Shown here piece after piece: positions 1 to 64,000 of a stretch of DNA of 64,000 bases; within the stretch, counting starts at the first letter, position 1; every line of letters starts with the position of its first letter. Made by a program: the position numbers and the translations under genes. The notes under the pieces were generated by a model. It saw nothing but the letters and a program-made list of their open reading frames with translations, did not search any database and had not been told where the DNA came from. Source of the DNA: Candidatus Latescibacterota bacterium (GTDB lineage: Bacteria; Latescibacterota; UBA2968; GCA-2709665); NCBI GenBank assembly GCA_965237675.1, contig OZ250150.1, positions 1,440,001 to 1,504,000 of the forward strand, given 5' to 3'.

Positions 1-135
1 AGGAATTTCAGGTAATGCCGGCATTTCGTTGCTGGCGTCCGACCCTTCCTCTCCCTTCTCGCCAGGAGGAATTCGACGCTCGGAGCGCATACGGTCCGTC
101 TCAGCACAGGAACGTTATTTGTTAAGGGGCGATAC

Positions 136-417
136 TTGAAAAAGGTAATTGCCGCAGCTGTACTGGGCTGCCTGCTGGGTGTTGTGGATCAGGCTCTTGC
201 CGGAGAATTCACGATCTACGGATTCGTCCGTTTCGACGCCGTTATCGACGATTCCAGGATGCAAAGTCACCAGTTCGGTTTCTGGGTAAAGCCGGAGCCG
301 CCTGACGCCGAAGACGATGGCAATTTGACCATGTACCCGCGTCTCACCCGCCTGGGGCGCCCCACGCTGGCGAGCACGTTACACCGATATGGGATTCCGG
401 TACATGAGAAGATGTGA
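136..417 (+). pseudogene. N-terminal fragment of a secreted outer-membrane porin-like protein (DcaP-like)
   Basis: Signal peptide followed by FTIYGFVRFDAVID and TRLG, typical of the first beta strands of DcaP-type porins; the ORF then degenerates and stops at 93 aa. Confidence 0.5.
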
Positions 418-605
418 ACGCGATCGAGCGTCGACCGGCGTATGGCGATGCCGGCGCGTAACGTGGATGTACAGTGCATTGTCGTAAACGTAATATCGAA
501 GGATCCATATTCCTTGAGTTGAAACATCACGGACCGAAACCCGAAATCTCAAAATCAGACCTGCGGAATACCACCCCCTGAATGTTCGGCCTTACAATCC
601 CCGTA

Positions 606-1388
606 CTATTTTTCCTCTCCGATAGCAACAAGAATCTCGCGGCCGTTCAGCGCCTGTACCGGCCGGTTATTTTTGTGAACAATTGCTTCGAATGCGGCAA
701 TCTGCGCCTCTGAGATTTCAATGGGCGTTGCCAGCACGAACCACCTGACCCCCTCAGAGCAGGGTGGGGTCGTCAGGGAACCTTCGTATCGATAGGCGCG
801 CCCGTCCCGCGGAAGCCAATCGCCGGGGTTAACGGAGACACCTTCGATGCGTTTCATTTCGCCCGGCGCGCGCGGCAAATGCTCCGACACAAGATTGAAT
901 GCGACGTGGTGGCTTCCCCGCTCGATCAGCACACCAATTACGTGCAACGCGCCGTCCTCGTTTCGGTGAACGAGGTGCATCTCCATGTCAAATGACTTGC
1001 CGTCCATCGTATGTTCGGATGGCGCATGGAAATGGCACTGTAGCAGGTTGTATTTATTACCGGCAATCTCGATCCAGTTCTCCCCGGTGAATGCCATTTT
1101 TATGGTGTGGCCGTTATTGCGGATATTCAGGGCCGTTGGCTGGTAGTTGAAGACGATGGCAGGAAGTCTTGCCGGCGTCGGGTTCCGGAGGTCAATGGGG
1201 GATTGGCCCGACCCTTCGGCGCAAAGCGCATATTTCCGGCTCAGCCGGCCCCAGGAGTCCGGTCCGTTCTCGGCATCGTACCCCCACGCAACCTTATCCA
1301 ATCAGGATGGCGAATCCTCCGGCTCTGAACAGGCAATCATCAAAATACACACTATACACATCAAGATGGTAGGTTTGATAACTGTCAT
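606..1388 (-). pseudogene. Alpha-class carbonic anhydrase lipoprotein interrupted by an in-frame TGA at 1302-1304
   Basis: Motifs QSPIDL, NNGHT, HFHAPSEH, EMHLVH, GSLTTPPCSEGV, NNRPVQ. The upstream in-frame segment MTVIKPTILMCIVCILMIAC is a lipoprotein-like signal separated by TGA. The catalytic domain could still be made from TTG at 1301. Confidence 0.85.
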
Positions 1389-1624
1389 GTTTTTGCGTTC
1401 TCTAGGAGTCTGCGCCGCAGGAAAATTCATTTCAATGGACAGGTAATGGTAGGTATAATGGGTCGTGTCGTTCAGAAATGTCAAGCAGGAATAGGGTTGT
1501 GAGTTGTGTCAACGGGGGGAGCTATCGATGCCAACGACCTTTCGTGCGTATCACCCGGACCAGATATTGCTGTTGGTCTGGCGCCTGTAGTCGGGTTGTT
1601 ACGCGGATCGACCGGGAGAGATAA

Positions 1625-3367
1625 ATGCCTTCGGAAAAAACCCGTACAAACGAAACCATCCGGTACGAGCCGGACGAGCGGCCCCCCCACTCAGTCGCCG
1701 CTGCGGTCGGCTTTCAGGCCGCCGTTGTGGTCCTGGCGCCGGTTGTGCTCAGCGCGGTGATTATTGGCCGGGCGGCCAATCAACCGGAAAGCTATCTGAA
1801 CTGGATCGCCTTCGCGGCACTGGTGGTCAGTGGCGTGAGTACGGTTCTGCAAGCGGCCAGGGTTGGACGTATAGGGGCCGGGCACGTACTCATCATGGGC
1901 ACCTCGGGCGCCTTCATCGCGGTGTGCATCACGGCCCTGGTGAAGGGTGGGCCGGCCCTGATGGCGAGCCTGATCGTTGTTTCCTCGCTGTTTCAGTTCG
2001 CGCTGGCCGCGCGGCTTTCACTTCTGCGCAGGATTATCACGCCGGTCGTTTCCGGAACGGTGATTATGCTGATCGCCGTTACCGTGATGCCGATTGTTTT
2101 CGGATTGTTGACGGATGTGCCGGAGGGAACGCCTGTGGCCGCGCCGCCGGCCGCGGCCGGCGCGACGTTTGTTACCCTTGTCGTGCTGGCGTTACGCGCT
2201 CCTGCAGCCTGGCGGCTGTGGGCGCCGCTGATCGGGATTGTGGTGGGTTGCGCGGTGTCCGCAGCCTTCGGGCTGTACGACATTCGTCCCGTTTTGGAGG
2301 CTTCCTGGATCGGTCTTCCCAATTACGGCTGGCCGGGATTGGATCTCACTTTCAGCGCTGAGTTCTGGGCGTTGCTGCCGGCATTTGTGGTGGTTACGAT
2401 CGTCGGGGCGATCGAGACCGTTGGCGATGGTGTTGCCATTCAACGGGTCTCGCGCCGCCGGCCGCGGGCAACCGACTTCCGCCTGGTGCAGGGCGCCCTC
2501 AACGCCGACGGGATGGGCAACCTCCTTTCCGGTCTTTTCGGGACGCCCCCCAATACGACCTATTCCACCAGCATATCGCTTGCCGAACTCACCGGGGTCG
2601 CGGCGCGCCGCGTCGGGGTATATATCGGGATCCTATTTGTATTGCTGGCCCTGTCCCCCAAGGTAACGGCCCTCGTGATTGCCATTCCCAATCCTGTGGG
2701 CGCGGCCTATGTTACCGTCTTGATCGGTCTGTTGTTTGTGCAGGGGATGAAGCTGATTGTGGAGGATGGCATCGATCACCGGAAGGCCACAGTGGTGGGG
2801 CTGTCATTCTGGCTGGGTGTGGGTTTTCAGAGTCAGGTGATCTTCCCCGACTTGCTTGGCGGGACGTGGGGCATGTTGCTCGGCAACGGGATGACCGCAG
2901 GCGGTCTTGCAGCAATCCTTCTGACCGCGTTCATGGTACTGACGGCCCGACGGCGGAAGCGTCTGGAGGTCGAGTTGGCTACCGCCTCGCTGCCCGGGAT
3001 CGACGAGTTCCTCCGCAAGTTTGCGGCAGGTAACGGCTGGAACGACCCGGAAACCGGGCGGCTGTGCGCCGCGGGGGAAGAAACCCTGGCGATTCTGATA
3101 CAACAGGCGCAGGAGAGTGCGCCGGAGGGAGGACGGCTACTGGTCCTCACCGCACGGCTTATGGAAGGGACGACAGAACTGGAGTTTCTGGCCGCTCCGG
3201 CGGGAGAAAACCTCGAAGACAGGCTGGCGTATCTGAGTGAACAGCCCGAGATAATGGACGAACACGAAATCTCGTTTCGCCTGTTGCGCCATTACGCTTC
3301 GTCGGTGCGCCACCAGAAGTATCACGATATGGACATTATCACGGTGCGGGTCGAGGGTACGTCGTAG
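1625..3367 (+). CDS. NCS2 (xanthine/uracil/ascorbate) permease with a C-terminal RsbW/HATPase-like extension
   Basis: Many TM helices, N-terminal YEPDERPP, ETVGD, ADGMGN, NTTYS..LTGVAARRV signature region, plus a ~135 aa soluble C-terminal domain. Confidence 0.88.
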   Translation: MPSEKTRTNETIRYEPDERPPHSVAAAVGFQAAVVVLAPVVLSAVIIGRAANQPESYLNWIAFAALVVSGVSTVLQAARVGRIGAGHVLIMGTSGAFIAVCITALVKGGPALMASLIVVSSLFQFALAARLSLLRRIITPVVSGTVIMLIAVTVMPIVFGLLTDVPEGTPVAAPPAAAGATFVTLVVLALRAPAAWRLWAPLIGIVVGCAVSAAFGLYDIRPVLEASWIGLPNYGWPGLDLTFSAEFWALLPAFVVVTIVGAIETVGDGVAIQRVSRRRPRATDFRLVQGALNADGMGNLLSGLFGTPPNTTYSTSISLAELTGVAARRVGVYIGILFVLLALSPKVTALVIAIPNPVGAAYVTVLIGLLFVQGMKLIVEDGIDHRKATVVGLSFWLGVGFQSQVIFPDLLGGTWGMLLGNGMTAGGLAAILLTAFMVLTARRRKRLEVELATASLPGIDEFLRKFAAGNGWNDPETGRLCAAGEETLAILIQQAQESAPEGGRLLVLTARLMEGTTELEFLAAPAGENLEDRLAYLSEQPEIMDEHEISFRLLRHYASSVRHQKYHDMDIITVRVEGTS

Positions 3368-3442
3368 TTGAACGCCTGGCAGGGACAGGCTTTTTGTCAA
3401 TCGCCGGCCGAGGATCGACGTGTGAAGCCGGCGCGATTCGAC

Positions 3443-4099
3443 CTAGTAAGGCCTCATCTGGACGGCCAGGGCGAGCGAAAGTTCGATTTCCGTGATTGCC
3501 CGGAACGTAGCCTGGCCGATCAGGTCGAGCCGCCGCACCTGGTTAATTCGCGGGGCAACGCGCGCGAGTTCGCGGGAAGACAGGATCTGGTTGAACAGGT
3601 TACAGGCGTGCGCCAGACTGATGATCACCACGTCGCGCGGGTCGGGTATCTCATCGCTGAACAGGATTTCCATAATCCTGAGCTTGACCTCCCGTTCAGC
3701 CTGGTCGTCGATGACGGGATAGCGCCTCGTCCGGAAAACCCACATGAACCGGTCGTCCCGACGTTCAAGGACGCCTCGCTCTACCAGCCGGTCGAGCGAT
3801 CCTTCGCGAATGCGCTCCGCGCTGCGAATGGCGGTGCGTTCCACCCAGAAACGCGCGTCGTGCGTTTCGGTTGCCCGCGATATGTCGGCAAGCGTCGGAT
3901 CGAGAAGGTTGTCCTGAACGGGTGTCGAATCCACGAGGACAAGCTGCTTCGGATCGGTGTCGATACGGTTCTCCATCGCCAGGTCCATCAGCACCCCGCC
4001 GGCAAGCGCATACCGCAACGACGGGTCCGGCACCCGGGCGAATTTCCCGTTCTCGTCGTCGAGAATGAGGAGCATGAGTTCTTCGGGGAATCTCAGCAT
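3443..4099 (-). CDS. GPP34/GOLPH3-Vps74 family protein
   Basis: EELMLLILDDENG, LAGGVLMDLAMENRI, LVERGVL, FMWVFRTRRYP pattern; ATG at 4099 preceded by GAAAGGAAAGG. Confidence 0.8.
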   Translation of the reverse strand: MLRFPEELMLLILDDENGKFARVPDPSLRYALAGGVLMDLAMENRIDTDPKQLVLVDSTPVQDNLLDPTLADISRATETHDARFWVERTAIRSAERIREGSLDRLVERGVLERRDDRFMWVFRTRRYPVIDDQAEREVKLRIMEILFSDEIPDPRDVVIISLAHACNLFNQILSSRELARVAPRINQVRRLDLIGQATFRAITEIELSLALAVQMRPY

Positions 4100-4336
4100 T
4101 GACCTTTCCTTTCGTGTAATCGGGCTAATATCATGATACGGCATGTTCGGCTTCAGTCAAGCCCGGCTGCCGTTTTACGGCGACAGGAAGGCGGCGCGAA
4201 GTCATTGCACCCCGACAAGGGTGAGCAGAGACATGAACGGGTTTGATGAAAACCGGGAGGGGCCTCGCGTTCCGGAATTCACCTGTACCGCACGTCAATC
4301 CATTAATGTGTCCCAACGCCACTGAGAATCGGAGGC

Positions 4337-4564
4337 ATCGATTTCTCCGAAGCCACCTATCTCGATGACAGCGCGGCCGTGGTAATAGGGGAACTCATGG
4401 ATCTCGCCGAAAGCGAACAGACCGAATGCATCGTGATGGGACTGTCCGGTCTGACGGCGAGAACGCTAAATACACTCGGCATCCTGCAGCATGTTCCGAA
4501 GCGTCGCATTGTCGAAACACTCGATGACGCACGACAGGCCGCAAGAGGGATCCTTGGCGCATAG
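4337..4564 (+). pseudogene. Orphan STAS-domain fragment (SulP C-terminus-like)
   Basis: IDFSEATYLDDSAAVVIGELM in frame with ORF 4379..4564; no upstream transporter body. Confidence 0.6.
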
Positions 4565-4632
4565 AACGAAATTTCGGGAATCGCTACCGAAAACTTCCGT
4601 GACTACGATCCGTCGGCGCAGACAATCGATAT

Positions 4633-5268
4633 TCAGTCGAGACGGAGCGCGCCATGCGTCCCGGTTTTTTTATCCATGCGCCTTGCACAGAAGTATCCCC
4701 CGGTGCGCAATGATCGCAGGCCGCTGCGCCAACTCCCGGCGAAACCGCCTCTGTAGATCGCATGTACTTCTAGCACGGTAAAGGCCCCGTCGAAGAGCAT
4801 TGAATCCCGCCGATTGGCGTCCGCGCCGAGGCGCAGCAGGATGCGGCGCTTGCCGTCGTGGAGGCTTTCAAGAACGAGCACGCCAGGGGCCTCCGGATCC
4901 GTGCTGGCGGGATCACCGACCCGGTGCGCGCCCACGGCGCGGAGGTCGACGTCGGTAAAACCGTACAGAGGAGTCGACGCTGTTTTCAGCATCTCGAATC
5001 CCGGAGGCTGGCGGCGCAGGTTGAGAACGCCCTGTGCCCGACGAGCGTCGGCACCGTCGACCACCTGTATAAGGGTAAGGATATAGGTACCTTCCCGGCC
5101 GGCCAACGTCGCTCGGGCATTCAGGCGCCTGGAGGCGGGTTTGCAGAAAGGCGTCTGCGCCGCCGATTCAGAGAGTGCCTGTTTCCGCGGCCGCTCCACG
5201 GACAGGCACACGGTAAACAGAGCCAGAATGGCCATTGGTACGACTACAGTCCTGTTCAGTCTTGTCAT
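4633..5268 (-). CDS. Hypothetical exported protein
   Basis: N-terminal hydrophobic segment; start overlaps the stop of the giant surface gene (ATGA), suggesting translational coupling. Confidence 0.6.
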   Translation of the reverse strand: MTRLNRTVVVPMAILALFTVCLSVERPRKQALSESAAQTPFCKPASRRLNARATLAGREGTYILTLIQVVDGADARRAQGVLNLRRQPPGFEMLKTASTPLYGFTDVDLRAVGAHRVGDPASTDPEAPGVLVLESLHDGKRRILLRLGADANRRDSMLFDGAFTVLEVHAIYRGGFAGSWRSGLRSLRTGGYFCARRMDKKTGTHGALRLD

Positions 5269-8200
5269 TCGCTCTCCGAGACTCTGCGCAGATTCAGGAT
5301 GACGGGCCCAGGCCTATCGGGTCCGGCCTCGGGGTGCGTTATAACACAGTTGAGCAGGATCAGACCTTCAGATCCGGTTGCAATCTTGGAAGACGACGTG
5401 GAAGGCAACGTGTAGGCGTCCGCCTGTGTCGCGTCCACGGTGTAGCCTATATCGGCCAGCGACTGGATCGTGATCGCGCTGAGCGGATGCCGAACGACGT
5501 CTCCCACCCTGGGCGTCATCAGTTCGCTCTGCATCACCGATTCCCGCCAGTGGCCGTCCTGGCTGCCCGATCCGCCCCAGGTGTTCTCCACGGGCACCTT
5601 CGCGCCCATGTAGCTGGACCCGCCCGCGGCATTGAAAGCGGCAATTGCGTTCGCGCCCGAGAAATACGTATCCGGGGCGGGGACAATCGGATCGTCGTTC
5701 ATATCGAGGGAGGGGTCCTTCAACAGGTTGTGATCTATCCACGGTCCCAGACCGAATCCCAATGTGTGGCCCAATTCATGCAGGGCGAGGACTTCCAGTT
5801 CGTTGTTCGACATCGTCCTCAGGTCGTCCCGGTCGAGTGCGATTCCGGATGCGATCGGCAAAGAGGAAGGAACCCGCCAGACCAGGCGCCACGCCTGTCC
5901 GAGCGTGCCTCCGAAGCCGTCAATTTCGGTGACTTCTACGTAGACCAGGAGGTCATCAACAACCTCGGGGGCGGTGGTCCCCGGATAAAGCCCGTCAAGC
6001 AGACTGCGCCCTCTGGCTGACAGGCGGTGGTTGGGGATGTCCTGGGCGATAATACGCTCCCAACGCGCGACGGCATTCTCAAAGGCCAACTGAACCCTCC
6101 TGGCCGGTGTGCCGCCGGCGTAGACGAGGTCAATATTGAACGCGGGGGTCCCCGGTATCGTCGCCTCGGCTGCCGCGGAGCGTACGCCCGTCAGGCTGCC
6201 GCCGCAGGCCGCCCCGAGGTATCCGTAATCCGCCTCGTATGTGTTACCGGGCACGAAGAAATCGGAGACCAGGTCCTGCACCGTTAATGTGACGGAACTG
6301 GCGGTATTCTCATCGTTGGTTGCCGTGAGGCACCCTGTCGCCCACTGCCCGATTGGCTCCTCTTGCCGAATTCTGACCTCGTAGGCCCGGGTTTCATTAG
6401 CGGCGAAGTTATCAATGAATACGAGGGTGAAGAGATTTCCAGTGATGCTCAGGGTGGGCGCCGAGAGGGTCGGCGACTGGATATTGACGTCGAACGATTC
6501 CGTGGCGGATGCGCCCCATGGATCGCTCGCCGTTACTGTAATCCTCGCGCTGCCCACCGTGAGGGGATCGACCAATACCTCCGCATCGATCACCTGAACG
6601 GACGCGGCGGACGAGTTGCTCGAAGAAGCCGTGTAAGTCAGTCTGTCAAAGTCTGGGTCGCCGAAGACGTCGTCCGCGGACACGATCTCAACGACGCCCC
6701 CAACCGGGAGGGTCAGGTCGTCGAAGGCGCCGTCGGCAACCGGTGACTGATTGGGGATCGCTGCCTCGGCCGACGGAGACCACTCGCTCTCCCCTTCGTC
6801 GTTCTTCGCACGCACCTGCACTTCGTACGTTGCGTCTCTGTCCAGGCCCGTGATTTCCGTCTTCCAGTCCGGTTGAGTCCAGTCCGGCTCCGGGTCCGGG
6901 CTATGGGTTGTAAAATCGCCGGTATTCCCTATGCGATACTGGACATCCCAGTTGGTTATTGCCGGGCCGGTATTCGTCGGTTGTCGCCGGCCGGGGCTAA
7001 CCCCGATCCTGCGGTAAGATGCGTATGAGAGATCCAATATGGGCGCGGGAGGCCGTCCCGGCGGTTCGTCATCGTCGGTAACGGACACCTGGATCGTCTG
7101 TCGGGCGGTCCGTTTCCGAACTTCGATGCCGCTCTTCGCCGTGACCGCGACGACATACGTATTGCTGCTCACGGATGGACGTTCGAAATCGGGGGCGGTT
7201 ACGAAGGTCAGTACGCCATCGCCCGTGACTGCAAAATGCGTCTGTTGGGCGCCGCCGGTAATCTCGTAGCCGGTGATGTAGTCTCTGTCATCATCATCCG
7301 TGGCTATGACCGTGGCCACGCCGGTTTCATTTTCCTTTACGTCATACCTGCTGGCGCTGGTAAAGGTTGGCAACTGGTTGCCCGTGGCGTCGTCGATGAA
7401 CGTCACGTCCACGTCGTCGGCCGACACGTTCTGGTAGTCTCCGCCGCTGACCATGTGACTCAACGTGACCATATCGCTCGTCACCGCGCCGGTATCCGCG
7501 ATCACGGTCACCGTTTGGGACATGTCGTAGGTGTCGGCCGCGAACATCCGTTCCATGGGGTTCACCGAAACGTCGGAGCCCGCGGGCACATCCACCGTGA
7601 CCGTCACGTCCATCGTCGGCCGGGAGTTCAGAGCCATCGTATAGGTATTGCTGTCGCCCACGGCTACGGATAGCGCCGTCGGGTATATATTCACTTCCGG
7701 CAGCCCCGGGATGACTTCGAGCGGCAGGTCGTCGGACTTGACCAGCGCGTATCCATTGTCGTTCCCGGGAAGGGCCGGAAACGTGCCGATGTCAACCGTG
7801 ACAGCGGCGGACGTGCCCGTCGTACGGGTTAAAATGAGTATGTTGCTTTCCAGGCTGCCCTGGGAGATTTCAATGCTGCCTGCGCCGCCATCGATGGCGC
7901 CATTGACTATGTCGACTGGCAGGATCATATCAAAGGGTGCGCCGGTGTGCACTGTGGCCTTGAATAGGCCAGACCCGACCCGTTCCAGCGATACATTGAC
8001 GGGCAGAGGGTCAACCGTGTTGTTCTCAAAGTTTAGCGTTGTCAGCGAGTTGAGCCCTGAAAATATGCCATCGGGAAGGCTGCTCAGGCTGTTGTCGTCC
8101 ATCCGGAGCGTTTCCAGGTCGGTCAACCCGGAGAAGAGCCCTGCGTCCAGGCCGCTGATATCGTTGTGTTCCAGCCGTAGCGTTGTCAACGCGGTGAGGC

Positions 8201-11200
8201 CGGAGAATATATCGGCGTCCAGGCTGCTGAGTTCGTAGCCGGATTGCTGTTCGTAAAGATGGAGCGTTTCCAGCGATGACAGACCGGTAAATATATCCTC
8301 TGGCAGGCTGCTGAGTTGGTTTTTGCTCAGGTCGAGGCCTTCCAGTTTCGTCAGGTTTGAGAAGACAGTCTGCGGCAGACTGCTGAGTTCGTTGCCGTCC
8401 AGATCGAGGCCTTCCAGCGCCGAGAGGTTGGAGAATATGTTTGCGTCCAGACTGCTGAGTTGGTTTCCGTCCAGGTCGAGGCCCTCCAGTGCCGTGAGGC
8501 TGGAGAAGATATTTGCATCCAGGCTGCTGAGTTTGTTGCCGTTCAGGTCGAGGATTCTCAGCGCCGAAAGGTTGGAGAAGACACTCGCATCCAGGCTGCT
8601 GAGCTCGTTGCCGTCCAGATCGAGGCCTTCCAGCGCCGAGAGGCTGGAGAAGGTACTCGCATCCAGGCTGCTGAGTTCATTACCGTCCAGGTCGAGGATT
8701 CTCAGCGCCGCGAGGTTGGAGAAGACATTCTGCGGCAGGCTGTTGAGCTCGATGCCGTTCAGATCGAGGGCTTCCACCGCCGAGAGGTCGGAGAACAGAT
8801 CTGTATGCAGGCTGTCGAGGTGGTTGCCGTCCAGCAAAAGGATTCTCAGGTCTGACAGACTCGAAAAGAGATTCGCGTTGAGGCTCGAGAGATCGTTGTC
8901 ACGGAGGGAAAGCGTTTCCAGTGCTGACAGCGCGGAGAAGAGGTCCTGCGGCAGACTGCTGATCTGGTTGTCTCTCAAAAAGAGTGTCTCCAGAGCCGTC
9001 AGCCCTGTAAAGTCATTGGCCTTCAGCGTTGAGATGTTCTTCTCGCTCAGCGAGAGCCGGGTGATTGCCGACAAATGGTCCCCGGTTACCTCGCCGCACG
9101 TGCTTACCCCTGCCGCATCCATGATCGCGTCGCGCACCTGCTGGGTGCGGACGCAGACGTTCAAAGTCTGGTCCTGAGTGTTGTTTCTGACCGTCAGGTT
9201 TGTGAGCGCGATGGCGGGGTTCTGCGCCAGGTCTTGGATCGGATTGGTCCCCGGCGTGTAGGCCAGCGTCACCGTCTGTCCGGGCGTTACGACGGGGTCG
9301 AGGGTGAGCGCCACGTCGCTGGTGTGGATCGTAACCGCAGTGACGCCAAGTGTCGAGTCGTCCGCCGTCACGGTAAAGTCCCCCGCTGCCGGCCTGGGAT
9401 CTCCGTCGAGTCCCTCGCCGAAGGTCAGCGTCAACTCGTCTTCCTTCACTTCGGTGTCGGTAAGCGGAGGGGCAATGCCGTCGACCTTTTGGTTCGAGAC
9501 ATTGTTGCGTGCAGGGTGGGCAAGGTCTGCGTTCACGGCAACGTTGTTCTTGAGGATGTAGATGCGGCCGTTGTTCAGCTTCAGGCCGTTTTCGTTGATG
9601 GTCGCGCCGTCTTTGTCCTCGTCGGTTTCGGCTACCTTGTATTGGAACAATAGCCGGGTTGTGGTTGAGCCGCTTTCGTAGTCGGCCTTGCGCTCGGCGG
9701 TGCCAATCGTCAGGTCGACCTGGGGCGCGCCTGTGACGGTCACCGCTTCGCTGAAGGTCGCGGTCACGTCTATCACGTCGTCCCGCTTGTAGGCGCCGTT
9801 CTGCCCCGTGGCCGGCGTGGAGGTGAACGCGACGCTTGAAACGGTGGGCGCGGTGAGCGTCGTTCCGTTCGCCCGTCCGGACCTCGGTCCCTTGCCTTCA
9901 TCGTTCCTGGCCTGCACCTGGATCTGGTAGGTTCGACCCGAGCGCAGGCCGGTGATCGTGCGCGTCCGGGTCAGTCCACTGTCCGGCGAGTCGATGAACG
10001 CGCCGCTCTCGCGGTATTGCAGAAAATAGTTCGTAATGGCGGGACCGGGGTTGTCCGGCTCGACCCAACTCACCGTCAGACTGCTTTCCGTTTCGTCGCT
10101 CACCGTCGGGGGATCCGGTTCGCGCGGCGGTTCGACGTCGTCCTCCACGGTAACGGTTATGGACTGCGTTGCCGTCAGCTCCCTTGTATCCGCCCCGCCC
10201 GTCACCTCAACCACAACGATGTATTCGTTGTTCCCTCCGGAGTCCGCCGGCCGCTCGAAGTCAGGTTTATTCTTGAAGTGCAACTCCCTGGTGTTCTCGA
10301 TCTCGAACCGATCTCCGTCAAGCCCGGCGTTGACCTCGTAGCCCGTGATCCCGTCGTCTCTATCCACGTCGTCCGCGGCCATCCTGGCTGCCAGAAGGAC
10401 GTTTTCCGTAACCGTGAAGGTATCCACACTGGTGAAACGGGGCGGTTCGTTCTCGTCCGTGACGGTGACGGTAAAGTTCTGCTCGGCGGTCAGCGCGCCT
10501 GTGCCGTTGATGTCGAACTTGCCGCGGTCGCCGCCTCCGGTAAGGGTGTAATCCGTGATGGCGTCGTCGCGGTCGAGGTCCTCGGCGGCGACCGTTCCGG
10601 CGAAGGACTGGTTCTCCGACGCCTCGAGCGTCGCCTCGCTGGTAAACGCGGGAACTTCGTTCACGTCGGTCAGGTCGATGGACACGGGGATGCTGCGGTC
10701 GCCGCCGTGTCCGTCTGTTGCTTTCACTTTTACGGAAAAGCTGGACTGTGTCTCATAGTCATATGTCTTCCCCGTCCGGGTGCGCAACTGCCCGCTGCGC
10801 GTGTCGATGGAGAAGGAATCCGGGTGCGTGCCTTCAAGGGCGTAGGTCAGCGTTGTGTTCTCCGGGTCGGTGGCGCCCACCGGATCGCCGACATTATGCA
10901 CGCCCGTGGTGTTCTCGGCCAGCGCGCGCGTGGCGCTGGATCCATCGGTGAATATCGGCAGCTGATTCGGGTTGGTTCTTCCCTCGCCGGACTCCGACCA
11001 CGAACTCGCGCCTTCGTCGTTGCGCGCCAGCACCTGCACCTGGTGGGTGGTGTCCGGTGTCAGGCCCGTGATGGTCGTCGTACGTTCCGCGCTGTTGAAG
11101 CGCCACGAGGTGAACCCGCCGGTGTCTCCTTCCCGGTATTGGACGTCGTAGTCGCTGATGTCCGGACCGGTGTTGACCGGCTCGTTCCATGTCACGTCCA

Positions 11201-14200
11201 GCCGGGTCGACGAGGCCGGGACAACACCCGGCGCCGCGGGTGCCTCCGGCGGTTCGCGTTCATCGATCAGGTTGACGGTCACCGCAATGGTGTTGCTGCC
11301 GCCCTGGCCGTCTTCGACGCGAACCGTCACGTCGTAGCTGGGCTTCTCCTCAAAGTCGTAGGTGAGGCCCGCTCGTGTCTGAAGCTGGTCGCCATCCAGC
11401 GCGAAGGAGGCCTGATCCGTACCTTCAAGGTCGTAGTTCAATGTCCCTCCATCGCTGTCCCTCGCGGTTATCGGGTTACCGATATCATCTGTGCCCGTGG
11501 TATTCTCGGCAAGACTGCGCGTGGTGCGCGTGCCCTCGTTGAACGTCGGCGCCCGGTTGGCGACGGTTCTCACATCAACCGACTCGGACCAGGGGCTTGC
11601 GCCTTCGTCGCTGCGTGCCAGCACCTGCACTGCGTAGGGCGTGTTGGCCTTCAAGCCCGTGATGGTCGTGGTCGTGCCGGGACCCGTGTGCGGCCACTCG
11701 GTAAAGGCGCCGCCGTCCTCACTGTACTGCACGTCGTAGTCGTTGATGTCGGGACCGGTGTTGGCCGGGGCCGTCCACCGAATGGAAAGACTGTTCAACG
11801 TCGAGGCCGTGACCGTCGGCTTGTCGGGTGTCTCCGGCCGTTCGTTGTCGTCGTCGGTGACGTCAATGGTCACGGAAATGGTTGAGTGTCCTCCCTGTTC
11901 GTCCTATGCCTCTACCCTCACCGTATAGCGATCCTTTGTTTCGAAATCGTAGGTGACACCCGTCCTGGTCTTCAGTTGACCGGTGTTCGGGTCGATGGCA
12001 AAACTCTCCGTATCCCCGCGGTCGAAGCGGTAACTCACTGCGCTACCTTCCGGATCGGTTGCCGTGACTGAGCCGCCGATGTTTCGATCGGACGGTGTGT
12101 TCTCGCCGAGGCTGCGCGTGGTGCTTCCTCCCTCGTCGAACACCGGCGGCAGATTGGCGCTGGTCGTCCCGAAGCCCGAAGGGGACCAGAGGCTCTCACC
12201 TTCGTCGTTGTGCGCGCGCACCTGCACCTCGTACCGCTTGTTCACGTCCAGGTCCGTGATCGTCGCGGTCGTGCCGGTGTTGTTGTGCGGCCACGGATCG
12301 AAGTTACCGCTGCCCGTCCGATACTGTACGTCGTAATCGAATATGTCCGGGCCGGTGTTGGCCGGCACGTCCCACGTCACCGTCAGGCTGGTGGATGAAG
12401 CCGGCTGGACCCGCGGCCTGTCAGGGACGTTGGGCGGTTCGTCGACGTCGGAAATGTGGATGGTGACGTCAATGGTGGCGTTGCCACCGTAAGGGTCGTC
12501 GGCTTCCAGGTCAACTGCATAACGGTCGTTATCCTCGAAGTCATACGTGACCCCCGACAGGGTGCGCAACTGGCCGCTGCCCGTGTCCACGGCGAAGCTG
12601 GCGGAATCCGGGCCCGTGAGATTATACGTCAGCCGGTGTCCGTCCGGATCGGTGGCGCGTACCGGATGCTGTATGGGCTGCCGCGCCCGGGTGTTCTCGG
12701 GCACGGTGCGTGAGGTGTTGGCCCCGTCGTCGAAGGTCGGGGATCTGTTGTTCGCTGGTGGGGGAGGGGGTGGCGGTGGCGGCGGAGGGCGAAACGGCCC
12801 GATCGGCCCGACGGGTCCGGGCGGCGGCGGCGGTGGCGGCGGTGACGTCACGACAACGGGGATGGTCGTCTGCGCGGTGTTGCCGTACGTGTCGCTGGCA
12901 GTTGCGGTGATGGTCGCGCGCCCCACGGCAACGGCGCGCACCGTCGCCATCGAATCCGACACAGTGACCGTGGCGATGGCGTCATTGGACGATGCCGCGC
13001 CGTACGTCAACGTCCCCAGCGCCGGTCGGGTGAACAGGCTTGCGACGTTCACCCGAAGGTCGCTGCCCAGGATCACCGACTGATCGCCGATGATGCCCAA
13101 CGCTCTCGGCCCGACCGTGGGCGCGCCGACAAAGGGTTCCGACCATTCGCTTGCGCCCTCGTCGTTCAACGTGCGCACCCGCACGTGATACGGTTGTTCG
13201 TTGGCCAGACCGGTCAGCGTGACGCTGGTATCCGCGCGGCTGCTCTGGAAGAGCCCCTCGAGCCAATCCTCGCTATCCACCGGCCGATACGCCACTTCAT
13301 ACCCGCTCACCGGGGGCTTGCCGGCTTCGTCGAGCGCCGCATTCCAGGTCACGGTCAATGCGGTGTCGCGCGGCGCGACCACCACCCCCGCAGGCGGCGC
13401 GCCGGGCGGTTCATCGACGTCCGTGACAGATACGCCAACGACAACGGTGGCGCGGCCCCCCTGCCCGTCGTTGACGCGCACGGTGACGGAGTACGTATCC
13501 CTGCCTTCGTGGTCGTAGTCGATTCCGTCCTTTGTGATAAGCTGACCCGTGCCCGCCTCAATGGAAAAACGGTCCGCATACAGGCCGCGCAGGCGGTAGG
13601 TGAGGGAGTCGCCATCGGCGTCATTGGCGGAGACGGGATCGCCGATGGGCTGATCCGCCGGTGGGTTCTCTTCCACGGAGCGCGTGACCGGAGGGGCGGC
13701 GGCGAACGCGGGTGCGCGGTTGGCTGTTTCGCCAAAGCTCGTGGCGAAGATTACGAAATCGTCGAAGGCGATCATGCCGTCGTTGTTCAGGTCGTATGCC
13801 GCCACGTATTTCCGATCCACCTTCCGGGCACCGAACGCGCCGGCAAAGGCCACAAAGTCGGAAAACCCCACAAGTCCGTTGCCGTCGAAGTCCGGCGAAG
13901 GCGGCGCGGAGATCTGTAGAGCCACGCCGAGGGCGGGCGATATTGTCTCGACCTGTCCGCCCCGGACAAGCTCAGCGTGCACCAGCCAGATCTCCGTGTC
14001 TGAAAACGAAGCCGTTGAGCGGAAACGCATCGTACCGACCCAACCGGCGTTCTTCGTTGTCGATCCACTCAAGGACGAAACGCCGATACGGATGGACGTG
14101 GAATCCTGCCTTACAAGCACATGGGCGCTGGGCAGCGCGTTGCCCGCATCGAACCCCTCGTAGACAAGCTGGGTGGTGTCGTATGTGAAGCGCGTGGAAA

Positions 14201-14429
14201 TACTGCTCGAGTTCTGAATATCTGCGCCGAAAATCTGAGCGGAAACAGTCTGTTCGGGCGAGACATCGAGTGACGAGACGGCCTGGTTGCCGTCGGCATC
14301 ATCCAGGTCCAGGGCGAGGGTAAAGCCGCTGGGTTGCGTGGATGGCGACCACGGGAAGATGAACAACGCCAGGCACAGGAGGCCGGAGACGCCAAGCGCA
14401 AGGGTGGATGATTTAAAATGGCGTTTCAT
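5265..14429 (-). pseudogene. Giant surface protein (~3050 codons): signal, cohesin-like and EF-hand dockerin-like, cadherin/FN3 repeats, Pro-rich linker, SwmB-like, LRR block, C-terminal leishmanolysin (M8)-like zinc protease; split by in-frame TAG at 11904-11906
   Basis: ORFs 11904..14504 and 5265..11873 are in the same frame (VRVEA*DEQGGHSTISVTIDV, mid-cadherin domain). Motifs DFDGNGLVGFSDF, repeated YDFE/ATDP cadherin and W..P..TGPDI.DYDVQY FN3 units, LxxLxLxxNxL, HELGH..GHW..ELMT. Confidence 0.88.
8030..9070 (-). repeat. Tandem 72-bp leucine-rich-repeat units (about 14 x 24 aa)
   Basis: Near-identical units LEGLDLDGNELSSLDASxFSxLSA; DNA units recur every 72 bp (ccaggctgctgagt). Confidence 0.9.
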
Positions 14430-15444
14430 TGTGGCAATTCGTACGTGAATTAGAAATGAAGTCAACCGCGATCGGAGATCAACCCAGGAGTGAAGGACTG
14501 GCAATCGCGGCTTTCTCGCCTCGTAGTCGACCCCGTGCGGCCGGCTGGATGCTTCAACGTCGGGCGGGCGCCTGATGGACTTCGTTACGATTCAGTCGGC
14601 AACCCAACCGTTTTCGAACTCTGTTGAATCATCCACAAACCATTTTGTCCGACCATTCCGTCGAGCCCTGACTCAGGACCACAATACGATACACGCGCGA
14701 ACTGTGTCCGTCAGCGGCTTCCCGTCGTCACCCATCCCATATGTAGCAAAATACGACATTTGGGCAATATTGCAAAATTCCACCATTGACTTATTACGAT
14801 CCTTCCTATAACTATATTAAAAAATGTATAGTTGCAGGATTTCTTCCACATGCGCTTTTTCTCCGTACCGGGTTTGCATGTTGCAACCCGGTCTTGATCT
14901 CCGAGAACTCCACAGGGCTCCCACATTGTGCCCTGCCCGTTCATCATGAACGAGTTGGCCCGCTCATTTCAAGAGTTGGACCGAATTTCCATATAGGAAG
15001 ACCCTATATGGTCTCACCAGACGCGCTTCATTTTACCCGGTACTCCATAAGCCGTTTCGGGGCCGGAAATTACCTTCGCAGCACGCATACCCGTGGGCGA
15101 CGGGGAGATTTTTTTGGGCGGTAATTGTCGACACCCGGATATGGAACGCGATGAATCGCATGCGCATTTAAATTCACCCGGGAAATTGCCGTTTTTTTTT
15201 TTGGAAAAGAAATCCAGATATGCCCTTGTGTACATGCGAAATGGACTTATATTCTATATTAAGCATAAGCAGGTCGGCTCATTCGAACGCTGAAGCCGGG
15301 AGGTTCGTTGTTTAGTTCGTGATCTTCATTATATATATGTTAACGAGTCAGGGGCCAATTGGGACGGGCGCGTTTTTTGCGCGCGTTGCTTACAGCTTTC
15401 TGGCTCTTTTTCGCTGGCAATCCACAACATTGGGAGGGTTCGCT

Positions 15445-17049
15445 ATGTTTGGAAGTTTTCGCAGCGTGTTCTTGTTGGCGCTTTCCGCAGGCTTGACCTG
15501 GGGATGCGGCAGCGAACGCCTGACAACGTCGCACGTCCCCGAGGCAGGGGACCGCACCGGCCAACCCCTCGGTAAACTGGCCCTCAATGGGATGGCGCGG
15601 GCCGTGGTCGTTGCCCGCGTCCAGGAGGGTGAGACGCCCGTAAGCGGGGCAACCGTCGAGTTCGCGCGTTCCGTTTCAGGTCGGGCTCCGAATTATGAGT
15701 GGTCGGGCACAACCGATGCGCAAGGCCTGGCGCGGGTAGAAATTGAGGGTACCGGTTACTATCGGGCGCGCGCAATGATGGACGGAAGCGTCCTGGGGTC
15801 GTGGTCGAGCATACCCATTAACGGTGACTACGATGTAATGCTCGACTTGCCCATTGGCGGAAGTGCGCGCGTGACGGGTTCATCCCTTCGTGGCGTCGTC
15901 ACGATTGGCGAAGGCGAGGCCGTTCAGATCCGTACATTGCTATCGCACACCGTTGTGCCCGGGCTTGCCGACGCATCGCGGTACAGCATCGAGTTAGCTG
16001 TCCGGGACTTCGGCGCCATTCACGGTCACGAGATCGAACTAGGTGCGGCTATAGACGCCATGTGTTCGGCTGCCGGCGGACGTACGGGTGCCGAGCAGAT
16101 CCTCAACGACCTGCGGGTCGTCGGCGTCATTGGTACGAACTGTTCGGGCGCGGCCGTGGCGGCCTCACCGCTGCTGAGCGAAGCGGGGTTGGTCACGATC
16201 TCGCCGTCCAACACTGCGCCTGCGCTCACGTCCGACCTCGCCGGCAATGCGGGTCCCAACTACCATCCGGGCTATTTCCGCACGTCTAACAACGACCTCT
16301 ACGAGGCGAACGCAGTCGCCGATTTCGCCTATAATGAATTGGGCCTGAGGCGTTTCGTGACGATTGACGACGGCGACCCGTACACCATGGGCCTCACCGT
16401 CGCCTTCGGCAATGCGTTCCGCGCTCTCGGCGGTGAAGTAGCAGTCGCTGCCAGGATCGAGAAGGGCGCAACGGACATGGCGGACATCCTCGCGGAATTC
16501 ACGGAAGCCGGGCCGGACGGCATCTTCTTCCCGCTCTTCGATATCGAAGGCGCTCCCTTCGCCGCGCAGGTGAAGGAGTCCGAAGACCTGAAGGATGCGA
16601 CGCTTATCACGAGTTCAGCCCTTCTCCTGTCGGAGTTTCTCGCCATGCCGCAGTCAGAGGGGATCTACTTTGCCGGCCCGGAGCCGGTGGAGGGTTCAAA
16701 CGTCAACGATGCCACCGGCAAGAGTGTCGACGAGGTGCTCGCCGCGTACGCAGCCACGTACGGCGGGATTCCGAACACGGTCTACTGGGCGCATTCATAC
16801 GATGCCACAACGCTGCTGCTCAGCGCCATACAGTCTGTCGCAAGGGCCGACGGCGGGAAGGTGCATATCGATCGTGACGCGTTGCGCAAGGTGCTCCACA
16901 CTGCGTCCGGCTTTCAGGGTCTGCTCGGTACGCTCACCTGCGACGAATTCGGAGACTGCGGCACCGGACGCATAAACATCTATCACCACACGGACACGAG
17001 CATCACGGATCCCGCCCAATTGACGGTCGTCTATCGGTTCACGCCATGA
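15445..17049 (+). CDS. Branched-chain amino acid ABC substrate-binding-like (LivJ/K family) lipoprotein with extra N-terminal beta domain
   Basis: Lipobox-like TWGC, VIGTNCSGAAVAAS, ISPSNTAPALT, YFRTSNND, AHSYDATTLL; RBS GGGAGG before ATG 15445. Confidence 0.85.
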   Translation: MFGSFRSVFLLALSAGLTWGCGSERLTTSHVPEAGDRTGQPLGKLALNGMARAVVVARVQEGETPVSGATVEFARSVSGRAPNYEWSGTTDAQGLARVEIEGTGYYRARAMMDGSVLGSWSSIPINGDYDVMLDLPIGGSARVTGSSLRGVVTIGEGEAVQIRTLLSHTVVPGLADASRYSIELAVRDFGAIHGHEIELGAAIDAMCSAAGGRTGAEQILNDLRVVGVIGTNCSGAAVAASPLLSEAGLVTISPSNTAPALTSDLAGNAGPNYHPGYFRTSNNDLYEANAVADFAYNELGLRRFVTIDDGDPYTMGLTVAFGNAFRALGGEVAVAARIEKGATDMADILAEFTEAGPDGIFFPLFDIEGAPFAAQVKESEDLKDATLITSSALLLSEFLAMPQSEGIYFAGPEPVEGSNVNDATGKSVDEVLAAYAATYGGIPNTVYWAHSYDATTLLLSAIQSVARADGGKVHIDRDALRKVLHTASGFQGLLGTLTCDEFGDCGTGRINIYHHTDTSITDPAQLTVVYRFTP

Positions 17050-17490
17050 CGCGATGTCCGGTGCTCCGGATTTGGATTCGACTCCGGACTCGTTCTCTTC
17101 CGATGCCAACGGAGACGCGGCGTATGACCCGATTGTAGTGATTGTCCTGGACGGTGAATTCCAGATGTTTGAGTGATCGCTTTGCGGAAGTCTCCGCCAG
17201 GTGGGACGTATTTATCCAAAATGACAGGCAGTTTTCACTGCCTGTCATTTTGGGGTCTGGCTGGATGTGTGCCAATGCCACGTCTTTCGCATTTCCGCAA
17301 ACGACTGTATCATTCACCGGCATTTACCGAATTGTTGAGGAGGCCCGGTATGTATCGTAGTATCCGAAGTGTGTCGGAAGTCCATTCGGCCGGATTGGGT
17401 TGTTTTGGAAATCACAGGTAGGCCCGTAAGGCGATCTGCTTGGTTTTCATGTTTGTTTCGCCGGTAACATCCAGAAAGGAGGGACTCGCT

Positions 17491-19101
17491 ATGTACAGCA
17501 GAATTCGCAGTGTGTTTGTGCTGGTGTTTGCCGCGAGCGTGACTTGGGGCTGTGGCGGTGAACGCGTGACAACGTCGCAGATGCCAGAGGCCGAGGGACA
17601 GATGCCACCGCCGCTGGGCAAACTGGCTGCCGGTGGAAGCATGACGCCTGCCCTCGTCGTGGCCAGGGTACTGCAGGGTCAGACCCCACTGAGCGGTGTC
17701 AACGTGGCGTTCGCACGTTCCATTTCCGGGCGCACGGCGAACTACGAGTCGTCGGGCGCCACCGACACGAACGGCCTGGCGCAGGTGGAAATCGAGTCCG
17801 GCAGCGGCTATTATCAGGCCCTGGCGACGAGGGACGGGAACCAGGTCGGTTCCTGGTCGAGCATACCCATTAATGCAGGCTACGAAGTGATGCTCGACCT
17901 GCCCGCTGGCGGCAGGGCGCGCCTGACGGGTTCATCCGTGCGGGTCCTGGTTACGATTGACGAGGGCGAGGCCGTCCATATCCGTTCTTTGCTCACACAG
18001 ACCATCGCGGCGTCGCTCGGCGTGCCGTCGCGTAACGCCGTTGAACTTGCCGTTCGGGACTACGGGACGATACACGGTCACCCGGTCGAACTCGGCGAGG
18101 ACGTAGACGGAATGTGCGGGCCGGAAGGCGGACGCATGGGCGCCGAGCAGATTGTCGCCGACCCGCGCGTGCTCGGCGTTATCGGCACCTCGTGCTCCGG
18201 CGCTGCGGTGGCGGCTTCGCCGGTGATCAGTGCGGCGGGTCTCGTGATGATCTCGCCGTCCAATACCTCGCCCGCACTCACATCCGACCTTGCCGGCAAC
18301 GCAAGTTCCGACTATCGCCCCGGCTATTTTCGCGTTGCGGTAAACGATCTTTACCAGGCGCGGGCCGTTGCAGACTTCGCATACAATGAATTGGGCCTGC
18401 GGCGCATGGCGGCGATCGACGATGGCGACCCGTACACCATGGGTCTGACCATCGCGTTTGGCGACGCGTTCAGCGCCCTTGGCGGTGTGGTCGCGGCCAC
18501 TGCCCGGATCGAGAAGGGCGAAACCGATATGATCACCGTCCTTACAACATTCGCGGAAGCCGGGCCGGACGGCATCTTCTTCTCGCTTTTCGACGAGGAA
18601 GGAATACCCTTCGCGAAGCAGGCGAAGGAATTCGACGGACTGGAAGGCGTGACACTCATCACGGGCGCGGCCCTCCTGGATTCGGAGTTCCTCGCCACCC
18701 CGCAGTCGGAAGGCGTCTATGCGGCTGGCCCGGAGGCGGATCTGGGCACAAATGTGAATGCCGTAACGGGCAAGAGCGTGGACGAAGCGCTGGCCGCCTA
18801 TGAAGCCGCGTACGGCGGGATTCCAGGCACACCGTACTGGGCGCACTCTTACGACGCCACAACGCTGCTGCTCAGCGCCATCGAGTCCGTTTCGAGGCAG
18901 GATGGCGGACAGCTGATCGTAGACCGCAACGCGTTGCGCAGGGAACTCCATGCGACGTCCGGCTTTAAGGGCCTCGTCGGCACGCTTTCCTGCGACGAAT
19001 TCGGAGACTGCGGCACCGGCCGAATCAACATATACCATCACACGGATCCGAGCATCACGGATCCCGCCCAATTGAACGTCGTCTATCGATTCGTGCCGTG
19101 A
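17491..19101 (+). CDS. Tandem paralog LivJ/K-like substrate-binding lipoprotein
   Basis: Colinear paralog of 15445..17049 (same TWGC, GTSCSGAAVAASP, CDEFGDCGTGRINIYHH); RBS AGGAGG. Confidence 0.85.
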   Translation: MYSRIRSVFVLVFAASVTWGCGGERVTTSQMPEAEGQMPPPLGKLAAGGSMTPALVVARVLQGQTPLSGVNVAFARSISGRTANYESSGATDTNGLAQVEIESGSGYYQALATRDGNQVGSWSSIPINAGYEVMLDLPAGGRARLTGSSVRVLVTIDEGEAVHIRSLLTQTIAASLGVPSRNAVELAVRDYGTIHGHPVELGEDVDGMCGPEGGRMGAEQIVADPRVLGVIGTSCSGAAVAASPVISAAGLVMISPSNTSPALTSDLAGNASSDYRPGYFRVAVNDLYQARAVADFAYNELGLRRMAAIDDGDPYTMGLTIAFGDAFSALGGVVAATARIEKGETDMITVLTTFAEAGPDGIFFSLFDEEGIPFAKQAKEFDGLEGVTLITGAALLDSEFLATPQSEGVYAAGPEADLGTNVNAVTGKSVDEALAAYEAAYGGIPGTPYWAHSYDATTLLLSAIESVSRQDGGQLIVDRNALRRELHATSGFKGLVGTLSCDEFGDCGTGRINIYHHTDPSITDPAQLNVVYRFVP

Positions 19102-19141
19102 AGCGCTTGGAAATCGCTCAATTGGCGGGAAACACGGGAAC

Positions 19142-19563
19142 ATCTATATTATCATTCTCTTCCGAGACGGTACCGTGGTCTTTCACGGAGATGACATAGG
19201 CGCGCGGGGCAAGAACATCTTCGCCGTCGAAGACGACAGGGGAACAAGGTTGTGCAAGAACTCATCGCGGCTGCGGGCAAGGGCGGAGGCTTTGTGGAAT
19301 ACTATTGGGACGATCCGGATCAAGAGGGCGTCGAGGACGATGCAAAAGTTGCCTACGCCGTCGGCTTTACTGGCAATATAACCGGGCAGGAGACGGTCAT
19401 CGTCAGCGGCTACTATCAGGATCTCTCAAAAGTCGGCCAGACGACGCTCGATCCGTCTGCCATTCCGATTCCCGCCGTCACAGCCTCCGAGGTCGTGGAC
19501 CGTGAGACGCTGAAGGCCTTTGTGAGAGGCGTTTTGCCGTCGTCCGAGCGAGGTCCCACGTAG
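19142..19563 (+). pseudogene. Cache sensory-domain fragment, frameshifted near 19250
   Basis: IILFRDGTVVFHG..GKNIFAVEDDRG then shifted frame VQELIAAAGKGGGFVEYYWDDP..KVAYA..IVSGYY; no start context. Confidence 0.65.
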
Positions 19564-19570
19564 GCAGCCG

Positions 19571-19957
19571 CTATCCGCCCATTTCCGCGATACGCCGGGC
19601 CATCCACTCTACGTACGCCTTACGGGTCATACCGCGCCTTCGCGCCTCGCTGTCGATGAAGGCTGCGACGCCTTCGTCCAGCGTCATATGGGCGCGTACG
19701 TTCCGGCCCGAGATGCGGATCAACGGGACGGACACAAGGGCCTGCCCGGTCGGAACGTCCACTTGCTCGAGAGCGCTGGGCAGCGCGATTGCCTCGCCGT
19801 CTTTTCCCGCCTCGATCATATAATCGCGAAGTGCTTCTTCGGCGTTTATCAACGCTGCGTCAACGGTGTTTCCCATGGCGACGACACCGGGGAGATCGGG
19901 AAACGTAACGCCGTAGGCGCCTTCTTCGCCATCGATCAGTGCGGGATATCGAGCCAT
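19571..19957 (-). CDS. hicB: HicB-family antitoxin
   Basis: YPALIDGEEGAYGVTFPDLPGVVAMGNTVDAALINAEEAL plus C-terminal RHH-like region. Confidence 0.9.
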   Translation of the reverse strand: MARYPALIDGEEGAYGVTFPDLPGVVAMGNTVDAALINAEEALRDYMIEAGKDGEAIALPSALEQVDVPTGQALVSVPLIRISGRNVRAHMTLDEGVAAFIDSEARRRGMTRKAYVEWMARRIAEMGG

Positions 19958-19981
19958 ATGTGAGTCCTCCGTCGGAATCGA

Positions 19982-20170
19982 TTATTCCGGCCAGCCCGCC
20001 TTTCTCGCGATGGAGCGGGCAACGCCGGGAGATACTGTTCTGTGCCTTGGGAGAGTAATGATTCCCCTGATGCATGGGTGCCGATAGATGTCGTGACCGG
20101 AGCCGTGGCGCGCCAGGTACCACCCGTCCTTTTCCAGCAAGCGCCTGATCCGCTCCGTTCTGGTTTGCAT
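19982..20170 (-). CDS. hicA: HicA-family mRNase toxin
   Basis: LEKDGWYLARHGSGHDIYRHP..ITLPRH..SPGVARSIARKAGW; directly upstream of hicB. Confidence 0.9.
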   Translation of the reverse strand: MQTRTERIRRLLEKDGWYLARHGSGHDIYRHPCIRGIITLPRHRTVSPGVARSIARKAGWPE

Positions 20171-20357
20171 TACCGCGCTTCCCTTCCGATATATATGCAC
20201 CTTTTCCAGGGAGGTGTCAACTCGTTTCGTGCAAATAAATGAACTTTTCGAGTGACGTGGCCAGGATTCCTATCCAAGAAGCGGTTACGTACAATTGACA
20301 ACGTGCAATTGTGGGCGGTGCGAAGGCGGTGTGAACGACACAAATAAACGGGTATAA

Positions 20358-20976
20358 ATGGCTGAACCCAACCGGCGAGACAAAGGAAACCGCGCCGTTG
20401 AGAATGAGGCGGGATCGGGCGAAATCGCGGACCTGCGGATGCCGCCCGAAATGATGCTCGACCTCGCGCGAAGGGCGGCGGGATTCAACACCAACGTGTG
20501 CACATGGCTGGTTGCCAGCGGCCCGAGCCAACTTGAACTGGTGGTAATCGACTGGCTGTGTCGCTGGATTGGCTATCCGGACGGTGCGGGCGGCCTGCTC
20601 ACGAGCGGGGGTTCGGCCGCCCGCCGCGACGCGTTTGTTCCGGCGCGCCGTGTCGAAGGGAATCGAGCTTGCCGCCCGTGCCGGGGAATACGTGGAAGCC
20701 AGCCGGAACCTGGAACTGTTGACGCCGGTGTCACTGGGAATTGTGTGTTTCCGTGTCAATCCTTGTGACGGCGACCTGGACGAGGCCGCCCTGGAAGAAA
20801 TCAACAAGAAGGTGCTGGCGCGCGTGTTCTGGGAAGATCGCGCGTTTTTCTCGTCAACGCTTCTTCACGGGACGTTTTCGCTTCGGTTTTGCATCATCAA
20901 CCATAACACGACGTGGGACGACGTGCGGGAAACCCTGGAGACCGCCGAAGGGTTCGGGATGGCGGCGTTTCGATAG
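20358..20976 (+). pseudogene. Group II PLP-dependent (aromatic amino acid) decarboxylase remnant with internal deletions and a frameshift
   Basis: Retains N-terminus, LELVVIDWLCRWIGYP..GGLLTSGGSAA and C-terminal LGIVCFR..LRFCIINHNTT; the PLP-lysine core is missing. Confidence 0.8.
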
Positions 20977-21090
20977 AAAACGAGGGTGCGGCGGGATGTG
21001 CGCCATCTGGTAGACAGCCGTCAATCTGACCGACCGGCGACGGACCGGTACGATCGCGCAAGCGACCGGTGGCCGGTCGAGTTGCGAATG

Positions 21091-21792
21091 TTACGGATAC
21101 AGCGGCGCCAGTTCACGGTTTATCAATTCAGTTTGTTGAGGATATTTGTCCTTTGCTATTTGAATAATCCGGCCGCTTCTGGCGTTTTCAATAAACTGTC
21201 GGGTTGTCAGATTCAGACCTCTCGTACATCGGTAAGCAACGGCGGTTCTGCGGACCCCCAATTTTTCCGCAACCATCTGGAAAGCCTCCAAATGGCTTTT
21301 CCCCTTTTTCATTTGTTGTAGAACCGGAATCAGGCAATCCTCAAGGTTGTCATATCCTCTTGCGTACGTCTTGGGCCCGTTGTTGCAGGGCGGCCCGACG
21401 ATCAGCGTCTCCCGCAGCAACAGGCGCATGACTTTGTTGCGCGCGCTCGTCAATATCGCCTGGTCATCATTGGCCTGGTTTTCCAGTTTAGCCAATTCCA
21501 TTCTCCAGGCGCCCAGTTCTGACCTTAGCATGCCTTCCCAATTGTAATACAAACGGCGTTCCTGCACCCGGCTCTCCGGCCGTTCCGTTTCCGACATGGC
21601 AGCTTTATATTCTTCGAACAGGGCATCCAATCCGCCGTCGTCTTTCAGTTCCGTTTCCCGCGCTTCAATTTTCGCAAGCAGTTCCCGCTTTCGCGCTTCG
21701 GTTGCCCGTTTAACGCTTCGCAGTTCCCGTTCAAGCAACTCATTGAACAGTTTGGCGATCTGATGGGCGAGTCCGTTTTCGGAAAACCGCAT
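21091..21792 (-). CDS. Hypothetical protein, coiled-coil N-terminus with HTH-like C-terminus
   Basis: Long ORF with RBS GGGAGGGA before ATG 21792; AFQMVAEKLGVRRTAVAYRC is HTH-like. Confidence 0.65.
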   Translation of the reverse strand: MRFSENGLAHQIAKLFNELLERELRSVKRATEARKRELLAKIEARETELKDDGGLDALFEEYKAAMSETERPESRVQERRLYYNWEGMLRSELGAWRMELAKLENQANDDQAILTSARNKVMRLLLRETLIVGPPCNNGPKTYARGYDNLEDCLIPVLQQMKKGKSHLEAFQMVAEKLGVRRTAVAYRCTRGLNLTTRQFIENARSGRIIQIAKDKYPQQTELINRELAPLYP

Positions 21793-22018
21793 AGTATCCC
21801 TCCCTATCGTCTTCATTACAAATCGAATTTCATAGTGGCTCCTTAACGGACAGATCGGCATCTAAACGAGGTCAGCGGAATTGCGGGCTGCCCGCCGTAT
21901 GGCCGCCATCGCCGCTGTGGTTATTTTCAATTCCGTTCCTGGTATGTGGGCGAATGACTGGCGTTACCGGCACTGAAGAAGCGACACCGTGCATCGGAGG
22001 GAGGGCTCTTGAATACGC

Positions 22019-22034
22019 GCAAAATCCGTGCCGA
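22019..22034 (-). promoter_or_regulatory. Sigma54-type -24/-12 promoter
   Basis: Minus strand TCGGCACGGATTTTGC (GGCAC-N5-TTGC). An IHF consensus AATCAACATGTTA lies at 22063-22075, with enhancer-like dyads further upstream. Confidence 0.65.
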
Positions 22035-22450
22035 TGCCGGGGTGGAATGCCAAACTATTGAAAATCAACATGTTATTCTTTAAGGAGACTGAATGGCGGC
22101 GGGCGGACGTGTCGCAGAATGCATCTCACAGGACACCCGGCGAAACGGGTCCAAACGCCGAAAAACGAAATAAATATAGATTAGTAAAGGAATTAAGTGA
22201 CAATTCGGAGATGAGGACAAGGATACGCCGCAATTTGCGACGCAAGTCACATTTTGCAACAGAGGTCGCCTGCGCCACGACATAGGCGCCGCAGGGCGAT
22301 GCGGAGGCTGGCTGGCTGTGAGCAGACGGATGAACGGCTTCTAACATCTTCCCGCCGGGGGGCGGCTGTCAACATTGACCGGGTTCGACGTATTCGATTA
22401 TTTCGCCACGCCTGAAAGATTGGTTTGAACTCACACACAGGAGGAGAAAC

Positions 22451-22966
22451 ATGAAGGGTCCCGGAATTGCAGCAGCAGTCGTTGCAGGAATCGCCATCGG
22501 CGTTATCGCCGTCGCCCACGAGGACCGCGACAAGGGTTCGGGGTCCGAATCCACGGCGTTCACCGCGACCACACCGATCCTGAACGTGGGAAGTGTCGAA
22601 GCGAGCATCCAGCACTACACCTCGGTTCTCGGCTTCAAAAAGGACTGGGATTGGCCTGCCAAGGAAGAGGACAAGACCTTTGCTTCTATTTCAAATGGCG
22701 ACGTGCACATCTTTCTCGCCGAAAATGCGCAGGGTGCCCGACCTGTGTGGATTTACTATAGCGTTGGTGATGTTGACGAGTTGCACGAGGAGTACGCGAA
22801 GGCGGGGGCGGACATAAGGGAGAAGCCCGCTGACCAGCCCTGGGGTGCGCGGGAAATGCTGGTTGCGGACATGGATGGCCATGTTCTGCGCATCGGCGGG
22901 CCGAGCAAGAAAGAGCACGGTGAGGGTAAGGAAAAACACGGTGAGACCGAGGAAGGGCACCATTAG
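22451..22966 (+). CDS. Secreted VOC/glyoxalase-bleomycin resistance family protein
   Basis: TPILNVGSVEASIQHYTSVLGF, DVDELHEE, PADQPWGAREMLVADMDGHVLRIG; signal peptide; His/Glu-rich tail. Confidence 0.85.
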   Translation: MKGPGIAAAVVAGIAIGVIAVAHEDRDKGSGSESTAFTATTPILNVGSVEASIQHYTSVLGFKKDWDWPAKEEDKTFASISNGDVHIFLAENAQGARPVWIYYSVGDVDELHEEYAKAGADIREKPADQPWGAREMLVADMDGHVLRIGGPSKKEHGEGKEKHGETEEGHH

Positions 22967-23050
22967 AGCGATAAGCAGGCGCGTGTAGAAGGGGAATGTT
23001 AGAATCTTTACTGCCCCTCTCCCGTCATCTCACATTTTTTATTTTTTTAC

Positions 23051-23225
23051 GCCCTTTTTCTTTCTCGCCAAAGAAAAAGGGCCAAAAAGAACGGCGTTGC
23101 TCAGACGCCGCAGGGCTGGTTTTTCCACGAATCTCTCCAGTAAATGGAACGTGAGACTGTGCCCTGAGACCCACAAAGCATGCACGCGACGGCGGTGCTG
23201 AACGGATCAGCGCGGAAAAACCCCC
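23051..23225. repeat. Structured intergenic element C, copy 1 (putative ncRNA/ssDNA element)
   Basis: Shares GCCCTTTTTCTT..AAGAAAAAGGGC CAAAAAGAACGGCG, the TTTTCCRCG..CGCGGAAAA stem, TGCCCT and ACGGA with four other copies. Confidence 0.8.
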
Positions 23226-23500
23226 AACCCCCAGACCGTTCGTGTGACAGGAGAACCTATGAAGCCGGGGGCTATTCCGCGCCGTCGTTGCATTTGTAGG
23301 GGCAGCACTTAGGTTTGCCCACGTCACGGCGCAAATATCGCTGGTTGACATCGCCGGTCCGTATCGCTAACCGGTGTTGGCTGACCGCTATCTGCTGACG
23401 GCTGCTTTACCCCGCCGGGCGGTCCTCTTGCTTCTCCCGTCTTCCGTCTTGCCTTCGTTTTTGAAATAGTTTATCTTAAGTTAATCTCTAGAAAGGATCC

Positions 23501-23749
23501 GTGATGCCAGAGATAATCAACGCCAAACAGCTGCGAGCGCGTTTGAAGGAGGTCGTCGCAAAGGTGCGGCACGGTGAGCGCTTTACGGTCCTGTATCGCA
23601 GTCGTCCGGCTTTTGACATCGTCCCCGTTGGCAGTCCAACGATGGGAAGCACGCCGCTCGAATCCGATTCACTCTACCAGGCCCCGCCCGTAGGCGCATC
23701 GGAATCGGGAGACGTTGCCGCACGGCATGACGAGGTGTTGTACCGGTGA
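23501..23749 (+). CDS. Phd/YefM-family antitoxin
   Basis: IINAKQLRARLKEVVAKVRHGERFTVLYRSRPAFDIVP; overlaps the toxin start (GTGA). Confidence 0.85.
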   Translation: MMPEIINAKQLRARLKEVVAKVRHGERFTVLYRSRPAFDIVPVGSPTMGSTPLESDSLYQAPPVGASESGDVAARHDEVLYR

Positions 23750-24153
23750 AAGAAATGTTCGCGGATACCGCGGGATGGGTTGCGGCGGCGGATAGCCGCG
23801 ATGCGAAGGGCTCAGCAGTACGGGAAGCGCGGGACCGCTGGCTGTCGTCCGGAGGCCTGTTGACGACGACCGACTACGTCATCGACGAGACGCTCACGAC
23901 CATCCGGTTCCGTCTTGGTCTCGATGCCGCCGAGGCCTGGTGGGTGCAAATCGACGGCTCATCCCGTCTGAGGATCGAGTCCATCGACGAAACGCGAAGA
24001 GAACGGGCGCGGTCACTCTTCTTCGGATATCGGGACAAGAAATTCTCCTTTACGGATTGCTGCAGCTTCGTTCTCATGCGAGAGTTGCGAATACAACGGG
24101 TGTTGACGCTGGACCATCATTTCCTACAGATGGGGTTTGAGGTAATTCCATGA
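23746..24153 (+). CDS. vapC: PIN-domain (VapC) toxin
   Basis: FADTAGWVA, TTDYVIDETLT, SFTDCCSF, LTLDHHF acidic PIN motifs. Confidence 0.9.
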   Translation: MKEMFADTAGWVAAADSRDAKGSAVREARDRWLSSGGLLTTTDYVIDETLTTIRFRLGLDAAEAWWVQIDGSSRLRIESIDETRRERARSLFFGYRDKKFSFTDCCSFVLMRELRIQRVLTLDHHFLQMGFEVIP

Positions 24154-24534
24154 ACCGGCTAGACGTAAGAGGGTAGAGGTGAGACGCGGAAAAATTCCCA
24201 ACAACAGCGGGCGGGTGAGAGGTAAGACCTGTGGGGACGTGAGAAAACCGGACCCATGGAACGGCCTGGAATTGAGTTGGCATTCGCACGAGTGTTTCGT
24301 AACAAGTGGACTCACCAGTTCGACCATCACATCTAAGGCGCTATTGTCGAGATCACATTGAAAGCGACCTCAAGGAAGCCCTCTTGCCGTCGTTTTTTTC
24401 TTGCCATTATCCCCCATTTCCGCGATCATATAGTTGGTTGCCTGCTGACGGCACGCGTCCTCAATGAAACATTCGGTATACTTGAATGTAAGCAAACTCA
24501 ATCCGTCTCCAACCCTTCATCGAAGGGCTGCACA

Positions 24535-24759
24535 ATGCCGATCATGCTCTCCAAAACCTACGCAGCCTTTGTCGCCGCGGGCACTCCGGACGCGCACGCC
24601 CGCGAAGCCGCCGAAGAAATCGCAGACTTCGAACACCGCCTAACGGGTATAGAGTCCCGCCTGCAGAACATCGAAGGCGACATCAGGCTTGTGAAGTGGA
24701 TGCTTGGTGTTGTCCTGGCATGTGTCGCCATTCCGCTGGTAAAGTCGTTGATCGGCTAA
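24535..24759 (+). CDS. Small coiled-coil protein with C-terminal TM helix
   Basis: TYAAFVAAG.PDAHAREAAEEIA..LVKWMLGVVLA; compact ORF. Confidence 0.6.
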   Translation: MPIMLSKTYAAFVAAGTPDAHAREAAEEIADFEHRLTGIESRLQNIEGDIRLVKWMLGVVLACVAIPLVKSLIG

Positions 24760-25349
24760 ACCCATCCGCCTGTGGTGCCCGCCTGTTGGTAGACAAGTGC
24801 CCGGCATTGCAGGCAGTTCTACCGTGCGCCCTCCAATAATTGTGCCCGATCGCAAGGCGTCGCGCAATTAACACCACCACCGAACCCCTCGAAGTTCGCG
24901 CCCCTTCTGCTGGCCTCCCTTCCGGTGCCCGTACACTCCCGCCATATACAACTAATTCCGCAATCATACTGATCGCCTGCCCTGTTAGATTCGGAGTGTA
25001 GGTTGTCTCTCCCCGAATCTTACTGATAGAGGCGTTTTTGCATCTTAGTCGGAGTGTCTCAGTGGATGTCGTCACACGTTTGTGCTCAGCCAATCGTCTT
25101 CTGGGTTATCCGACTCTTGCATTTGTATCACTTCGCGGATTTCGTCTCGAAGCTCTTCATTGTCATTTTTCATTATATGTCTCCTGACATTCCAGCTTAA
25201 GTACCGGAATCGAAATGCATTGGAGAAGCCTCTGCGAAGAAGATCAACGCCAATACCCGTAACTCGCGGGGTTGTTTATCGGTATTTTTCGTTTCTTCAC
25301 TCAATTCTCTTCGGGCTGTAGTCGTCCCGCATGTAGTCAACAGGCCTAA

Positions 25350-25508
25350 CAGCCCGTTGAAAAAGTCCATCCGGGCTGCATCCGGCCCTTGTGGCCGAAT
25401 TACTGCGTTGCACTCCCTCTCCGAATCCCCGATTCGACGCGGTCGCGCGCCTTGTCTTCGGCCACAATGACTCGGCCTCGCCTGCAGAGCGACTTTTTCA
25501 ACGGACTG
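25350..25508. mobile_element. 159-bp MITE, copy 1
   Basis: TIRs CAGCCCGTTGAAAAAGTC / GACTTTTTCAACGGACTG; 4-bp direct repeat CTAA on both sides; second copy at 37357-37516. Confidence 0.9.
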
Positions 25509-26044
25509 CTAAGGCCGTTATCAATGAGACTGTGGTTTCCTCGTGCACGTATCCATGCACGCACACATTTCAGCAAATTGCCGACGTTCTGAAGACTTGA
25601 GACCTCAAAGATCATGTGTTTCTGAAAGAGGAAGCCGAAGTGCTCCTGTAAAACAGCGCTGATAAGATGCATGATGTCATCGATTTCATCGTTGCTCAAC
25701 GGATAATCCGTTTGAATTGACTTCGTTTCGTCGAATTACTTTTTGTCCATATGGGCTATCGTTTTGTCCCTGTGCGCCTTGATTCGATCAATGACATCTT
25801 TCTGAGCTTCCAGTTGGGCAATCTGATCATCAATTGTGGCGCGATACTCTTGGGGTTGGATGGGTTCGTAGTCAGAATGGGTTGCATTGTAGCGAGTTGG
25901 CTTCATTGATGCTGCGTGCTCCTTCGCTTTTCTCAGCCAGTCAAGCAGCGATCTGTCCTCTGCCTCCGACAGGAACATTGACATTTCGACCAGGACTATT
26001 CGCGAAATGCTGTAGGTGGCAAGCTGAAAGAAGTAATGACCTAG

Positions 26045-27732
26045 CCCGATTAATTCATGAATCGTCAGATAGAGCATTTTAAGGAAGCAGAAAGAGCTTC
26101 CGAGTGAGACAAGAAACGAAAGCGCATGGGCTGTGACGGATTTGGCGTGTTCAAGCCGTTTGGGCGGCGCCTGCTTTGCCTCGTGACGTCAGGTTGACCT
26201 CGATGCCCGTGTCAAGCGCACAGACTTCTCCATGACCTTTGGTGGTGGTCGATGCAAATGTGAAGGCGGGGTCAGCACGTCGATGGGTTATGGAACACCC
26301 GTTGCCAGATTATAGAGGATCTTGCCATAAAGGTGTTTGAGTGGAAACGCCGTTGGCAGATGGAACTTGATTTTAGTTTTCAACTCACAAACGCGCCCGG
26401 CGACTTTCAAGAGACGATTTTGCAGGGTATTGAACTGTGCGTTGGTCCACTTCGTGCCGCGCAATCCGATTGCAGCCAGGCTGTGCATCAGGACATAGGC
26501 GGCGCTGTGGAGAAAGAGACGGAAGTGATTGGCCTGGAAGGTGTGACAAGAGGTGCGATCGGAATGGAGAAAGGTCTTGTGATTTTTGATGAAGTTTTCC
26601 ATCCTGCCGCGTGTGCAATAGGCGGTTTTGTAGATGAATGACGGTTGGGCGCGCTTCAGGTTGGTGACCACGAATCGGATATTGACACCTTGCGGTGTCA
26701 CTTCCGCCTTGCAGACGATGCGTTGTGGACACGCCCAGGTGCCGGCCTGATAGGCCCAACAGCGATAAAGGCGCACGGTTTCTCCGGAATCGGCATACCG
26801 CGTTTTGGCCTGGTCTATCAAGGACTGTGCCTTCCGCAGGAGTTTGGCGTTGCCGTTCTGTCCGAGGACAAAATACACATCTTCTTCCTCACACAACACG
26901 TGCACTTCCGGACACGAAAAATGCGCATCGCCACGTAACAGGATCTCCACGTCGGGCCAGGCTTTACGCAGGTAGGCGATCACCCGTTTGAGGATGGTGA
27001 CGATCTCTTTACCCGCAGGCCGCCTGCCAGGACGCAAGACCGTCGTGATCAACTTGCCGGTTTGGCCTTCATAGATATGCAGGGGCTGGTAGCAATAGCC
27101 ATTGAAATACGCATTGAACAACGACAACTGTTGAGACCCATGCACCTTGTCTTCGGTGTCATCGATGTCCAACAGAATGGCTTCCGGCGGTTCCTCATAC
27201 GAGGCGACAAACACATCCGCAAAGGCCTTGGCGATCCGATACAAATCGGTTCTGCTGATGCGGTTCTCGAACCGACTCATCGTGGGCTGACTGGCCAGGT
27301 CCGCGCCAGACAACGGCAACCGATCACAGGCCGCCTTGAAGCCGGGGTCCTCGCGTAACGTCTTGCAATCATTCGCATCCTCATACCCACAGGCCATCTG
27401 AAAGACACGTTGTTTGATCAGGTCCATCATCGAATGATGTACGTAACTTTGATGTCGATGATCGGTGAGCGCCGCAACCATCCGATGCAAAATGCCGACA
27501 TTGGCCTCGACCTCACGAAGCAGCATCACCCCGACGTCGGTCGTCAGCACGCCCCCGTCGAACGTGGCTTCTACCTGCCTACCAGAAAGACTTGCGAAAG
27601 ACAACCTGTGATGTTTATCTTGAACTCCCACGGTAGTTTCCTCCTGTTTCATTGTTATTAGGTTATTTGCGTAACCATAATATAATACAATGACTTGGGT
27701 ATGGAAACTACCTTTTTTGTGAATTATTCAGG
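26045..27732 (-). mobile_element. IS1380-family insertion sequence
   Basis: Imperfect TIRs CCCGATTAATTCAT / CCTGAATAATTCAC; 4-bp target duplication CTAG (26041-44, 27733-36). Confidence 0.9.
26288..27652 (-). CDS. IS1380-family DDE transposase
   Basis: FDGGVLTTDVG, GYEDAND..LREDP, LASQPTMSRFEN, LDIDDT, LRGDAHF, RGRMENFIK. Confidence 0.93.
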   Translation of the reverse strand: MKQEETTVGVQDKHHRLSFASLSGRQVEATFDGGVLTTDVGVMLLREVEANVGILHRMVAALTDHRHQSYVHHSMMDLIKQRVFQMACGYEDANDCKTLREDPGFKAACDRLPLSGADLASQPTMSRFENRISRTDLYRIAKAFADVFVASYEEPPEAILLDIDDTEDKVHGSQQLSLFNAYFNGYCYQPLHIYEGQTGKLITTVLRPGRRPAGKEIVTILKRVIAYLRKAWPDVEILLRGDAHFSCPEVHVLCEEEDVYFVLGQNGNAKLLRKAQSLIDQAKTRYADSGETVRLYRCWAYQAGTWACPQRIVCKAEVTPQGVNIRFVVTNLKRAQPSFIYKTAYCTRGRMENFIKNHKTFLHSDRTSCHTFQANHFRLFLHSAAYVLMHSLAAIGLRGTKWTNAQFNTLQNRLLKVAGRVCELKTKIKFHLPTAFPLKHLYGKILYNLATGVP

Positions 27733-28024
27733 CTAGGTTAAATGCCTCGATGTTGTCCGGTGATTTTGCATTTGTGGTCCATTCAGAGATACTGTTGAGT
27801 TGTTGACGCAAGCTGTTGATATTGAGATATCGATTAACCAGCTTCTCAAGATAGCTCCGAAGTTCATCAGGCGGATTTTTCATCGAAAACGACCTCCCAA
27901 ATGTGATTCGGGCTGCAATGAGATGTGCCCTATTGGCCTTCATGCCCTGCAAATTTGGTTCTGTTGAATTGTCAGGTTTCGGTTTTCATCCTGTCCATCC
28001 TGTTTATCCATGTTACCCTGCTCT

Positions 28025-28288
28025 TCATTTCACCAGCCCCTTTCCCCGTCCCCGGCGCAACGCCAGTTTCTGATCCGCGCGACGTGACGGATAGGCCGTG
28101 ACGACCCGATCGTCGCGGATAACGACCTTGCGATTCTTGATTTGGCGGATGGCATCCCGGTTACGCATCAGCCAGGTGTCGTTGTCAACCCGTGTTCCGT
28201 ACTTCTCAATGAGCCGGATATCTCTCTCGCGAATACCGCGCTGCTGCATGCGCGTCCGGCCATGTTTTGTGCAATCGATATCGTTCAT
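28025..28288 (-). CDS. Small DUF4258-like basic protein (possible toxin)
   Basis: TKHGRTRMQQRGI..VVIRDDRVVTAY pattern. Confidence 0.55.
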   Translation of the reverse strand: MNDIDCTKHGRTRMQQRGIRERDIRLIEKYGTRVDNDTWLMRNRDAIRQIKNRKVVIRDDRVVTAYPSRRADQKLALRRGRGKGLVK

Positions 28289-28500
28289 TCGTCGTCTTTT
28301 TCGTTGTCTGGATCTTTCCCCAGAGTATAAATTTCCTCCAACATCCTTGTTATCCTCATTAATTCACACAAAAGGAAGTCTCCTTGCTCAAGTCATTGTA
28401 TTCTGGTTACTTAATTAACCTTATAACAATGAACCTGGAGCAACCTGGCGTGGAGGCTCAAGATAATCATCACAGAATCCTTTTCGCGAGTCTTTAGTGA

Positions 28501-28755
28501 GGACCTCTCCTCCCGGCCCCGTCTCCTGCGAGGAGAGGGGGAGTTGAACCAGGCGTTGCGTAAATACTGTTTTTTTACGCTCTGATTGATCGGAGAATGT
28601 CACCTCGTCACTTTCTCGATCGCAACACGCTGACCTATTACAATATTTCGCCGGGATTTTTTCAACAATGGAAACGTCTTCAGCCAATCCAACGGTTCAT
28701 TAACCGATCACGGTTCCCCCTTCCTCTCAGGAAGGGGGTTAGGGGGTAGGTCTCG
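28501..28755. repeat. REP doublet (family E), reverse-oriented diverged copy
   Basis: GGACCTCTCCTCCCGGCCCC..GGAGAGGGGGAG and TTCCCCCTTCCT..AGGAAGGGGGTTAGGGGGTAGGTCTCG match the reverse complement of 38911-39093. Confidence 0.7.
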
Positions 28756-28888
28756 CAGGTCTCGCCAGAGCTGTCGTTCTTCTTCTAACATGTCAGCCCG
28801 CAAACCTCACGCCGACTTCACTTTCTCGATTCACTCGGAAGCTGTTTCTGCTTCCTGATACCGCTATCCGTGACAATTCATGAATTAA

Positions 28889-29827
28889 TCAGGTTATTTT
28901 GTTCGATGGATCACTGGACACGCTACGTACTAATACTTCGCTCAGTTCCTTGTAGATGTTTGGCAGTTTCCCTTCAAGCCACTTCTGACGCTCCTCGGCT
29001 TGGTCATCCGCCATCAGGTCTTCTGGGATCTCGGACAGCCGCGCACATCCGGTTTCAAGAGTTCTTCTGGCATTGGAGGAGCCATTTGTCACGCGTTCGA
29101 TCTCATCATGCCAGAGGTTATAGTCGGGGAATTCCGCCGGTGAGCCAAAACTGAGATCGCCTTTGTCCAGGTCTACAACGCCAGGGATCGCGAGTTCGGC
29201 CGCCAACTTGTACAAATAGCTTGCGAATGGATTGTTTTCTGTGGGATCGAAGGCTTGGTCTGTCATTCCACCGCTATCATCGAGCAGATGTTCGCCGAAG
29301 AGATCGTTCTCGTGAATAGAGTTATGTTCTGCGCCTCCATTCATATCCGCGACCACGAGGGCACTCACGAATACGCCATGCCCAGACGCGATTTGCTCGA
29401 AATGGCTATTTGCTTCGTGCAATTCCTTGCGCCTATGGGCGAGACTTCCTTCGGCCAGAAGAACGAAGAAGAGCGGCGCCATCGTGATAATATCGGTGGC
29501 GTTAACGCCGTATCGGCGTTTGATCAGATCGTACGCCAGTCGGACCTTCGGCGGGATCTGCGCGCCGATCTGGATGGGGTCCGGATCGGCCTCGGGCGCC
29601 TTGTCGGACTCCGGAAGCGGCAATTCACCCTTGAGCACACCCGGTTCGACGTCAAGCGCTTTGGCCAAGAGATTCACGGTGTCCTCCCGAGTGTTCTGGC
29701 ACCGTTCCGGTTCGTTTTCCAGCCGCTGAATCGTGCGGGCGGAGATTCCGGACCGGTCGGCCAGATGCCGACGTGACAGCCGTTTTCCCTTGCGTAGGTT
29801 GAGGAGGCGATCATGTTCGATTTTCAT
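28889..29827 (-). CDS. XRE-family HTH transcriptional regulator with long C-terminal domain
   Basis: LLNLRKGKRLSRRHLADRSGISARTIQRLEN..TVNLLAKALDVEPGVL; RBS AAGGAG. Confidence 0.85.
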   Translation of the reverse strand: MKIEHDRLLNLRKGKRLSRRHLADRSGISARTIQRLENEPERCQNTREDTVNLLAKALDVEPGVLKGELPLPESDKAPEADPDPIQIGAQIPPKVRLAYDLIKRRYGVNATDIITMAPLFFVLLAEGSLAHRRKELHEANSHFEQIASGHGVFVSALVVADMNGGAEHNSIHENDLFGEHLLDDSGGMTDQAFDPTENNPFASYLYKLAAELAIPGVVDLDKGDLSFGSPAEFPDYNLWHDEIERVTNGSSNARRTLETGCARLSEIPEDLMADDQAEERQKWLEGKLPNIYKELSEVLVRSVSSDPSNKIT

Positions 29828-30064
29828 GGCGTAGCTCCTTTATTTTTTCAAGGCGGGTTGCCTTGCAATCGAGACGCCATGAATATATCTGAATATTGTT
29901 TGTATTATAAGAGGCTATATAGAGAAATATCTACAATATTATTATATATAAATAGGAAATATTGCCTATAATGACCGTTTTAGCTTGTGAAAATCCGCTT
30001 CTGTCTGCCAACCCGATGCAAGAGATTAGACAAATGCGGACATTGCGCCGGGGACCCCTCACGC

Positions 30065-30426
30065 GGGCGACCACAAGGGTCGCCCCTACAAATGCAACAT
30101 GAGCGCGGACATCGGCAAATTGATATGGCACGGTTGATGCTGGCCGCTATTTGCTGCCCGGGAGCGGTCTCGATACGAACTTCCGGGAAGGTCCGTGACG
30201 TCCGGCCTGCATGCGCTTCCACCAACGCGATGGTATACCACCTCTACGCTTCCCTTTGTGCTTGCAAGGCGACATGATTATGGCTTTAATGACAGGCATG
30301 GCGCATCCATATCAACATACGGGCGGTTCACGAACCGCCCCTACGAGAAACCGTGACGACGGTCATCGAAACCGACGACGGCGTTGATTTTGGTGCCGCC
30401 CGGGCGACCACAAGGGTCGCCCCTAC
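30065..30426. repeat. Cluster of three GTAG-type REP palindromes
   Basis: GGGCGACCACAAGGGTCGCCCCTAC at 30065 and 30402; GGGCGGTTCACGAACCGCCCCTAC at 30321; relatives near 36084, 39249 and 46889-48860. Confidence 0.8.
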
Positions 30427-30580
30427 AAAAACGAAACATCCGTGAATTGATATCACCGCCGTTGAGCTGACCGCTGAATGCTGTAAGCTATTCGCTGTAT
30501 TCCCCTTTGTGTATACGTATGAGTACAGTTCCGTACGCTCGCAAACAGGAAGCCAATGTAAATTCGGTTTGTAGTACCAA

Positions 30581-30930
30581 CCGGAGGACCACCAGAGCAG
30601 AGCGCGCTATTCCGTTCATCTCGGAGATCGGGTACCCGCCCTCGCTGGTAGGGCAACGGGTTGTGTGCATCCTGTGAGGGTGTTCGCGCTGTGCATAAGT
30701 ACGGCCCCGCGCCCAGCGGCGACTTTTGGTTACATAATGCGGTAAGAAGAAAGAGGCAAGAAGGGAGAGGGGTTGGTAACTTTGTCATATGACACCCTCG
30801 GAGCCGGACTTTCGCTAAAGGGAATACAGAAGTGGATCGCGAAAGAGGGCGCGTAACCGGTGGGTGGCTGAGTGGCCTTCTTACCTCTACCGTCTTACGT
30901 CTCACGGTTTTAAGGAACCCTCCGGAGGCA
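30581..30930. repeat. 350-bp direct repeat, copy 1
   Basis: Identical by eye to 31459-31808 (offset 878). Confidence 0.92.
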
Positions 30931-31048
30931 TGGAATCTGGGGAGATGTGGGTTTTGTTTTTGTCTTTTGCTTCTCGCTTCCCGCCGAAGGCAGGAAACTT
31001 GGGGAGAGGTTGTGATTTTGGAGTTAAATTCTTATTTATTATTTTCAC

Positions 31049-31223
31049 GCCCTTTTTCTTGTACGCCCAAGAAAAAGGGCCAAAAAGAACGGCGCCGCTC
31101 AAACGCCGCGGGGCTGCTTTTCCGCGAAACCCCTCAACAGTGTCGACACGCTTTGGTGCCCTTTGTCCCTTCCATCCGTTCCTGAACCATGGTGCTGGAC
31201 GGAATAGCGCGGAAAAGCCCCCC
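31049..31223. repeat. Structured intergenic element C, copy 2
   Basis: Same scaffold as copy 1; stem variant GCTTTTCCGCG/CGCGGAAAAGC. Confidence 0.8.
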
Positions 31224-31458
31224 ACGCAGCCACCGGGCGGGTTAGAGTGAAGCGCGAGGGACCGCGGGGTGCTCTGACCGTTGTACGCAGGACATTTCGC
31301 GCCGTTGTTGGAATTGTAGGGCCACCCACGGGTCGCCCACGTCAGGGCAATGTTATGGGTAATGGTCTTCGCCAAGCCATATTGCAACGGACTCTCGCCG
31401 AGTTGAAGTTGACCGCTCATCTTCCGAAAGCCAGTCGGTTTTCGATCGCGAGCCCTGT

Positions 31459-31808
31459 CCGGAGGACCACCAGAGCAGAGCGCGCTATTCCGTTCATCTC
31501 GGAGATCGGGTACCCGCCCTCGCTGGTAGGGCAACGGGTTGTGTGCATCCTGTGAGGGTGTTCGCGCTGTGCATAAGTACGGCCCCGCGCCCAGCGGCGA
31601 CTTTTGGTTACATAATGCGGTAAGAAGAAAGAGGCAAGAAGGGAGAGGGGTTGGTAACTTTGTCATATGACACCCTCGGAGCCGGACTTTCGCTAAAGGG
31701 AATACAGAAGTGGATCGCGAAAGAGGGCGCGTAACCGGTGGGTGGCTGAGTGGCCTTCTTACCTCTACCGTCTTACGTCTCACGGTTTTAAGGAACCCTC
31801 CGGAGGCA
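31459..31808. repeat. 350-bp direct repeat, copy 2
   Basis: Identical by eye to 30581-30930. Confidence 0.92.
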
Positions 31809-31885
31809 GGGAATTTGGGGAGAGGTGGAATGGTAGAATCTTTACCATTCCTCCTCCCCTCATCTCACATTTCTTATTTTTCTCC

Positions 31886-32060
31886 GCCCTTTTTCTTTCT
31901 CGCCAGAGAAAAAGGGCCAAAAAGAACGGCGCTGCCCAGACGCCGCAGGGCTGGTTTTTCCGCGAATTACCTTTGGGGCATAACCTGGTCCGGTGCCCTG
32001 CATACCCATGCGCATACACCAGACGGCGGTGCTGAACGGAAAAACGCGGAAAAACCCCCC
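31886..32060. repeat. Structured intergenic element C, copy 3
   Basis: Same scaffold as the other copies. Confidence 0.8.
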
Positions 32061-32215
32061 ACACCACCACCGGGCGGGGGAGAGCGAAACGCGAGGGACC
32101 GCAGGCCCTTCCACCGCCCCTACGAATGCAACATGGTCGCGAGGTTTGGGGGTCGCGGGGTGGTCCTCTTGCTTCTTCCTTCTTGCGTCTCACGCTTTTC
32201 TTGATGGAGCTTGCC

Positions 32216-33121
32216 ATGGATCGTGATGAAGTTCGGGCGCATCTGACAGGGATCATTTCGTCGATCGCGACGCCGTTCAATCAGGACGGCAGCGTGGACT
32301 ACGATGGCTTGCGGAACCAGATCGATTTCGTGCTGGCGGGGGGAAGCCGCACCGTGCTGCTGACGGTGGGCGACAGCCACTATATCTGTATGTCCGAGGC
32401 GGAAATCGCGGAGGTGACGCGGGTCGCGTGCGAGCATACGGCCGGCCGGGGGATGGTGGTGGCGGCCGATCGGTATTACGATACGCGGCGCTCGGTCGCC
32501 TTTGCGTCGTTCGCGAAGGACCTGGGAGCCGACGTGCTGATGGTGTTGCCACCGAACTGGGGGCCGTCCTGTACGGTGGAAACGATGGTCGAACACTACG
32601 GCGAGGTGTCCGGGACGATGCCGGTTATGATCGTAACGGGCGCCTTTTCCGCGCACGGGCCGGAGTTCGGACTGGAGGTCATAGATGAAACGTTGAATCG
32701 ATTCGAAAATGTCGTCGCCATCAAGGATGACATGTGCGGGGATTTCGCGCGGCGGCTGTGCCTGGTCGCGCACGAACGGGTGGCCGTATTCGCCGGGGGG
32801 CAGAAGGTGAACCACATCAATATGTGGCCGTACGGATGCGATGGGTATATGTCGACGTATATCACCTTCAAGCCGGAGGTCGCGCGGCGATATTGGGACG
32901 CGATTCAGAATACGGACGTCAAAGCGGCGAGGACGATTATCCGGGAATACGACATGCCGTTTTTCGACTGTATCGGAAAGCTGACCGGCGGGTGGAACGC
33001 GGGGTTTCACGGGGCGATGGAGATCTTCGGCGTGGCGAAGCGATGGCGCCGGAAGCCCTACTATTCATTGAACGACGAGGAGATGGAGGGTCTGAGGGAA
33101 TTCTTCAGAAGCTGTCTTTAA
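32216..33121 (+). CDS. Dihydrodipicolinate synthase / N-acetylneuraminate lyase family aldolase
   Basis: TPFNQDGSVDYDGL, LGADVLMVLPP, NVVAIKD Schiff-base lysine. Confidence 0.85.
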   Translation: MDRDEVRAHLTGIISSIATPFNQDGSVDYDGLRNQIDFVLAGGSRTVLLTVGDSHYICMSEAEIAEVTRVACEHTAGRGMVVAADRYYDTRRSVAFASFAKDLGADVLMVLPPNWGPSCTVETMVEHYGEVSGTMPVMIVTGAFSAHGPEFGLEVIDETLNRFENVVAIKDDMCGDFARRLCLVAHERVAVFAGGQKVNHINMWPYGCDGYMSTYITFKPEVARRYWDAIQNTDVKAARTIIREYDMPFFDCIGKLTGGWNAGFHGAMEIFGVAKRWRRKPYYSLNDEEMEGLREFFRSCL

Positions 33122-33326
33122 ATTCCTGGTGCGTTTCCGAGCGCGAGCGAAAAGGTGTCGGACCAGGCGGGCGAATCCGACTGTGAGAGGCGAGCGAGCG
33201 CAGCCTCGACCTCGAAGGACGGGTGGATTTGACCAACGCCGACCGACGCCTTTGCAGCCGCGCGAAGACCGCCGGGGGTTTTGAGACAGCTTCTTAGGTC
33301 GAAAAAGCTTCTGCAGGTGCGCTGAA

Positions 33327-33545
33327 ATGAAATTTGTCGACATCGACATGATTCCGATCAATCCGGGGCTCGCGGCCGGGAATGCGGATCATACGGTTCG
33401 GTTTCACAGCATCGATCAACGGACGATTTTCAAGGTGGTGACGGATAACGGGGTCGTGGGTTACCGCAACGGTGGATCGGCAGCGTTCGCCAGGGTATAC
33501 GAGCGGGTTCAGAGGGACGGGGCATTTATGGAGAGCGAGGACTGA
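33327..33545 (+). pseudogene. Chimeric remnant: enolase-superfamily N-terminus joined to an unrelated tail
   Basis: MKFVDIDMIP..TIFKVVTDNGVVGY followed by an abrupt switch. Confidence 0.5.
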
Positions 33546-33548
33546 GGG

Positions 33549-34712
33549 ATGAAGATTACGGACATCCGGGCACACGTCATGAACGTCCCTGCGGCCGACG
33601 GGCAAACACCCAGGCGGAACTGGATATTTGTGGAGGTGGAGACCGACGCCGGCATCACCGGGATCGGCGAGGCCACCACGGAGTATCATGAGATGGCGGT
33701 AGCGGCGCAGGTGGAGACGGCGCTGAAACCCAGATTGTTGGGAATGGACCCAACAGACGTCGAGCAGGTCTGGCAACTGGGCCACCGGGACTTCTGGTGG
33801 AAGCGGGGCGTGGTACATACCAGCGCGGTCAGTGGCATCGACATGGCGCTGTGGGATATCATCGGCAAGGCGGCGGGACAGCCCGTGTTCAAGATGCTGG
33901 GTGGCAGAGTTCGCAATAAGGTGCGGTGTTACGCGCGGGCGGACCTGGGGCTGGATTCGCTGGAGGCGCACGCGGCGCAGGCATTGGAAGACGGGTTTGA
34001 TGCGTTCAAACACGGGCATGGGCCGGCGGTCACGCCGTTTGATATGGACGCGCAGGTGGACGTCGCTGTCAGCGAGATGACCCGGTTGCGCGAGGTACTG
34101 GGGCCGGACGTGGCGTTGATGATCGACTGCGGCGGCGTGTTCTCGCCCCCGGCGGCGCATCGCCTCGTGCGGGAACTGCAGACGTTGGACCTGTTCTTCG
34201 TGGAAGAGCCGATTGAGCAGAGCATGGTGGCGCCGTACGTGAGGTTGAAGCGGGATTTTCCGGGGGTGCGGGTTGCCGCGGGGGAGCGGTGGATGACGCG
34301 ATGGGATTGCAGAGAGTGGTTCGAACGACAGGCGGTGGACGTGTGCCAGGTGGATATCTGCCACGCGGGCGGGATCAGCGAATTGATGAAAATCGCCCAT
34401 TTCGCGGAGGTGTACGGGATCGGCATTGCGCCGCACAATCCCTACGGTCCGGTGGCGCTGGCAGCGGCCGCACACGCGGCGGCCGCGATGCAGAATTTCG
34501 AGATTCTCGAACATTGCCGGCTGAGGCCATGGTTCGACGACGTTCAGGCGCTGCGGGTGCCGATTTCGGGCGGCCGCGTGGACGTCGACGAATTGGGGCG
34601 GCGCCCGGGGCTGGGTGTCGAACTGGATATGGAGATGGTGAAGTCGCGGCCGTATCGGACGTTGCCCGCTCGCCGCTACGTGGGGCCGGATGGGAACACC
34701 CATCTGTACTGA
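33549..34712 (+). CDS. Mandelate racemase/muconate lactonizing enzyme family, galactonate dehydratase-like
   Basis: WIFVEVETDAGITGIGE, SGIDMALWDIIGK, FVEEP, AAGER, APHNP, PGLGVELD. Confidence 0.9.
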   Translation: MKITDIRAHVMNVPAADGQTPRRNWIFVEVETDAGITGIGEATTEYHEMAVAAQVETALKPRLLGMDPTDVEQVWQLGHRDFWWKRGVVHTSAVSGIDMALWDIIGKAAGQPVFKMLGGRVRNKVRCYARADLGLDSLEAHAAQALEDGFDAFKHGHGPAVTPFDMDAQVDVAVSEMTRLREVLGPDVALMIDCGGVFSPPAAHRLVRELQTLDLFFVEEPIEQSMVAPYVRLKRDFPGVRVAAGERWMTRWDCREWFERQAVDVCQVDICHAGGISELMKIAHFAEVYGIGIAPHNPYGPVALAAAAHAAAAMQNFEILEHCRLRPWFDDVQALRVPISGGRVDVDELGRRPGLGVELDMEMVKSRPYRTLPARRYVGPDGNTHLY

Positions 34713-34742
34713 GGGACGGCGCGACCCCTCCCCGGCGCGCGC

Positions 34743-34846
34743 GGAGGGTGCTGGTGATGGACGGCGCAGGCATCGACGTTGGCACCCACGAAGAATTGCT
34801 GGCCCGGCATGAACTCTACGCGGACTTTCACGGACTGTGGCGGTAG
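34743..34846 (+). pseudogene. C-terminal scrap of an ABC exporter ATPase
   Basis: RVLVMDG..GTHEELLARHELYA. Confidence 0.5.
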
Positions 34847-34903
34847 GCGTATTGCCCTGGGTAGGGAAATAGCCCTCCGTCGGTATAAGTACGGGGAGTT
34901 GGA

Positions 34904-36055
34904 ATGGTAAGACATGTGTTGTTCGTTGGCATCATCGTGCTGTTCACGGCGCCGACCGTTGCGGCAACGCCACCGGGGATTCGACCGGCCCTGGCGGCAT
35001 TCATCGACGGTCGATATGGCGCCGCCGAGGACATTCTGAGGAAACTGCTCCGGCAACCCGGGACAGACCGCGCCCAAATCTGCTATCTGCTGGGACGCGT
35101 CAACGCGTGGGAGGGGGATGTCAAGCCGGCATTCAAATGGTTCGAGAAGGCCGTTGAGGCCGATTCCGCATCGGCCGATTACCAATACCGGCTGGGACAG
35201 ATGTATGGCGCGAAGGCGCAGGAAGCCAATATTTTCAGGAAACCCGGACACGCCCGGGGCGCGCGCAAGGCGTTTGAGAAAGCGGTCCGGTTGGATCCTG
35301 ATCACCTGGACGCGCGGACCGCGCTGGTGGAGTATCACCTGTACGCGCCGGGGTTTCTGGGCGGCAGCATGGAGAAAGCGCTTGAACAGGCCGACGAGAT
35401 CAAGTCCCGGAATTTGACAGAAGGCCACCTGGCGTGGGGCCTCATCCATGCCGAAGAAAAGGCACAGGACAAAGTTGAAAGCGCCTATCTTGCGGCGGTC
35501 GGGTCCGCCAATACCGACTCCCGTCCGGCTCTCCGGCTGGCGGCGCTCTACTTACGCAATGGACGGCGTCCGGAGGCGGTCCGGGTCTACGAAGCGTATT
35601 TGCGGTCCTTTCCCGACCACGCCCTGGTCCTGCGCCGGTTGAGCGACCAGTATCGTCTGGAGAAGGAAAACGAAAAGGCGTTTGAGGCCGCCCGGCGGAG
35701 CCTGGAAGTCGCGATGGATTCTCTTGCAACGCTGGCGGCCGTTTCGAACGCTACTGTTCAAACCTTCGAGAACGTGCTGGCCGCCCAATCGAACCGGATC
35801 CATGCGCATTATGAAATTGGCAAGTTCAGCGCGCTGACCGGGATGAAGGTGGATCCGGGTCTGGAATCGTTGACGGCCAATCTCAGCCTCTTACCCCAGC
35901 GATGGCGCGGGTCTCGGGTTCGGAGCTATTACAGACTTGGCCGTATCCACGTGCGCCGGGGAGAACGGGATCTTGCACGAGATGCTTACAGGCAGGTTCT
36001 GAAATTGGACAAAGAGCACAAGGGCGCGCGAGAAGCGCTGGAGGAACTGGATTAA
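34904..36055 (+). CDS. Secreted TPR-repeat protein
   Basis: Signal peptide; TPR helices; YHLYAPGFLGGSMEKA motif. Confidence 0.8.
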   Translation: MVRHVLFVGIIVLFTAPTVAATPPGIRPALAAFIDGRYGAAEDILRKLLRQPGTDRAQICYLLGRVNAWEGDVKPAFKWFEKAVEADSASADYQYRLGQMYGAKAQEANIFRKPGHARGARKAFEKAVRLDPDHLDARTALVEYHLYAPGFLGGSMEKALEQADEIKSRNLTEGHLAWGLIHAEEKAQDKVESAYLAAVGSANTDSRPALRLAALYLRNGRRPEAVRVYEAYLRSFPDHALVLRRLSDQYRLEKENEKAFEAARRSLEVAMDSLATLAAVSNATVQTFENVLAAQSNRIHAHYEIGKFSALTGMKVDPGLESLTANLSLLPQRWRGSRVRSYYRLGRIHVRRGERDLARDAYRQVLKLDKEHKGAREALEELD

Positions 36056-36270
36056 ATACAGATCCCCCACGCCTACACCGGGCGGGCGGTTCGCGAACCG
36101 CCCCTACACAAGAAACGGATGTCGGTAAACTGACGTCGCGTTGCCGTATCGCCAACGGGTTTCAGGTGACTGCTGTACGCTGACGGCTGACCGCTCCCCG
36201 TAATGACATTGAGGTTGGGCAGAACCAGGTTTCCCTTCCCCGGGGGGGAAGGAGTCAGGAGGGCACGACC

Positions 36271-37329
36271 ATGTCAAAACCCGAATATCGAGCCGTAATT
36301 ATAGGACTGTCCGGCATTGGTGCCAGGCGGCCCGAGGAAGATGAACACCTTCCGGTATACGGCCCCATGCCCGGCTCTCATGCCGGGGCCTATGACAGGC
36401 ATCCCCGAACCGAAGTGGTGGGTGTGTGCGACCTACGGGCGGAGGCGCTGGCGGATTTCAAGGCGCAGTGGGGAGATGTGTGGCCGGACGCGCGGCTCTA
36501 CACCGATTACCGGGAGATGCTGAAGGCGGAGAAGCCGGACCTGGTGAGCGTGGCCACTTCCGATCATGTCCACGCCGATATGACCGTTGCCGCCGCCGAA
36601 GCGGGCGCGCGCGCCATTTTGTGCGAGAAGCCGATCGCCACCTCGCTGGAAGACGCGGACCGGATGATTGCCGCCGCCGAAACCAACGGCGCGCTGCTCT
36701 CCATCGAGCACACGAGACGTTGGAATCCGAGCTATCTGAAGGCGCGTGAGATCATTCGAAGCGGGGAGATCGGGCCGCTGCGCACGATTGTGTGCGAGCA
36801 GTTCAGCCGGCGCGCAATGCTATTCCGGAACGGGACTCACCTGCTGGACATGATCTGTTTCTATGCCGAGGCCAACCCCCGGTGGCTGGTGTCCGAACTG
36901 GAGGCAGGGTTCGAGCATTTCACCGAATACAAGGGGGACGGCGGAAAAGATCCTGCCGTCGATCCGTACGCGTCGGCATACATCCGGTTCGACAACGGCG
37001 TCCGGGCATTTTACAATGCTTACAAAGTCGATTTTCCCGGTTCGAAATTTGCGCTGACGTGTGAGGATGGGCGCATCGAGATTTCCGACCGGGGCGCATC
37101 CCTGATCCGGGGCAGGTCGCATTTCGAGTCGACGACGTCGCCCATTTTGTCTGGAAAATATGCCATGGAAAATCAATCGGCGGCGGTGGCGGAACTGATC
37201 CGGATACTGGAGGAGGGCGGCGATCTGGTCTCGCCCGCACGCGAGGCGCGCAAGACGGTGGAGATCATGATGGGGATCTTGAAGTCGCACCACGGTGGGA
37301 ATTGCCGGGTCGATTTCCCCCTGTCGTGA
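36271..37329 (+). CDS. Gfo/Idh/MocA oxidoreductase
   Basis: IIGLSGIG, ILCEKPIA, GTHLLD. Confidence 0.9.
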   Translation: MSKPEYRAVIIGLSGIGARRPEEDEHLPVYGPMPGSHAGAYDRHPRTEVVGVCDLRAEALADFKAQWGDVWPDARLYTDYREMLKAEKPDLVSVATSDHVHADMTVAAAEAGARAILCEKPIATSLEDADRMIAAAETNGALLSIEHTRRWNPSYLKAREIIRSGEIGPLRTIVCEQFSRRAMLFRNGTHLLDMICFYAEANPRWLVSELEAGFEHFTEYKGDGGKDPAVDPYASAYIRFDNGVRAFYNAYKVDFPGSKFALTCEDGRIEISDRGASLIRGRSHFESTTSPILSGKYAMENQSAAVAELIRILEEGGDLVSPAREARKTVEIMMGILKSHHGGNCRVDFPLS

Positions 37330-37356
37330 CGGGTGGCGCCGCGCTGCGGGGTCTAT

Positions 37357-37516
37357 CAGTCCGTTGATAAAGTCGCTCTGCAGGCGAGGCCGAGTCATTG
37401 TGGCCGAGGACAAGGCGCGCGACCGCGTCGAATCGGGGGATTCGGGGAGGGAGTGCAACGCAGTAATTCGGCCACAAGGGCCGGATGCAGCCCGGATGGA
37501 CTTTTTCAACGGGCTG
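37357..37516. mobile_element. 160-bp MITE, copy 2 (inverted relative to copy 1)
   Basis: Same TIRs; 4-bp direct repeat CTAT on both sides. Confidence 0.9.
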
Positions 37517-37581
37517 CTATTGCGGGTCACTCACCGTTCCGCAAAGGACTCGCTAAAGGGATCCGCGCCTCGGCCGTGCGT

Positions 37582-38658
37582 TCATAGGGTTACCGCCTGC
37601 GAGGTTGCGTGCAGTGAACGGACCCCTGCCTCGGCCGCACGCATCGCATTGAGACCGTCCTCCTGAGTGACGCTGAAGGGCTCGTTTTTCAGGCACCGGT
37701 CGACAAAACAGGCCAGTTCCCGCTTGTAGGCCGGACCGAAGCGTTCGATGAAGACGGGGACGTCCTCGCCGTAATCCCTCATTTGGAAGACCTGCTTTTC
37801 GATGGCGCCCTCCCGGTTGTACGCTTCTACCGTTACCCGAAGCGGATCTTCGTTGAAATGGCCCACGTGGATCAGGCCGTCCCGGCCGTAAATCCACGTT
37901 TCGTTGCGATACCCGGCCACGTGGTTTCGGCTCACCTGGACCTGCGCGATAACATTGCCGGGAAACGCCATCTGGAGGAACGCATCGTCGAAGTCTTCTT
38001 CTACCGTCGTTATTCTGAAATTGTGCAGGTTCGCACCCATGGCGCTGGCACGTTCCGGCCTTGCGCCCAGAAGCCAGATCGCTTCATCGATGTTGTGCAC
38101 GGCCATGTCCGGCAGGATGCCGGGGCTGCTGTAGCCCACCGGGGGAGGGTGCGGGTCCTCGAGGACGGACACGACTTTGAACGGGGCGCCGATGGTATTC
38201 CGGTCCAGCAGCGCTTTTGCGTGGAGTAGAGGGTCGTCGAAGCGCCTCATAAAGGCCTGCATGAGGGCGTGCTTTTTCGTATTATCTTGCGACAGGTATC
38301 TGACGAAGTGGACAGCGGTCTCGACCGAATGGGTGAGGGGTTTCTCCAGCATCACACGATAGCCCGCGTTAATCAGCGTCCGGGCGTCGGATTCGTGGTC
38401 CCCGGTCCTGGAGGCCACCACGGCCGCGTCGACCAGACGGGCGTCCGCCAGGTCGGACGTGCTCTTGAAGGCACGGATTTCGGACGTCTGATTTTTCTGA
38501 AGCGCTCGGGCAACGTCCTTCGCGGTGCTGCCGTAGCGATCCACTACGGCGGCAAGCTCGCACCTTCCCTCCGCTGCACCCAGTTCCTGGACGTGCCTGG
38601 CGTGGAAGACGCCGATGCGGCCCACGCCGACAACGGCGAGTTTTAAGGTTTCACGCAT
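37582..38658 (-). CDS. Gfo/Idh/MocA oxidoreductase, inositol 2-dehydrogenase-like
   Basis: VVGVGRIG, MLEKPL, FMRRFD, DMAVHNID, FIERFGPAY. Confidence 0.88.
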   Translation of the reverse strand: MRETLKLAVVGVGRIGVFHARHVQELGAAEGRCELAAVVDRYGSTAKDVARALQKNQTSEIRAFKSTSDLADARLVDAAVVASRTGDHESDARTLINAGYRVMLEKPLTHSVETAVHFVRYLSQDNTKKHALMQAFMRRFDDPLLHAKALLDRNTIGAPFKVVSVLEDPHPPPVGYSSPGILPDMAVHNIDEAIWLLGARPERASAMGANLHNFRITTVEEDFDDAFLQMAFPGNVIAQVQVSRNHVAGYRNETWIYGRDGLIHVGHFNEDPLRVTVEAYNREGAIEKQVFQMRDYGEDVPVFIERFGPAYKRELACFVDRCLKNEPFSVTQEDGLNAMRAAEAGVRSLHATSQAVTL

Positions 38659-38910
38659 TGTTGCAGGTACTCCTGGGAAGGTCCGGATAGAAAGCAGAAT
38701 TGTTATGTTATATGCATTTTGCTAGCCGGTTTCAGTTGTACACTTCGGACTGATCGCTGTCCACAAATATCGGAGATAATTACATATCTATATTTTTTCG
38801 TGCCCTTTTTCTTGCTCACTTGCACAGACCGGGTACATGTAACTGGTGTTCGGACACATGGGTTACACTTTTTTCGGGATGATCCGGCGGCGGCAACGAA
38901 ACCGGGTGCG

Positions 38911-39093
38911 GTCGTCGTTATAGGCGTCTTGAACCAGACGAGACCTACCCCCTATCCCCCTTCCTGAAGGAAGGGGGAACTGTCATCGGTTGATCGCATC
39001 TCAATCGATGATAAAATCCCCCTGACATATTGTGACGGGTCAACGCTTGTCTCCCCCTTTCCTTTAGGAGAGGGGGCCGGGGGGAGAGGTCCC
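38911..39093. repeat. REP doublet (family E), ~183 bp
   Basis: Near-identical to 42960-43143; two purine/pyrimidine hairpins. Confidence 0.85.
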
Positions 39094-39373
39094 ACGGACC
39101 GTGCGGTCGTGAGATAGACCCGGAAGGACCGCCGCATGGTCGCTTCAAAAGGAACCCGCCGGAGGCAGCGGTCAGGAAAAACAGCTATCAGCCAAAACCG
39201 GTTAACGATATGGACACGCGATATCAATATCACGGATGTCGGGTTTTCGTAGGGGCGGTTCGGGAACCGCCCGCCTTGCGGCCCCGCATGATTACCTTTA
39301 TCCCGGCCGGTGGGGGAGAGGGGTCTTCTCGGCCTGTCGCGGATTTTACCCCTGGTGCGACCGGTTGTGGAGA

Positions 39374-39545
39374 GGGGGGTTTTTCCGTGTTATTCCGTCC
39401 AGCAGTGCCGCCTGGTGTATACTCGGGGAGTCTCAGGGCAATGTCTCAAGATTTCTCCAATGAGGCGATTCGCGGAAAAACCGGCCCCGTGCCGAACGGC
39501 GCCGTTCTTTTTGGTCCTTTTTCTTGGGCGTACAAGAAAAAGGAC
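39374..39545. repeat. Structured intergenic element C, copy 4 (opposite orientation)
   Basis: Reverse complement matches the scaffold of the other four copies. Confidence 0.8.
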
Positions 39546-39735
39546 AAAGAGAAAAAAAAGGTTGAGGGGTAAGAAATGCCTATGTATGCCCGGAACGCAG
39601 TTCCAAAAAAAGCCGTAAGACGTAAGACGGGAGAAGTGAGAGGACCGCCAGGTGTCTTCTGTTTGAAAGGCGTAACCGGAGGCATCGATCCTGTCCGGAT
39701 CGATGGTTTCCCGGACAATTCGATGGAGGGACGAC

Positions 39736-42700
39736 ATGGTCAGGATGCCGGTGAAGGGGGAGGTCGTTGAGGATGAAACGGCGTTTCGGACGCTGTGCGA
39801 GGGATTGCATCTGCGCGAACCGCTGCCGGATCATGAACCGGATCGGTATTTGAGGGCGGCGGGATTCTACGAGAATGTGATCGGCGCCGGCAAGCGACAG
39901 GGGAGGGTGGGGATCTACAATCGGGAGGACCTGGAGCGGGCGAGGCGGAACGCGGAGCGCCTGGCGTGGGCGCGGGACATGGTGGACGAAATTGTGCGGG
40001 ATGCCGACTTCTGGGCGCGGTTTTCGGACGAGACGCTCTATGCGATGGTGCCAACGCAGAATCCGCTGGCATTGACCGTGGCCCAGTACGACGGGTGTCC
40101 GATTCACGGGGGCAACCGGTCCACGCTCGAGGGCGATCTGTTACATCCCTACCAGTGGCGGTGCAATATCGGAGGGGAGTGGTGGTACGAGGGGATCGAA
40201 GTCGAAAACCCGGGTACCGGCGAGCGGGTCCGCGTGGTGGACGACGGGCCGGGGTGGGTGGCCCCGGAGGGGTTCATGAACGCTGGCGTCACGTATTATT
40301 TCACGGGGGCGTACCGGTGTTATCTGCTATACCGGCTGTTTTCCAATCCCTACGCCCCTCAGACAGGAGCGGGACACCAGGGGCGGCCCGCGTCCCAGGC
40401 CCTGGCGCTGGCGTACGCCTTCACGGGGGAGCGGAAGTACGCGCGCAAGGCGGGGATTCTGTTGAACCGGCTGGCGCAGGTGTACGGGAGGTTGCGGGGC
40501 ATCAAGGAGGGATACGACGCCTACGACAAGAGCAAGGATCCGATTCGCGGTTACGTCGGCGAGGCGTCCGGCAGGGAGCAGTTTTTTCTCAATGCCGTGG
40601 CGGTGACGTACGATCTGATCTTCGAGGCAATGCGGGACGACGAGGAGGTGGCAGGGTTCTTCCAGGCGCGGGGCGGCGAGGATTTCGATGGGGACGGGCG
40701 GGTGACAACGAGGGATATCATATTTAATATCCACCGGAACCTGTTCGCGTATGCCTACGAGTTTCTGGATCGGACGCTCCCGATTGCCGGCGGCGACTTC
40801 CTGACATCATCGCTTTACTCGTTACTCAAGGTGGGGGCGTGCCTCGAGAACGGCGCGATGATCAGGCAGGCGCTGGAAGCGCCGACGGGGCTCTACAATG
40901 TGATGTCCAATAGTTTTTTCCGGGACGGCAAGTTCTGGTATGACTCGATTGCCTACAGTACGGGCAACATACGGGAGGCGGTGGATGCGGCGGAGTGGAC
41001 CCTCGGGTTTCAGGACGGGGAGCAATTCACGTCACCGATGGACCTGTATCACGATCCGAGGTTCCGGCTGCGGGAGATGATGGAATTCGCGCGCGCGGTG
41101 GACTGCGACGGGCGCGTGCCGATGATCGGGGATACGGGCGGGGGCCGGAACCGCGTGCTGCGGACGCCGTATTCGCTGGAGGACGAGATCGGTTACCTGC
41201 GGCTGCCGGAGGCGCGGGATCTGTATGCGCGGCGTATCCTGGCGGGCGCCGGTGGCGATCCGGACGCCGCGCGCAAGGACGGCGATCTCTTTCTGTTGTT
41301 CCATTGCGAACCGTGGAATGGGACCGTGGAGGCCGGAGACATATCGCCCGAGAGCGATGTGTTGCACGATTCGGGGTTCTGCATCCTGCGGGCGGGAGAT
41401 CAACAATCCAGCCGCCGGCACGTCGTATTGAATTATGGGAAAGGGAACCACGGCCACGGGCATATGGATAAGCTGGCGGTGAATCTCATTGCGTACGGAT
41501 ACGATCTGTCTGCTGATCTGGGATACCCGCCAAGCTGGGTGGCGCCGAAGAAGGCGGGATGGGAAACGCATACCGCCAGCCATTTTACGGCGGTAATCGA
41601 TGGCGAGAATCAGGTGTTCGCAACGGGAAGTCTGAATCTGTTCGTGGATGGACCATGGGTGCGCCTGGCGGACGCGTCAGGCGAGCGGGCATATCCCGGG
41701 CTGGCGAATGGGTACCGACGGGCGGTGGCCCTGGTGCCGGTGGACGAACAGCGGGCGTATGTGGTCGACTTGTTCCGGATTTCCGGAGGTGGAGAACACG
41801 ACTACGGTCTCCACAGTTGGGCCGGGGAGAACGCGGAACGGTTCGAGATCGCACTGGCCGAGGGCGTGGCCCTCGAGGCGCAGCGCGACGGCACACTGGC
41901 CGGCCCCGACGTCCCCTTCGGGGGCGCGCCGGGGTACGGGTTCGTGAAGGATGTGGCAAGGGCCCGGACGGACGGCGGGTTGACGGCAACCTGGCGGACG
42001 GAACCGGCAGGCGCCGGTATCCGGCTCCACATGCCGGGAGAGACGGGTTCGACGGTGATGACCGGGCTTGCCGAGGGGGCGGGACTGCAGGGCCACAGTC
42101 CCTGGGACCGGTACGTGATTGTGCGGAGGACCGGCGGGGAGGGGAAGGAGAACCGATTCATGGGCGTTCTGGAGCCGTATTCGGGTACGCCCTATATAGA
42201 TGGCGTCGAGACGCTATTCGTGGCCGGTCGGAAAGCGGGATTGAGGGTGGCCATCGGGAAACGGTCGCACGATATCGTCTACGGAGTGGGTGGGGTGGTG
42301 GAGGGCGAGGTGGACGGTCTGCCGTTCCGTTTCGAGGGAGACTGGGCGTTCGTGGAGCGGGAGGGCGATACGATCCGGAAGGCGCAGGTGGTGAACGGGA
42401 AGCAGTTCCGATATGGAGACGTCGAGATGGAGGGGCCGGGAGCATTGGCGGGACGTGTGGATGCAGTGGAAATCGACGACCGCCGGATCGTCGTTACGTC
42501 GCCGGTTCCGCTTCCGGTCGATGGATCTCTGACCGGGCGGACCATCGTACTCTCGCATCCCGACTACATCTGCAATTCGACGTATGAGATTACGGGTGTG
42601 GAGGCGGCGGGCCAGGGCCGGTACCGGATCGCGCTGGAGGAGATGGACTTCCTGTTGAGCGAAGGGCGGATCAACAGCGTGGAGGGCGCCTCGTTGCTGA

Positions 42701-42924
42701 CGGAAACGCCGATGTTGAAGCTGGAAGTCGTGCGTGACCTGTTCGATGGAAAGACCATTTCACACACGCGGGGGCAAACCGGACCTCGGTTGAAAACTGC
42801 GGAGAAGGGAAAGCTTATACTGGCCGATACCGCCGAGGCGGCGGCGTTTTCGGGAAAACCCTTCTACGTATACGACGTCGCGCCTGGAGATTCATGGCGG
42901 ATAGCGGATGTCTGGCACTGTTGA
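39736..42924 (+). CDS. Heparinase II/III-family polysaccharide lyase-like protein
   Basis: DGKFWYDSIAYS, PMIGD, HGHGHMDKLAVNL, DLGYP, TASHFTAVIDG; RBS GGAGGG. Confidence 0.8.
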   Translation: MVRMPVKGEVVEDETAFRTLCEGLHLREPLPDHEPDRYLRAAGFYENVIGAGKRQGRVGIYNREDLERARRNAERLAWARDMVDEIVRDADFWARFSDETLYAMVPTQNPLALTVAQYDGCPIHGGNRSTLEGDLLHPYQWRCNIGGEWWYEGIEVENPGTGERVRVVDDGPGWVAPEGFMNAGVTYYFTGAYRCYLLYRLFSNPYAPQTGAGHQGRPASQALALAYAFTGERKYARKAGILLNRLAQVYGRLRGIKEGYDAYDKSKDPIRGYVGEASGREQFFLNAVAVTYDLIFEAMRDDEEVAGFFQARGGEDFDGDGRVTTRDIIFNIHRNLFAYAYEFLDRTLPIAGGDFLTSSLYSLLKVGACLENGAMIRQALEAPTGLYNVMSNSFFRDGKFWYDSIAYSTGNIREAVDAAEWTLGFQDGEQFTSPMDLYHDPRFRLREMMEFARAVDCDGRVPMIGDTGGGRNRVLRTPYSLEDEIGYLRLPEARDLYARRILAGAGGDPDAARKDGDLFLLFHCEPWNGTVEAGDISPESDVLHDSGFCILRAGDQQSSRRHVVLNYGKGNHGHGHMDKLAVNLIAYGYDLSADLGYPPSWVAPKKAGWETHTASHFTAVIDGENQVFATGSLNLFVDGPWVRLADASGERAYPGLANGYRRAVALVPVDEQRAYVVDLFRISGGGEHDYGLHSWAGENAERFEIALAEGVALEAQRDGTLAGPDVPFGGAPGYGFVKDVARARTDGGLTATWRTEPAGAGIRLHMPGETGSTVMTGLAEGAGLQGHSPWDRYVIVRRTGGEGKENRFMGVLEPYSGTPYIDGVETLFVAGRKAGLRVAIGKRSHDIVYGVGGVVEGEVDGLPFRFEGDWAFVEREGDTIRKAQVVNGKQFRYGDVEMEGPGALAGRVDAVEIDDRRIVVTSPVPLPVDGSLTGRTIVLSHPDYICNSTYEITGVEAAGQGRYRIALEEMDFLLSEGRINSVEGASLLTETPMLKLEVVRDLFDGKTISHTRGQTGPRLKTAEKGKLILADTAEAAAFSGKPFYVYDVAPGDSWRIADVWHC

Positions 42925-42959
42925 AGTTTCTGAGGCGCAGGCAGGGAATCTGGGGAGAT

Positions 42960-43143
42960 GTCGTCGTTATGGGCGTTTTGAACCAGACGAGACCTACCCC
43001 CTATCCCCCTTCCTGAAGGAAGGGGGGAACTGTCATCGGTTGATCGCATCGCAATCGATGATAAAATCCACCTGGCATATTGTGACGGGTAAACGCTTGT
43101 CTCCCCCTTTCCTTTAGGAGAGGGGGCCGGGGGGAGAGGTCCC
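42960..43143. repeat. REP doublet (family E), direct copy
   Basis: Near-identical to 38911-39093. Confidence 0.85.
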
Positions 43144-43261
43144 CGTGGCCGTCGTGGATTGGCATCGCCAGGACGTATGGCAATCTGCTTTTTGCTTTTC
43201 GTTTCTAGCTGATAGCTGTGTTTCTGACTGCTGATAGCTGAATTAAAAAAAAGGATCCACG

Positions 43262-44320
43262 ATGAACACCATCGATTGTCGCAGGTTTCCTTCAGCTACC
43301 GAGGTGCATCTCTGCCGCGACTGCGGCTATTTTCCCGTTCTCATCCATGTGCGCGGCGAGGAAATCCTGGCCGCGGAACGCGCCGGAGCGGGTCACGTGG
43401 GTGTTAACGGACGCCTGGAGGCGGTTCGTTCGCCGGACGGCGGGCGGACGTGGGGGGCGCCGGTCGTTATTGTGGACACGCAGGTGGACGACCGGAATCC
43501 GGCCGTGGGCGTGGCCCCCGATGGGGCGGTTGTGCTGGCCTACCACGCCCAGGGATCCTATGGCGAAGACGGAAGCTGGATGCCGCAGTTGCGCCGTGTG
43601 CAGATGCGCCTGACCCGTTCCCGGGACGGAGGTCGAACGTGGGAGGACTCCGAACCCCTCGGCTTCAAGGAGATGGAAAAGCACTCCGCGTACGGCCGTA
43701 TTGTCACCCTTCCCGGAGGGACGATGCTGCTACCGCTTTACGGTTCCCATATCCATTCCGGGGACGAGACGGGCGATTGCGCGTATGTTCTGCGTTCGGA
43801 CGACAGCGGGCGGAACTGGGATCGTCCGTCGCTGATTGCCGAAGGGTACAACGAAACGGCCCTGCTCCTGACGTCCGGCGGTGTTCTGCTGGCAGCGATG
43901 CGTTCCGCTGACCGGGGGGGCTTGATCGCGGTGTGTCATTCCACGGACGGCGGGTACACATGGGACGCACCGTTGGAGGTGACCGGCGGACGGGAACACC
44001 CTGCCGACCTGACGTTGCTATCCAACGATTGGATTCTTATGGTGCATGGCGTGCGGCACGAACCTTTCGGCGTGCAGGCCCGCGTGAGCAAAGACGCGGG
44101 GCGGACCTGGAGCGGTCGGCTGATCGTGTGCGATGACCTGGGCGACAGCGATCTGGGGTACCCCTCTACCGTGAGGCTGGGGGAGCGGCTTGTGACGGCC
44201 TATTACAGCGCGCCCAAAGCGTGGAATGCGCCCGACTACGTGGGAAAGGGCGCCTTTGCTCGGTCGCTTCTCTATAGCGAGGTCGACCTGATCGATGCGT
44301 TAACCCGAGATTCCGCATAG
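43262..44320 (+). CDS. BNR/Asp-box sialidase-family protein
   Basis: Five Asp boxes (SPDGGRTW, SRDGGRTW, SDDSGRNW, STDGGYTW, SKDAGRTW); DLGYPS. Confidence 0.85.
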   Translation: MNTIDCRRFPSATEVHLCRDCGYFPVLIHVRGEEILAAERAGAGHVGVNGRLEAVRSPDGGRTWGAPVVIVDTQVDDRNPAVGVAPDGAVVLAYHAQGSYGEDGSWMPQLRRVQMRLTRSRDGGRTWEDSEPLGFKEMEKHSAYGRIVTLPGGTMLLPLYGSHIHSGDETGDCAYVLRSDDSGRNWDRPSLIAEGYNETALLLTSGGVLLAAMRSADRGGLIAVCHSTDGGYTWDAPLEVTGGREHPADLTLLSNDWILMVHGVRHEPFGVQARVSKDAGRTWSGRLIVCDDLGDSDLGYPSTVRLGERLVTAYYSAPKAWNAPDYVGKGAFARSLLYSEVDLIDALTRDSA

Positions 44321-44333
44321 AAGGGAACTTCCG

Positions 44334-45593
44334 ATGAATTTTGGCCGCAAGGTCCAGGAAATCGATACCCTGGTTGAGAAGCACACGACATTTCGCGAAT
44401 GCAGTTTGAACCTTGTCGCGTCGGAGAACAGGCCCAGCCCGCTTGTCGAGCGATTGATCGTGGATGATCTGGACCACAGGTACGGGTCCTATTCCGGTAT
44501 CGATCCGCGAAACCGGGGGTATCCCGGGAATGCGTTCCTCATGCAGATCGAGGAGATGGCCCAGGACCTGGCGAAGCGGCTCTTCGGGGCGGCTTATGTC
44601 GACCTGCGACCGCTCTCGGGGAATATTGCAGGGATTATCGCCGTGTTTGGGCTGGGTCGTCCGGGAGATACGGCACTGGAGGTGCGTAACGGGCACATGT
44701 ATGCCGCCAAGCTGGCGAACTCGGACTTGAAAGTGAACCTGAAGTCGATTCCGATACCATGGGATTGGAAGAAGTACAATATAGATCTGGATCGGACGGT
44801 CTCGCTGATTCGCGAGCACCGTCCCGGACTGGTGATCGTCGGATCGGCGCTTTTCCTTTTTCCCCAGCCGGTACGGGAACTGAAAGACGCGATGAATCGG
44901 TACAGTCCCGGTTCGCACCTGATTTACGATGCGGCCCATGTGATGGGATTGATCGCTGGCGGGCGGTTTCAGTCTCCCCTTAAGGAAGGCGCCGATGTGA
45001 TCATTACGAGTACCCATAAGACGCTTGCCGGTCCGCAGGGGGGAATGATTCTGACCGACAACAAAGACGTTGCCGAGCGCATTGCAAAGGCAACCGTGCC
45101 GTTGATGATCGCCAACCATCACCTGAGCCGCCTGCCGTCGCTTGCGGGCACGTTCCTGGAGTGGATGGCGTGCGGGGAGGCGCATGCGGACGCAATAATC
45201 GGCAATGCCAGGGCGCTGGGCCGGGCGTTCGACGCACAGGGGGTGCCGGTTGTGGGGGCCGAACAGGGGTTCACCGAATCTCACACCGTGCTGCCGATTG
45301 TTGAAGCGTTCGGCGAGGCCGGTACGCTGGCCAGACAGTTGGAGGCGTGTCATATTCTCGTCAATGCGGCCGGCGTTCCGGAAGAACTGGGGACGCACGG
45401 CCTGCGCATCGGCGTGCAGGAGGTGACCCGATACGGCATGACGAAGGCGAACGCGCCTGAGATCGCCGGCTGTATTCTGGATGTGCTGAGCCAGCGGGAC
45501 CCGGCAGGCGCCAGGGAACGGGCGATATCGCTGGCCAGGCAGTTTAACCGGGTGCGTTTTACCCTGGCGGATACCAATTCGGCTGTAACGTGA
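44334..45593 (+). CDS. Serine hydroxymethyltransferase-family PLP enzyme (divergent)
   Basis: LNLVASEN, YDAAHVMGLIAGG, TSTHKTLAGPQGG, GLRIGVQEVTR. Confidence 0.85.
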   Translation: MNFGRKVQEIDTLVEKHTTFRECSLNLVASENRPSPLVERLIVDDLDHRYGSYSGIDPRNRGYPGNAFLMQIEEMAQDLAKRLFGAAYVDLRPLSGNIAGIIAVFGLGRPGDTALEVRNGHMYAAKLANSDLKVNLKSIPIPWDWKKYNIDLDRTVSLIREHRPGLVIVGSALFLFPQPVRELKDAMNRYSPGSHLIYDAAHVMGLIAGGRFQSPLKEGADVIITSTHKTLAGPQGGMILTDNKDVAERIAKATVPLMIANHHLSRLPSLAGTFLEWMACGEAHADAIIGNARALGRAFDAQGVPVVGAEQGFTESHTVLPIVEAFGEAGTLARQLEACHILVNAAGVPEELGTHGLRIGVQEVTRYGMTKANAPEIAGCILDVLSQRDPAGARERAISLARQFNRVRFTLADTNSAVT

Positions 45594-45885
45594 TGGGCGA
45601 CATGTATTCAGGCACGGAATACCGGGTGAAGACCGCAACGCCGGCGATTTCGTTCGATCTTCATCCGCGCCCACGTTGAATTCGTAGGGGTAGCCCATGG
45701 GGTTGTCCACGTATTGGCGGGAACATCGCAGGTTGATTTCGCCGGTCCATATCGTAAACCGGTTTTAGCTGACGGCTGTAAGCTGAATGCTGATCGCTGA
45801 TTGTTGCGACCCATGGGGTTGTCCGCATGGCGACGCGGAACCGATCGACGTTTTGGACTGAGATTCTATACGTAAGGAGGATCCG

Positions 45886-46860
45886 ATGCCTTCAACGAAT
45901 ATTGTGGATCGACTCGAATGTGGCGCCACTCTGCTCCTGGACGGTGGAACAGGCTCCGAACTGCAGCGCAGAGGAATTGACGTGCTGAAAGGCGCCACGG
46001 CCGAGGGCGGGCTCGAGGCCTGGTCCGCCACGGCGAATATCGAAGTGCCCGAAGCGGTCAGGGAGGTCCACCGGGACTACCTGCGAGCGGGCGCCGATAT
46101 TATCATCAGCAACAACTTCTGGACGAGCCCGGCGCGAATGGCGCCGATTGGGCTGGGCGACCGATGGGAAGCATATGCCCGCGCAGCCGCGGAAAACGCG
46201 ATCGCGGCCCGCGACGCCGTAAACCCGGAGGCTTTCGTTGCGGGCGGCATCGCGCCTCCGTGTCTCCAGCGGCAGTCCGAGGGGAGAGAATCGGACGTCG
46301 CAACGATGGGAGAGAAAGCCTTTCGCAGGGAGCTTGGCGACCACGCGAAACTGCTGGCCGGGGTCGGCGTGGACGTGATCTGGGCGGAATACGTGGGGTA
46401 TATCGCGGACTGCGTGGCGGCCGTGGATGCGTGTGCGGAGGCGGGCTTGCCGGTGTTTCTGGGCGTGCGGCATATCCGGGAAGACGGAGGAATGCAATAC
46501 CACGAGCGGCTCGAAGCCCTGGCCGAGTCCCTGGAAGGCCACAGGGTCGACGGGGTTCTGATTATGTGCACGCCGCCGGAGGAAGTCTCGGCCGGACTAC
46601 CGCGCCTTCAGGACGCGTTCGACGGCCCGGTGGGCGCGTACCCCAACATCGGGTACCGTCCCCTGGCGCCGCTCGGATCCGCGGAAGGCGGAGAATCACC
46701 GGATGAGCCGGCCGAAATCTTGCAGCAGGGTGACAACACACCCGAGCGGCTGGGCGCGTTCGCACGGGAGTGGAAGGCGATGGGCGCGCGGATCATCGGC
46801 GGCTGCTGTGCGACGGGGCCGGAGCACATCCGGGCGATGCGACCGGCCGTAAAGGGATGA
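45886..46860 (+). CDS. Homocysteine S-methyltransferase family protein
   Basis: LLLDGGTGSELQRRG, HRDYLRAGADII, GAYPN, IIGGCCATGPEHI. Confidence 0.9.
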   Translation: MPSTNIVDRLECGATLLLDGGTGSELQRRGIDVLKGATAEGGLEAWSATANIEVPEAVREVHRDYLRAGADIIISNNFWTSPARMAPIGLGDRWEAYARAAAENAIAARDAVNPEAFVAGGIAPPCLQRQSEGRESDVATMGEKAFRRELGDHAKLLAGVGVDVIWAEYVGYIADCVAAVDACAEAGLPVFLGVRHIREDGGMQYHERLEALAESLEGHRVDGVLIMCTPPEEVSAGLPRLQDAFDGPVGAYPNIGYRPLAPLGSAEGGESPDEPAEILQQGDNTPERLGAFAREWKAMGARIIGGCCATGPEHIRAMRPAVKG

Positions 46861-47065
46861 GTTCACTCGTGGCGCCGTCGCTGCTTTTGTAGGGGCAACC
46901 CTTGTGGTTGGCCACATAGTGGCGCGTATATCGCTGGTTAACCTCGACGGTCCGTATCGAAAACCGCTGTAGGCGGGGTTGCGGTGTGGTCTTCTCACCT
47001 CTCCCGTCTTACGTCTAACCGCCGTTAGCTGACTGCTGATTTTGCATTAAATTCTTTTTTTCTTC

Positions 47066-47240
47066 GTCCTTTTTCTTGTACGCCCAAGAAAAAGGACCAA
47101 AAAGAACGGCGCCGCTCAGACGCCGCGGGGGCTCCATTTTCCGCAAATCTCCCCTGCGGAGAACACATGAAACGCTGCCCTGCGACCGTTGATGGCGTTC
47201 CAAGGCCACGTTGAAGAACGGATCACCGCGGAAAATGGCC
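47066..47240. repeat. Structured intergenic element C, copy 5
   Basis: Same scaffold; compensatory stem CCATTTTCCGC/GCGGAAAATGG. Confidence 0.8.
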
Positions 47241-47676
47241 TCCCACCTCTCCGCCGGACTTGCGCCAGGTAGAACGTGAAGTATCGCCGCGTGGATTTAC
47301 GGTCGTACCGCCATCCGGTGTTGACTGACTGCAAATTGCTGATCGCTGCGTATTGCTACACCATGGAACGAGGGCTTCCAGCCCTCGTGGCGCCGTCGCT
47401 GCTTTTGTAGGGGCCACCCTTGTGGTTGGCCACATAGTGGCGCGTATATCGTTTGTTGACATCGCAGGTCCTTATTGCTAACCGCTGTAGGCGGGGTTGC
47501 GGTGTGGTCTTCTCACCTCTCCCCTCTTACGTCTAACCGCCGTTAGCTGATCGCTGCCCGCTGAATATTGCAAAATAATATAAAATTTGTATATTTATTA
47601 TATTATAGAGATCGGGCTTTCGTTATTGAGTTCTTGGTAAACTTCCCGATAGAGGTAAAATGGACGGATGCCGTCT

Positions 47677-47946
47677 ATGGTGTTCGAATTCGACGCCCTG
47701 AAGAGCAAGAGAAATATGGAAAAACACGGCATCGATTTCATTGAAGCCCAACAGATCTGGGAGGACTCCGACTTGATTGAGATTCCGGCTCGGGCCGAAG
47801 ATGAACCCAGATTTCTGGTGATCGGCAAGTATAGGGGAATATACTGGTCGGGCATTGTCACGTATCGCGCGGAGAAGACCCGGATCATTTCTGTTCGCCA
47901 TTCCCGAAAGGAGGAGATCGAAATCTATGAAAGCGAAGGAACTTGA
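47677..47946 (+). CDS. BrnT-family toxin
   Basis: FEFDALKSKRNMEKHGIDFIEAQ..EPRFLVIG..RIISVR. Confidence 0.9.
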   Translation: MVFEFDALKSKRNMEKHGIDFIEAQQIWEDSDLIEIPARAEDEPRFLVIGKYRGIYWSGIVTYRAEKTRIISVRHSRKEEIEIYESEGT

Positions 47947-48154
47947 CGAAAAATTCGACAGTGGAGAGGACGTCACCCAGTTCCTGGATCTCGCGGGGGC
48001 GAGAAGACCTGCTCAGGAACCGAAGCGGGTGAACGTCGATTTCCCGATCTGGATGGTTCATTCCCTGGATAAGGAAGCCAGGCGTCTGGGCGTAACGCGG
48101 CAATCGATCATCAAATTCTGGATCGCGGAAAAACTAAAGCTGGTGTCTTCCTGA
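47927..48154 (+). CDS. BrnA/CopG-family antitoxin
   Basis: MKAKELDEKFDSGEDV..KRVNVDFPIWMVHSLDKEARRLGVTRQSIIK. Confidence 0.9.
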   Translation: MKAKELDEKFDSGEDVTQFLDLAGARRPAQEPKRVNVDFPIWMVHSLDKEARRLGVTRQSIIKFWIAEKLKLVSS

Positions 48155-48985
48155 AACGGGTGGGCGAGAGGAGGACCCGTGGAGCCGCAAGCCAATCCGC
48201 GCCGTTTGAGTTTGTAGGGGCAACCCTTGTGGTTGCCCGCGTGAGGGCGCAGACATCGCCGGTCCGCATCGCTAACCGGTATTCCCGCCGGAGGCAGGGA
48301 ATTTGTGGAGATGTGGATTTGGGATCTGGTTTTCGCCTTTTGCTTCAAGCTGTCTGCTGACCGCTAATTGCTGATCGCTGCTTTTGTAGGGCCAACCCTT
48401 GTGGTTGCCCACGTAGTGGCGCGGATATCGCTGGTTAACCTCGACGGTCCGTATCGAAAACCGCTGTAGGCGGGGTTGCGGTGTGGCCTTCTCACCTCTC
48501 CCCTCTTACGTCTAACCGCCGTTAGCTGACTGCTATCCGCTAATTGCTGATCGCTGCGTATTGCTACAGCATGGAACGAGGGCTTCCGGCCCTCGTCGCG
48601 CCGTCGCTGCATTTGTAGGGGCAACCCTTGTGGTTGGCCACATATTGGCGCGGATATCGCTAGTTAACCTCGACGGTCCGTATCGAAAACCGCTGTAGGC
48701 GGGGTTGCGGTGTGGTCTTCTCACCTCTCCCGTCTTACGTCTAACCGCCGTTTGCTGACTGCTGCCCACTGATCGCTGCGTATTGCTACACCATGGAACG
48801 AGGGCTTCCAGACCTCGTGGCGCCGTCGATGATTATTGTAGGGCCAACCCTTGTGGTTGGCCACATATTGGCGCGTATATCGCTGGTTAACCTCGACGGT
48901 CCGTATCGAAAACCGCTGTGGCGGGGTTGCGGTGTGGTCTTCTCACCTCTCCCGTCTTACGTCTAACCGCCGTTAGCTGATCGCT

Positions 48986-49036
48986 GCCCACAAAAAAGAG
49001 ACCGGCGAGGGTACCGCCGGTCTCTTTTTTGTGGGC
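48986..49036. terminator. Bidirectional rho-independent terminator downstream of hsp20
   Basis: GCCCACAAAAAAGAGACCGGCG-loop-CGCCGGTCTCTTTTTTGTGGGC perfect hairpin with A and T tracts. Confidence 0.85.
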
Positions 49037-49051
49037 TTTGTGGGCGCATTG

Positions 49052-49486
49052 TTACGCGATCTCGATCGCCTTCGACGTGGTCGCCTTCAGCTTGGGGAGG
49101 GTCAGCGTGAGCACGCCGTTCTCAAATCCGGCCTTGATCTTCTCCGCGTTCACTTCGGCCGGAAGCGTGAACGACCGGGCAAAGCGTCCGTAGGTCCGCT
49201 CCGACACGTGGAACCGGTTCTCCTTCTCCTCGGCCACGTGGCTCTTCTCGCCCTGGATGGCCAGGACGTCGTTGTCCATGTTCACCTTGATGTCCTTCTT
49301 GGACAGGCCGGGAAGCTCAACGTGAACCAGCAGTTCCGTATCGGTCTCCTGCACGTCCGTCGCCGGACTCCACGTGGACAACACCGGGAGTTCGTGTTGC
49401 GGACCTCTCCAGAAGCTGTCGAAAAAACGATCGATCTCGGGCACGAGCCCAACGCGCCGCCGGGGTTGCCACCTTGTGAGTGTCAT
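49052..49486 (-). CDS. Hsp20/alpha-crystallin small heat-shock protein
   Basis: WSPATDVQET, VELPGL, ERTYGRFARSFTLP, FENGVLTLTLPK; RBS AGGAGG. Confidence 0.93.
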   Translation of the reverse strand: MTLTRWQPRRRVGLVPEIDRFFDSFWRGPQHELPVLSTWSPATDVQETDTELLVHVELPGLSKKDIKVNMDNDVLAIQGEKSHVAEEKENRFHVSERTYGRFARSFTLPAEVNAEKIKAGFENGVLTLTLPKLKATTSKAIEIA

Positions 49487-49587
49487 GGTAATGACCTCCT
49501 GTTGAATGATGGGTTGTTGAAGGAATCTGTCGACTGCGTGTTCTCGAAAGCTGTTGGCCTGCTCTCGAGCACGCACCCATCTCAATT

Positions 49588-49604
49588 CGCAAGCGCTGTG
49601 CCAA
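49588..49604 (-). promoter_or_regulatory. Sigma54 -24/-12 promoter of hsp20
   Basis: Minus strand TTGGCACAGCGCTTGCG matches TGGCAC-N5-TTGC; AT-rich tract upstream. Confidence 0.75.
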
Positions 49605-50016
49605 CGGCGGCCTATTCGGTTCGTTCTATACTTATTTACTTATAAAATAACCATTTAGTAAGATATCCCAGTCATAAACCGGGACAGGTTCGTGGTTAAG
49701 GTCCGAAAATGGCCGCCCTAAATATGACAAAATGACATACACTGCGCCATAGTATGCAAAAATGGCATATATGATGTCGCGTACCGGGGCATATTGACAG
49801 AAACGCCGATATCCGGCCGGTAATGGATATTCGTGAACGATTCATTCCGGTTCCGCCGCATCAAAAAAAAAACCCGGACCCACGTGGGAATCCGGGGGCT
49901 CCGGAACCAATCATCCGGAGGGAGGATATGCGCCTTGTCTTGCAGGCGATTCGATACGCCCGACCCGAAGGAACAGGGACACAAAGCGTGTTACTACTTG
50001 TGTATTGCACAAGAGA

Positions 50017-50285
50017 TTATGGATGACCGTCATCCATAACTTCCTGCAAATCTGATGCAACGTCAACAAATAAGCGGGGCTGGCCGCTCTCTTGAATTTT
50101 CTCGAGCTTCGTTCGTTGCTCGATCTTGTAACGCAAACCAATATCCTGGCTCTCGAGGAAATTCCCCCACTCGACACTGTTTCTGAATTCTATAAACTGT
50201 TTCTCTGGTACATTGTAAATCAAAGCCTTCTTATTTTGCGTAAGCAGGCGGAAGAGATTGAGCATGGTTCCAACACTCTTTCCAT
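50017..50285 (-). pseudogene. 3' fragment of an unknown gene truncated at the IS1595 end
   Basis: Open frame starts at the element boundary and has no independent start context. Confidence 0.4.
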
Positions 50286-50315
50286 GGGAATTATATACCA
50301 AAGTAAACACCGGAT

Positions 50316-51782
50316 TTAAGCAATTGCTTTCATCTTGGCTTTGAGGTATTCCATTGGGCGGTCGCCTTTAACACGGTTGCAATGCCCACAAAGGAGTTGC
50401 AGATTCTCCCGCTCGTGACTGCCGCCTTGTGATTTAGGTATGAAATGGTCGATTTCCAAATGTTGGACCTCGAATTTCGTAAAACAACCGTAGCATTTTG
50501 AATTTTGCTTTCCGAATAGGTGGAATTTGTCTTCCTCTGTTGGTGCTTTCTTGTGCGGGATGTCGGTTCTTGTTGGAACATTTGTTCTGAAGATAGGTTC
50601 GCCCCGGAACAAGTCGGACGGTACTTCTTTCACGAGACGTTCTTTAACCAGGTCGTATGCTTTGTGTGATACATCAATACCTATCCATTGCCTTTGAAGA
50701 TTTTCGGCGGCGATACAGGTCGTTGCGCAACCACAGAAGGGGTCGGGAACGATATTCCCTTTGTTGGAACTGGCATTTAGGATGCGATCCATTAGCGCAA
50801 GGGGCTTCTGTGTTGGATAGCCCACACATTCGCGTCTGGATGGGGGGTGGATATCTGTCCATATATCCTGTAAGGGTACACCCGGCATTTCGTCCAGATA
50901 GCGTTTATATCTAGGCATGCCTGTCTGGGAGTAGACAATCCTGCCTTCACGTGCGAATTCGTGCATTTTTTCCTTGGAATAAGCCCAGGAACGGCCTCGG
51001 TATGGAGGGACGCCTTTATATTCCCAGTTTGGTTCAGGATTTTCCCATTGGTTGCGAAGATCGCTTTCCCAATCGTCACCCCGTAGGCGCTTGACCCTCC
51101 ATTCGTATAGAGTGTCGCCTCCAGGTTTAGCGGCTGTCAGGTTATCCTTTTGGTAATGGCGATTTGTTTCTGGTTCAACGAACCGATAGGTATTCTCAAC
51201 ATAGTCCTTGTCATATTTGGTAAAGACGGGGTTCCAGCACCAGTTGTTGGTTTTTGTGTAGAAGAGTATTATATCGTGTATCCTGCCATGCAGTTTTCTG
51301 CCCTGTTTGGTGTCGCTATGTGCGGTTGTTCGTTTCCAACTTATTTCTGTACGAAAGTTTTCCACGCCGAAAACAGTATCCATGAGCAGTTTTAGATAAT
51401 GACTGGCCGTGGGGTCACAATGGAGGTAGATGCTTCCTGTCTCCTTTAAGATTCTACCCATCTCCATCAACCGCACGGCCATGTAGATAAGGTAGTATTT
51501 GGCCGAACTGCTTCCAATATCGCCCACTGAATCGAGATATTTATACAACTTAGGGTATTTGTCAATTATCTGATTATGCCATTCATCTTTGACACTATCC
51601 GGCGTCCAGATATCGGAAAAGTCAGCGCCTTCGGCGGTTGTACCGATCGGCGCATGGAACTGGCGTCCCTTATTGAACGGCGGGTCCAGGTATATGAGGT
51701 CTATTGAGTCACTGTTCAGGCCCCGGAGGATGGGTAGGTTGTCATGACAGAAAATTGTTCTTGGCTTTGCATTCAGGTTCAT
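50316..51782 (-). CDS. Beta-class N4/N6 DNA methyltransferase fused to a C-terminal HNH nuclease
   Basis: LIYLDPPFN, YPTQKP, DPFCGCATT; CYGC..DHFIPKSQGG..NLQLLCGHCNRVKG. Confidence 0.92.
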   Translation of the reverse strand: MNLNAKPRTIFCHDNLPILRGLNSDSIDLIYLDPPFNKGRQFHAPIGTTAEGADFSDIWTPDSVKDEWHNQIIDKYPKLYKYLDSVGDIGSSSAKYYLIYMAVRLMEMGRILKETGSIYLHCDPTASHYLKLLMDTVFGVENFRTEISWKRTTAHSDTKQGRKLHGRIHDIILFYTKTNNWCWNPVFTKYDKDYVENTYRFVEPETNRHYQKDNLTAAKPGGDTLYEWRVKRLRGDDWESDLRNQWENPEPNWEYKGVPPYRGRSWAYSKEKMHEFAREGRIVYSQTGMPRYKRYLDEMPGVPLQDIWTDIHPPSRRECVGYPTQKPLALMDRILNASSNKGNIVPDPFCGCATTCIAAENLQRQWIGIDVSHKAYDLVKERLVKEVPSDLFRGEPIFRTNVPTRTDIPHKKAPTEEDKFHLFGKQNSKCYGCFTKFEVQHLEIDHFIPKSQGGSHERENLQLLCGHCNRVKGDRPMEYLKAKMKAIA

Positions 51783-52011
51783 GCTAAACCCCTCTATGAT
51801 AAGCCACTAAAAAACCGTTTAACAGCGTGACGCGGATTACGGGATTTTTGCTTGTCATTTAAATATCTTTTTAGTATCTTTTGGTTAGATTATAACCATA
51901 ATGGCGGGCAATTCCCAAATATTTATAACTTTACAATCAAGCCATATCTTCTTATCTTAGAGGATGTTACATAAATAAGTCTATTCAGGAACCAGCCCAG
52001 CGGAGGGTACG

Positions 52012-52167
52012 ATGGAAACTCAAAAGGCTCGAAAACGCGGAAGGCCGATAGAGAAACCCATGCCGGAAAAAATCGACCTGGACCCGGAAGAGGTGGCCAA
52101 GGTTCTGATGCGAACACCGATCAAGGATACGACGCAATGGCGGTATCTGGAGAAGAAAACAGTTTAG
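52012..52167 (+). CDS. Small basic hypothetical protein (51 aa) inside IS1595, below the ORF-track cutoff
   Basis: METQKARKRGRPIEKPMPEKIDLDPEEVAKVLMRTP..; RBS GGAGGG. Confidence 0.55.
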   Translation: METQKARKRGRPIEKPMPEKIDLDPEEVAKVLMRTPIKDTTQWRYLEKKTV

Positions 52168-52580
52168 AAGATCGAGATCCTTTGTGGAGCATCAAATCAG
52201 AAGACAGGGCGCTGTTTAATGGTATTTCCTTTATTTCATTTCTCGTGTGTGTAGCGATTATGGTTGTTGTTCCGTTGTTTAGCGAGAAGAGGCCGACTTT
52301 TGATGCTGCAATTAAGGCTGCCATTACAAGTGCTGGCGCGTCGGTCGTTTTCGCTTTCGTCGTTTTAGGAGGTAAAGACACAATGGGGGCCTTGACAGAG
52401 TGGGTCAGGAAAAGGAATTTCGAGCAGGGGGAAAAGGCGGGGATCGAAAAGGGGATCGAAAAGGGGATCGAAAAGGGGATCGATCAAAGGGATCAGCAGT
52501 GGAACGCATACTTGAAGCAGAAAGGAATAGATGTACCAAGTCCCCCTCCGCCACCTGATAAGAATACAGCTAAGCAATAA
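52137..52580 (+). CDS. Hypothetical membrane protein with GIEK tandem repeats
   Basis: Two TM segments, then a 12-bp tandem repeat GGGATCGAAAAG; internal AGGAGG-ATG at 52382. Confidence 0.5.
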   Translation: MAVSGEENSLEDRDPLWSIKSEDRALFNGISFISFLVCVAIMVVVPLFSEKRPTFDAAIKAAITSAGASVVFAFVVLGGKDTMGALTEWVRKRNFEQGEKAGIEKGIEKGIEKGIDQRDQQWNAYLKQKGIDVPSPPPPPDKNTAKQ

Positions 52581-53510
52581 GGTCCTTGTATCTCAACCTC
52601 TTGCCGACCATGTTGATTACAACATCCGCCATTTGGTCGGCGGTATCCAGATCGCGGACGTTGTGACGACCACAGAACTCATTGACATAACGTCGCAAAT
52701 GCTGATCGCTCATTTTGTGGTAGGTTCCGTAGTATCCCCGCTTCAGCAATGACCAGAATGATTCAATACCGTTTGTGTGCGCCTGCCCCTGCACGTATTC
52801 CCCCACGCCATGCTTGACTGCTTTATGGTGAACCCCCGACAGCCCTTTGTAGGCCGCTGCTTCATCCGTATATACCGTTGTGTCCTTCTCTCCGTATGCC
52901 GTGCAACAAAGCCCTTCAGCGTTGGCCCATCAACGGATGGCGCAATCGCTGCCTCTACCTTGTTTGTATCTCTGTCACGCGCCCCCACGACTGCCGTTTT
53001 TCCAACTGTCCCGCGTCCAGCATTCAATTTCTTTTTGGAATGCTTGTTTCGTTCTTTGCCACCGACAAATGTTTCATCTACCTCCACCGGTCCGGCAAAC
53101 GTCGTTTCCCCCCTGTCAAATGTCTCGCGGATTCTGTGGGCCATGTGCCAGGCTGTTTTCTGAGTCACACCAATATCCCGATGCAGTTTCATGCTTGACG
53201 TTCCCTTTATGCCCGTTGTCATAAGATAAATCGCTATTGCCCATTTGCGATAACCGATCTTTGACGATTGCATGAGCGTTCCGGTCTTGACAGAAAAGAA
53301 CTTCCGACAGTCCATGCAATGATAGGGCATTGTCGGATGGCCGCCGTTGCGTTTGACTCGCAGGCTGTCACAATGGGCACAATGAACGGTATTGTCCCAA
53401 CGTTTTTCAATAAACCACTGTTCCGCTATATCGTCTGTTGGAAATTTGTCGAATAGCTGAATCAGCGTGATACCTTCTCTGTCTGATCTTCCCGGCGCTT
53501 TGTGTTCCAT
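52570..53510 (-). pseudogene. IS1595-family transposase with a frameshift near 52888
   Basis: Zn ribbon CAHC..CMDC, VEVDETFVGG; shifted frame gives VYTDEAAAY..HTNGIESFWSLLKRG..YVNEFCGRHN. Confidence 0.9.
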
Positions 53511-53611
53511 GACAACCTCCAAAGAATCAATTGTTTATTAATTACAGTAGAAAGATAAACAAAAATTTGGGGATTGTCAAGGGAAAACGTTTACTTTGGT
53601 ATATAATTCCC

Positions 53612-53766
53612 ATAAATATGGCCAGGCTAGCGTACCTGCAGGCTGGTCTAAGTACGGCGAACTTTAAGAGTGTGGTGTACTGGGAGTAGATTAGTAACGC
53701 GGCAAGCGCCGACAAGATGGCAATGATGTCACGCGGCCATCTGACTAAGTTGGATCTGTCACGCAT
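53612..53766 (-). pseudogene. Truncated 5' copy of the GT-C-like membrane gene, cut by IS1595
   Basis: MRDRSNLVRWPRDIIAILS..SLAIFM parallels the start of 56372..58876 and runs into the TIR. Confidence 0.8.
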
Positions 53767-53769
53767 CGG

Positions 53770-56262
53770 TTACCTTCCTTCGCTAACCGGTTCCAACCAC
53801 TGCCTGATCTGACCGGCCTGCGGATGGCTGGGTTCGAGTTCCAATGTTTTCTCAAAATGAACCCTGGCTTGGTCGCCACGTTTCAAGGCCCGATATGACA
53901 GGCCCAGGAGCAGGTGTGCGTTCGCGTGGTTGGGGTTCAGTTGAACGGCTTTTTGGATATATGGGATCGCTTTTTCGTGTTCCCTCATGTCGTAGTACGT
54001 ATCGCCGATGTTCAGATAGGCCATCGCGTTCGCCTGGCCTCCCTGAAGCTCGAGCGCTTTCTCCAAGTGTTCAATGGCCTCCGGGTAACGGCCCCTGGCT
54101 CTGTGAATCAATCCGAGATTCCTATGAGCCCGGGCATCGTCGGGTTGCAGTTCCAGGGCTCTTTCAAGGTATTGGATACCGGTGTCGTACCGGCCGATTA
54201 TGCCGTAGACAGCACCGAGGTTCGCATGGGCAGCGGCGTGTTCGGGTTGGATAGCAACCGCTTCTTTAAGGAGTTCGATCGCACGGTCGTTCTGCCCTGC
54301 GTCACTGCAGGCCAAGGCGAGGTCCACCAATGTGCGGGTGTGCCGGGGCCGCAACGTGTTGGCTTTTTCAAGGTGAAGGATCGCCCTGGCGTGCTGCCCC
54401 GCGAGGCGGTATGCCCTGCCCAGATTACCGTGAGTGGTGGCGCTTTTCGGTTGTAGCACGACGGCTTTTTGGATGTGTTCAATGGATTTGGCGAGTTGCC
54501 CGGTTCTTTGGAATAATGCGCCGAGGTTCATATGTGCATTAGTTAAATCGGGTTGCAGTGCGATGGCCCTCCTGGTGTATTCGATGGCTTTTTCGACCTG
54601 GCCCATATCGCTATAGGCGGCGCCGAGGTTCATATATGGAAGGGCGAGGTCCGGGCGGAGGTTGACAGCTTCCTTGTAGTATTCAATCGCATTGGCGGAC
54701 TGCCCCGTTTCTCGGTACACGTTCCCCACGACCAACCAGCGATTGGGATTGGTCGGGTCGGCGTTCAGCGCACGTTTATATGCTTCGAGGGCCGCTGATG
54801 GGTTCTCCTGCTGTCCATGGAATTTGCCCAGGCTGAGCCAGCCGGTAGCGCTGGCGTGGCCCGTAAGTGTGTGCAACTGATTCTCAAAACGTGCTTCCGC
54901 TGGTTCGGCGCTCGCGTTGACGCCAATCCATAAAAGGGTATGCAGAGCAGCCGCTCCGCAGATAAGAAAGCCGCGGTGAAAGAGACGCTCGCGCTCTCGC
55001 ATTCGTTCGACAAATGCGGCGGCCGCCCACAACGTGAGCGGAAGCGCAGGAAGAGATAGAATGTCCCAGTCTCGAAATGCGCCAATATTGGCTTTTGCGA
55101 TGAACGTAAAGAGGAGAGCAACAACGGTACACAAAGTGAGGAAGGTGTGACGGCCCAAATGGTTCTTTCGAAAAAGGAACAATGTCATACAGGCCGCGGG
55201 GGCCGCAAGCAGTTGCAGGTTTACGAAGTCCATTAGATGCGCGAACGAAAATATGCGATATTGCGCGTAATACCCCGGTTGCTCGAATAGAGGTAGGAAC
55301 TCGCCGCTACCCGTCCGGCCCAAGTAGCCCTCGAAGCTGACCCCGCTCAACCCCAAGCAAACAGCGGCGCCAAGAGGAACGCAGAAGAGGCCGGCCGTGG
55401 TGGCGAGGATGACTTTATAGGGCGGGGCATTTTCTTGTCTGTTACGATAATCTCGGTAGGCCAGGTATAGCAGAGACGGCCCAAAGATGGCGAGAACCCG
55501 ATGGAATACAATCAGCACGCCTAGAAGCAGCGCGGGAACAGAGAGGTGCACGCGGTTTTCTAGTGTGCGCTGTCCCAAGAATAGGTAGAGGAGGAGTCCT
55601 GGTATGTATAGTGCGTAATTCTCCACGTATCCGAAGAATTGCTGGATGAAACCTGCCGTAAGGAGAAACGCAAGAAAGACGGATCTTTCCAAGGCGTTCT
55701 TGCCAAGAGCGGCGGCAACCGGGAAGGAAAGTAGAACGTACAGGGTACCTGAAATGTAGCTGTACAGACGGTAGGTGTTTTCGGCGGTTACCCAAAGGGC
55801 GCCGCCCGCCCGGTGCAGGGTGCCTATTAGGGCATAGGTGAGCGGTGCCCGGTATTTGTCGTGCCAGGTGTCAGCTTCGAGTTTTTCAAGCAGGTGGTAC
55901 CCGTCGCCCAGGAAATGCCTGGAGGAGGAGAGCGCGATAAAGGCGGCGAGCGCAATGAGCAGCAACGCGGTCCGCGTGATCCAGACGCGGCGGCCCTGAC
56001 CCCACAGCGACAACGGGACGGCGCACGCACATGCGCGGACCTGCCGGCGGAACCCCGGAATAAACAGGAGGACGGCAAGAAGTATAAACAGTGCCTGGAT
56101 CGGCACGGGCATATAGAATAGAAAGTCGACGCCCCACATGGGGTTGGGTCGCCAGACGAGCGGCAGGAGGTGGAGACCCAGGAATATGGCTGCGATGATG
56201 GCGGGTCGTGAAATTGCGCGTCCCTCTGGTTGGCTCACTTCTGTGTTCGGGTTGTTGCTCAA
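53770..56262 (-). CDS. Multi-pass membrane protein with C-terminal TPR array, copy 2
   Basis: About 12 TM segments, RHFLGDGY, FGYVENYA, about 9 TPRs; a TTG start at 56262 gives 830 aa, exactly colinear with the paralog (offset 5110). Confidence 0.85.
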   Translation of the reverse strand: MSNNPNTEVSQPEGRAISRPAIIAAIFLGLHLLPLVWRPNPMWGVDFLFYMPVPIQALFILLAVLLFIPGFRRQVRACACAVPLSLWGQGRRVWITRTALLLIALAAFIALSSSRHFLGDGYHLLEKLEADTWHDKYRAPLTYALIGTLHRAGGALWVTAENTYRLYSYISGTLYVLLSFPVAAALGKNALERSVFLAFLLTAGFIQQFFGYVENYALYIPGLLLYLFLGQRTLENRVHLSVPALLLGVLIVFHRVLAIFGPSLLYLAYRDYRNRQENAPPYKVILATTAGLFCVPLGAAVCLGLSGVSFEGYLGRTGSGEFLPLFEQPGYYAQYRIFSFAHLMDFVNLQLLAAPAACMTLFLFRKNHLGRHTFLTLCTVVALLFTFIAKANIGAFRDWDILSLPALPLTLWAAAAFVERMRERERLFHRGFLICGAAALHTLLWIGVNASAEPAEARFENQLHTLTGHASATGWLSLGKFHGQQENPSAALEAYKRALNADPTNPNRWLVVGNVYRETGQSANAIEYYKEAVNLRPDLALPYMNLGAAYSDMGQVEKAIEYTRRAIALQPDLTNAHMNLGALFQRTGQLAKSIEHIQKAVVLQPKSATTHGNLGRAYRLAGQHARAILHLEKANTLRPRHTRTLVDLALACSDAGQNDRAIELLKEAVAIQPEHAAAHANLGAVYGIIGRYDTGIQYLERALELQPDDARAHRNLGLIHRARGRYPEAIEHLEKALELQGGQANAMAYLNIGDTYYDMREHEKAIPYIQKAVQLNPNHANAHLLLGLSYRALKRGDQARVHFEKTLELEPSHPQAGQIRQWLEPVSEGR

Positions 56263-56371
56263 GTGAAGGTCTTCCATTTCACGTGCGTCGTACGGGCGAC
56301 GAGGTCGGAGCAGCAAATCGGTCCACCCACAGCAGATACACACGATTCTGCCCGATGATCAAGGTGTACCC

Positions 56372-58876
56372 TTAATTCACCGGGTATCTATGCTTGTTCT
56401 TAAGGAAATACTTTATCGGTACACTGTGACGAGCCCGCCATCCGAAGTATCCGATGCAAGCAGTGACCAATGCGATGTTCAGGATAAGCAATCCGCGTCT
56501 CAGTGGTGACAGAACGGGTTTCAAGACGATGCGATGTTCCCCCTCGTTCAGGCGCACGGCGATGAACCGTCCAGCCGTCTGGTAGGGCACGACTTGCCTG
56601 GAGTTGACGGTCACGTTCAGATAGGGAGAATACGCATAGGCCAATCGGGCAAAGCATGCACTGGAGGTGCGGACGAGTATCTCAACGCGCTGATTCCAGG
56701 TTCGGTGCTCGAGCACCTGGACCGAAGGCGAGGTACCAAGATCTTCTCCGCCCTTATACCCTGCCAACAGTATCTGGTCGCAGGTGTTTTCCGACTGGTC
56801 TAAGCCGATTGCCTTTATCAATTGTAATAATGCCGATTGAGCTTGAGAGTCTACGTGGCTATTTACCGGAAGATCCCAACCCTGGACAGTTGAAGAGACG
56901 ACTACTGGTGAAGCGGCCGGTACCGTCCAGATCATTAGTTCTTTTTTATTGGAATGGCGCGCGATAAAGCGCTTCGTATTCAACAAGTAAAGCCCGTCGT
57001 TAAGAGGTCCGAAATTCTGCGCGGCGGGCGATTCGAGCCTCTCCGCCTTTCTTATCGAAGAATTGAGCGACTTCTCCAAGGGATGGCAGAAGATATTTGT
57101 AGCCAGTGGCGCTTCATTGAATAAGCCAAGAAACGTCACTAAGCCCGTCTTGATAGTCAAGTACGAGATGGAAAATGGACGATACTCAGAGTCTGTTGCA
57201 TAATAACTGCGAAAATTGGGGATTTCACCATTAGGGAACTGCGATGCCTCGCTTTGCAGTAGCTGGGTTGCTTTAGTGCCTACGATCAGTGGTCGTTTCA
57301 GATCACTGTGGCGTAAATAGGGCTGTTGAAAGGTAGTCGGTCCCAAATCAACGAATACGATTATCAGCAGAATGGTGAAAATATGGATGCCCGTTCCCCG
57401 ACGGCAAAAAAAACGGACGAGAGAGATGGAACTCACGCCGACCGTTACCGACAAAAAGAAGACAACAAAAAGCAGGTAGCGCCCCGCGTTGAATGCCTGA
57501 ACGAAGCTCAGGGAACCTAACGGCCATCGATACCCGAAAACCAATAAAAAGGAGACCGTCAGGCATGCAACTGCTGGCCACAATTTCGAAGGCAGGTCTG
57601 CAGCCAACGTCATCTTGAAATCTTCCTGTTTCGCGGATCCGGACGCATGCGGGCCCGGTTGACGACTCCTGAACAGCAGCGTACCAGCCAGCCCCACCAG
57701 GGACAGTGCGATTAGCGACAGTCCCAAATAGCCGCCGTACCAGTGGTTGGTTTCAATGAAGAAAAGACGGAAGCGATAGTTGGACCAGATGAGAAGCTGG
57801 CCCAAGGTTGGATCCGGCAGGCCCGAAAGGTTGACGCCTAAATTCAGTCCGACGTTTTCCCGCTCCAACCACATCGGAAGTGTAAGATAGGCGCCAAAAG
57901 CCATGCCTCCCGTCAACAGCAACAGACTGTGCCAGGAGACGGAGCGGTTCGCGTGACGGCCTGTGTCGATCCAAATCCGAATGCACACGTAAAGACCAAA
58001 CAACACCGTGGCCCAAAAAGCGTAGCCCGGATGTGTGAAGGCCAACAATCCCAGGGTCAGCCCGCCTCCCATCGCACTCGGCAATTTAGGAGTACGCGCC
58101 CTAAGACGCTCGAAGAAGTAGAAAGGAAAGGGAAGCACGGCATAAAACACCGAGAGTGGGTATCTCCCCATTATGAGGACCTGCTGGGTATGCCAGACAC
58201 ACATCACGTAGGCCATTGCCGCCATAAAGCCAGCTTGTCTGTTGAAGAGCGTCCGTACGAACAGATACATCCCGATCCCCGAAATCACATGGCTGGCCCC
58301 CATAATGAACTTTAGTGAGAATTCCAGATCAGAAAAAAGCTGATTGACCGCACCCGACAGGTAGAAGAAGAGAAAGCCATAGAACTGGCAGTATGGACCG
58401 CCCGTTCCGAAGTAATTCGTCCATATGGGGAACTCTCCCTGGGAGAACGCCTGGGAAGCAATCCAGGCATAGCCGATATGAAAGTTCGCATCGCCAGCCC
58501 ATGCGAGTCCTCCCCGAGAGAAATAATAGCGAGCGCAAAACAGGCAGGCGATGACCAAAACCAAAAGTGTCCGCTTCTCGGTCTCGAATACCTTGCTCAG
58601 AAATGTCGACAGACGCTTTTTGCGTAGTTCCAGGACGATGATGGTCACGAATAAGGCAACAATCAGGCCTGCCACAATCGCATCTGACATATCGAACTGT
58701 ACATGCCGTTTTACGACCGGTACAAATATGGCTAAGCTACGGTACCTCTTGGCCGGTCCAAGTACCGCGAACTTAAAGAGTGTGGTATACTGGGAATAGA
58801 TCAGTAACACAGCAAGCGACAACAGGATTGCGATAATTTCACGTGGCCATCTGACTAAGTTGGATCTGTCACGCAT
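56372..58876 (-). CDS. Polytopic membrane protein, YfhO / PTPS-related GT-C-like glycosyltransferase
   Basis: GDANFH in the first loop, FPIWTNYFGTGGPYCQFYG, many TMs, C-terminal LAYAYSPYLNVTVN..FIAVRLNEGEHRIVL. Confidence 0.7.
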   Translation of the reverse strand: MRDRSNLVRWPREIIAILLSLAVLLIYSQYTTLFKFAVLGPAKRYRSLAIFVPVVKRHVQFDMSDAIVAGLIVALFVTIIVLELRKKRLSTFLSKVFETEKRTLLVLVIACLFCARYYFSRGGLAWAGDANFHIGYAWIASQAFSQGEFPIWTNYFGTGGPYCQFYGFLFFYLSGAVNQLFSDLEFSLKFIMGASHVISGIGMYLFVRTLFNRQAGFMAAMAYVMCVWHTQQVLIMGRYPLSVFYAVLPFPFYFFERLRARTPKLPSAMGGGLTLGLLAFTHPGYAFWATVLFGLYVCIRIWIDTGRHANRSVSWHSLLLLTGGMAFGAYLTLPMWLERENVGLNLGVNLSGLPDPTLGQLLIWSNYRFRLFFIETNHWYGGYLGLSLIALSLVGLAGTLLFRSRQPGPHASGSAKQEDFKMTLAADLPSKLWPAVACLTVSFLLVFGYRWPLGSLSFVQAFNAGRYLLFVVFFLSVTVGVSSISLVRFFCRRGTGIHIFTILLIIVFVDLGPTTFQQPYLRHSDLKRPLIVGTKATQLLQSEASQFPNGEIPNFRSYYATDSEYRPFSISYLTIKTGLVTFLGLFNEAPLATNIFCHPLEKSLNSSIRKAERLESPAAQNFGPLNDGLYLLNTKRFIARHSNKKELMIWTVPAASPVVVSSTVQGWDLPVNSHVDSQAQSALLQLIKAIGLDQSENTCDQILLAGYKGGEDLGTSPSVQVLEHRTWNQRVEILVRTSSACFARLAYAYSPYLNVTVNSRQVVPYQTAGRFIAVRLNEGEHRIVLKPVLSPLRRGLLILNIALVTACIGYFGWRARHSVPIKYFLKNKHRYPVN

Positions 58877-58879
58877 CGG

Positions 58880-61372
58880 TTACCTTCCTTCGCTAACCGG
58901 TTCCAACCACTGCCTGATCTGACCGGCCTGCGGATGGCTGGGTTCGAGTTCCAATGTTTTCTCAAAATGAACCCTGGCTTGGTCGCCACGCTTCAAAGCT
59001 CGATAGGCCAGGCCGAGGAGCAGGTGCGCGTTTGCGTGATCGGGATCCAGTTGAATGGCCTTTTGAAAATAGGGGATCGCTTTTTCGTGTTCCCTCATGT
59101 CGTAGTACGTGTCGCCGATGTTCAGATAGGTCATCGCGTTCGCCTGGCCTCCCTGAAGCTCGAGCGCTTTCTCCAAGTGTTCAATGGCCTCCGGGTAACG
59201 GCCCCTGGCTCTGTGAATCAATCCGAGATTCCTATGAGCCCGGGCATGGTCGGGTTGCAGTTCCAGGGCTCTTTCAAGGTATTGGATACCGGTGTCGTAC
59301 CGGCCGATTATGCCGTAGACAGCACCGAGGTTCGCATGGGCAGCGGCGTGTTCGGGTTGGATAGCAACCGCTTCTTTAAGGAGTTCGATCGCACGGTCGT
59401 TCTGCCCTGCGTCACTGCAGGCCAAGGCGAGGTCCACCAATGTGCGGGTGTGCCGGGGCCGCAACGTGTTGGCTTTTTCAAGGTGAAGGATCGCCCTGGC
59501 GTGCTGCCCCGCGAGGCGGTATGCCCTGCCCAGATTACCGTGAGTGGTGGCGCTTTTCGGTTGTAGCACGACGGCTTTTTGGATGTGTTCAATGGATTTG
59601 GCGAGTTGCCCGGTTCTTTGGAATAATGCGCCGAGGTTCATATGTGCATTAGTTAAATCGGGTTGCAGTGCGATGGCCCTCCTGGTGTATTCGATGGCTT
59701 TTTCGACCTGGCCCATATCGCTATAGGCGGCGCCGAGGTTCATATATGGAAGGGCGAGGTCCGGGCGGAGGTTGACAGCTTCCTTGTAGTATTCAATCGC
59801 ATTGGCGGACTGCCCCGTTTCTCGGTACACGTTCCCCACGACCAACCAGCGATTGGGATTCGTCGGGTCGGCGTCAATCGCTCGCTCGTATGCATAGAGC
59901 GCTGCGGTAGTGTTCTGTTGCCGGCCATGGTATTTGCCCAGGGTTATCCAACCGTTAACGGCGGAAATGCCGGTGAGCCGGTTTACCAGGTGGACGAATC
60001 GGTCTTCAGCCGGCCCGGCACTGGCGTTGAGGCCGATCCAAAAAAGTGTATGGAACGCCGCCGCCCCACACAAGAGGAAGGCACTATGGAAGAGCGGTTC
60101 ACGAGCGCGGATGCGTGCCATGAGCGCTGTGGATACCCATAGAGTCAGGGGCAGCGCCGGCAGCGAGAAAATGTCCCAGTCTCTAAAGACACCGATTTCC
60201 GGTCTCGCGAGGAACGTGAAGAAGAGAGGGAATACGGCGGCGATGAGGAGAAAGGGTTGATGACGGAGGTCTCTCTTACGAAGCAGGGCGCAGGCCATAC
60301 AAGCAACGGGGGCCGTGAGCAATTGTTGGTTCAGAAAGTCGAGGAAATGCTCGAGCGAGAATATTCGGTATTGCGACTGAAGGCCCGGTTCCGCAAATAG
60401 TGGCAAGAAATTTCTGCCGCCCATCCGACCCACGTAATCTTCGAAACCGATTCCGCTCAGCCCGAGCAACACGGCGGTACTCACCGGCACGCAGCAAAGG
60501 GCTGCGACGGTGGCGGCGGTGTTTTTCCAGGATGGGCCGGCATCCTGCCGGTGGTGCCACGTGCGGTACGCGAGGAAGAGCAGGGACGGTCCAAAGACGG
60601 CGAACGCCTGGTGAAGGGCGAGCAGCATGCCCAAGACGAGCGCGGGGGCGTACAGGGACAACCGGTACCTAAGTGTGTACAGGCCCATGAGGAGGTAGAG
60701 TAAAAGGCCCGGAATGTACAGGGCGTAATTCTCCACGTACCCGAAGAAAAGCTGCATATATCCCGCCGTGAGCAGGACGGCCAGGACGACGGACTTCTCC
60801 TGCTTGTTTTTTCCGAGGGCGGCGGCGACCGGAAAGCTGAGCAGGACATAGAGTACGCCGGACGCATAGCTGTAGATTCGGTACGTGTTCTCGGCGGTCT
60901 CCCAGAAGGCCCGACCCGCATGATGCATGGCACGGATCAAGGCGAAGCTGAGCGGCGCCCGGGACTGATCCTGCAAGGTATCCGCTTCCAGTTTTCGAAG
61001 CAGGAGATAACCGTCACCCAGGAAATGGCGGGCGGAGGAAAGCGCAATAAAGGCGGCGAAGGCGAGGAGTACAGCCAGGGTTCGGGTGACCCACACGCGC
61101 CGGCCGCCATCCCAGAGTGCGATCGGGAAGGCGTCCACCCATGAGCGGATTCGACGGCGTAAACTGGGAATAAACAGCAGGACGGCCAGCAGAATGAAGA
61201 GGCCCTGGATTGGTCTGGACATATAGAAGAGGAAGTCGACACCCCAGGAGGGATTGGGCTGCCAGAAGACCACCAGGAGGTGCAAACCCAGAAACACGGC
61301 GGCAACGATGGCGGGTTGTGAGAGCTTTCCCCGGCGTGGATGGTTTGATTTTGAAGGACGTTCTTTGCTCAA
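58880..61372 (-). CDS. Multi-pass membrane protein with C-terminal TPR array, copy 1
   Basis: Same architecture as 53770..56262. Confidence 0.88.
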   Translation of the reverse strand: MSKERPSKSNHPRRGKLSQPAIVAAVFLGLHLLVVFWQPNPSWGVDFLFYMSRPIQGLFILLAVLLFIPSLRRRIRSWVDAFPIALWDGGRRVWVTRTLAVLLAFAAFIALSSARHFLGDGYLLLRKLEADTLQDQSRAPLSFALIRAMHHAGRAFWETAENTYRIYSYASGVLYVLLSFPVAAALGKNKQEKSVVLAVLLTAGYMQLFFGYVENYALYIPGLLLYLLMGLYTLRYRLSLYAPALVLGMLLALHQAFAVFGPSLLFLAYRTWHHRQDAGPSWKNTAATVAALCCVPVSTAVLLGLSGIGFEDYVGRMGGRNFLPLFAEPGLQSQYRIFSLEHFLDFLNQQLLTAPVACMACALLRKRDLRHQPFLLIAAVFPLFFTFLARPEIGVFRDWDIFSLPALPLTLWVSTALMARIRAREPLFHSAFLLCGAAAFHTLFWIGLNASAGPAEDRFVHLVNRLTGISAVNGWITLGKYHGRQQNTTAALYAYERAIDADPTNPNRWLVVGNVYRETGQSANAIEYYKEAVNLRPDLALPYMNLGAAYSDMGQVEKAIEYTRRAIALQPDLTNAHMNLGALFQRTGQLAKSIEHIQKAVVLQPKSATTHGNLGRAYRLAGQHARAILHLEKANTLRPRHTRTLVDLALACSDAGQNDRAIELLKEAVAIQPEHAAAHANLGAVYGIIGRYDTGIQYLERALELQPDHARAHRNLGLIHRARGRYPEAIEHLEKALELQGGQANAMTYLNIGDTYYDMREHEKAIPYFQKAIQLDPDHANAHLLLGLAYRALKRGDQARVHFEKTLELEPSHPQAGQIRQWLEPVSEGR

Positions 61373-61629
61373 GGGCTCTTTCCTCTCCTGCCGGCGCCTT
61401 ACTGTCCTGGACCGCCACAGAAGGAAGGTTAAAAAAAACCGATGGCCCTGCGTGAAACTGCCGGGGCAGGAACGGCGATGGTACCATATTTAAACCGTCC
61501 GGGCCGGTTGCGTACGTGTCCGGATTCTTCCCGTAGCCTTCCAGATATCAGCCGAATACCGCATCGATACAATTGGGGATACGGTCGGTGTTGTACGGTG
61601 CTTTTCCATGACATTAGCTGTGCATGTAC

Positions 61630-62457
61630 TTACACTCTTGACATGATCCGGAAGACAGATCGGGTCAACCAGAATCTGGGAGACCTGTAGTGTTTCCTGG
61701 CAAAATGGTGCAGGCTTTCAAATAGCATCTTCTTTCGGGGTCGCGGTACGGGGGATCTGCCTCCGTAGTGCACGATCGGAGCCACGGGAAAAAACCAACA
61801 CTGAAATCCGAGTTGGCCAACCCGGTAACAGAGATCCACGTCCTCACAGTACATGAAAAATCGCTCATCGAACCCGCCGACTTTCTTGAAGACGCCTCGG
61901 CGGATCCACAGATAGGCGCCGGTAACCCAGCTTACCTGATGCGGTTTACAATAGCCCACCCAGTGCTGATGAGAAAAGCGTCCCAGAAACGGTCGTGCCG
62001 GCGGCAGGTATTTGAGCAGGCGGCCTAGTCCCATACTAAAAAACGAAGGAAGCGACCCTGCGGATCGCTCCAACTTTCCCCGGTCGTCCAAAACGATACC
62101 CCCAGCGACTCCGCACTGAGGATATTCCTCAAATCTCAGCAATAACTCTGTTATGCTGTCTTCACAGAGTGTTGTATCCGGATTCAGAAAAAGCAGAATC
62201 GGCGAAGTGCAGCGTTCTGCACCAATATTGTTCGCCGTGCCGAATCCGACCGTTTTTTCAATCCGTACCAGTTTAGCCGCAGGGAACTTCCGCTGTACCA
62301 TGTCGGCGGATCCGTCGGTGGATCCGTTGTCCACAACCACGACTTCCAGTGAGTCGAATATGTCATGTTCTTGCAAAGATTCCAGACATGGTTTTAGCCA
62401 TTTCCTGGTGTCCACACTGACAATGACGACGGAGAGCAATGGTGCGGTATCAGGCAA
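61630..62457 (-). CDS. GT2 glycosyltransferase (WbbL-like)
   Basis: VVVDNGSTDGS, GFGTANN, FLNPD, GGFDERFFMYCEDVDLC. Confidence 0.9.
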   Translation of the reverse strand: MPDTAPLLSVVIVSVDTRKWLKPCLESLQEHDIFDSLEVVVVDNGSTDGSADMVQRKFPAAKLVRIEKTVGFGTANNIGAERCTSPILLFLNPDTTLCEDSITELLLRFEEYPQCGVAGGIVLDDRGKLERSAGSLPSFFSMGLGRLLKYLPPARPFLGRFSHQHWVGYCKPHQVSWVTGAYLWIRRGVFKKVGGFDERFFMYCEDVDLCYRVGQLGFQCWFFPVAPIVHYGGRSPVPRPRKKMLFESLHHFARKHYRSPRFWLTRSVFRIMSRV

Positions 62458-62543
62458 AACAGGAGCCTCGAATCAACGTCCGGGAGTGGATTGAAATATA
62501 ATCAGGCATGAGGATCGGATGATTCCCGTTTGCCGTGGACCCG

Positions 62544-63170
62544 TTAGACAACCTCATCTCCGCCTGTCTGTTTCTTCACTGTTTTCAGTTGAAACAAGAT
62601 TTCCCTGGCGGGTATGAGACCGGCAAAAAAGGCCTCATAAAGTTCAGGATAATTATTTGCAATACGCTCAATGCCGATCCATGCGAATACCCTGTTGAAT
62701 CTCAATCGGACGTATTCCTTGCGAAATCTTGTTGGACCGCTTGTCCTGAGCCTAATCTTGCCGGGGTTGTACAGGAACCGCAGGATTCGGTTTATGTACC
62801 CACGTCGGCCGGCGGAAAACGAGAAATAGTCGAATGTCCGACAAGCGAAATGGTGGCAATGTGTAGGATCAGCGTAGGAACCGGACGATGAGAAATGTGG
62901 TGTGGCGCCTTCCACAATCGCACAGTCGACGGTTACCCTCCCAATTTCCTCCATCAGATGAACCGTATCCCATATGTGTTCGATGACGTGGGTCATCTTC
63001 ACCCGTTCAAACACATTGTCCCGAAACGGCAGGTGTGGCCCACTCAGATCAGCCAGAACGTCCGCATCGGATCCGCGCCAGATATCCACACCAACCGCAC
63101 CCTTGGCTTTATTTCGTCCACATCCAAGATCAAGACTCTTCATTTCTCCCTTTCGCATGATCTCTATCAA
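62544..63170 (-). CDS. Class I SAM-dependent methyltransferase (surface-glycan type)
   Basis: LDLGCG, HVIEHI, TPHFSS..ADPTH. Confidence 0.85.
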   Translation of the reverse strand: MIEIMRKGEMKSLDLGCGRNKAKGAVGVDIWRGSDADVLADLSGPHLPFRDNVFERVKMTHVIEHIWDTVHLMEEIGRVTVDCAIVEGATPHFSSSGSYADPTHCHHFACRTFDYFSFSAGRRGYINRILRFLYNPGKIRLRTSGPTRFRKEYVRLRFNRVFAWIGIERIANNYPELYEAFFAGLIPAREILFQLKTVKKQTGGDEVV

Positions 63171-64000
63171 GCCAACTGACGTTCTTCACGGAATTCAGCC
63201 AGCAGATCCTCATAAACCCGCAGGCTGTCGCGCGCCAGGTTTGCCCAGGAGAGTTGATTTCGCGATACCTGCAGGGATTTTTCGCCGTGCCGTTCCCGCA
63301 GCTCGGGGTTTTCGGCATAGCGCAACATCGCCCGCGCGAGGCTGGCACGGTCATCGGGCGCAAACGGCAGGCCGTTATCCCTTTCAACGAGGTAGGATGT
63401 TGCGAGATGGTCGGGCGCGATGAGAGGACGCCCGCAGCCGAGGATCTCCTTCATGCCGCCCAGTTTGCCCGGCATCACGCCCACGTCGGCGGCATTGTAG
63501 CAGGCGCAGAGGTCGCGTTCGGCCATCCACTTCAGGAAAATCACGGCGCCGTCCACGTTCAGGTCTTTCACCAGGCCGTGAAGTTGCGCTTCGTATTCCG
63601 GGGTTCCGGAGCCGGCGATCGCCAGTCTTGTGGAAGGGCAGCGGCGGTGGATGTCCGCAAAGGCCCTGAAAAAGAGCTCAAATCCCTTGCCCGGCGTCAG
63701 CCGCCCGGAGGTAATGAATACACAGGCATCGTCGGGAACTGCCAATTTACTTCGCCATTCCTTGCGTTTCACCGGATCGGGGCAGAATGTGTCGGTATTG
63801 ATACCCAACGGAAGCAGGTGAACGCTCTCAGGCCGCGCCGCATACACCTCCTTCACGAACTGTTCCGCAAAAGGATTGGACGTGAAGATCATGCTCCCCA
63901 GGCGGCCGAGGTGTCTGCATACCTGCTTGCCAACCCCGAATCGGATGATGTTGCCCGGTCCTGCGGGCAGGTTTCCATTGTCGGAATGGTCATCTCCAAC
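63167..64000 (-). CDS. GT4 glycosyltransferase, 5' end beyond the window
   Basis: PLGINTDTFCP, GRLTPGKG, YNAADVGVMP; frame open to the window edge. Confidence 0.88.
   Translation of the reverse strand, partial: VGDDHSDNGNLPAGPGNIIRFGVGKQVCRHLGRLGSMIFTSNPFAEQFVKEVYAARPESVHLLPLGINTDTFCPDPVKRKEWRSKLAVPDDACVFITSGRLTPGKGFELFFRAFADIHRRCPSTRLAIAGSGTPEYEAQLHGLVKDLNVDGAVIFLKWMAERDLCACYNAADVGVMPGKLGGMKEILGCGRPLIAPDHLATSYLVERDNGLPFAPDDRASLARAMLRYAENPELRERHGEKSLQVSRNQLSWANLARDSLRVYEDLLAEFREERQLA

Follow-up and report, generated by a model that had tools for sequence, protein, structure and literature searches.

The window, which is the whole 64,000-nucleotide stretch of DNA analysed here, contains five copies of an interspersed repeat (family A) in a genome of 5.6 Mb. 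All five lie where the original prediction had placed them, and their cores were matched by a covariance model at 154-173 bits. The order of parts described there (hairpin, stem arm, first variable segment, TGCCCT, second variable segment, RACGGA, spacer and closing arm) was correct in every copy, and mean column identity was 78% when the five were aligned. Two copies of a sister repeat family, A2, with the same architecture and different helix sequences, were also found in the window, both missed in the first inspection. Further repeat modules, likewise overlooked, surround the window copies. The features are as follows.

23023..23255, + strand: copy 1, whole unit with 5' lead and C-rich tail (nhmmer C1:1463023-1463255, 232 bits)
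23050-23229, +: core (covariance model, 154.3 bits)
23051..23082, +: P1, 13 bp, 6-nt loop (derived pairing)
23097..23113, +: P2 (TTGC/GCAG), terminator-like on the - strand with TCTTTTTGG
23117..23129, +: P3 5' arm
23130..23210, +: interior
23130-23159, 23160-23165, 23166-23200, +: segment 1 (30 nt), TGCCCT, segment 2 (35 nt)
23201-23206, 23207-23210, +: AACGGA, 4-nt spacer
23211..23222, +: P3 3' arm
30535..30818, -: A2 copy, head-to-head with copy 2 (205-bp gap) (nhmmer A2 profile, C1:1470535-1470818, 236.6 bits)
30603-30688, -: core of this A2 copy (model R1, 27.3 bits)
31023..31252, +: copy 2, whole unit (nhmmer, 219.9 bits)
31048-31226, +: core (covariance model, 173.3 bits)
31049..31080, +: P1
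31095..31111, +: P2 (CCGC/GCGG), terminator-like on the - strand
31115..31126, +: P3 5' arm
31127..31207, +: interior
31127-31156, 31157-31162, 31163-31197, +: segment 1 (30 nt), TGCCCT, segment 2 (35 nt)
31198-31203, 31204-31207, +: GACGGA, spacer
31208..31219, +: P3 3' arm
31413..31696, -: A2 copy, 161 bp from copy 2 (tail-to-tail); head-to-head with copy 3 (nhmmer A2 profile, 254.1 bits)
31481-31566, -: core of this A2 copy (model R1)
31859..32089, +: copy 3, whole unit (nhmmer, 226.8 bits)
31885-32063, +: core (covariance model, 158.1 bits)
31886..31917, +: P1
31932..31948, +: P2 (CTGC/GCAG), terminator-like on the - strand
31952..31964, +: P3 5' arm
31965..32044, +: interior
31965-31993, 31994-31999, 32000-32034, +: segment 1 (29 nt), TGCCCT, segment 2 (35 nt)
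32035-32040, 32041-32044, +: AACGGA, spacer
32045..32056, +: P3 3' arm
39345..39570, -: copy 4, whole unit, inverted (nhmmer, 215.3 bits)
39371-39546, -: core (covariance model, 173.2 bits)
39514..39545, -: P1
39487..39499, -: P2 (CCGT/ACGG, short loop)
39471..39483, -: P3 5' arm
39390..39470, -: interior
39441-39470, 39435-39440, 39400-39434, -: segment 1 (30 nt), TGCCCT, segment 2 (35 nt)
39394-39399, 39390-39393, -: GACGGA, spacer
39378..39389, -: P3 3' arm
47038..47271, +: copy 5, whole unit (nhmmer, 215.6 bits)
47065-47245, +: core (covariance model, 154.1 bits)
47066..47097, +: P1
47112..47128, +: P2
47134..47145, +: P3 5' arm CCATTTTCCGCA
47146..47226, +: interior
47146-47175, 47176-47181, 47182-47216, +: segment 1 (30 nt), TGCCCT, segment 2 (35 nt)
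47217-47222, 47223-47226, +: AACGGA, spacer
47227..47238, +: P3 3' arm CGCGGAAAATGG

Helices and interior of the repeat unit

The unit is about 180-230 nt long. Folded as a single strand, it forms in order hairpin P1 (13 bp), a linker rich in A, the small GC hairpin P2 and a stem of 12-16 bp, P3, which encloses an interior of about 80 nt; the motifs GAA, TGSCCT and GACGGA, the last followed by 3-4 nt, lie there at fixed spacing. P1 is the most widely conserved module, and in some copies it is preceded by a conserved AT-rich lead. No ORF was found in the family-A element and a search against Rfam gave no match, in agreement with the earlier statement that no named family was recognised.

Helix cells were paired in 94.1% of cases, against 86.6% in shuffled data and 49-63% when partners were slid. 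Covariation analysis, which had been proposed as a check, showed changes on both sides in 17 of 29 pairs with none of 500 shuffles reaching the observed values. Kinship among the copies and an alignment fitted to the model inflate this result, a bias that the tool points out. Pairing was found in 95-99% of cells for P1 (helix 1+2) and 94.4% for P3 (helix 4), with both-side changes in 9 of 12 P3 pairs, and the P2 sequence variants covary as well. The compensatory stem variants reported for the window (GGTTTTTCC/GGAAAAACC, GCTTTTCC/GGAAAAGC and CCATTTTCC/GGAAAATGG) are all present, and copies 1 and 5 do carry the A-C mismatches in the stem. In family A2, the sister bacterial family f2 and f4, other sequences make up the same helices.

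Interior length stays within 1 nt across 128 copies of family A, 27 of A2 and 13 from the sister bacterial family, the f2-type interior measuring 78-80 nt in all 13. In the window, the counts given for segment 1 (30, 30, 29, 30 and 30 nt) and segment 2 (35 nt in each copy) were reproduced. Of 128 family-A copies, 126 have a segment 2 of 35 nt and all 128 have a 4-nt spacer, the A2 values being 29 nt for segment 1 (26 of 27 copies) and 3 nt for the spacer (27 of 27). With three covarying helices and an interior held within 1 nt, the idea of a structured family selected for its geometry is upheld. Within the interior itself, neither a fixed helix nor excess folding stability was found (mean z -0.02 and -0.23).

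Distribution, genomic context and turnover

Collection of genomic copies by nhmmer, as had been recommended, gave 81 family-A matches above 50 bits, far more than expected by chance, of which 66 were full length; they are dispersed over the whole chromosome. The covariance model found matches in 61 of 151 sampled Latescibacterota genomes, with copy numbers per matching genome ranging from 1-6 up to more than 100; three distant genomes held at least 56, at least 50 and at least 116. By bacterial family, the element was present in 18/18 genomes of f1, 28/30 of f2, 2/2 of f4, 4/6 of f9, 7/13 of f10, 1/1 of f12 and 0/64 of f3. The five window copies belong to a superfamily of structured non-coding repeats that is interspersed through genomes across the phylum. 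Eight copies from five species, each with only 1-6 copies, share about 85 identical nt, which would be evidence for selection on the scaffold.

All copies are intergenic except one, which is fused to a truncated transposase-like ORF. This location would suit a cis-acting structural element used by the host, as proposed for REP/BIME, whose hairpins would stop or insulate transcription, or shield mRNA 3' ends, while the repeats spread passively. In window copies 1-3 and one distant copy, P2 with the U-tract after it obtains a terminator-like score on the - strand, both strands fold strongly (whole unit of copy 2, z -3.94 on the + strand and -4.45 on the - strand), and where orthologous sites are empty a simple GC hairpin stands instead. 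However, orientation is random with respect to neighbours (downstream gene on the same strand for 46 copies and on the opposite strand for 35; in tandem gene regions, 30 co-oriented and 20 anti-oriented). The types of intergenic region used follow background frequencies, and regions between convergent genes are not favoured (11 of 80 copies vs 14% of intergenic length). The copies are therefore independent of neighbouring genes. Moreover, a terminator needs neither a fixed-length interior of about 80 nt with three motifs nor a third long stem, and arrays of 3-12 units between the same two genes are hard to explain in this way. A host role in cis is the least probable of the explanations considered.

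Copies are gained, lost and replaced between species at fixed loci. At two orthologous intergenic regions, a copy is present in some species and missing from others. A syntenic interval in common with a copy in genome G000 was found for 46 of 79 mapped copies, and orientation at syntenic loci was kept in 34 of 34. Interiors were no more similar than those of unrelated copies in 14 of 18 syntenic pairs, while in three of the 18 they were 97-100% identical with flanks at 86-93%.

This turnover, together with high copy number and truncated copies (P1-P2 only, or P2-P3 only), would also agree with remnants of a hairpin-dependent single-stranded-DNA transposon of MITE or REPIN type, moved by an HUH enzyme or another transposase; the DNA strand would fold during transposition, and the covariation would reflect this. 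Of 18 full A2 copies, 16 are paired with a family-A copy of opposite orientation, in the manner of REPIN inverted doublets, and the G-U and A-C counts are nearly balanced, as DNA would predict. The genome does contain three Y1-like genes, but these are flanked by repeats other than A or A2, and Y1 does not co-occur with the element, being present in 7 of 14 genomes of the element-rich genus and in 19 of 64 genomes of the bacterial family without it. Since neither target-site duplications nor sharp common ends of the copies were found, no transposition mechanism is visible, and a perfect scaffold in single-copy genomes is not expected of a decaying non-autonomous element. Such an origin appears rather improbable. 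The original suggestion that a non-autonomous element is mobilised by an enzyme from another locus may hold in so far as copies are gained, lost and replaced between species, but a mobilising enzyme was not found: the IS110 recombinase and TnpB are absent from this genome, and Y1 transposases do not track the element.

Interior segments, proposed function and strand

The segments had been called hypervariable, which is correct in that they vary, but not freely: clustering at 72% identity sorts the interiors of 128 copies, drawn from about 19 genomes, into 45 groups, many of them common to more than one species. Guide-like small RNAs or single-stranded DNAs acting in trans could account for this, with the scaffold as a handle for an effector and the segments (about 30 and 35 nt) specifying targets, for example phages or mobile DNA outside the databases searched. 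Spacer-like fixed lengths between conserved handles in every family, shared interior types, the perfectly conserved scaffold in genomes of 1-6 copies and the independence from neighbouring genes are consistent with it, and the three syntenic pairs with interiors better kept than flanks would fit a sequence-specific function of the interior. Nevertheless, the scores of 106 interior segments against the remainder of the genome did not exceed those of shuffles (27.40 vs 27.45 bits), interiors of 60 copies had no match in their own flanks, and matches of at least 11 nt to rRNA and 50 tRNAs occurred in 9.4% vs 9.6-10.1% in controls, so the suggestion of guide- or target-like segments found no support in these searches. 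In addition, segment 1 shows partial conservation over its first half (AAYC.CCTCAG.GG), the RNA-guided enzyme families tested (IS110, TnpB) are absent, and the conserved motif is absent from viral contigs, a search that does not address targets. A guide function is considered unlikely, although less so than the transposon or cis-acting alternatives.

The most likely explanation, advanced tentatively, is a non-autonomous, self-copying repeat that persists in the lineage and whose scaffold is read by a protein encoded elsewhere, with a lifestyle probably like that of REPINs or pneumococcal BOX elements. The repeat would multiply within the genome, and copies would overwrite each other by recombination at the conserved scaffold. 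A protein encoded elsewhere may recognise the folded strand, probably an RNA read through the unit, and the scaffold would be kept intact because of this recognition. A search for such a partner found none, with IS110 and TnpB absent and Y1 transposases not tracking the element. The two variable segments would then be measured spacers between contact points rather than guides.

The active strand is slightly more likely to be the - strand, opposite to the one written out originally, because P2 with its U-tract looks like a terminator there. A further hint in this direction is the count of pairs that would be G-U, 114 on the - strand against 74 on the + strand. P1, however, would lie beyond such a terminator, which an RNA of the + strand fits better, and the AT-rich lead upstream of P1 also suggests + strand transcription.

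Comparison with known systems

Integron attC sites are imperfect hairpins of 57-141 nt, paired over their full length, with RYYYAAC/GTTRRRY cores. The present units resemble them in folding as single strands under a length constraint, with conserved ends around a variable middle, and in forming same-orientation arrays beside small accessory genes (toxin-antitoxin pairs, glyoxalase genes), but about 80 nt are unpaired here, the cores are absent and the copies are scattered over the chromosome. Archaeal C/D-box guide RNAs likewise combine a closing stem and conserved boxes with two variable stretches whose length is fixed; the present segments are about three times longer, with neither C/D box sequences nor enriched rRNA/tRNA complementarity.

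REPs are short palindromes of about 20-40 nt that depend on a single-copy Y1 transposase which they flank. A unit here measures 180-280 nt and has three helices plus an interior that is unpaired and constant in length; the Y1 genes of this genome lie next to repeats of other kinds, and their presence across genomes does not track that of the element. REP/REPIN-RAYT elements are non-coding, intergenic, hairpin-forming and present in tens to hundreds of copies (PMC3116915, PMC3337134, bioRxiv 10.1101/2021.07.10.451892), and high-copy intergenic hairpin repeats, often in inverted doublets, with vertical inheritance and long persistence are common to both.

The present family has no sequence relation to BOX elements, and it spans a whole phylum whereas BOX is found in one genus. 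Both are modular, with outer modules that pair around a variable middle; in BOX elements this middle varies by module number, and here it is fixed to 1 nt and carries conserved unpaired motifs. No mobilising enzyme is known for either. Pneumococcal BOX elements are intergenic interspersed repeats with stable structures (PMC3049150), a location and a stable fold that the present family shares.

The IS110 bridge RNA is encoded inside IS110 beside the recombinase, with loops matching the target and the element ends (PMC11208160, PMC11208158); it resembles the present element as a structured non-coding unit of similar size (about 180 nt) that has a hairpin at its 5' end and conserved sequence on either side of two variable stretches. 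In the present case the IS110 recombinase is absent from the genome, the interiors match neither flanks nor genome, and they are not built as two stem-closed internal loops. The superfamily differs from REPINs, BOX elements, bridge RNAs, attC sites and C/D RNAs and is previously undescribed.

Family-A copies and their sister family A2

The five repeat units reported in the window were present as described in the original prediction, aligning with 78% mean column identity, and a covariance model placed their cores at 154-173 bits:

Window 23050-23229, + strand: core of copy 1
Window 31048-31226, + strand: core of copy 2
Window 31885-32063, + strand: core of copy 3
Window 39371-39546, - strand: core of copy 4
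Window 47065-47245, + strand: core of copy 5

An anchor parse returned the lengths that had been counted for the two variable segments (30, 30, 29, 30 and 30 nt for segment 1, and 35 nt in all five copies for segment 2), and the stem variants quoted for P3, as well as its A-C mismatches, were found in the copies. Genomic copies were then collected with a profile of the five, which gave 134 matches in the 5.6 Mb host genome (G000), where the window occupies C1:1440001-1504000. Many of the weak matches are reverse-strand echoes of P1, which is palindromic; 81 family-A matches exceeded 50 bits, and 66 of these were full length. The copies are clustered, with 12 on one strand in the 23 kb directly outside the window and, in one cluster, 4 copies within 1.5 kb. 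At the unit borders, similarity between copies rises sharply and then falls sharply. Short-read contigs from four runs showed breaks at the repeats and joints derived from other copies. Family-A repeats break short-read assemblies of the host genomes, and masking or modelling them is advised in annotation.

On the strand as first written (+), the unit starts with a 5' lead of a few recurring types, followed by P1 (a 13 bp hairpin with a 6-nt loop), an A-rich linker (CCAAAAAGAACGGCG), P2 (a 4 bp hairpin, extendable), the P3 stem (12 bp, or about 16 if a bulge is allowed) and a C-rich 3' tail, CCCCCCAC.CCACCACCGG.CGG. The interior closed by P3 runs in the order GAA, segment 1, TGSCCT, segment 2, (G)GACGGA, 4 nt and closing arm. 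Against dinucleotide shuffles, a whole unit folds with z-scores of -3.94 and -4.45 on the two strands, a level that none of 200 shuffles reached, and the predicted fold gives back all three helices.

Weak opposite-strand matches beside some family-A copies led to a sister family, A2, of which 18 full copies (score >200) were found in the host genome. A2 has either a first hairpin of its own, GGTTCCTTTTG...CAAAAGGAACC, or a CT-rich lead; its P2 is identical to that of family A, its P3 is CAGCGCG/CGCGCTCTG, and its unpaired motifs are the same set in the same order. Two A2 copies in the window, unlisted in the original prediction, are interleaved with copies 2 and 3:

Window 30535-30818, - strand: A2 copy
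Window 31413-31696, - strand: A2 copy

With both placed, the order over 30.5-32.1 kb reads A2(-), A(+), A2(-), A(+), DHDPS gene.

The intergenic regions of the window are mosaics of several repeat modules. At window 33107-33290, a 184-bp repeat of a second family, unrelated to the first, separates the DHDPS gene from the MR_MLE gene. Two related genomes contain dozens of copies of it, and its right end repeats the end of the DHDPS gene in inverted form. Another species precisely lacks this repeat at the orthologous junction, and there the two genes abut, overlapping by about 6 bp. In a REP-like module, an imperfect GC palindrome (TTTGTAGGGGCA...TGCCCAC) comes directly after GTAG; this module is found at about 23270-23330 of the window and also 3' of copies 2 and 5, and it recurs beside many units and elsewhere between genes. 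A CT-rich module (GGTCCTCTTGCTTCTCCCGTCTTCCGTCTT-like) stands directly 5' of several gene starts (window about 23395-23470, 32150-32200 and before 47668) and is preceded by a TTGACATCGC...TATCGCTAACCG module. The region 20000-32000 has a lower GC content (51-56% vs about 60% around it) and carries accessory genes: a glyoxalase, a Phd/PIN pair (23501-24153), an IS4-like DDE transposase (26288-27652) and an HTH protein. At 47668-48154 there is a BrnT/CopG-like pair, and sugar-acid and polysaccharide genes are found in the remaining span (DHDPS, MR_MLE, GFO/IDH/MocA, heparinase II/III-like, BNR).

Helices and interior length across the phylum

Covariation was evaluated from a starting alignment of 75 copies, which combined those of the window with loci in roughly a dozen and a half genomes. 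The three helices were annotated on it, the resulting covariance model (R1) was used to realign 150 matches, and 143 distinct rows were scored. Standard pairs filled 94.1% of cells compared with 86.6% in shuffles, and sliding the partners by 1-3 columns lowered them to 49-63%. Over the three helices together, 17 of the 29 pairs were altered on both sides (340 cells) and none of 500 shuffles attained any of the five measures, figures that are inflated by the relatedness of the rows and by their fitting to the model. P2, for example, occurs as CCGC/GCGG, CCGT/ACGG, CTGC/GCAG, CCCT/AGGG and CCCC/GGGG.

By BLAST, the family seemed limited to the host's own bacterial family, with matches in 18 of its 21 genomes. 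Using R1 the range was wider, 61 of the 151 sampled genomes of the phylum: 18/18 in bacterial family f1, 28/30 in f2, 2/2 in f4, 4/6 in f9, 7/13 in f10 and 1/1 in f12, with no match in the 64 genomes of f3. Matching public contigs are labelled Candidatus Latescibacterota, and some bins Gemmatimonadota. Three distant genomes have at least 56, at least 50 and at least 116 R1 matches. In the distant units the plan is kept and the letters are changed: f2 units have TTTACTTTTCTTG/CAAGAAAAGTAAA as P1, GATTTTCCGCG/CGCGGAAAATC as P3 and an interior of GAA, 29 nt, TGGCCT, 34 nt, ACGGA and 4 nt, and f4 units have GGGCGCGCCGC/GCGGCGCGCCC as P3, with TGCCCC present and GACGGA not clear. This rebuilding of every helix from other letters in distant relatives is a stronger structural argument than the covariation counts.

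Interior length was close to invariant. Among the 66 full copies of the host genome, 53 could be parsed, with a segment 1 of 30, 31 or 29 nt in 43, 7 and 3 copies, a segment 2 of 35 nt in 51 and 36 nt in 2, and a spacer of 4 nt in all 53. Other genomes contributed 75 more unique copies, in which segment 1 was 30, 31 or 29 nt in 43, 29 and 3 copies, and segment 2 (35 nt) and the spacer (4 nt) had the same length in all 75. From arm to arm, the interior measures about 81 nt in family A, 78-80 nt in A2 (27/27) and f2 (13/13), and 84 nt in f4 (2/2).

No pairing was found to go with this length. Interior stability was at shuffle level (mean z of -0.02 and -0.23 on the two strands), 24 representative interiors with less than 80% identity had no fixed-register helix or direct repeat, and RNAalifold retained the outer stem alone. 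The best interior column pair in 124 unique sequences was 77% paired against 49% expected, and mutual information within the interior was mostly subfamily signal. The segments had been called hypervariable; their sequence does vary, but not freely, as 128 interiors fall into 45 clusters at 72% identity and the biggest cluster covers 11 genomes. In addition, the inner base pairs of P3 track the length of segment 1, CCGTG/CACGG going with 31 nt in 27 of 31 copies, which indicates that lineages of units exist. A length fixed this strictly, with control of neither sequence nor pairing, is the hallmark of a molecular ruler, implying a putative partner molecule.

The suggestion that the segments are guide- or target-like did not hold in the comparisons made. 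With units masked, the mean best match of 106 segments to the host genome was 27.40 bits, compared with 27.45 bits for 530 shuffles, and the interiors of 60 copies matched their own 400-bp flanks no better than the flanks of other copies. Matches of at least 11 nt to the rRNA operon and 50 tRNAs occurred in 9.4% of 128 interiors vs 9.6-10.1% of 1280 shuffles, and the conserved motif had 0 matches in a viral contig collection. On these rRNA and tRNA figures, a C/D-box-like modification guide, which would need 10-12 nt of complementarity, was rejected as well. It seems improbable that the units encode a new two-segment programmable RNA class, in which the scaffold would be the handle for an effector found across much of the phylum and the 30- and 35-nt segments would be specificity cassettes exchanged between loci by scaffold recombination. 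Such a guide system, if real, would lack both CRISPR repeats and an adjoining enzyme gene.

The low-copy genomes bear on selection. In one f2 genus with 1-6 matches per genome, about 85 nt, from P1 through the P3 5' arm, are identical in 8 copies from 5 species, and the interiors and most flanks of the same copies are divergent. Since a single non-functional copy would be expected to decay, the scaffold of these units appears to be under selection. A partner gene next to copies had also been envisaged; the neighbours of single copies in low-copy genomes were unrelated (an epimerase, an HSDR_N-like protein and a DUF5128 protein).

Replacement of units at orthologous sites

Orthologous sites differ in whether they hold a unit. 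At locus L123, three species have no unit, and a simple GC hairpin lies in a gap of 72-79 bp, while in three other species with a unit the gap is 377-508 bp; these filled species have the left flank and P1-P2 in common and unrelated interiors. The hairpin at empty orthologous sites is GGGGCGAC...GTCGCCCC, simpler than the REP-like module of the window. At locus L122, three species carry a family-A unit in one orientation, one carries an opposite A2 unit and two carry no unit.

Flanks of 79 of 129 copies from other genomes mapped to a single interval of the host genome, and for 46 of these 79 the same interval contained a family-A copy; where it contained exactly one, orientation matched in 34/34. 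Interior identity was bimodal in the 18 syntenic pairs that could be parsed. Three pairs had interiors 97-100% identical with lower flank identity (86-93%), and in 14 the interior identity did not exceed 61%, the 95th percentile for unrelated pairs, with flanks averaging 86%. Since orientation and place are conserved and the interiors are unlike, units have been replaced at these places by other family members. Recombination or gene conversion between copies could be the route, or repeated oriented insertion at a hotspot. Comparison of filled and empty sites gave no target-site duplication, and there were no common defined ends, the limits of similarity varying from pair to pair. On both points, and because the P3 arms are internal and not terminal, an ordinary MITE was rejected.

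At one place, the tail of a family-A unit has been joined to a Y1 transposase-like (RAYT-like) ORF of which the C-terminal half is present, and the fused unit is tandemly duplicated:

Locus L002 14125-14532 and 14933-15310 (host contig, G000:C1 about 1579125-1580310): RAYT-like C-terminal halves of 135 and 125 aa, with the N-terminal part replaced by a family-A tail

In the same locus, at 17179-17907 (G000:C1 about 1582179-1582907), an open frame has about six tandem units of about 32 residues (…NHCNHCNHSQSQYSRRIRGPIPAYLSQLGPQSAL…), and a second frame is open along its whole extent too.

Known classes, strand and comparison with other repeats

The original prediction had not recognised the unit as a named family, and it did not fall in an Rfam family: the whole window gave 0 matches to Rfam 15 at gathering threshold, and around copy 1, with E up to 10, only chance-level miRNA and leader models appeared (best E 0.53). 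A coding sequence was rejected, the best frame being open in 13 of 41 copies (those of the 66 with an exact anchor).

A riboswitch or 5' leader was hinted at by the window and fails genome-wide. With strands of neighbouring genes from rough gene calls, the downstream gene was on the same strand in 46 copies and on the opposite one in 35, and the upstream gene in 39 and 42, respectively. Tandem, divergent and convergent intergenic regions held 50, 19 and 11 copies, region types that correspond to background (67, 19 and 14% by length), and in the tandem regions 30 copies were co-oriented and 20 anti-oriented.

Enzyme-linked classes were also weighed. IS110 recombinase (PF01548) had 0 matches in the host genome, which is 99.9% complete, with the control positive in 6 of 14 reference genomes; an IS110 bridge RNA or IS1111 seekRNA was rejected on this absence and on interior-flank matching at the level of the cross-copy control. 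A TnpB/IscB omega-RNA was rejected because TnpB (PF07282) had 0 matches in the host genome and HEARO (Rfam) none in the window. For Y1, the host genome gave three weak matches, none of them flanked by A or A2; two of these genes are bordered by sequences that recur up to 36 times, a family apart from A and A2. Y1 is present in 7 of 14 genomes of an element-rich genus and 19 of 64 of an element-free family, so that, neither flanked by A/A2 nor co-inherited with the element, it does not support a REP/REPIN-RAYT system. The search for an autonomous relative covered these three enzyme families, of which IS110 and TnpB were absent and Y1 unlinked; there is an IS4-like gene in the window. An integron attC is a hairpin paired throughout, with R and L boxes, whereas the interior of about 80 nt has no conserved pairing and no excess stability, and this class was rejected too.

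One Y1 (RAYT-like) gene, of 209 aa, has direct repeats of about 190 bp on both sides, the gene's own 5' end included, and a hairpin with a 9-bp stem 3' of its stop codon:

Locus L141 1090-1270 and 1855-2040 (G000:C1 about 1532686-1533636): the repeats of about 190 bp, up to about 36 in the genome

Regarding strand, P2 followed by a U-tract on the - strand scores terminator-like in window copies 1-3 and in one distant copy, and the A-rich linker that provides this U-tract is retained in every family. In favor of the + strand, P1, which would lie beyond a - strand terminator, is the most widely retained module, and an AT-rich lead 5' of P1 is common to some copies. Potential G-U pairs number 114 on the - strand and 74 on the + strand, a difference too weak for a strand call, and the events are non-independent. 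As far as can be read from sequence, the balance leans slightly towards - as the functional strand.

Overall, the observations agree with a non-coding repeat that persists and copies itself, and whose scaffold, once folded, would be recognised by a partner that gauges how far apart the motifs lie. Neither a leader nor a terminator alone fits them, and the same holds for an ordinary MITE, REP/RAYT, attC, a bridge RNA and an rRNA guide. If the partner were a protein acting on RNA, the units would represent a new RNA class, and if the segments were guides, a new kind of programmable system.

Structured interspersed repeats such as REP/BIME, REPIN, BOX, ERIC and Correia elements have been described in a few well-studied bacteria; the phylum of family A has few or no cultured members. 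Literature searches, judged by titles and abstract openings, gave no prior description of this family. REPINs and the pneumococcal BOX elements come nearest in lifestyle. REPINs are inverted doublets, and 16 of the 18 full A2 copies lie within 367 bp of an oppositely oriented family-A copy, tail-to-tail or head-to-head; however, the units here are of 180-280 nt with three helices and not short palindromes. Family A also differs from known repeats in that the three-helix architecture and the interior length are kept while each helix is rebuilt in other sequence, in a copy number from one to more than 100 per genome, and in the replacement of copies at fixed loci by other members of the family.
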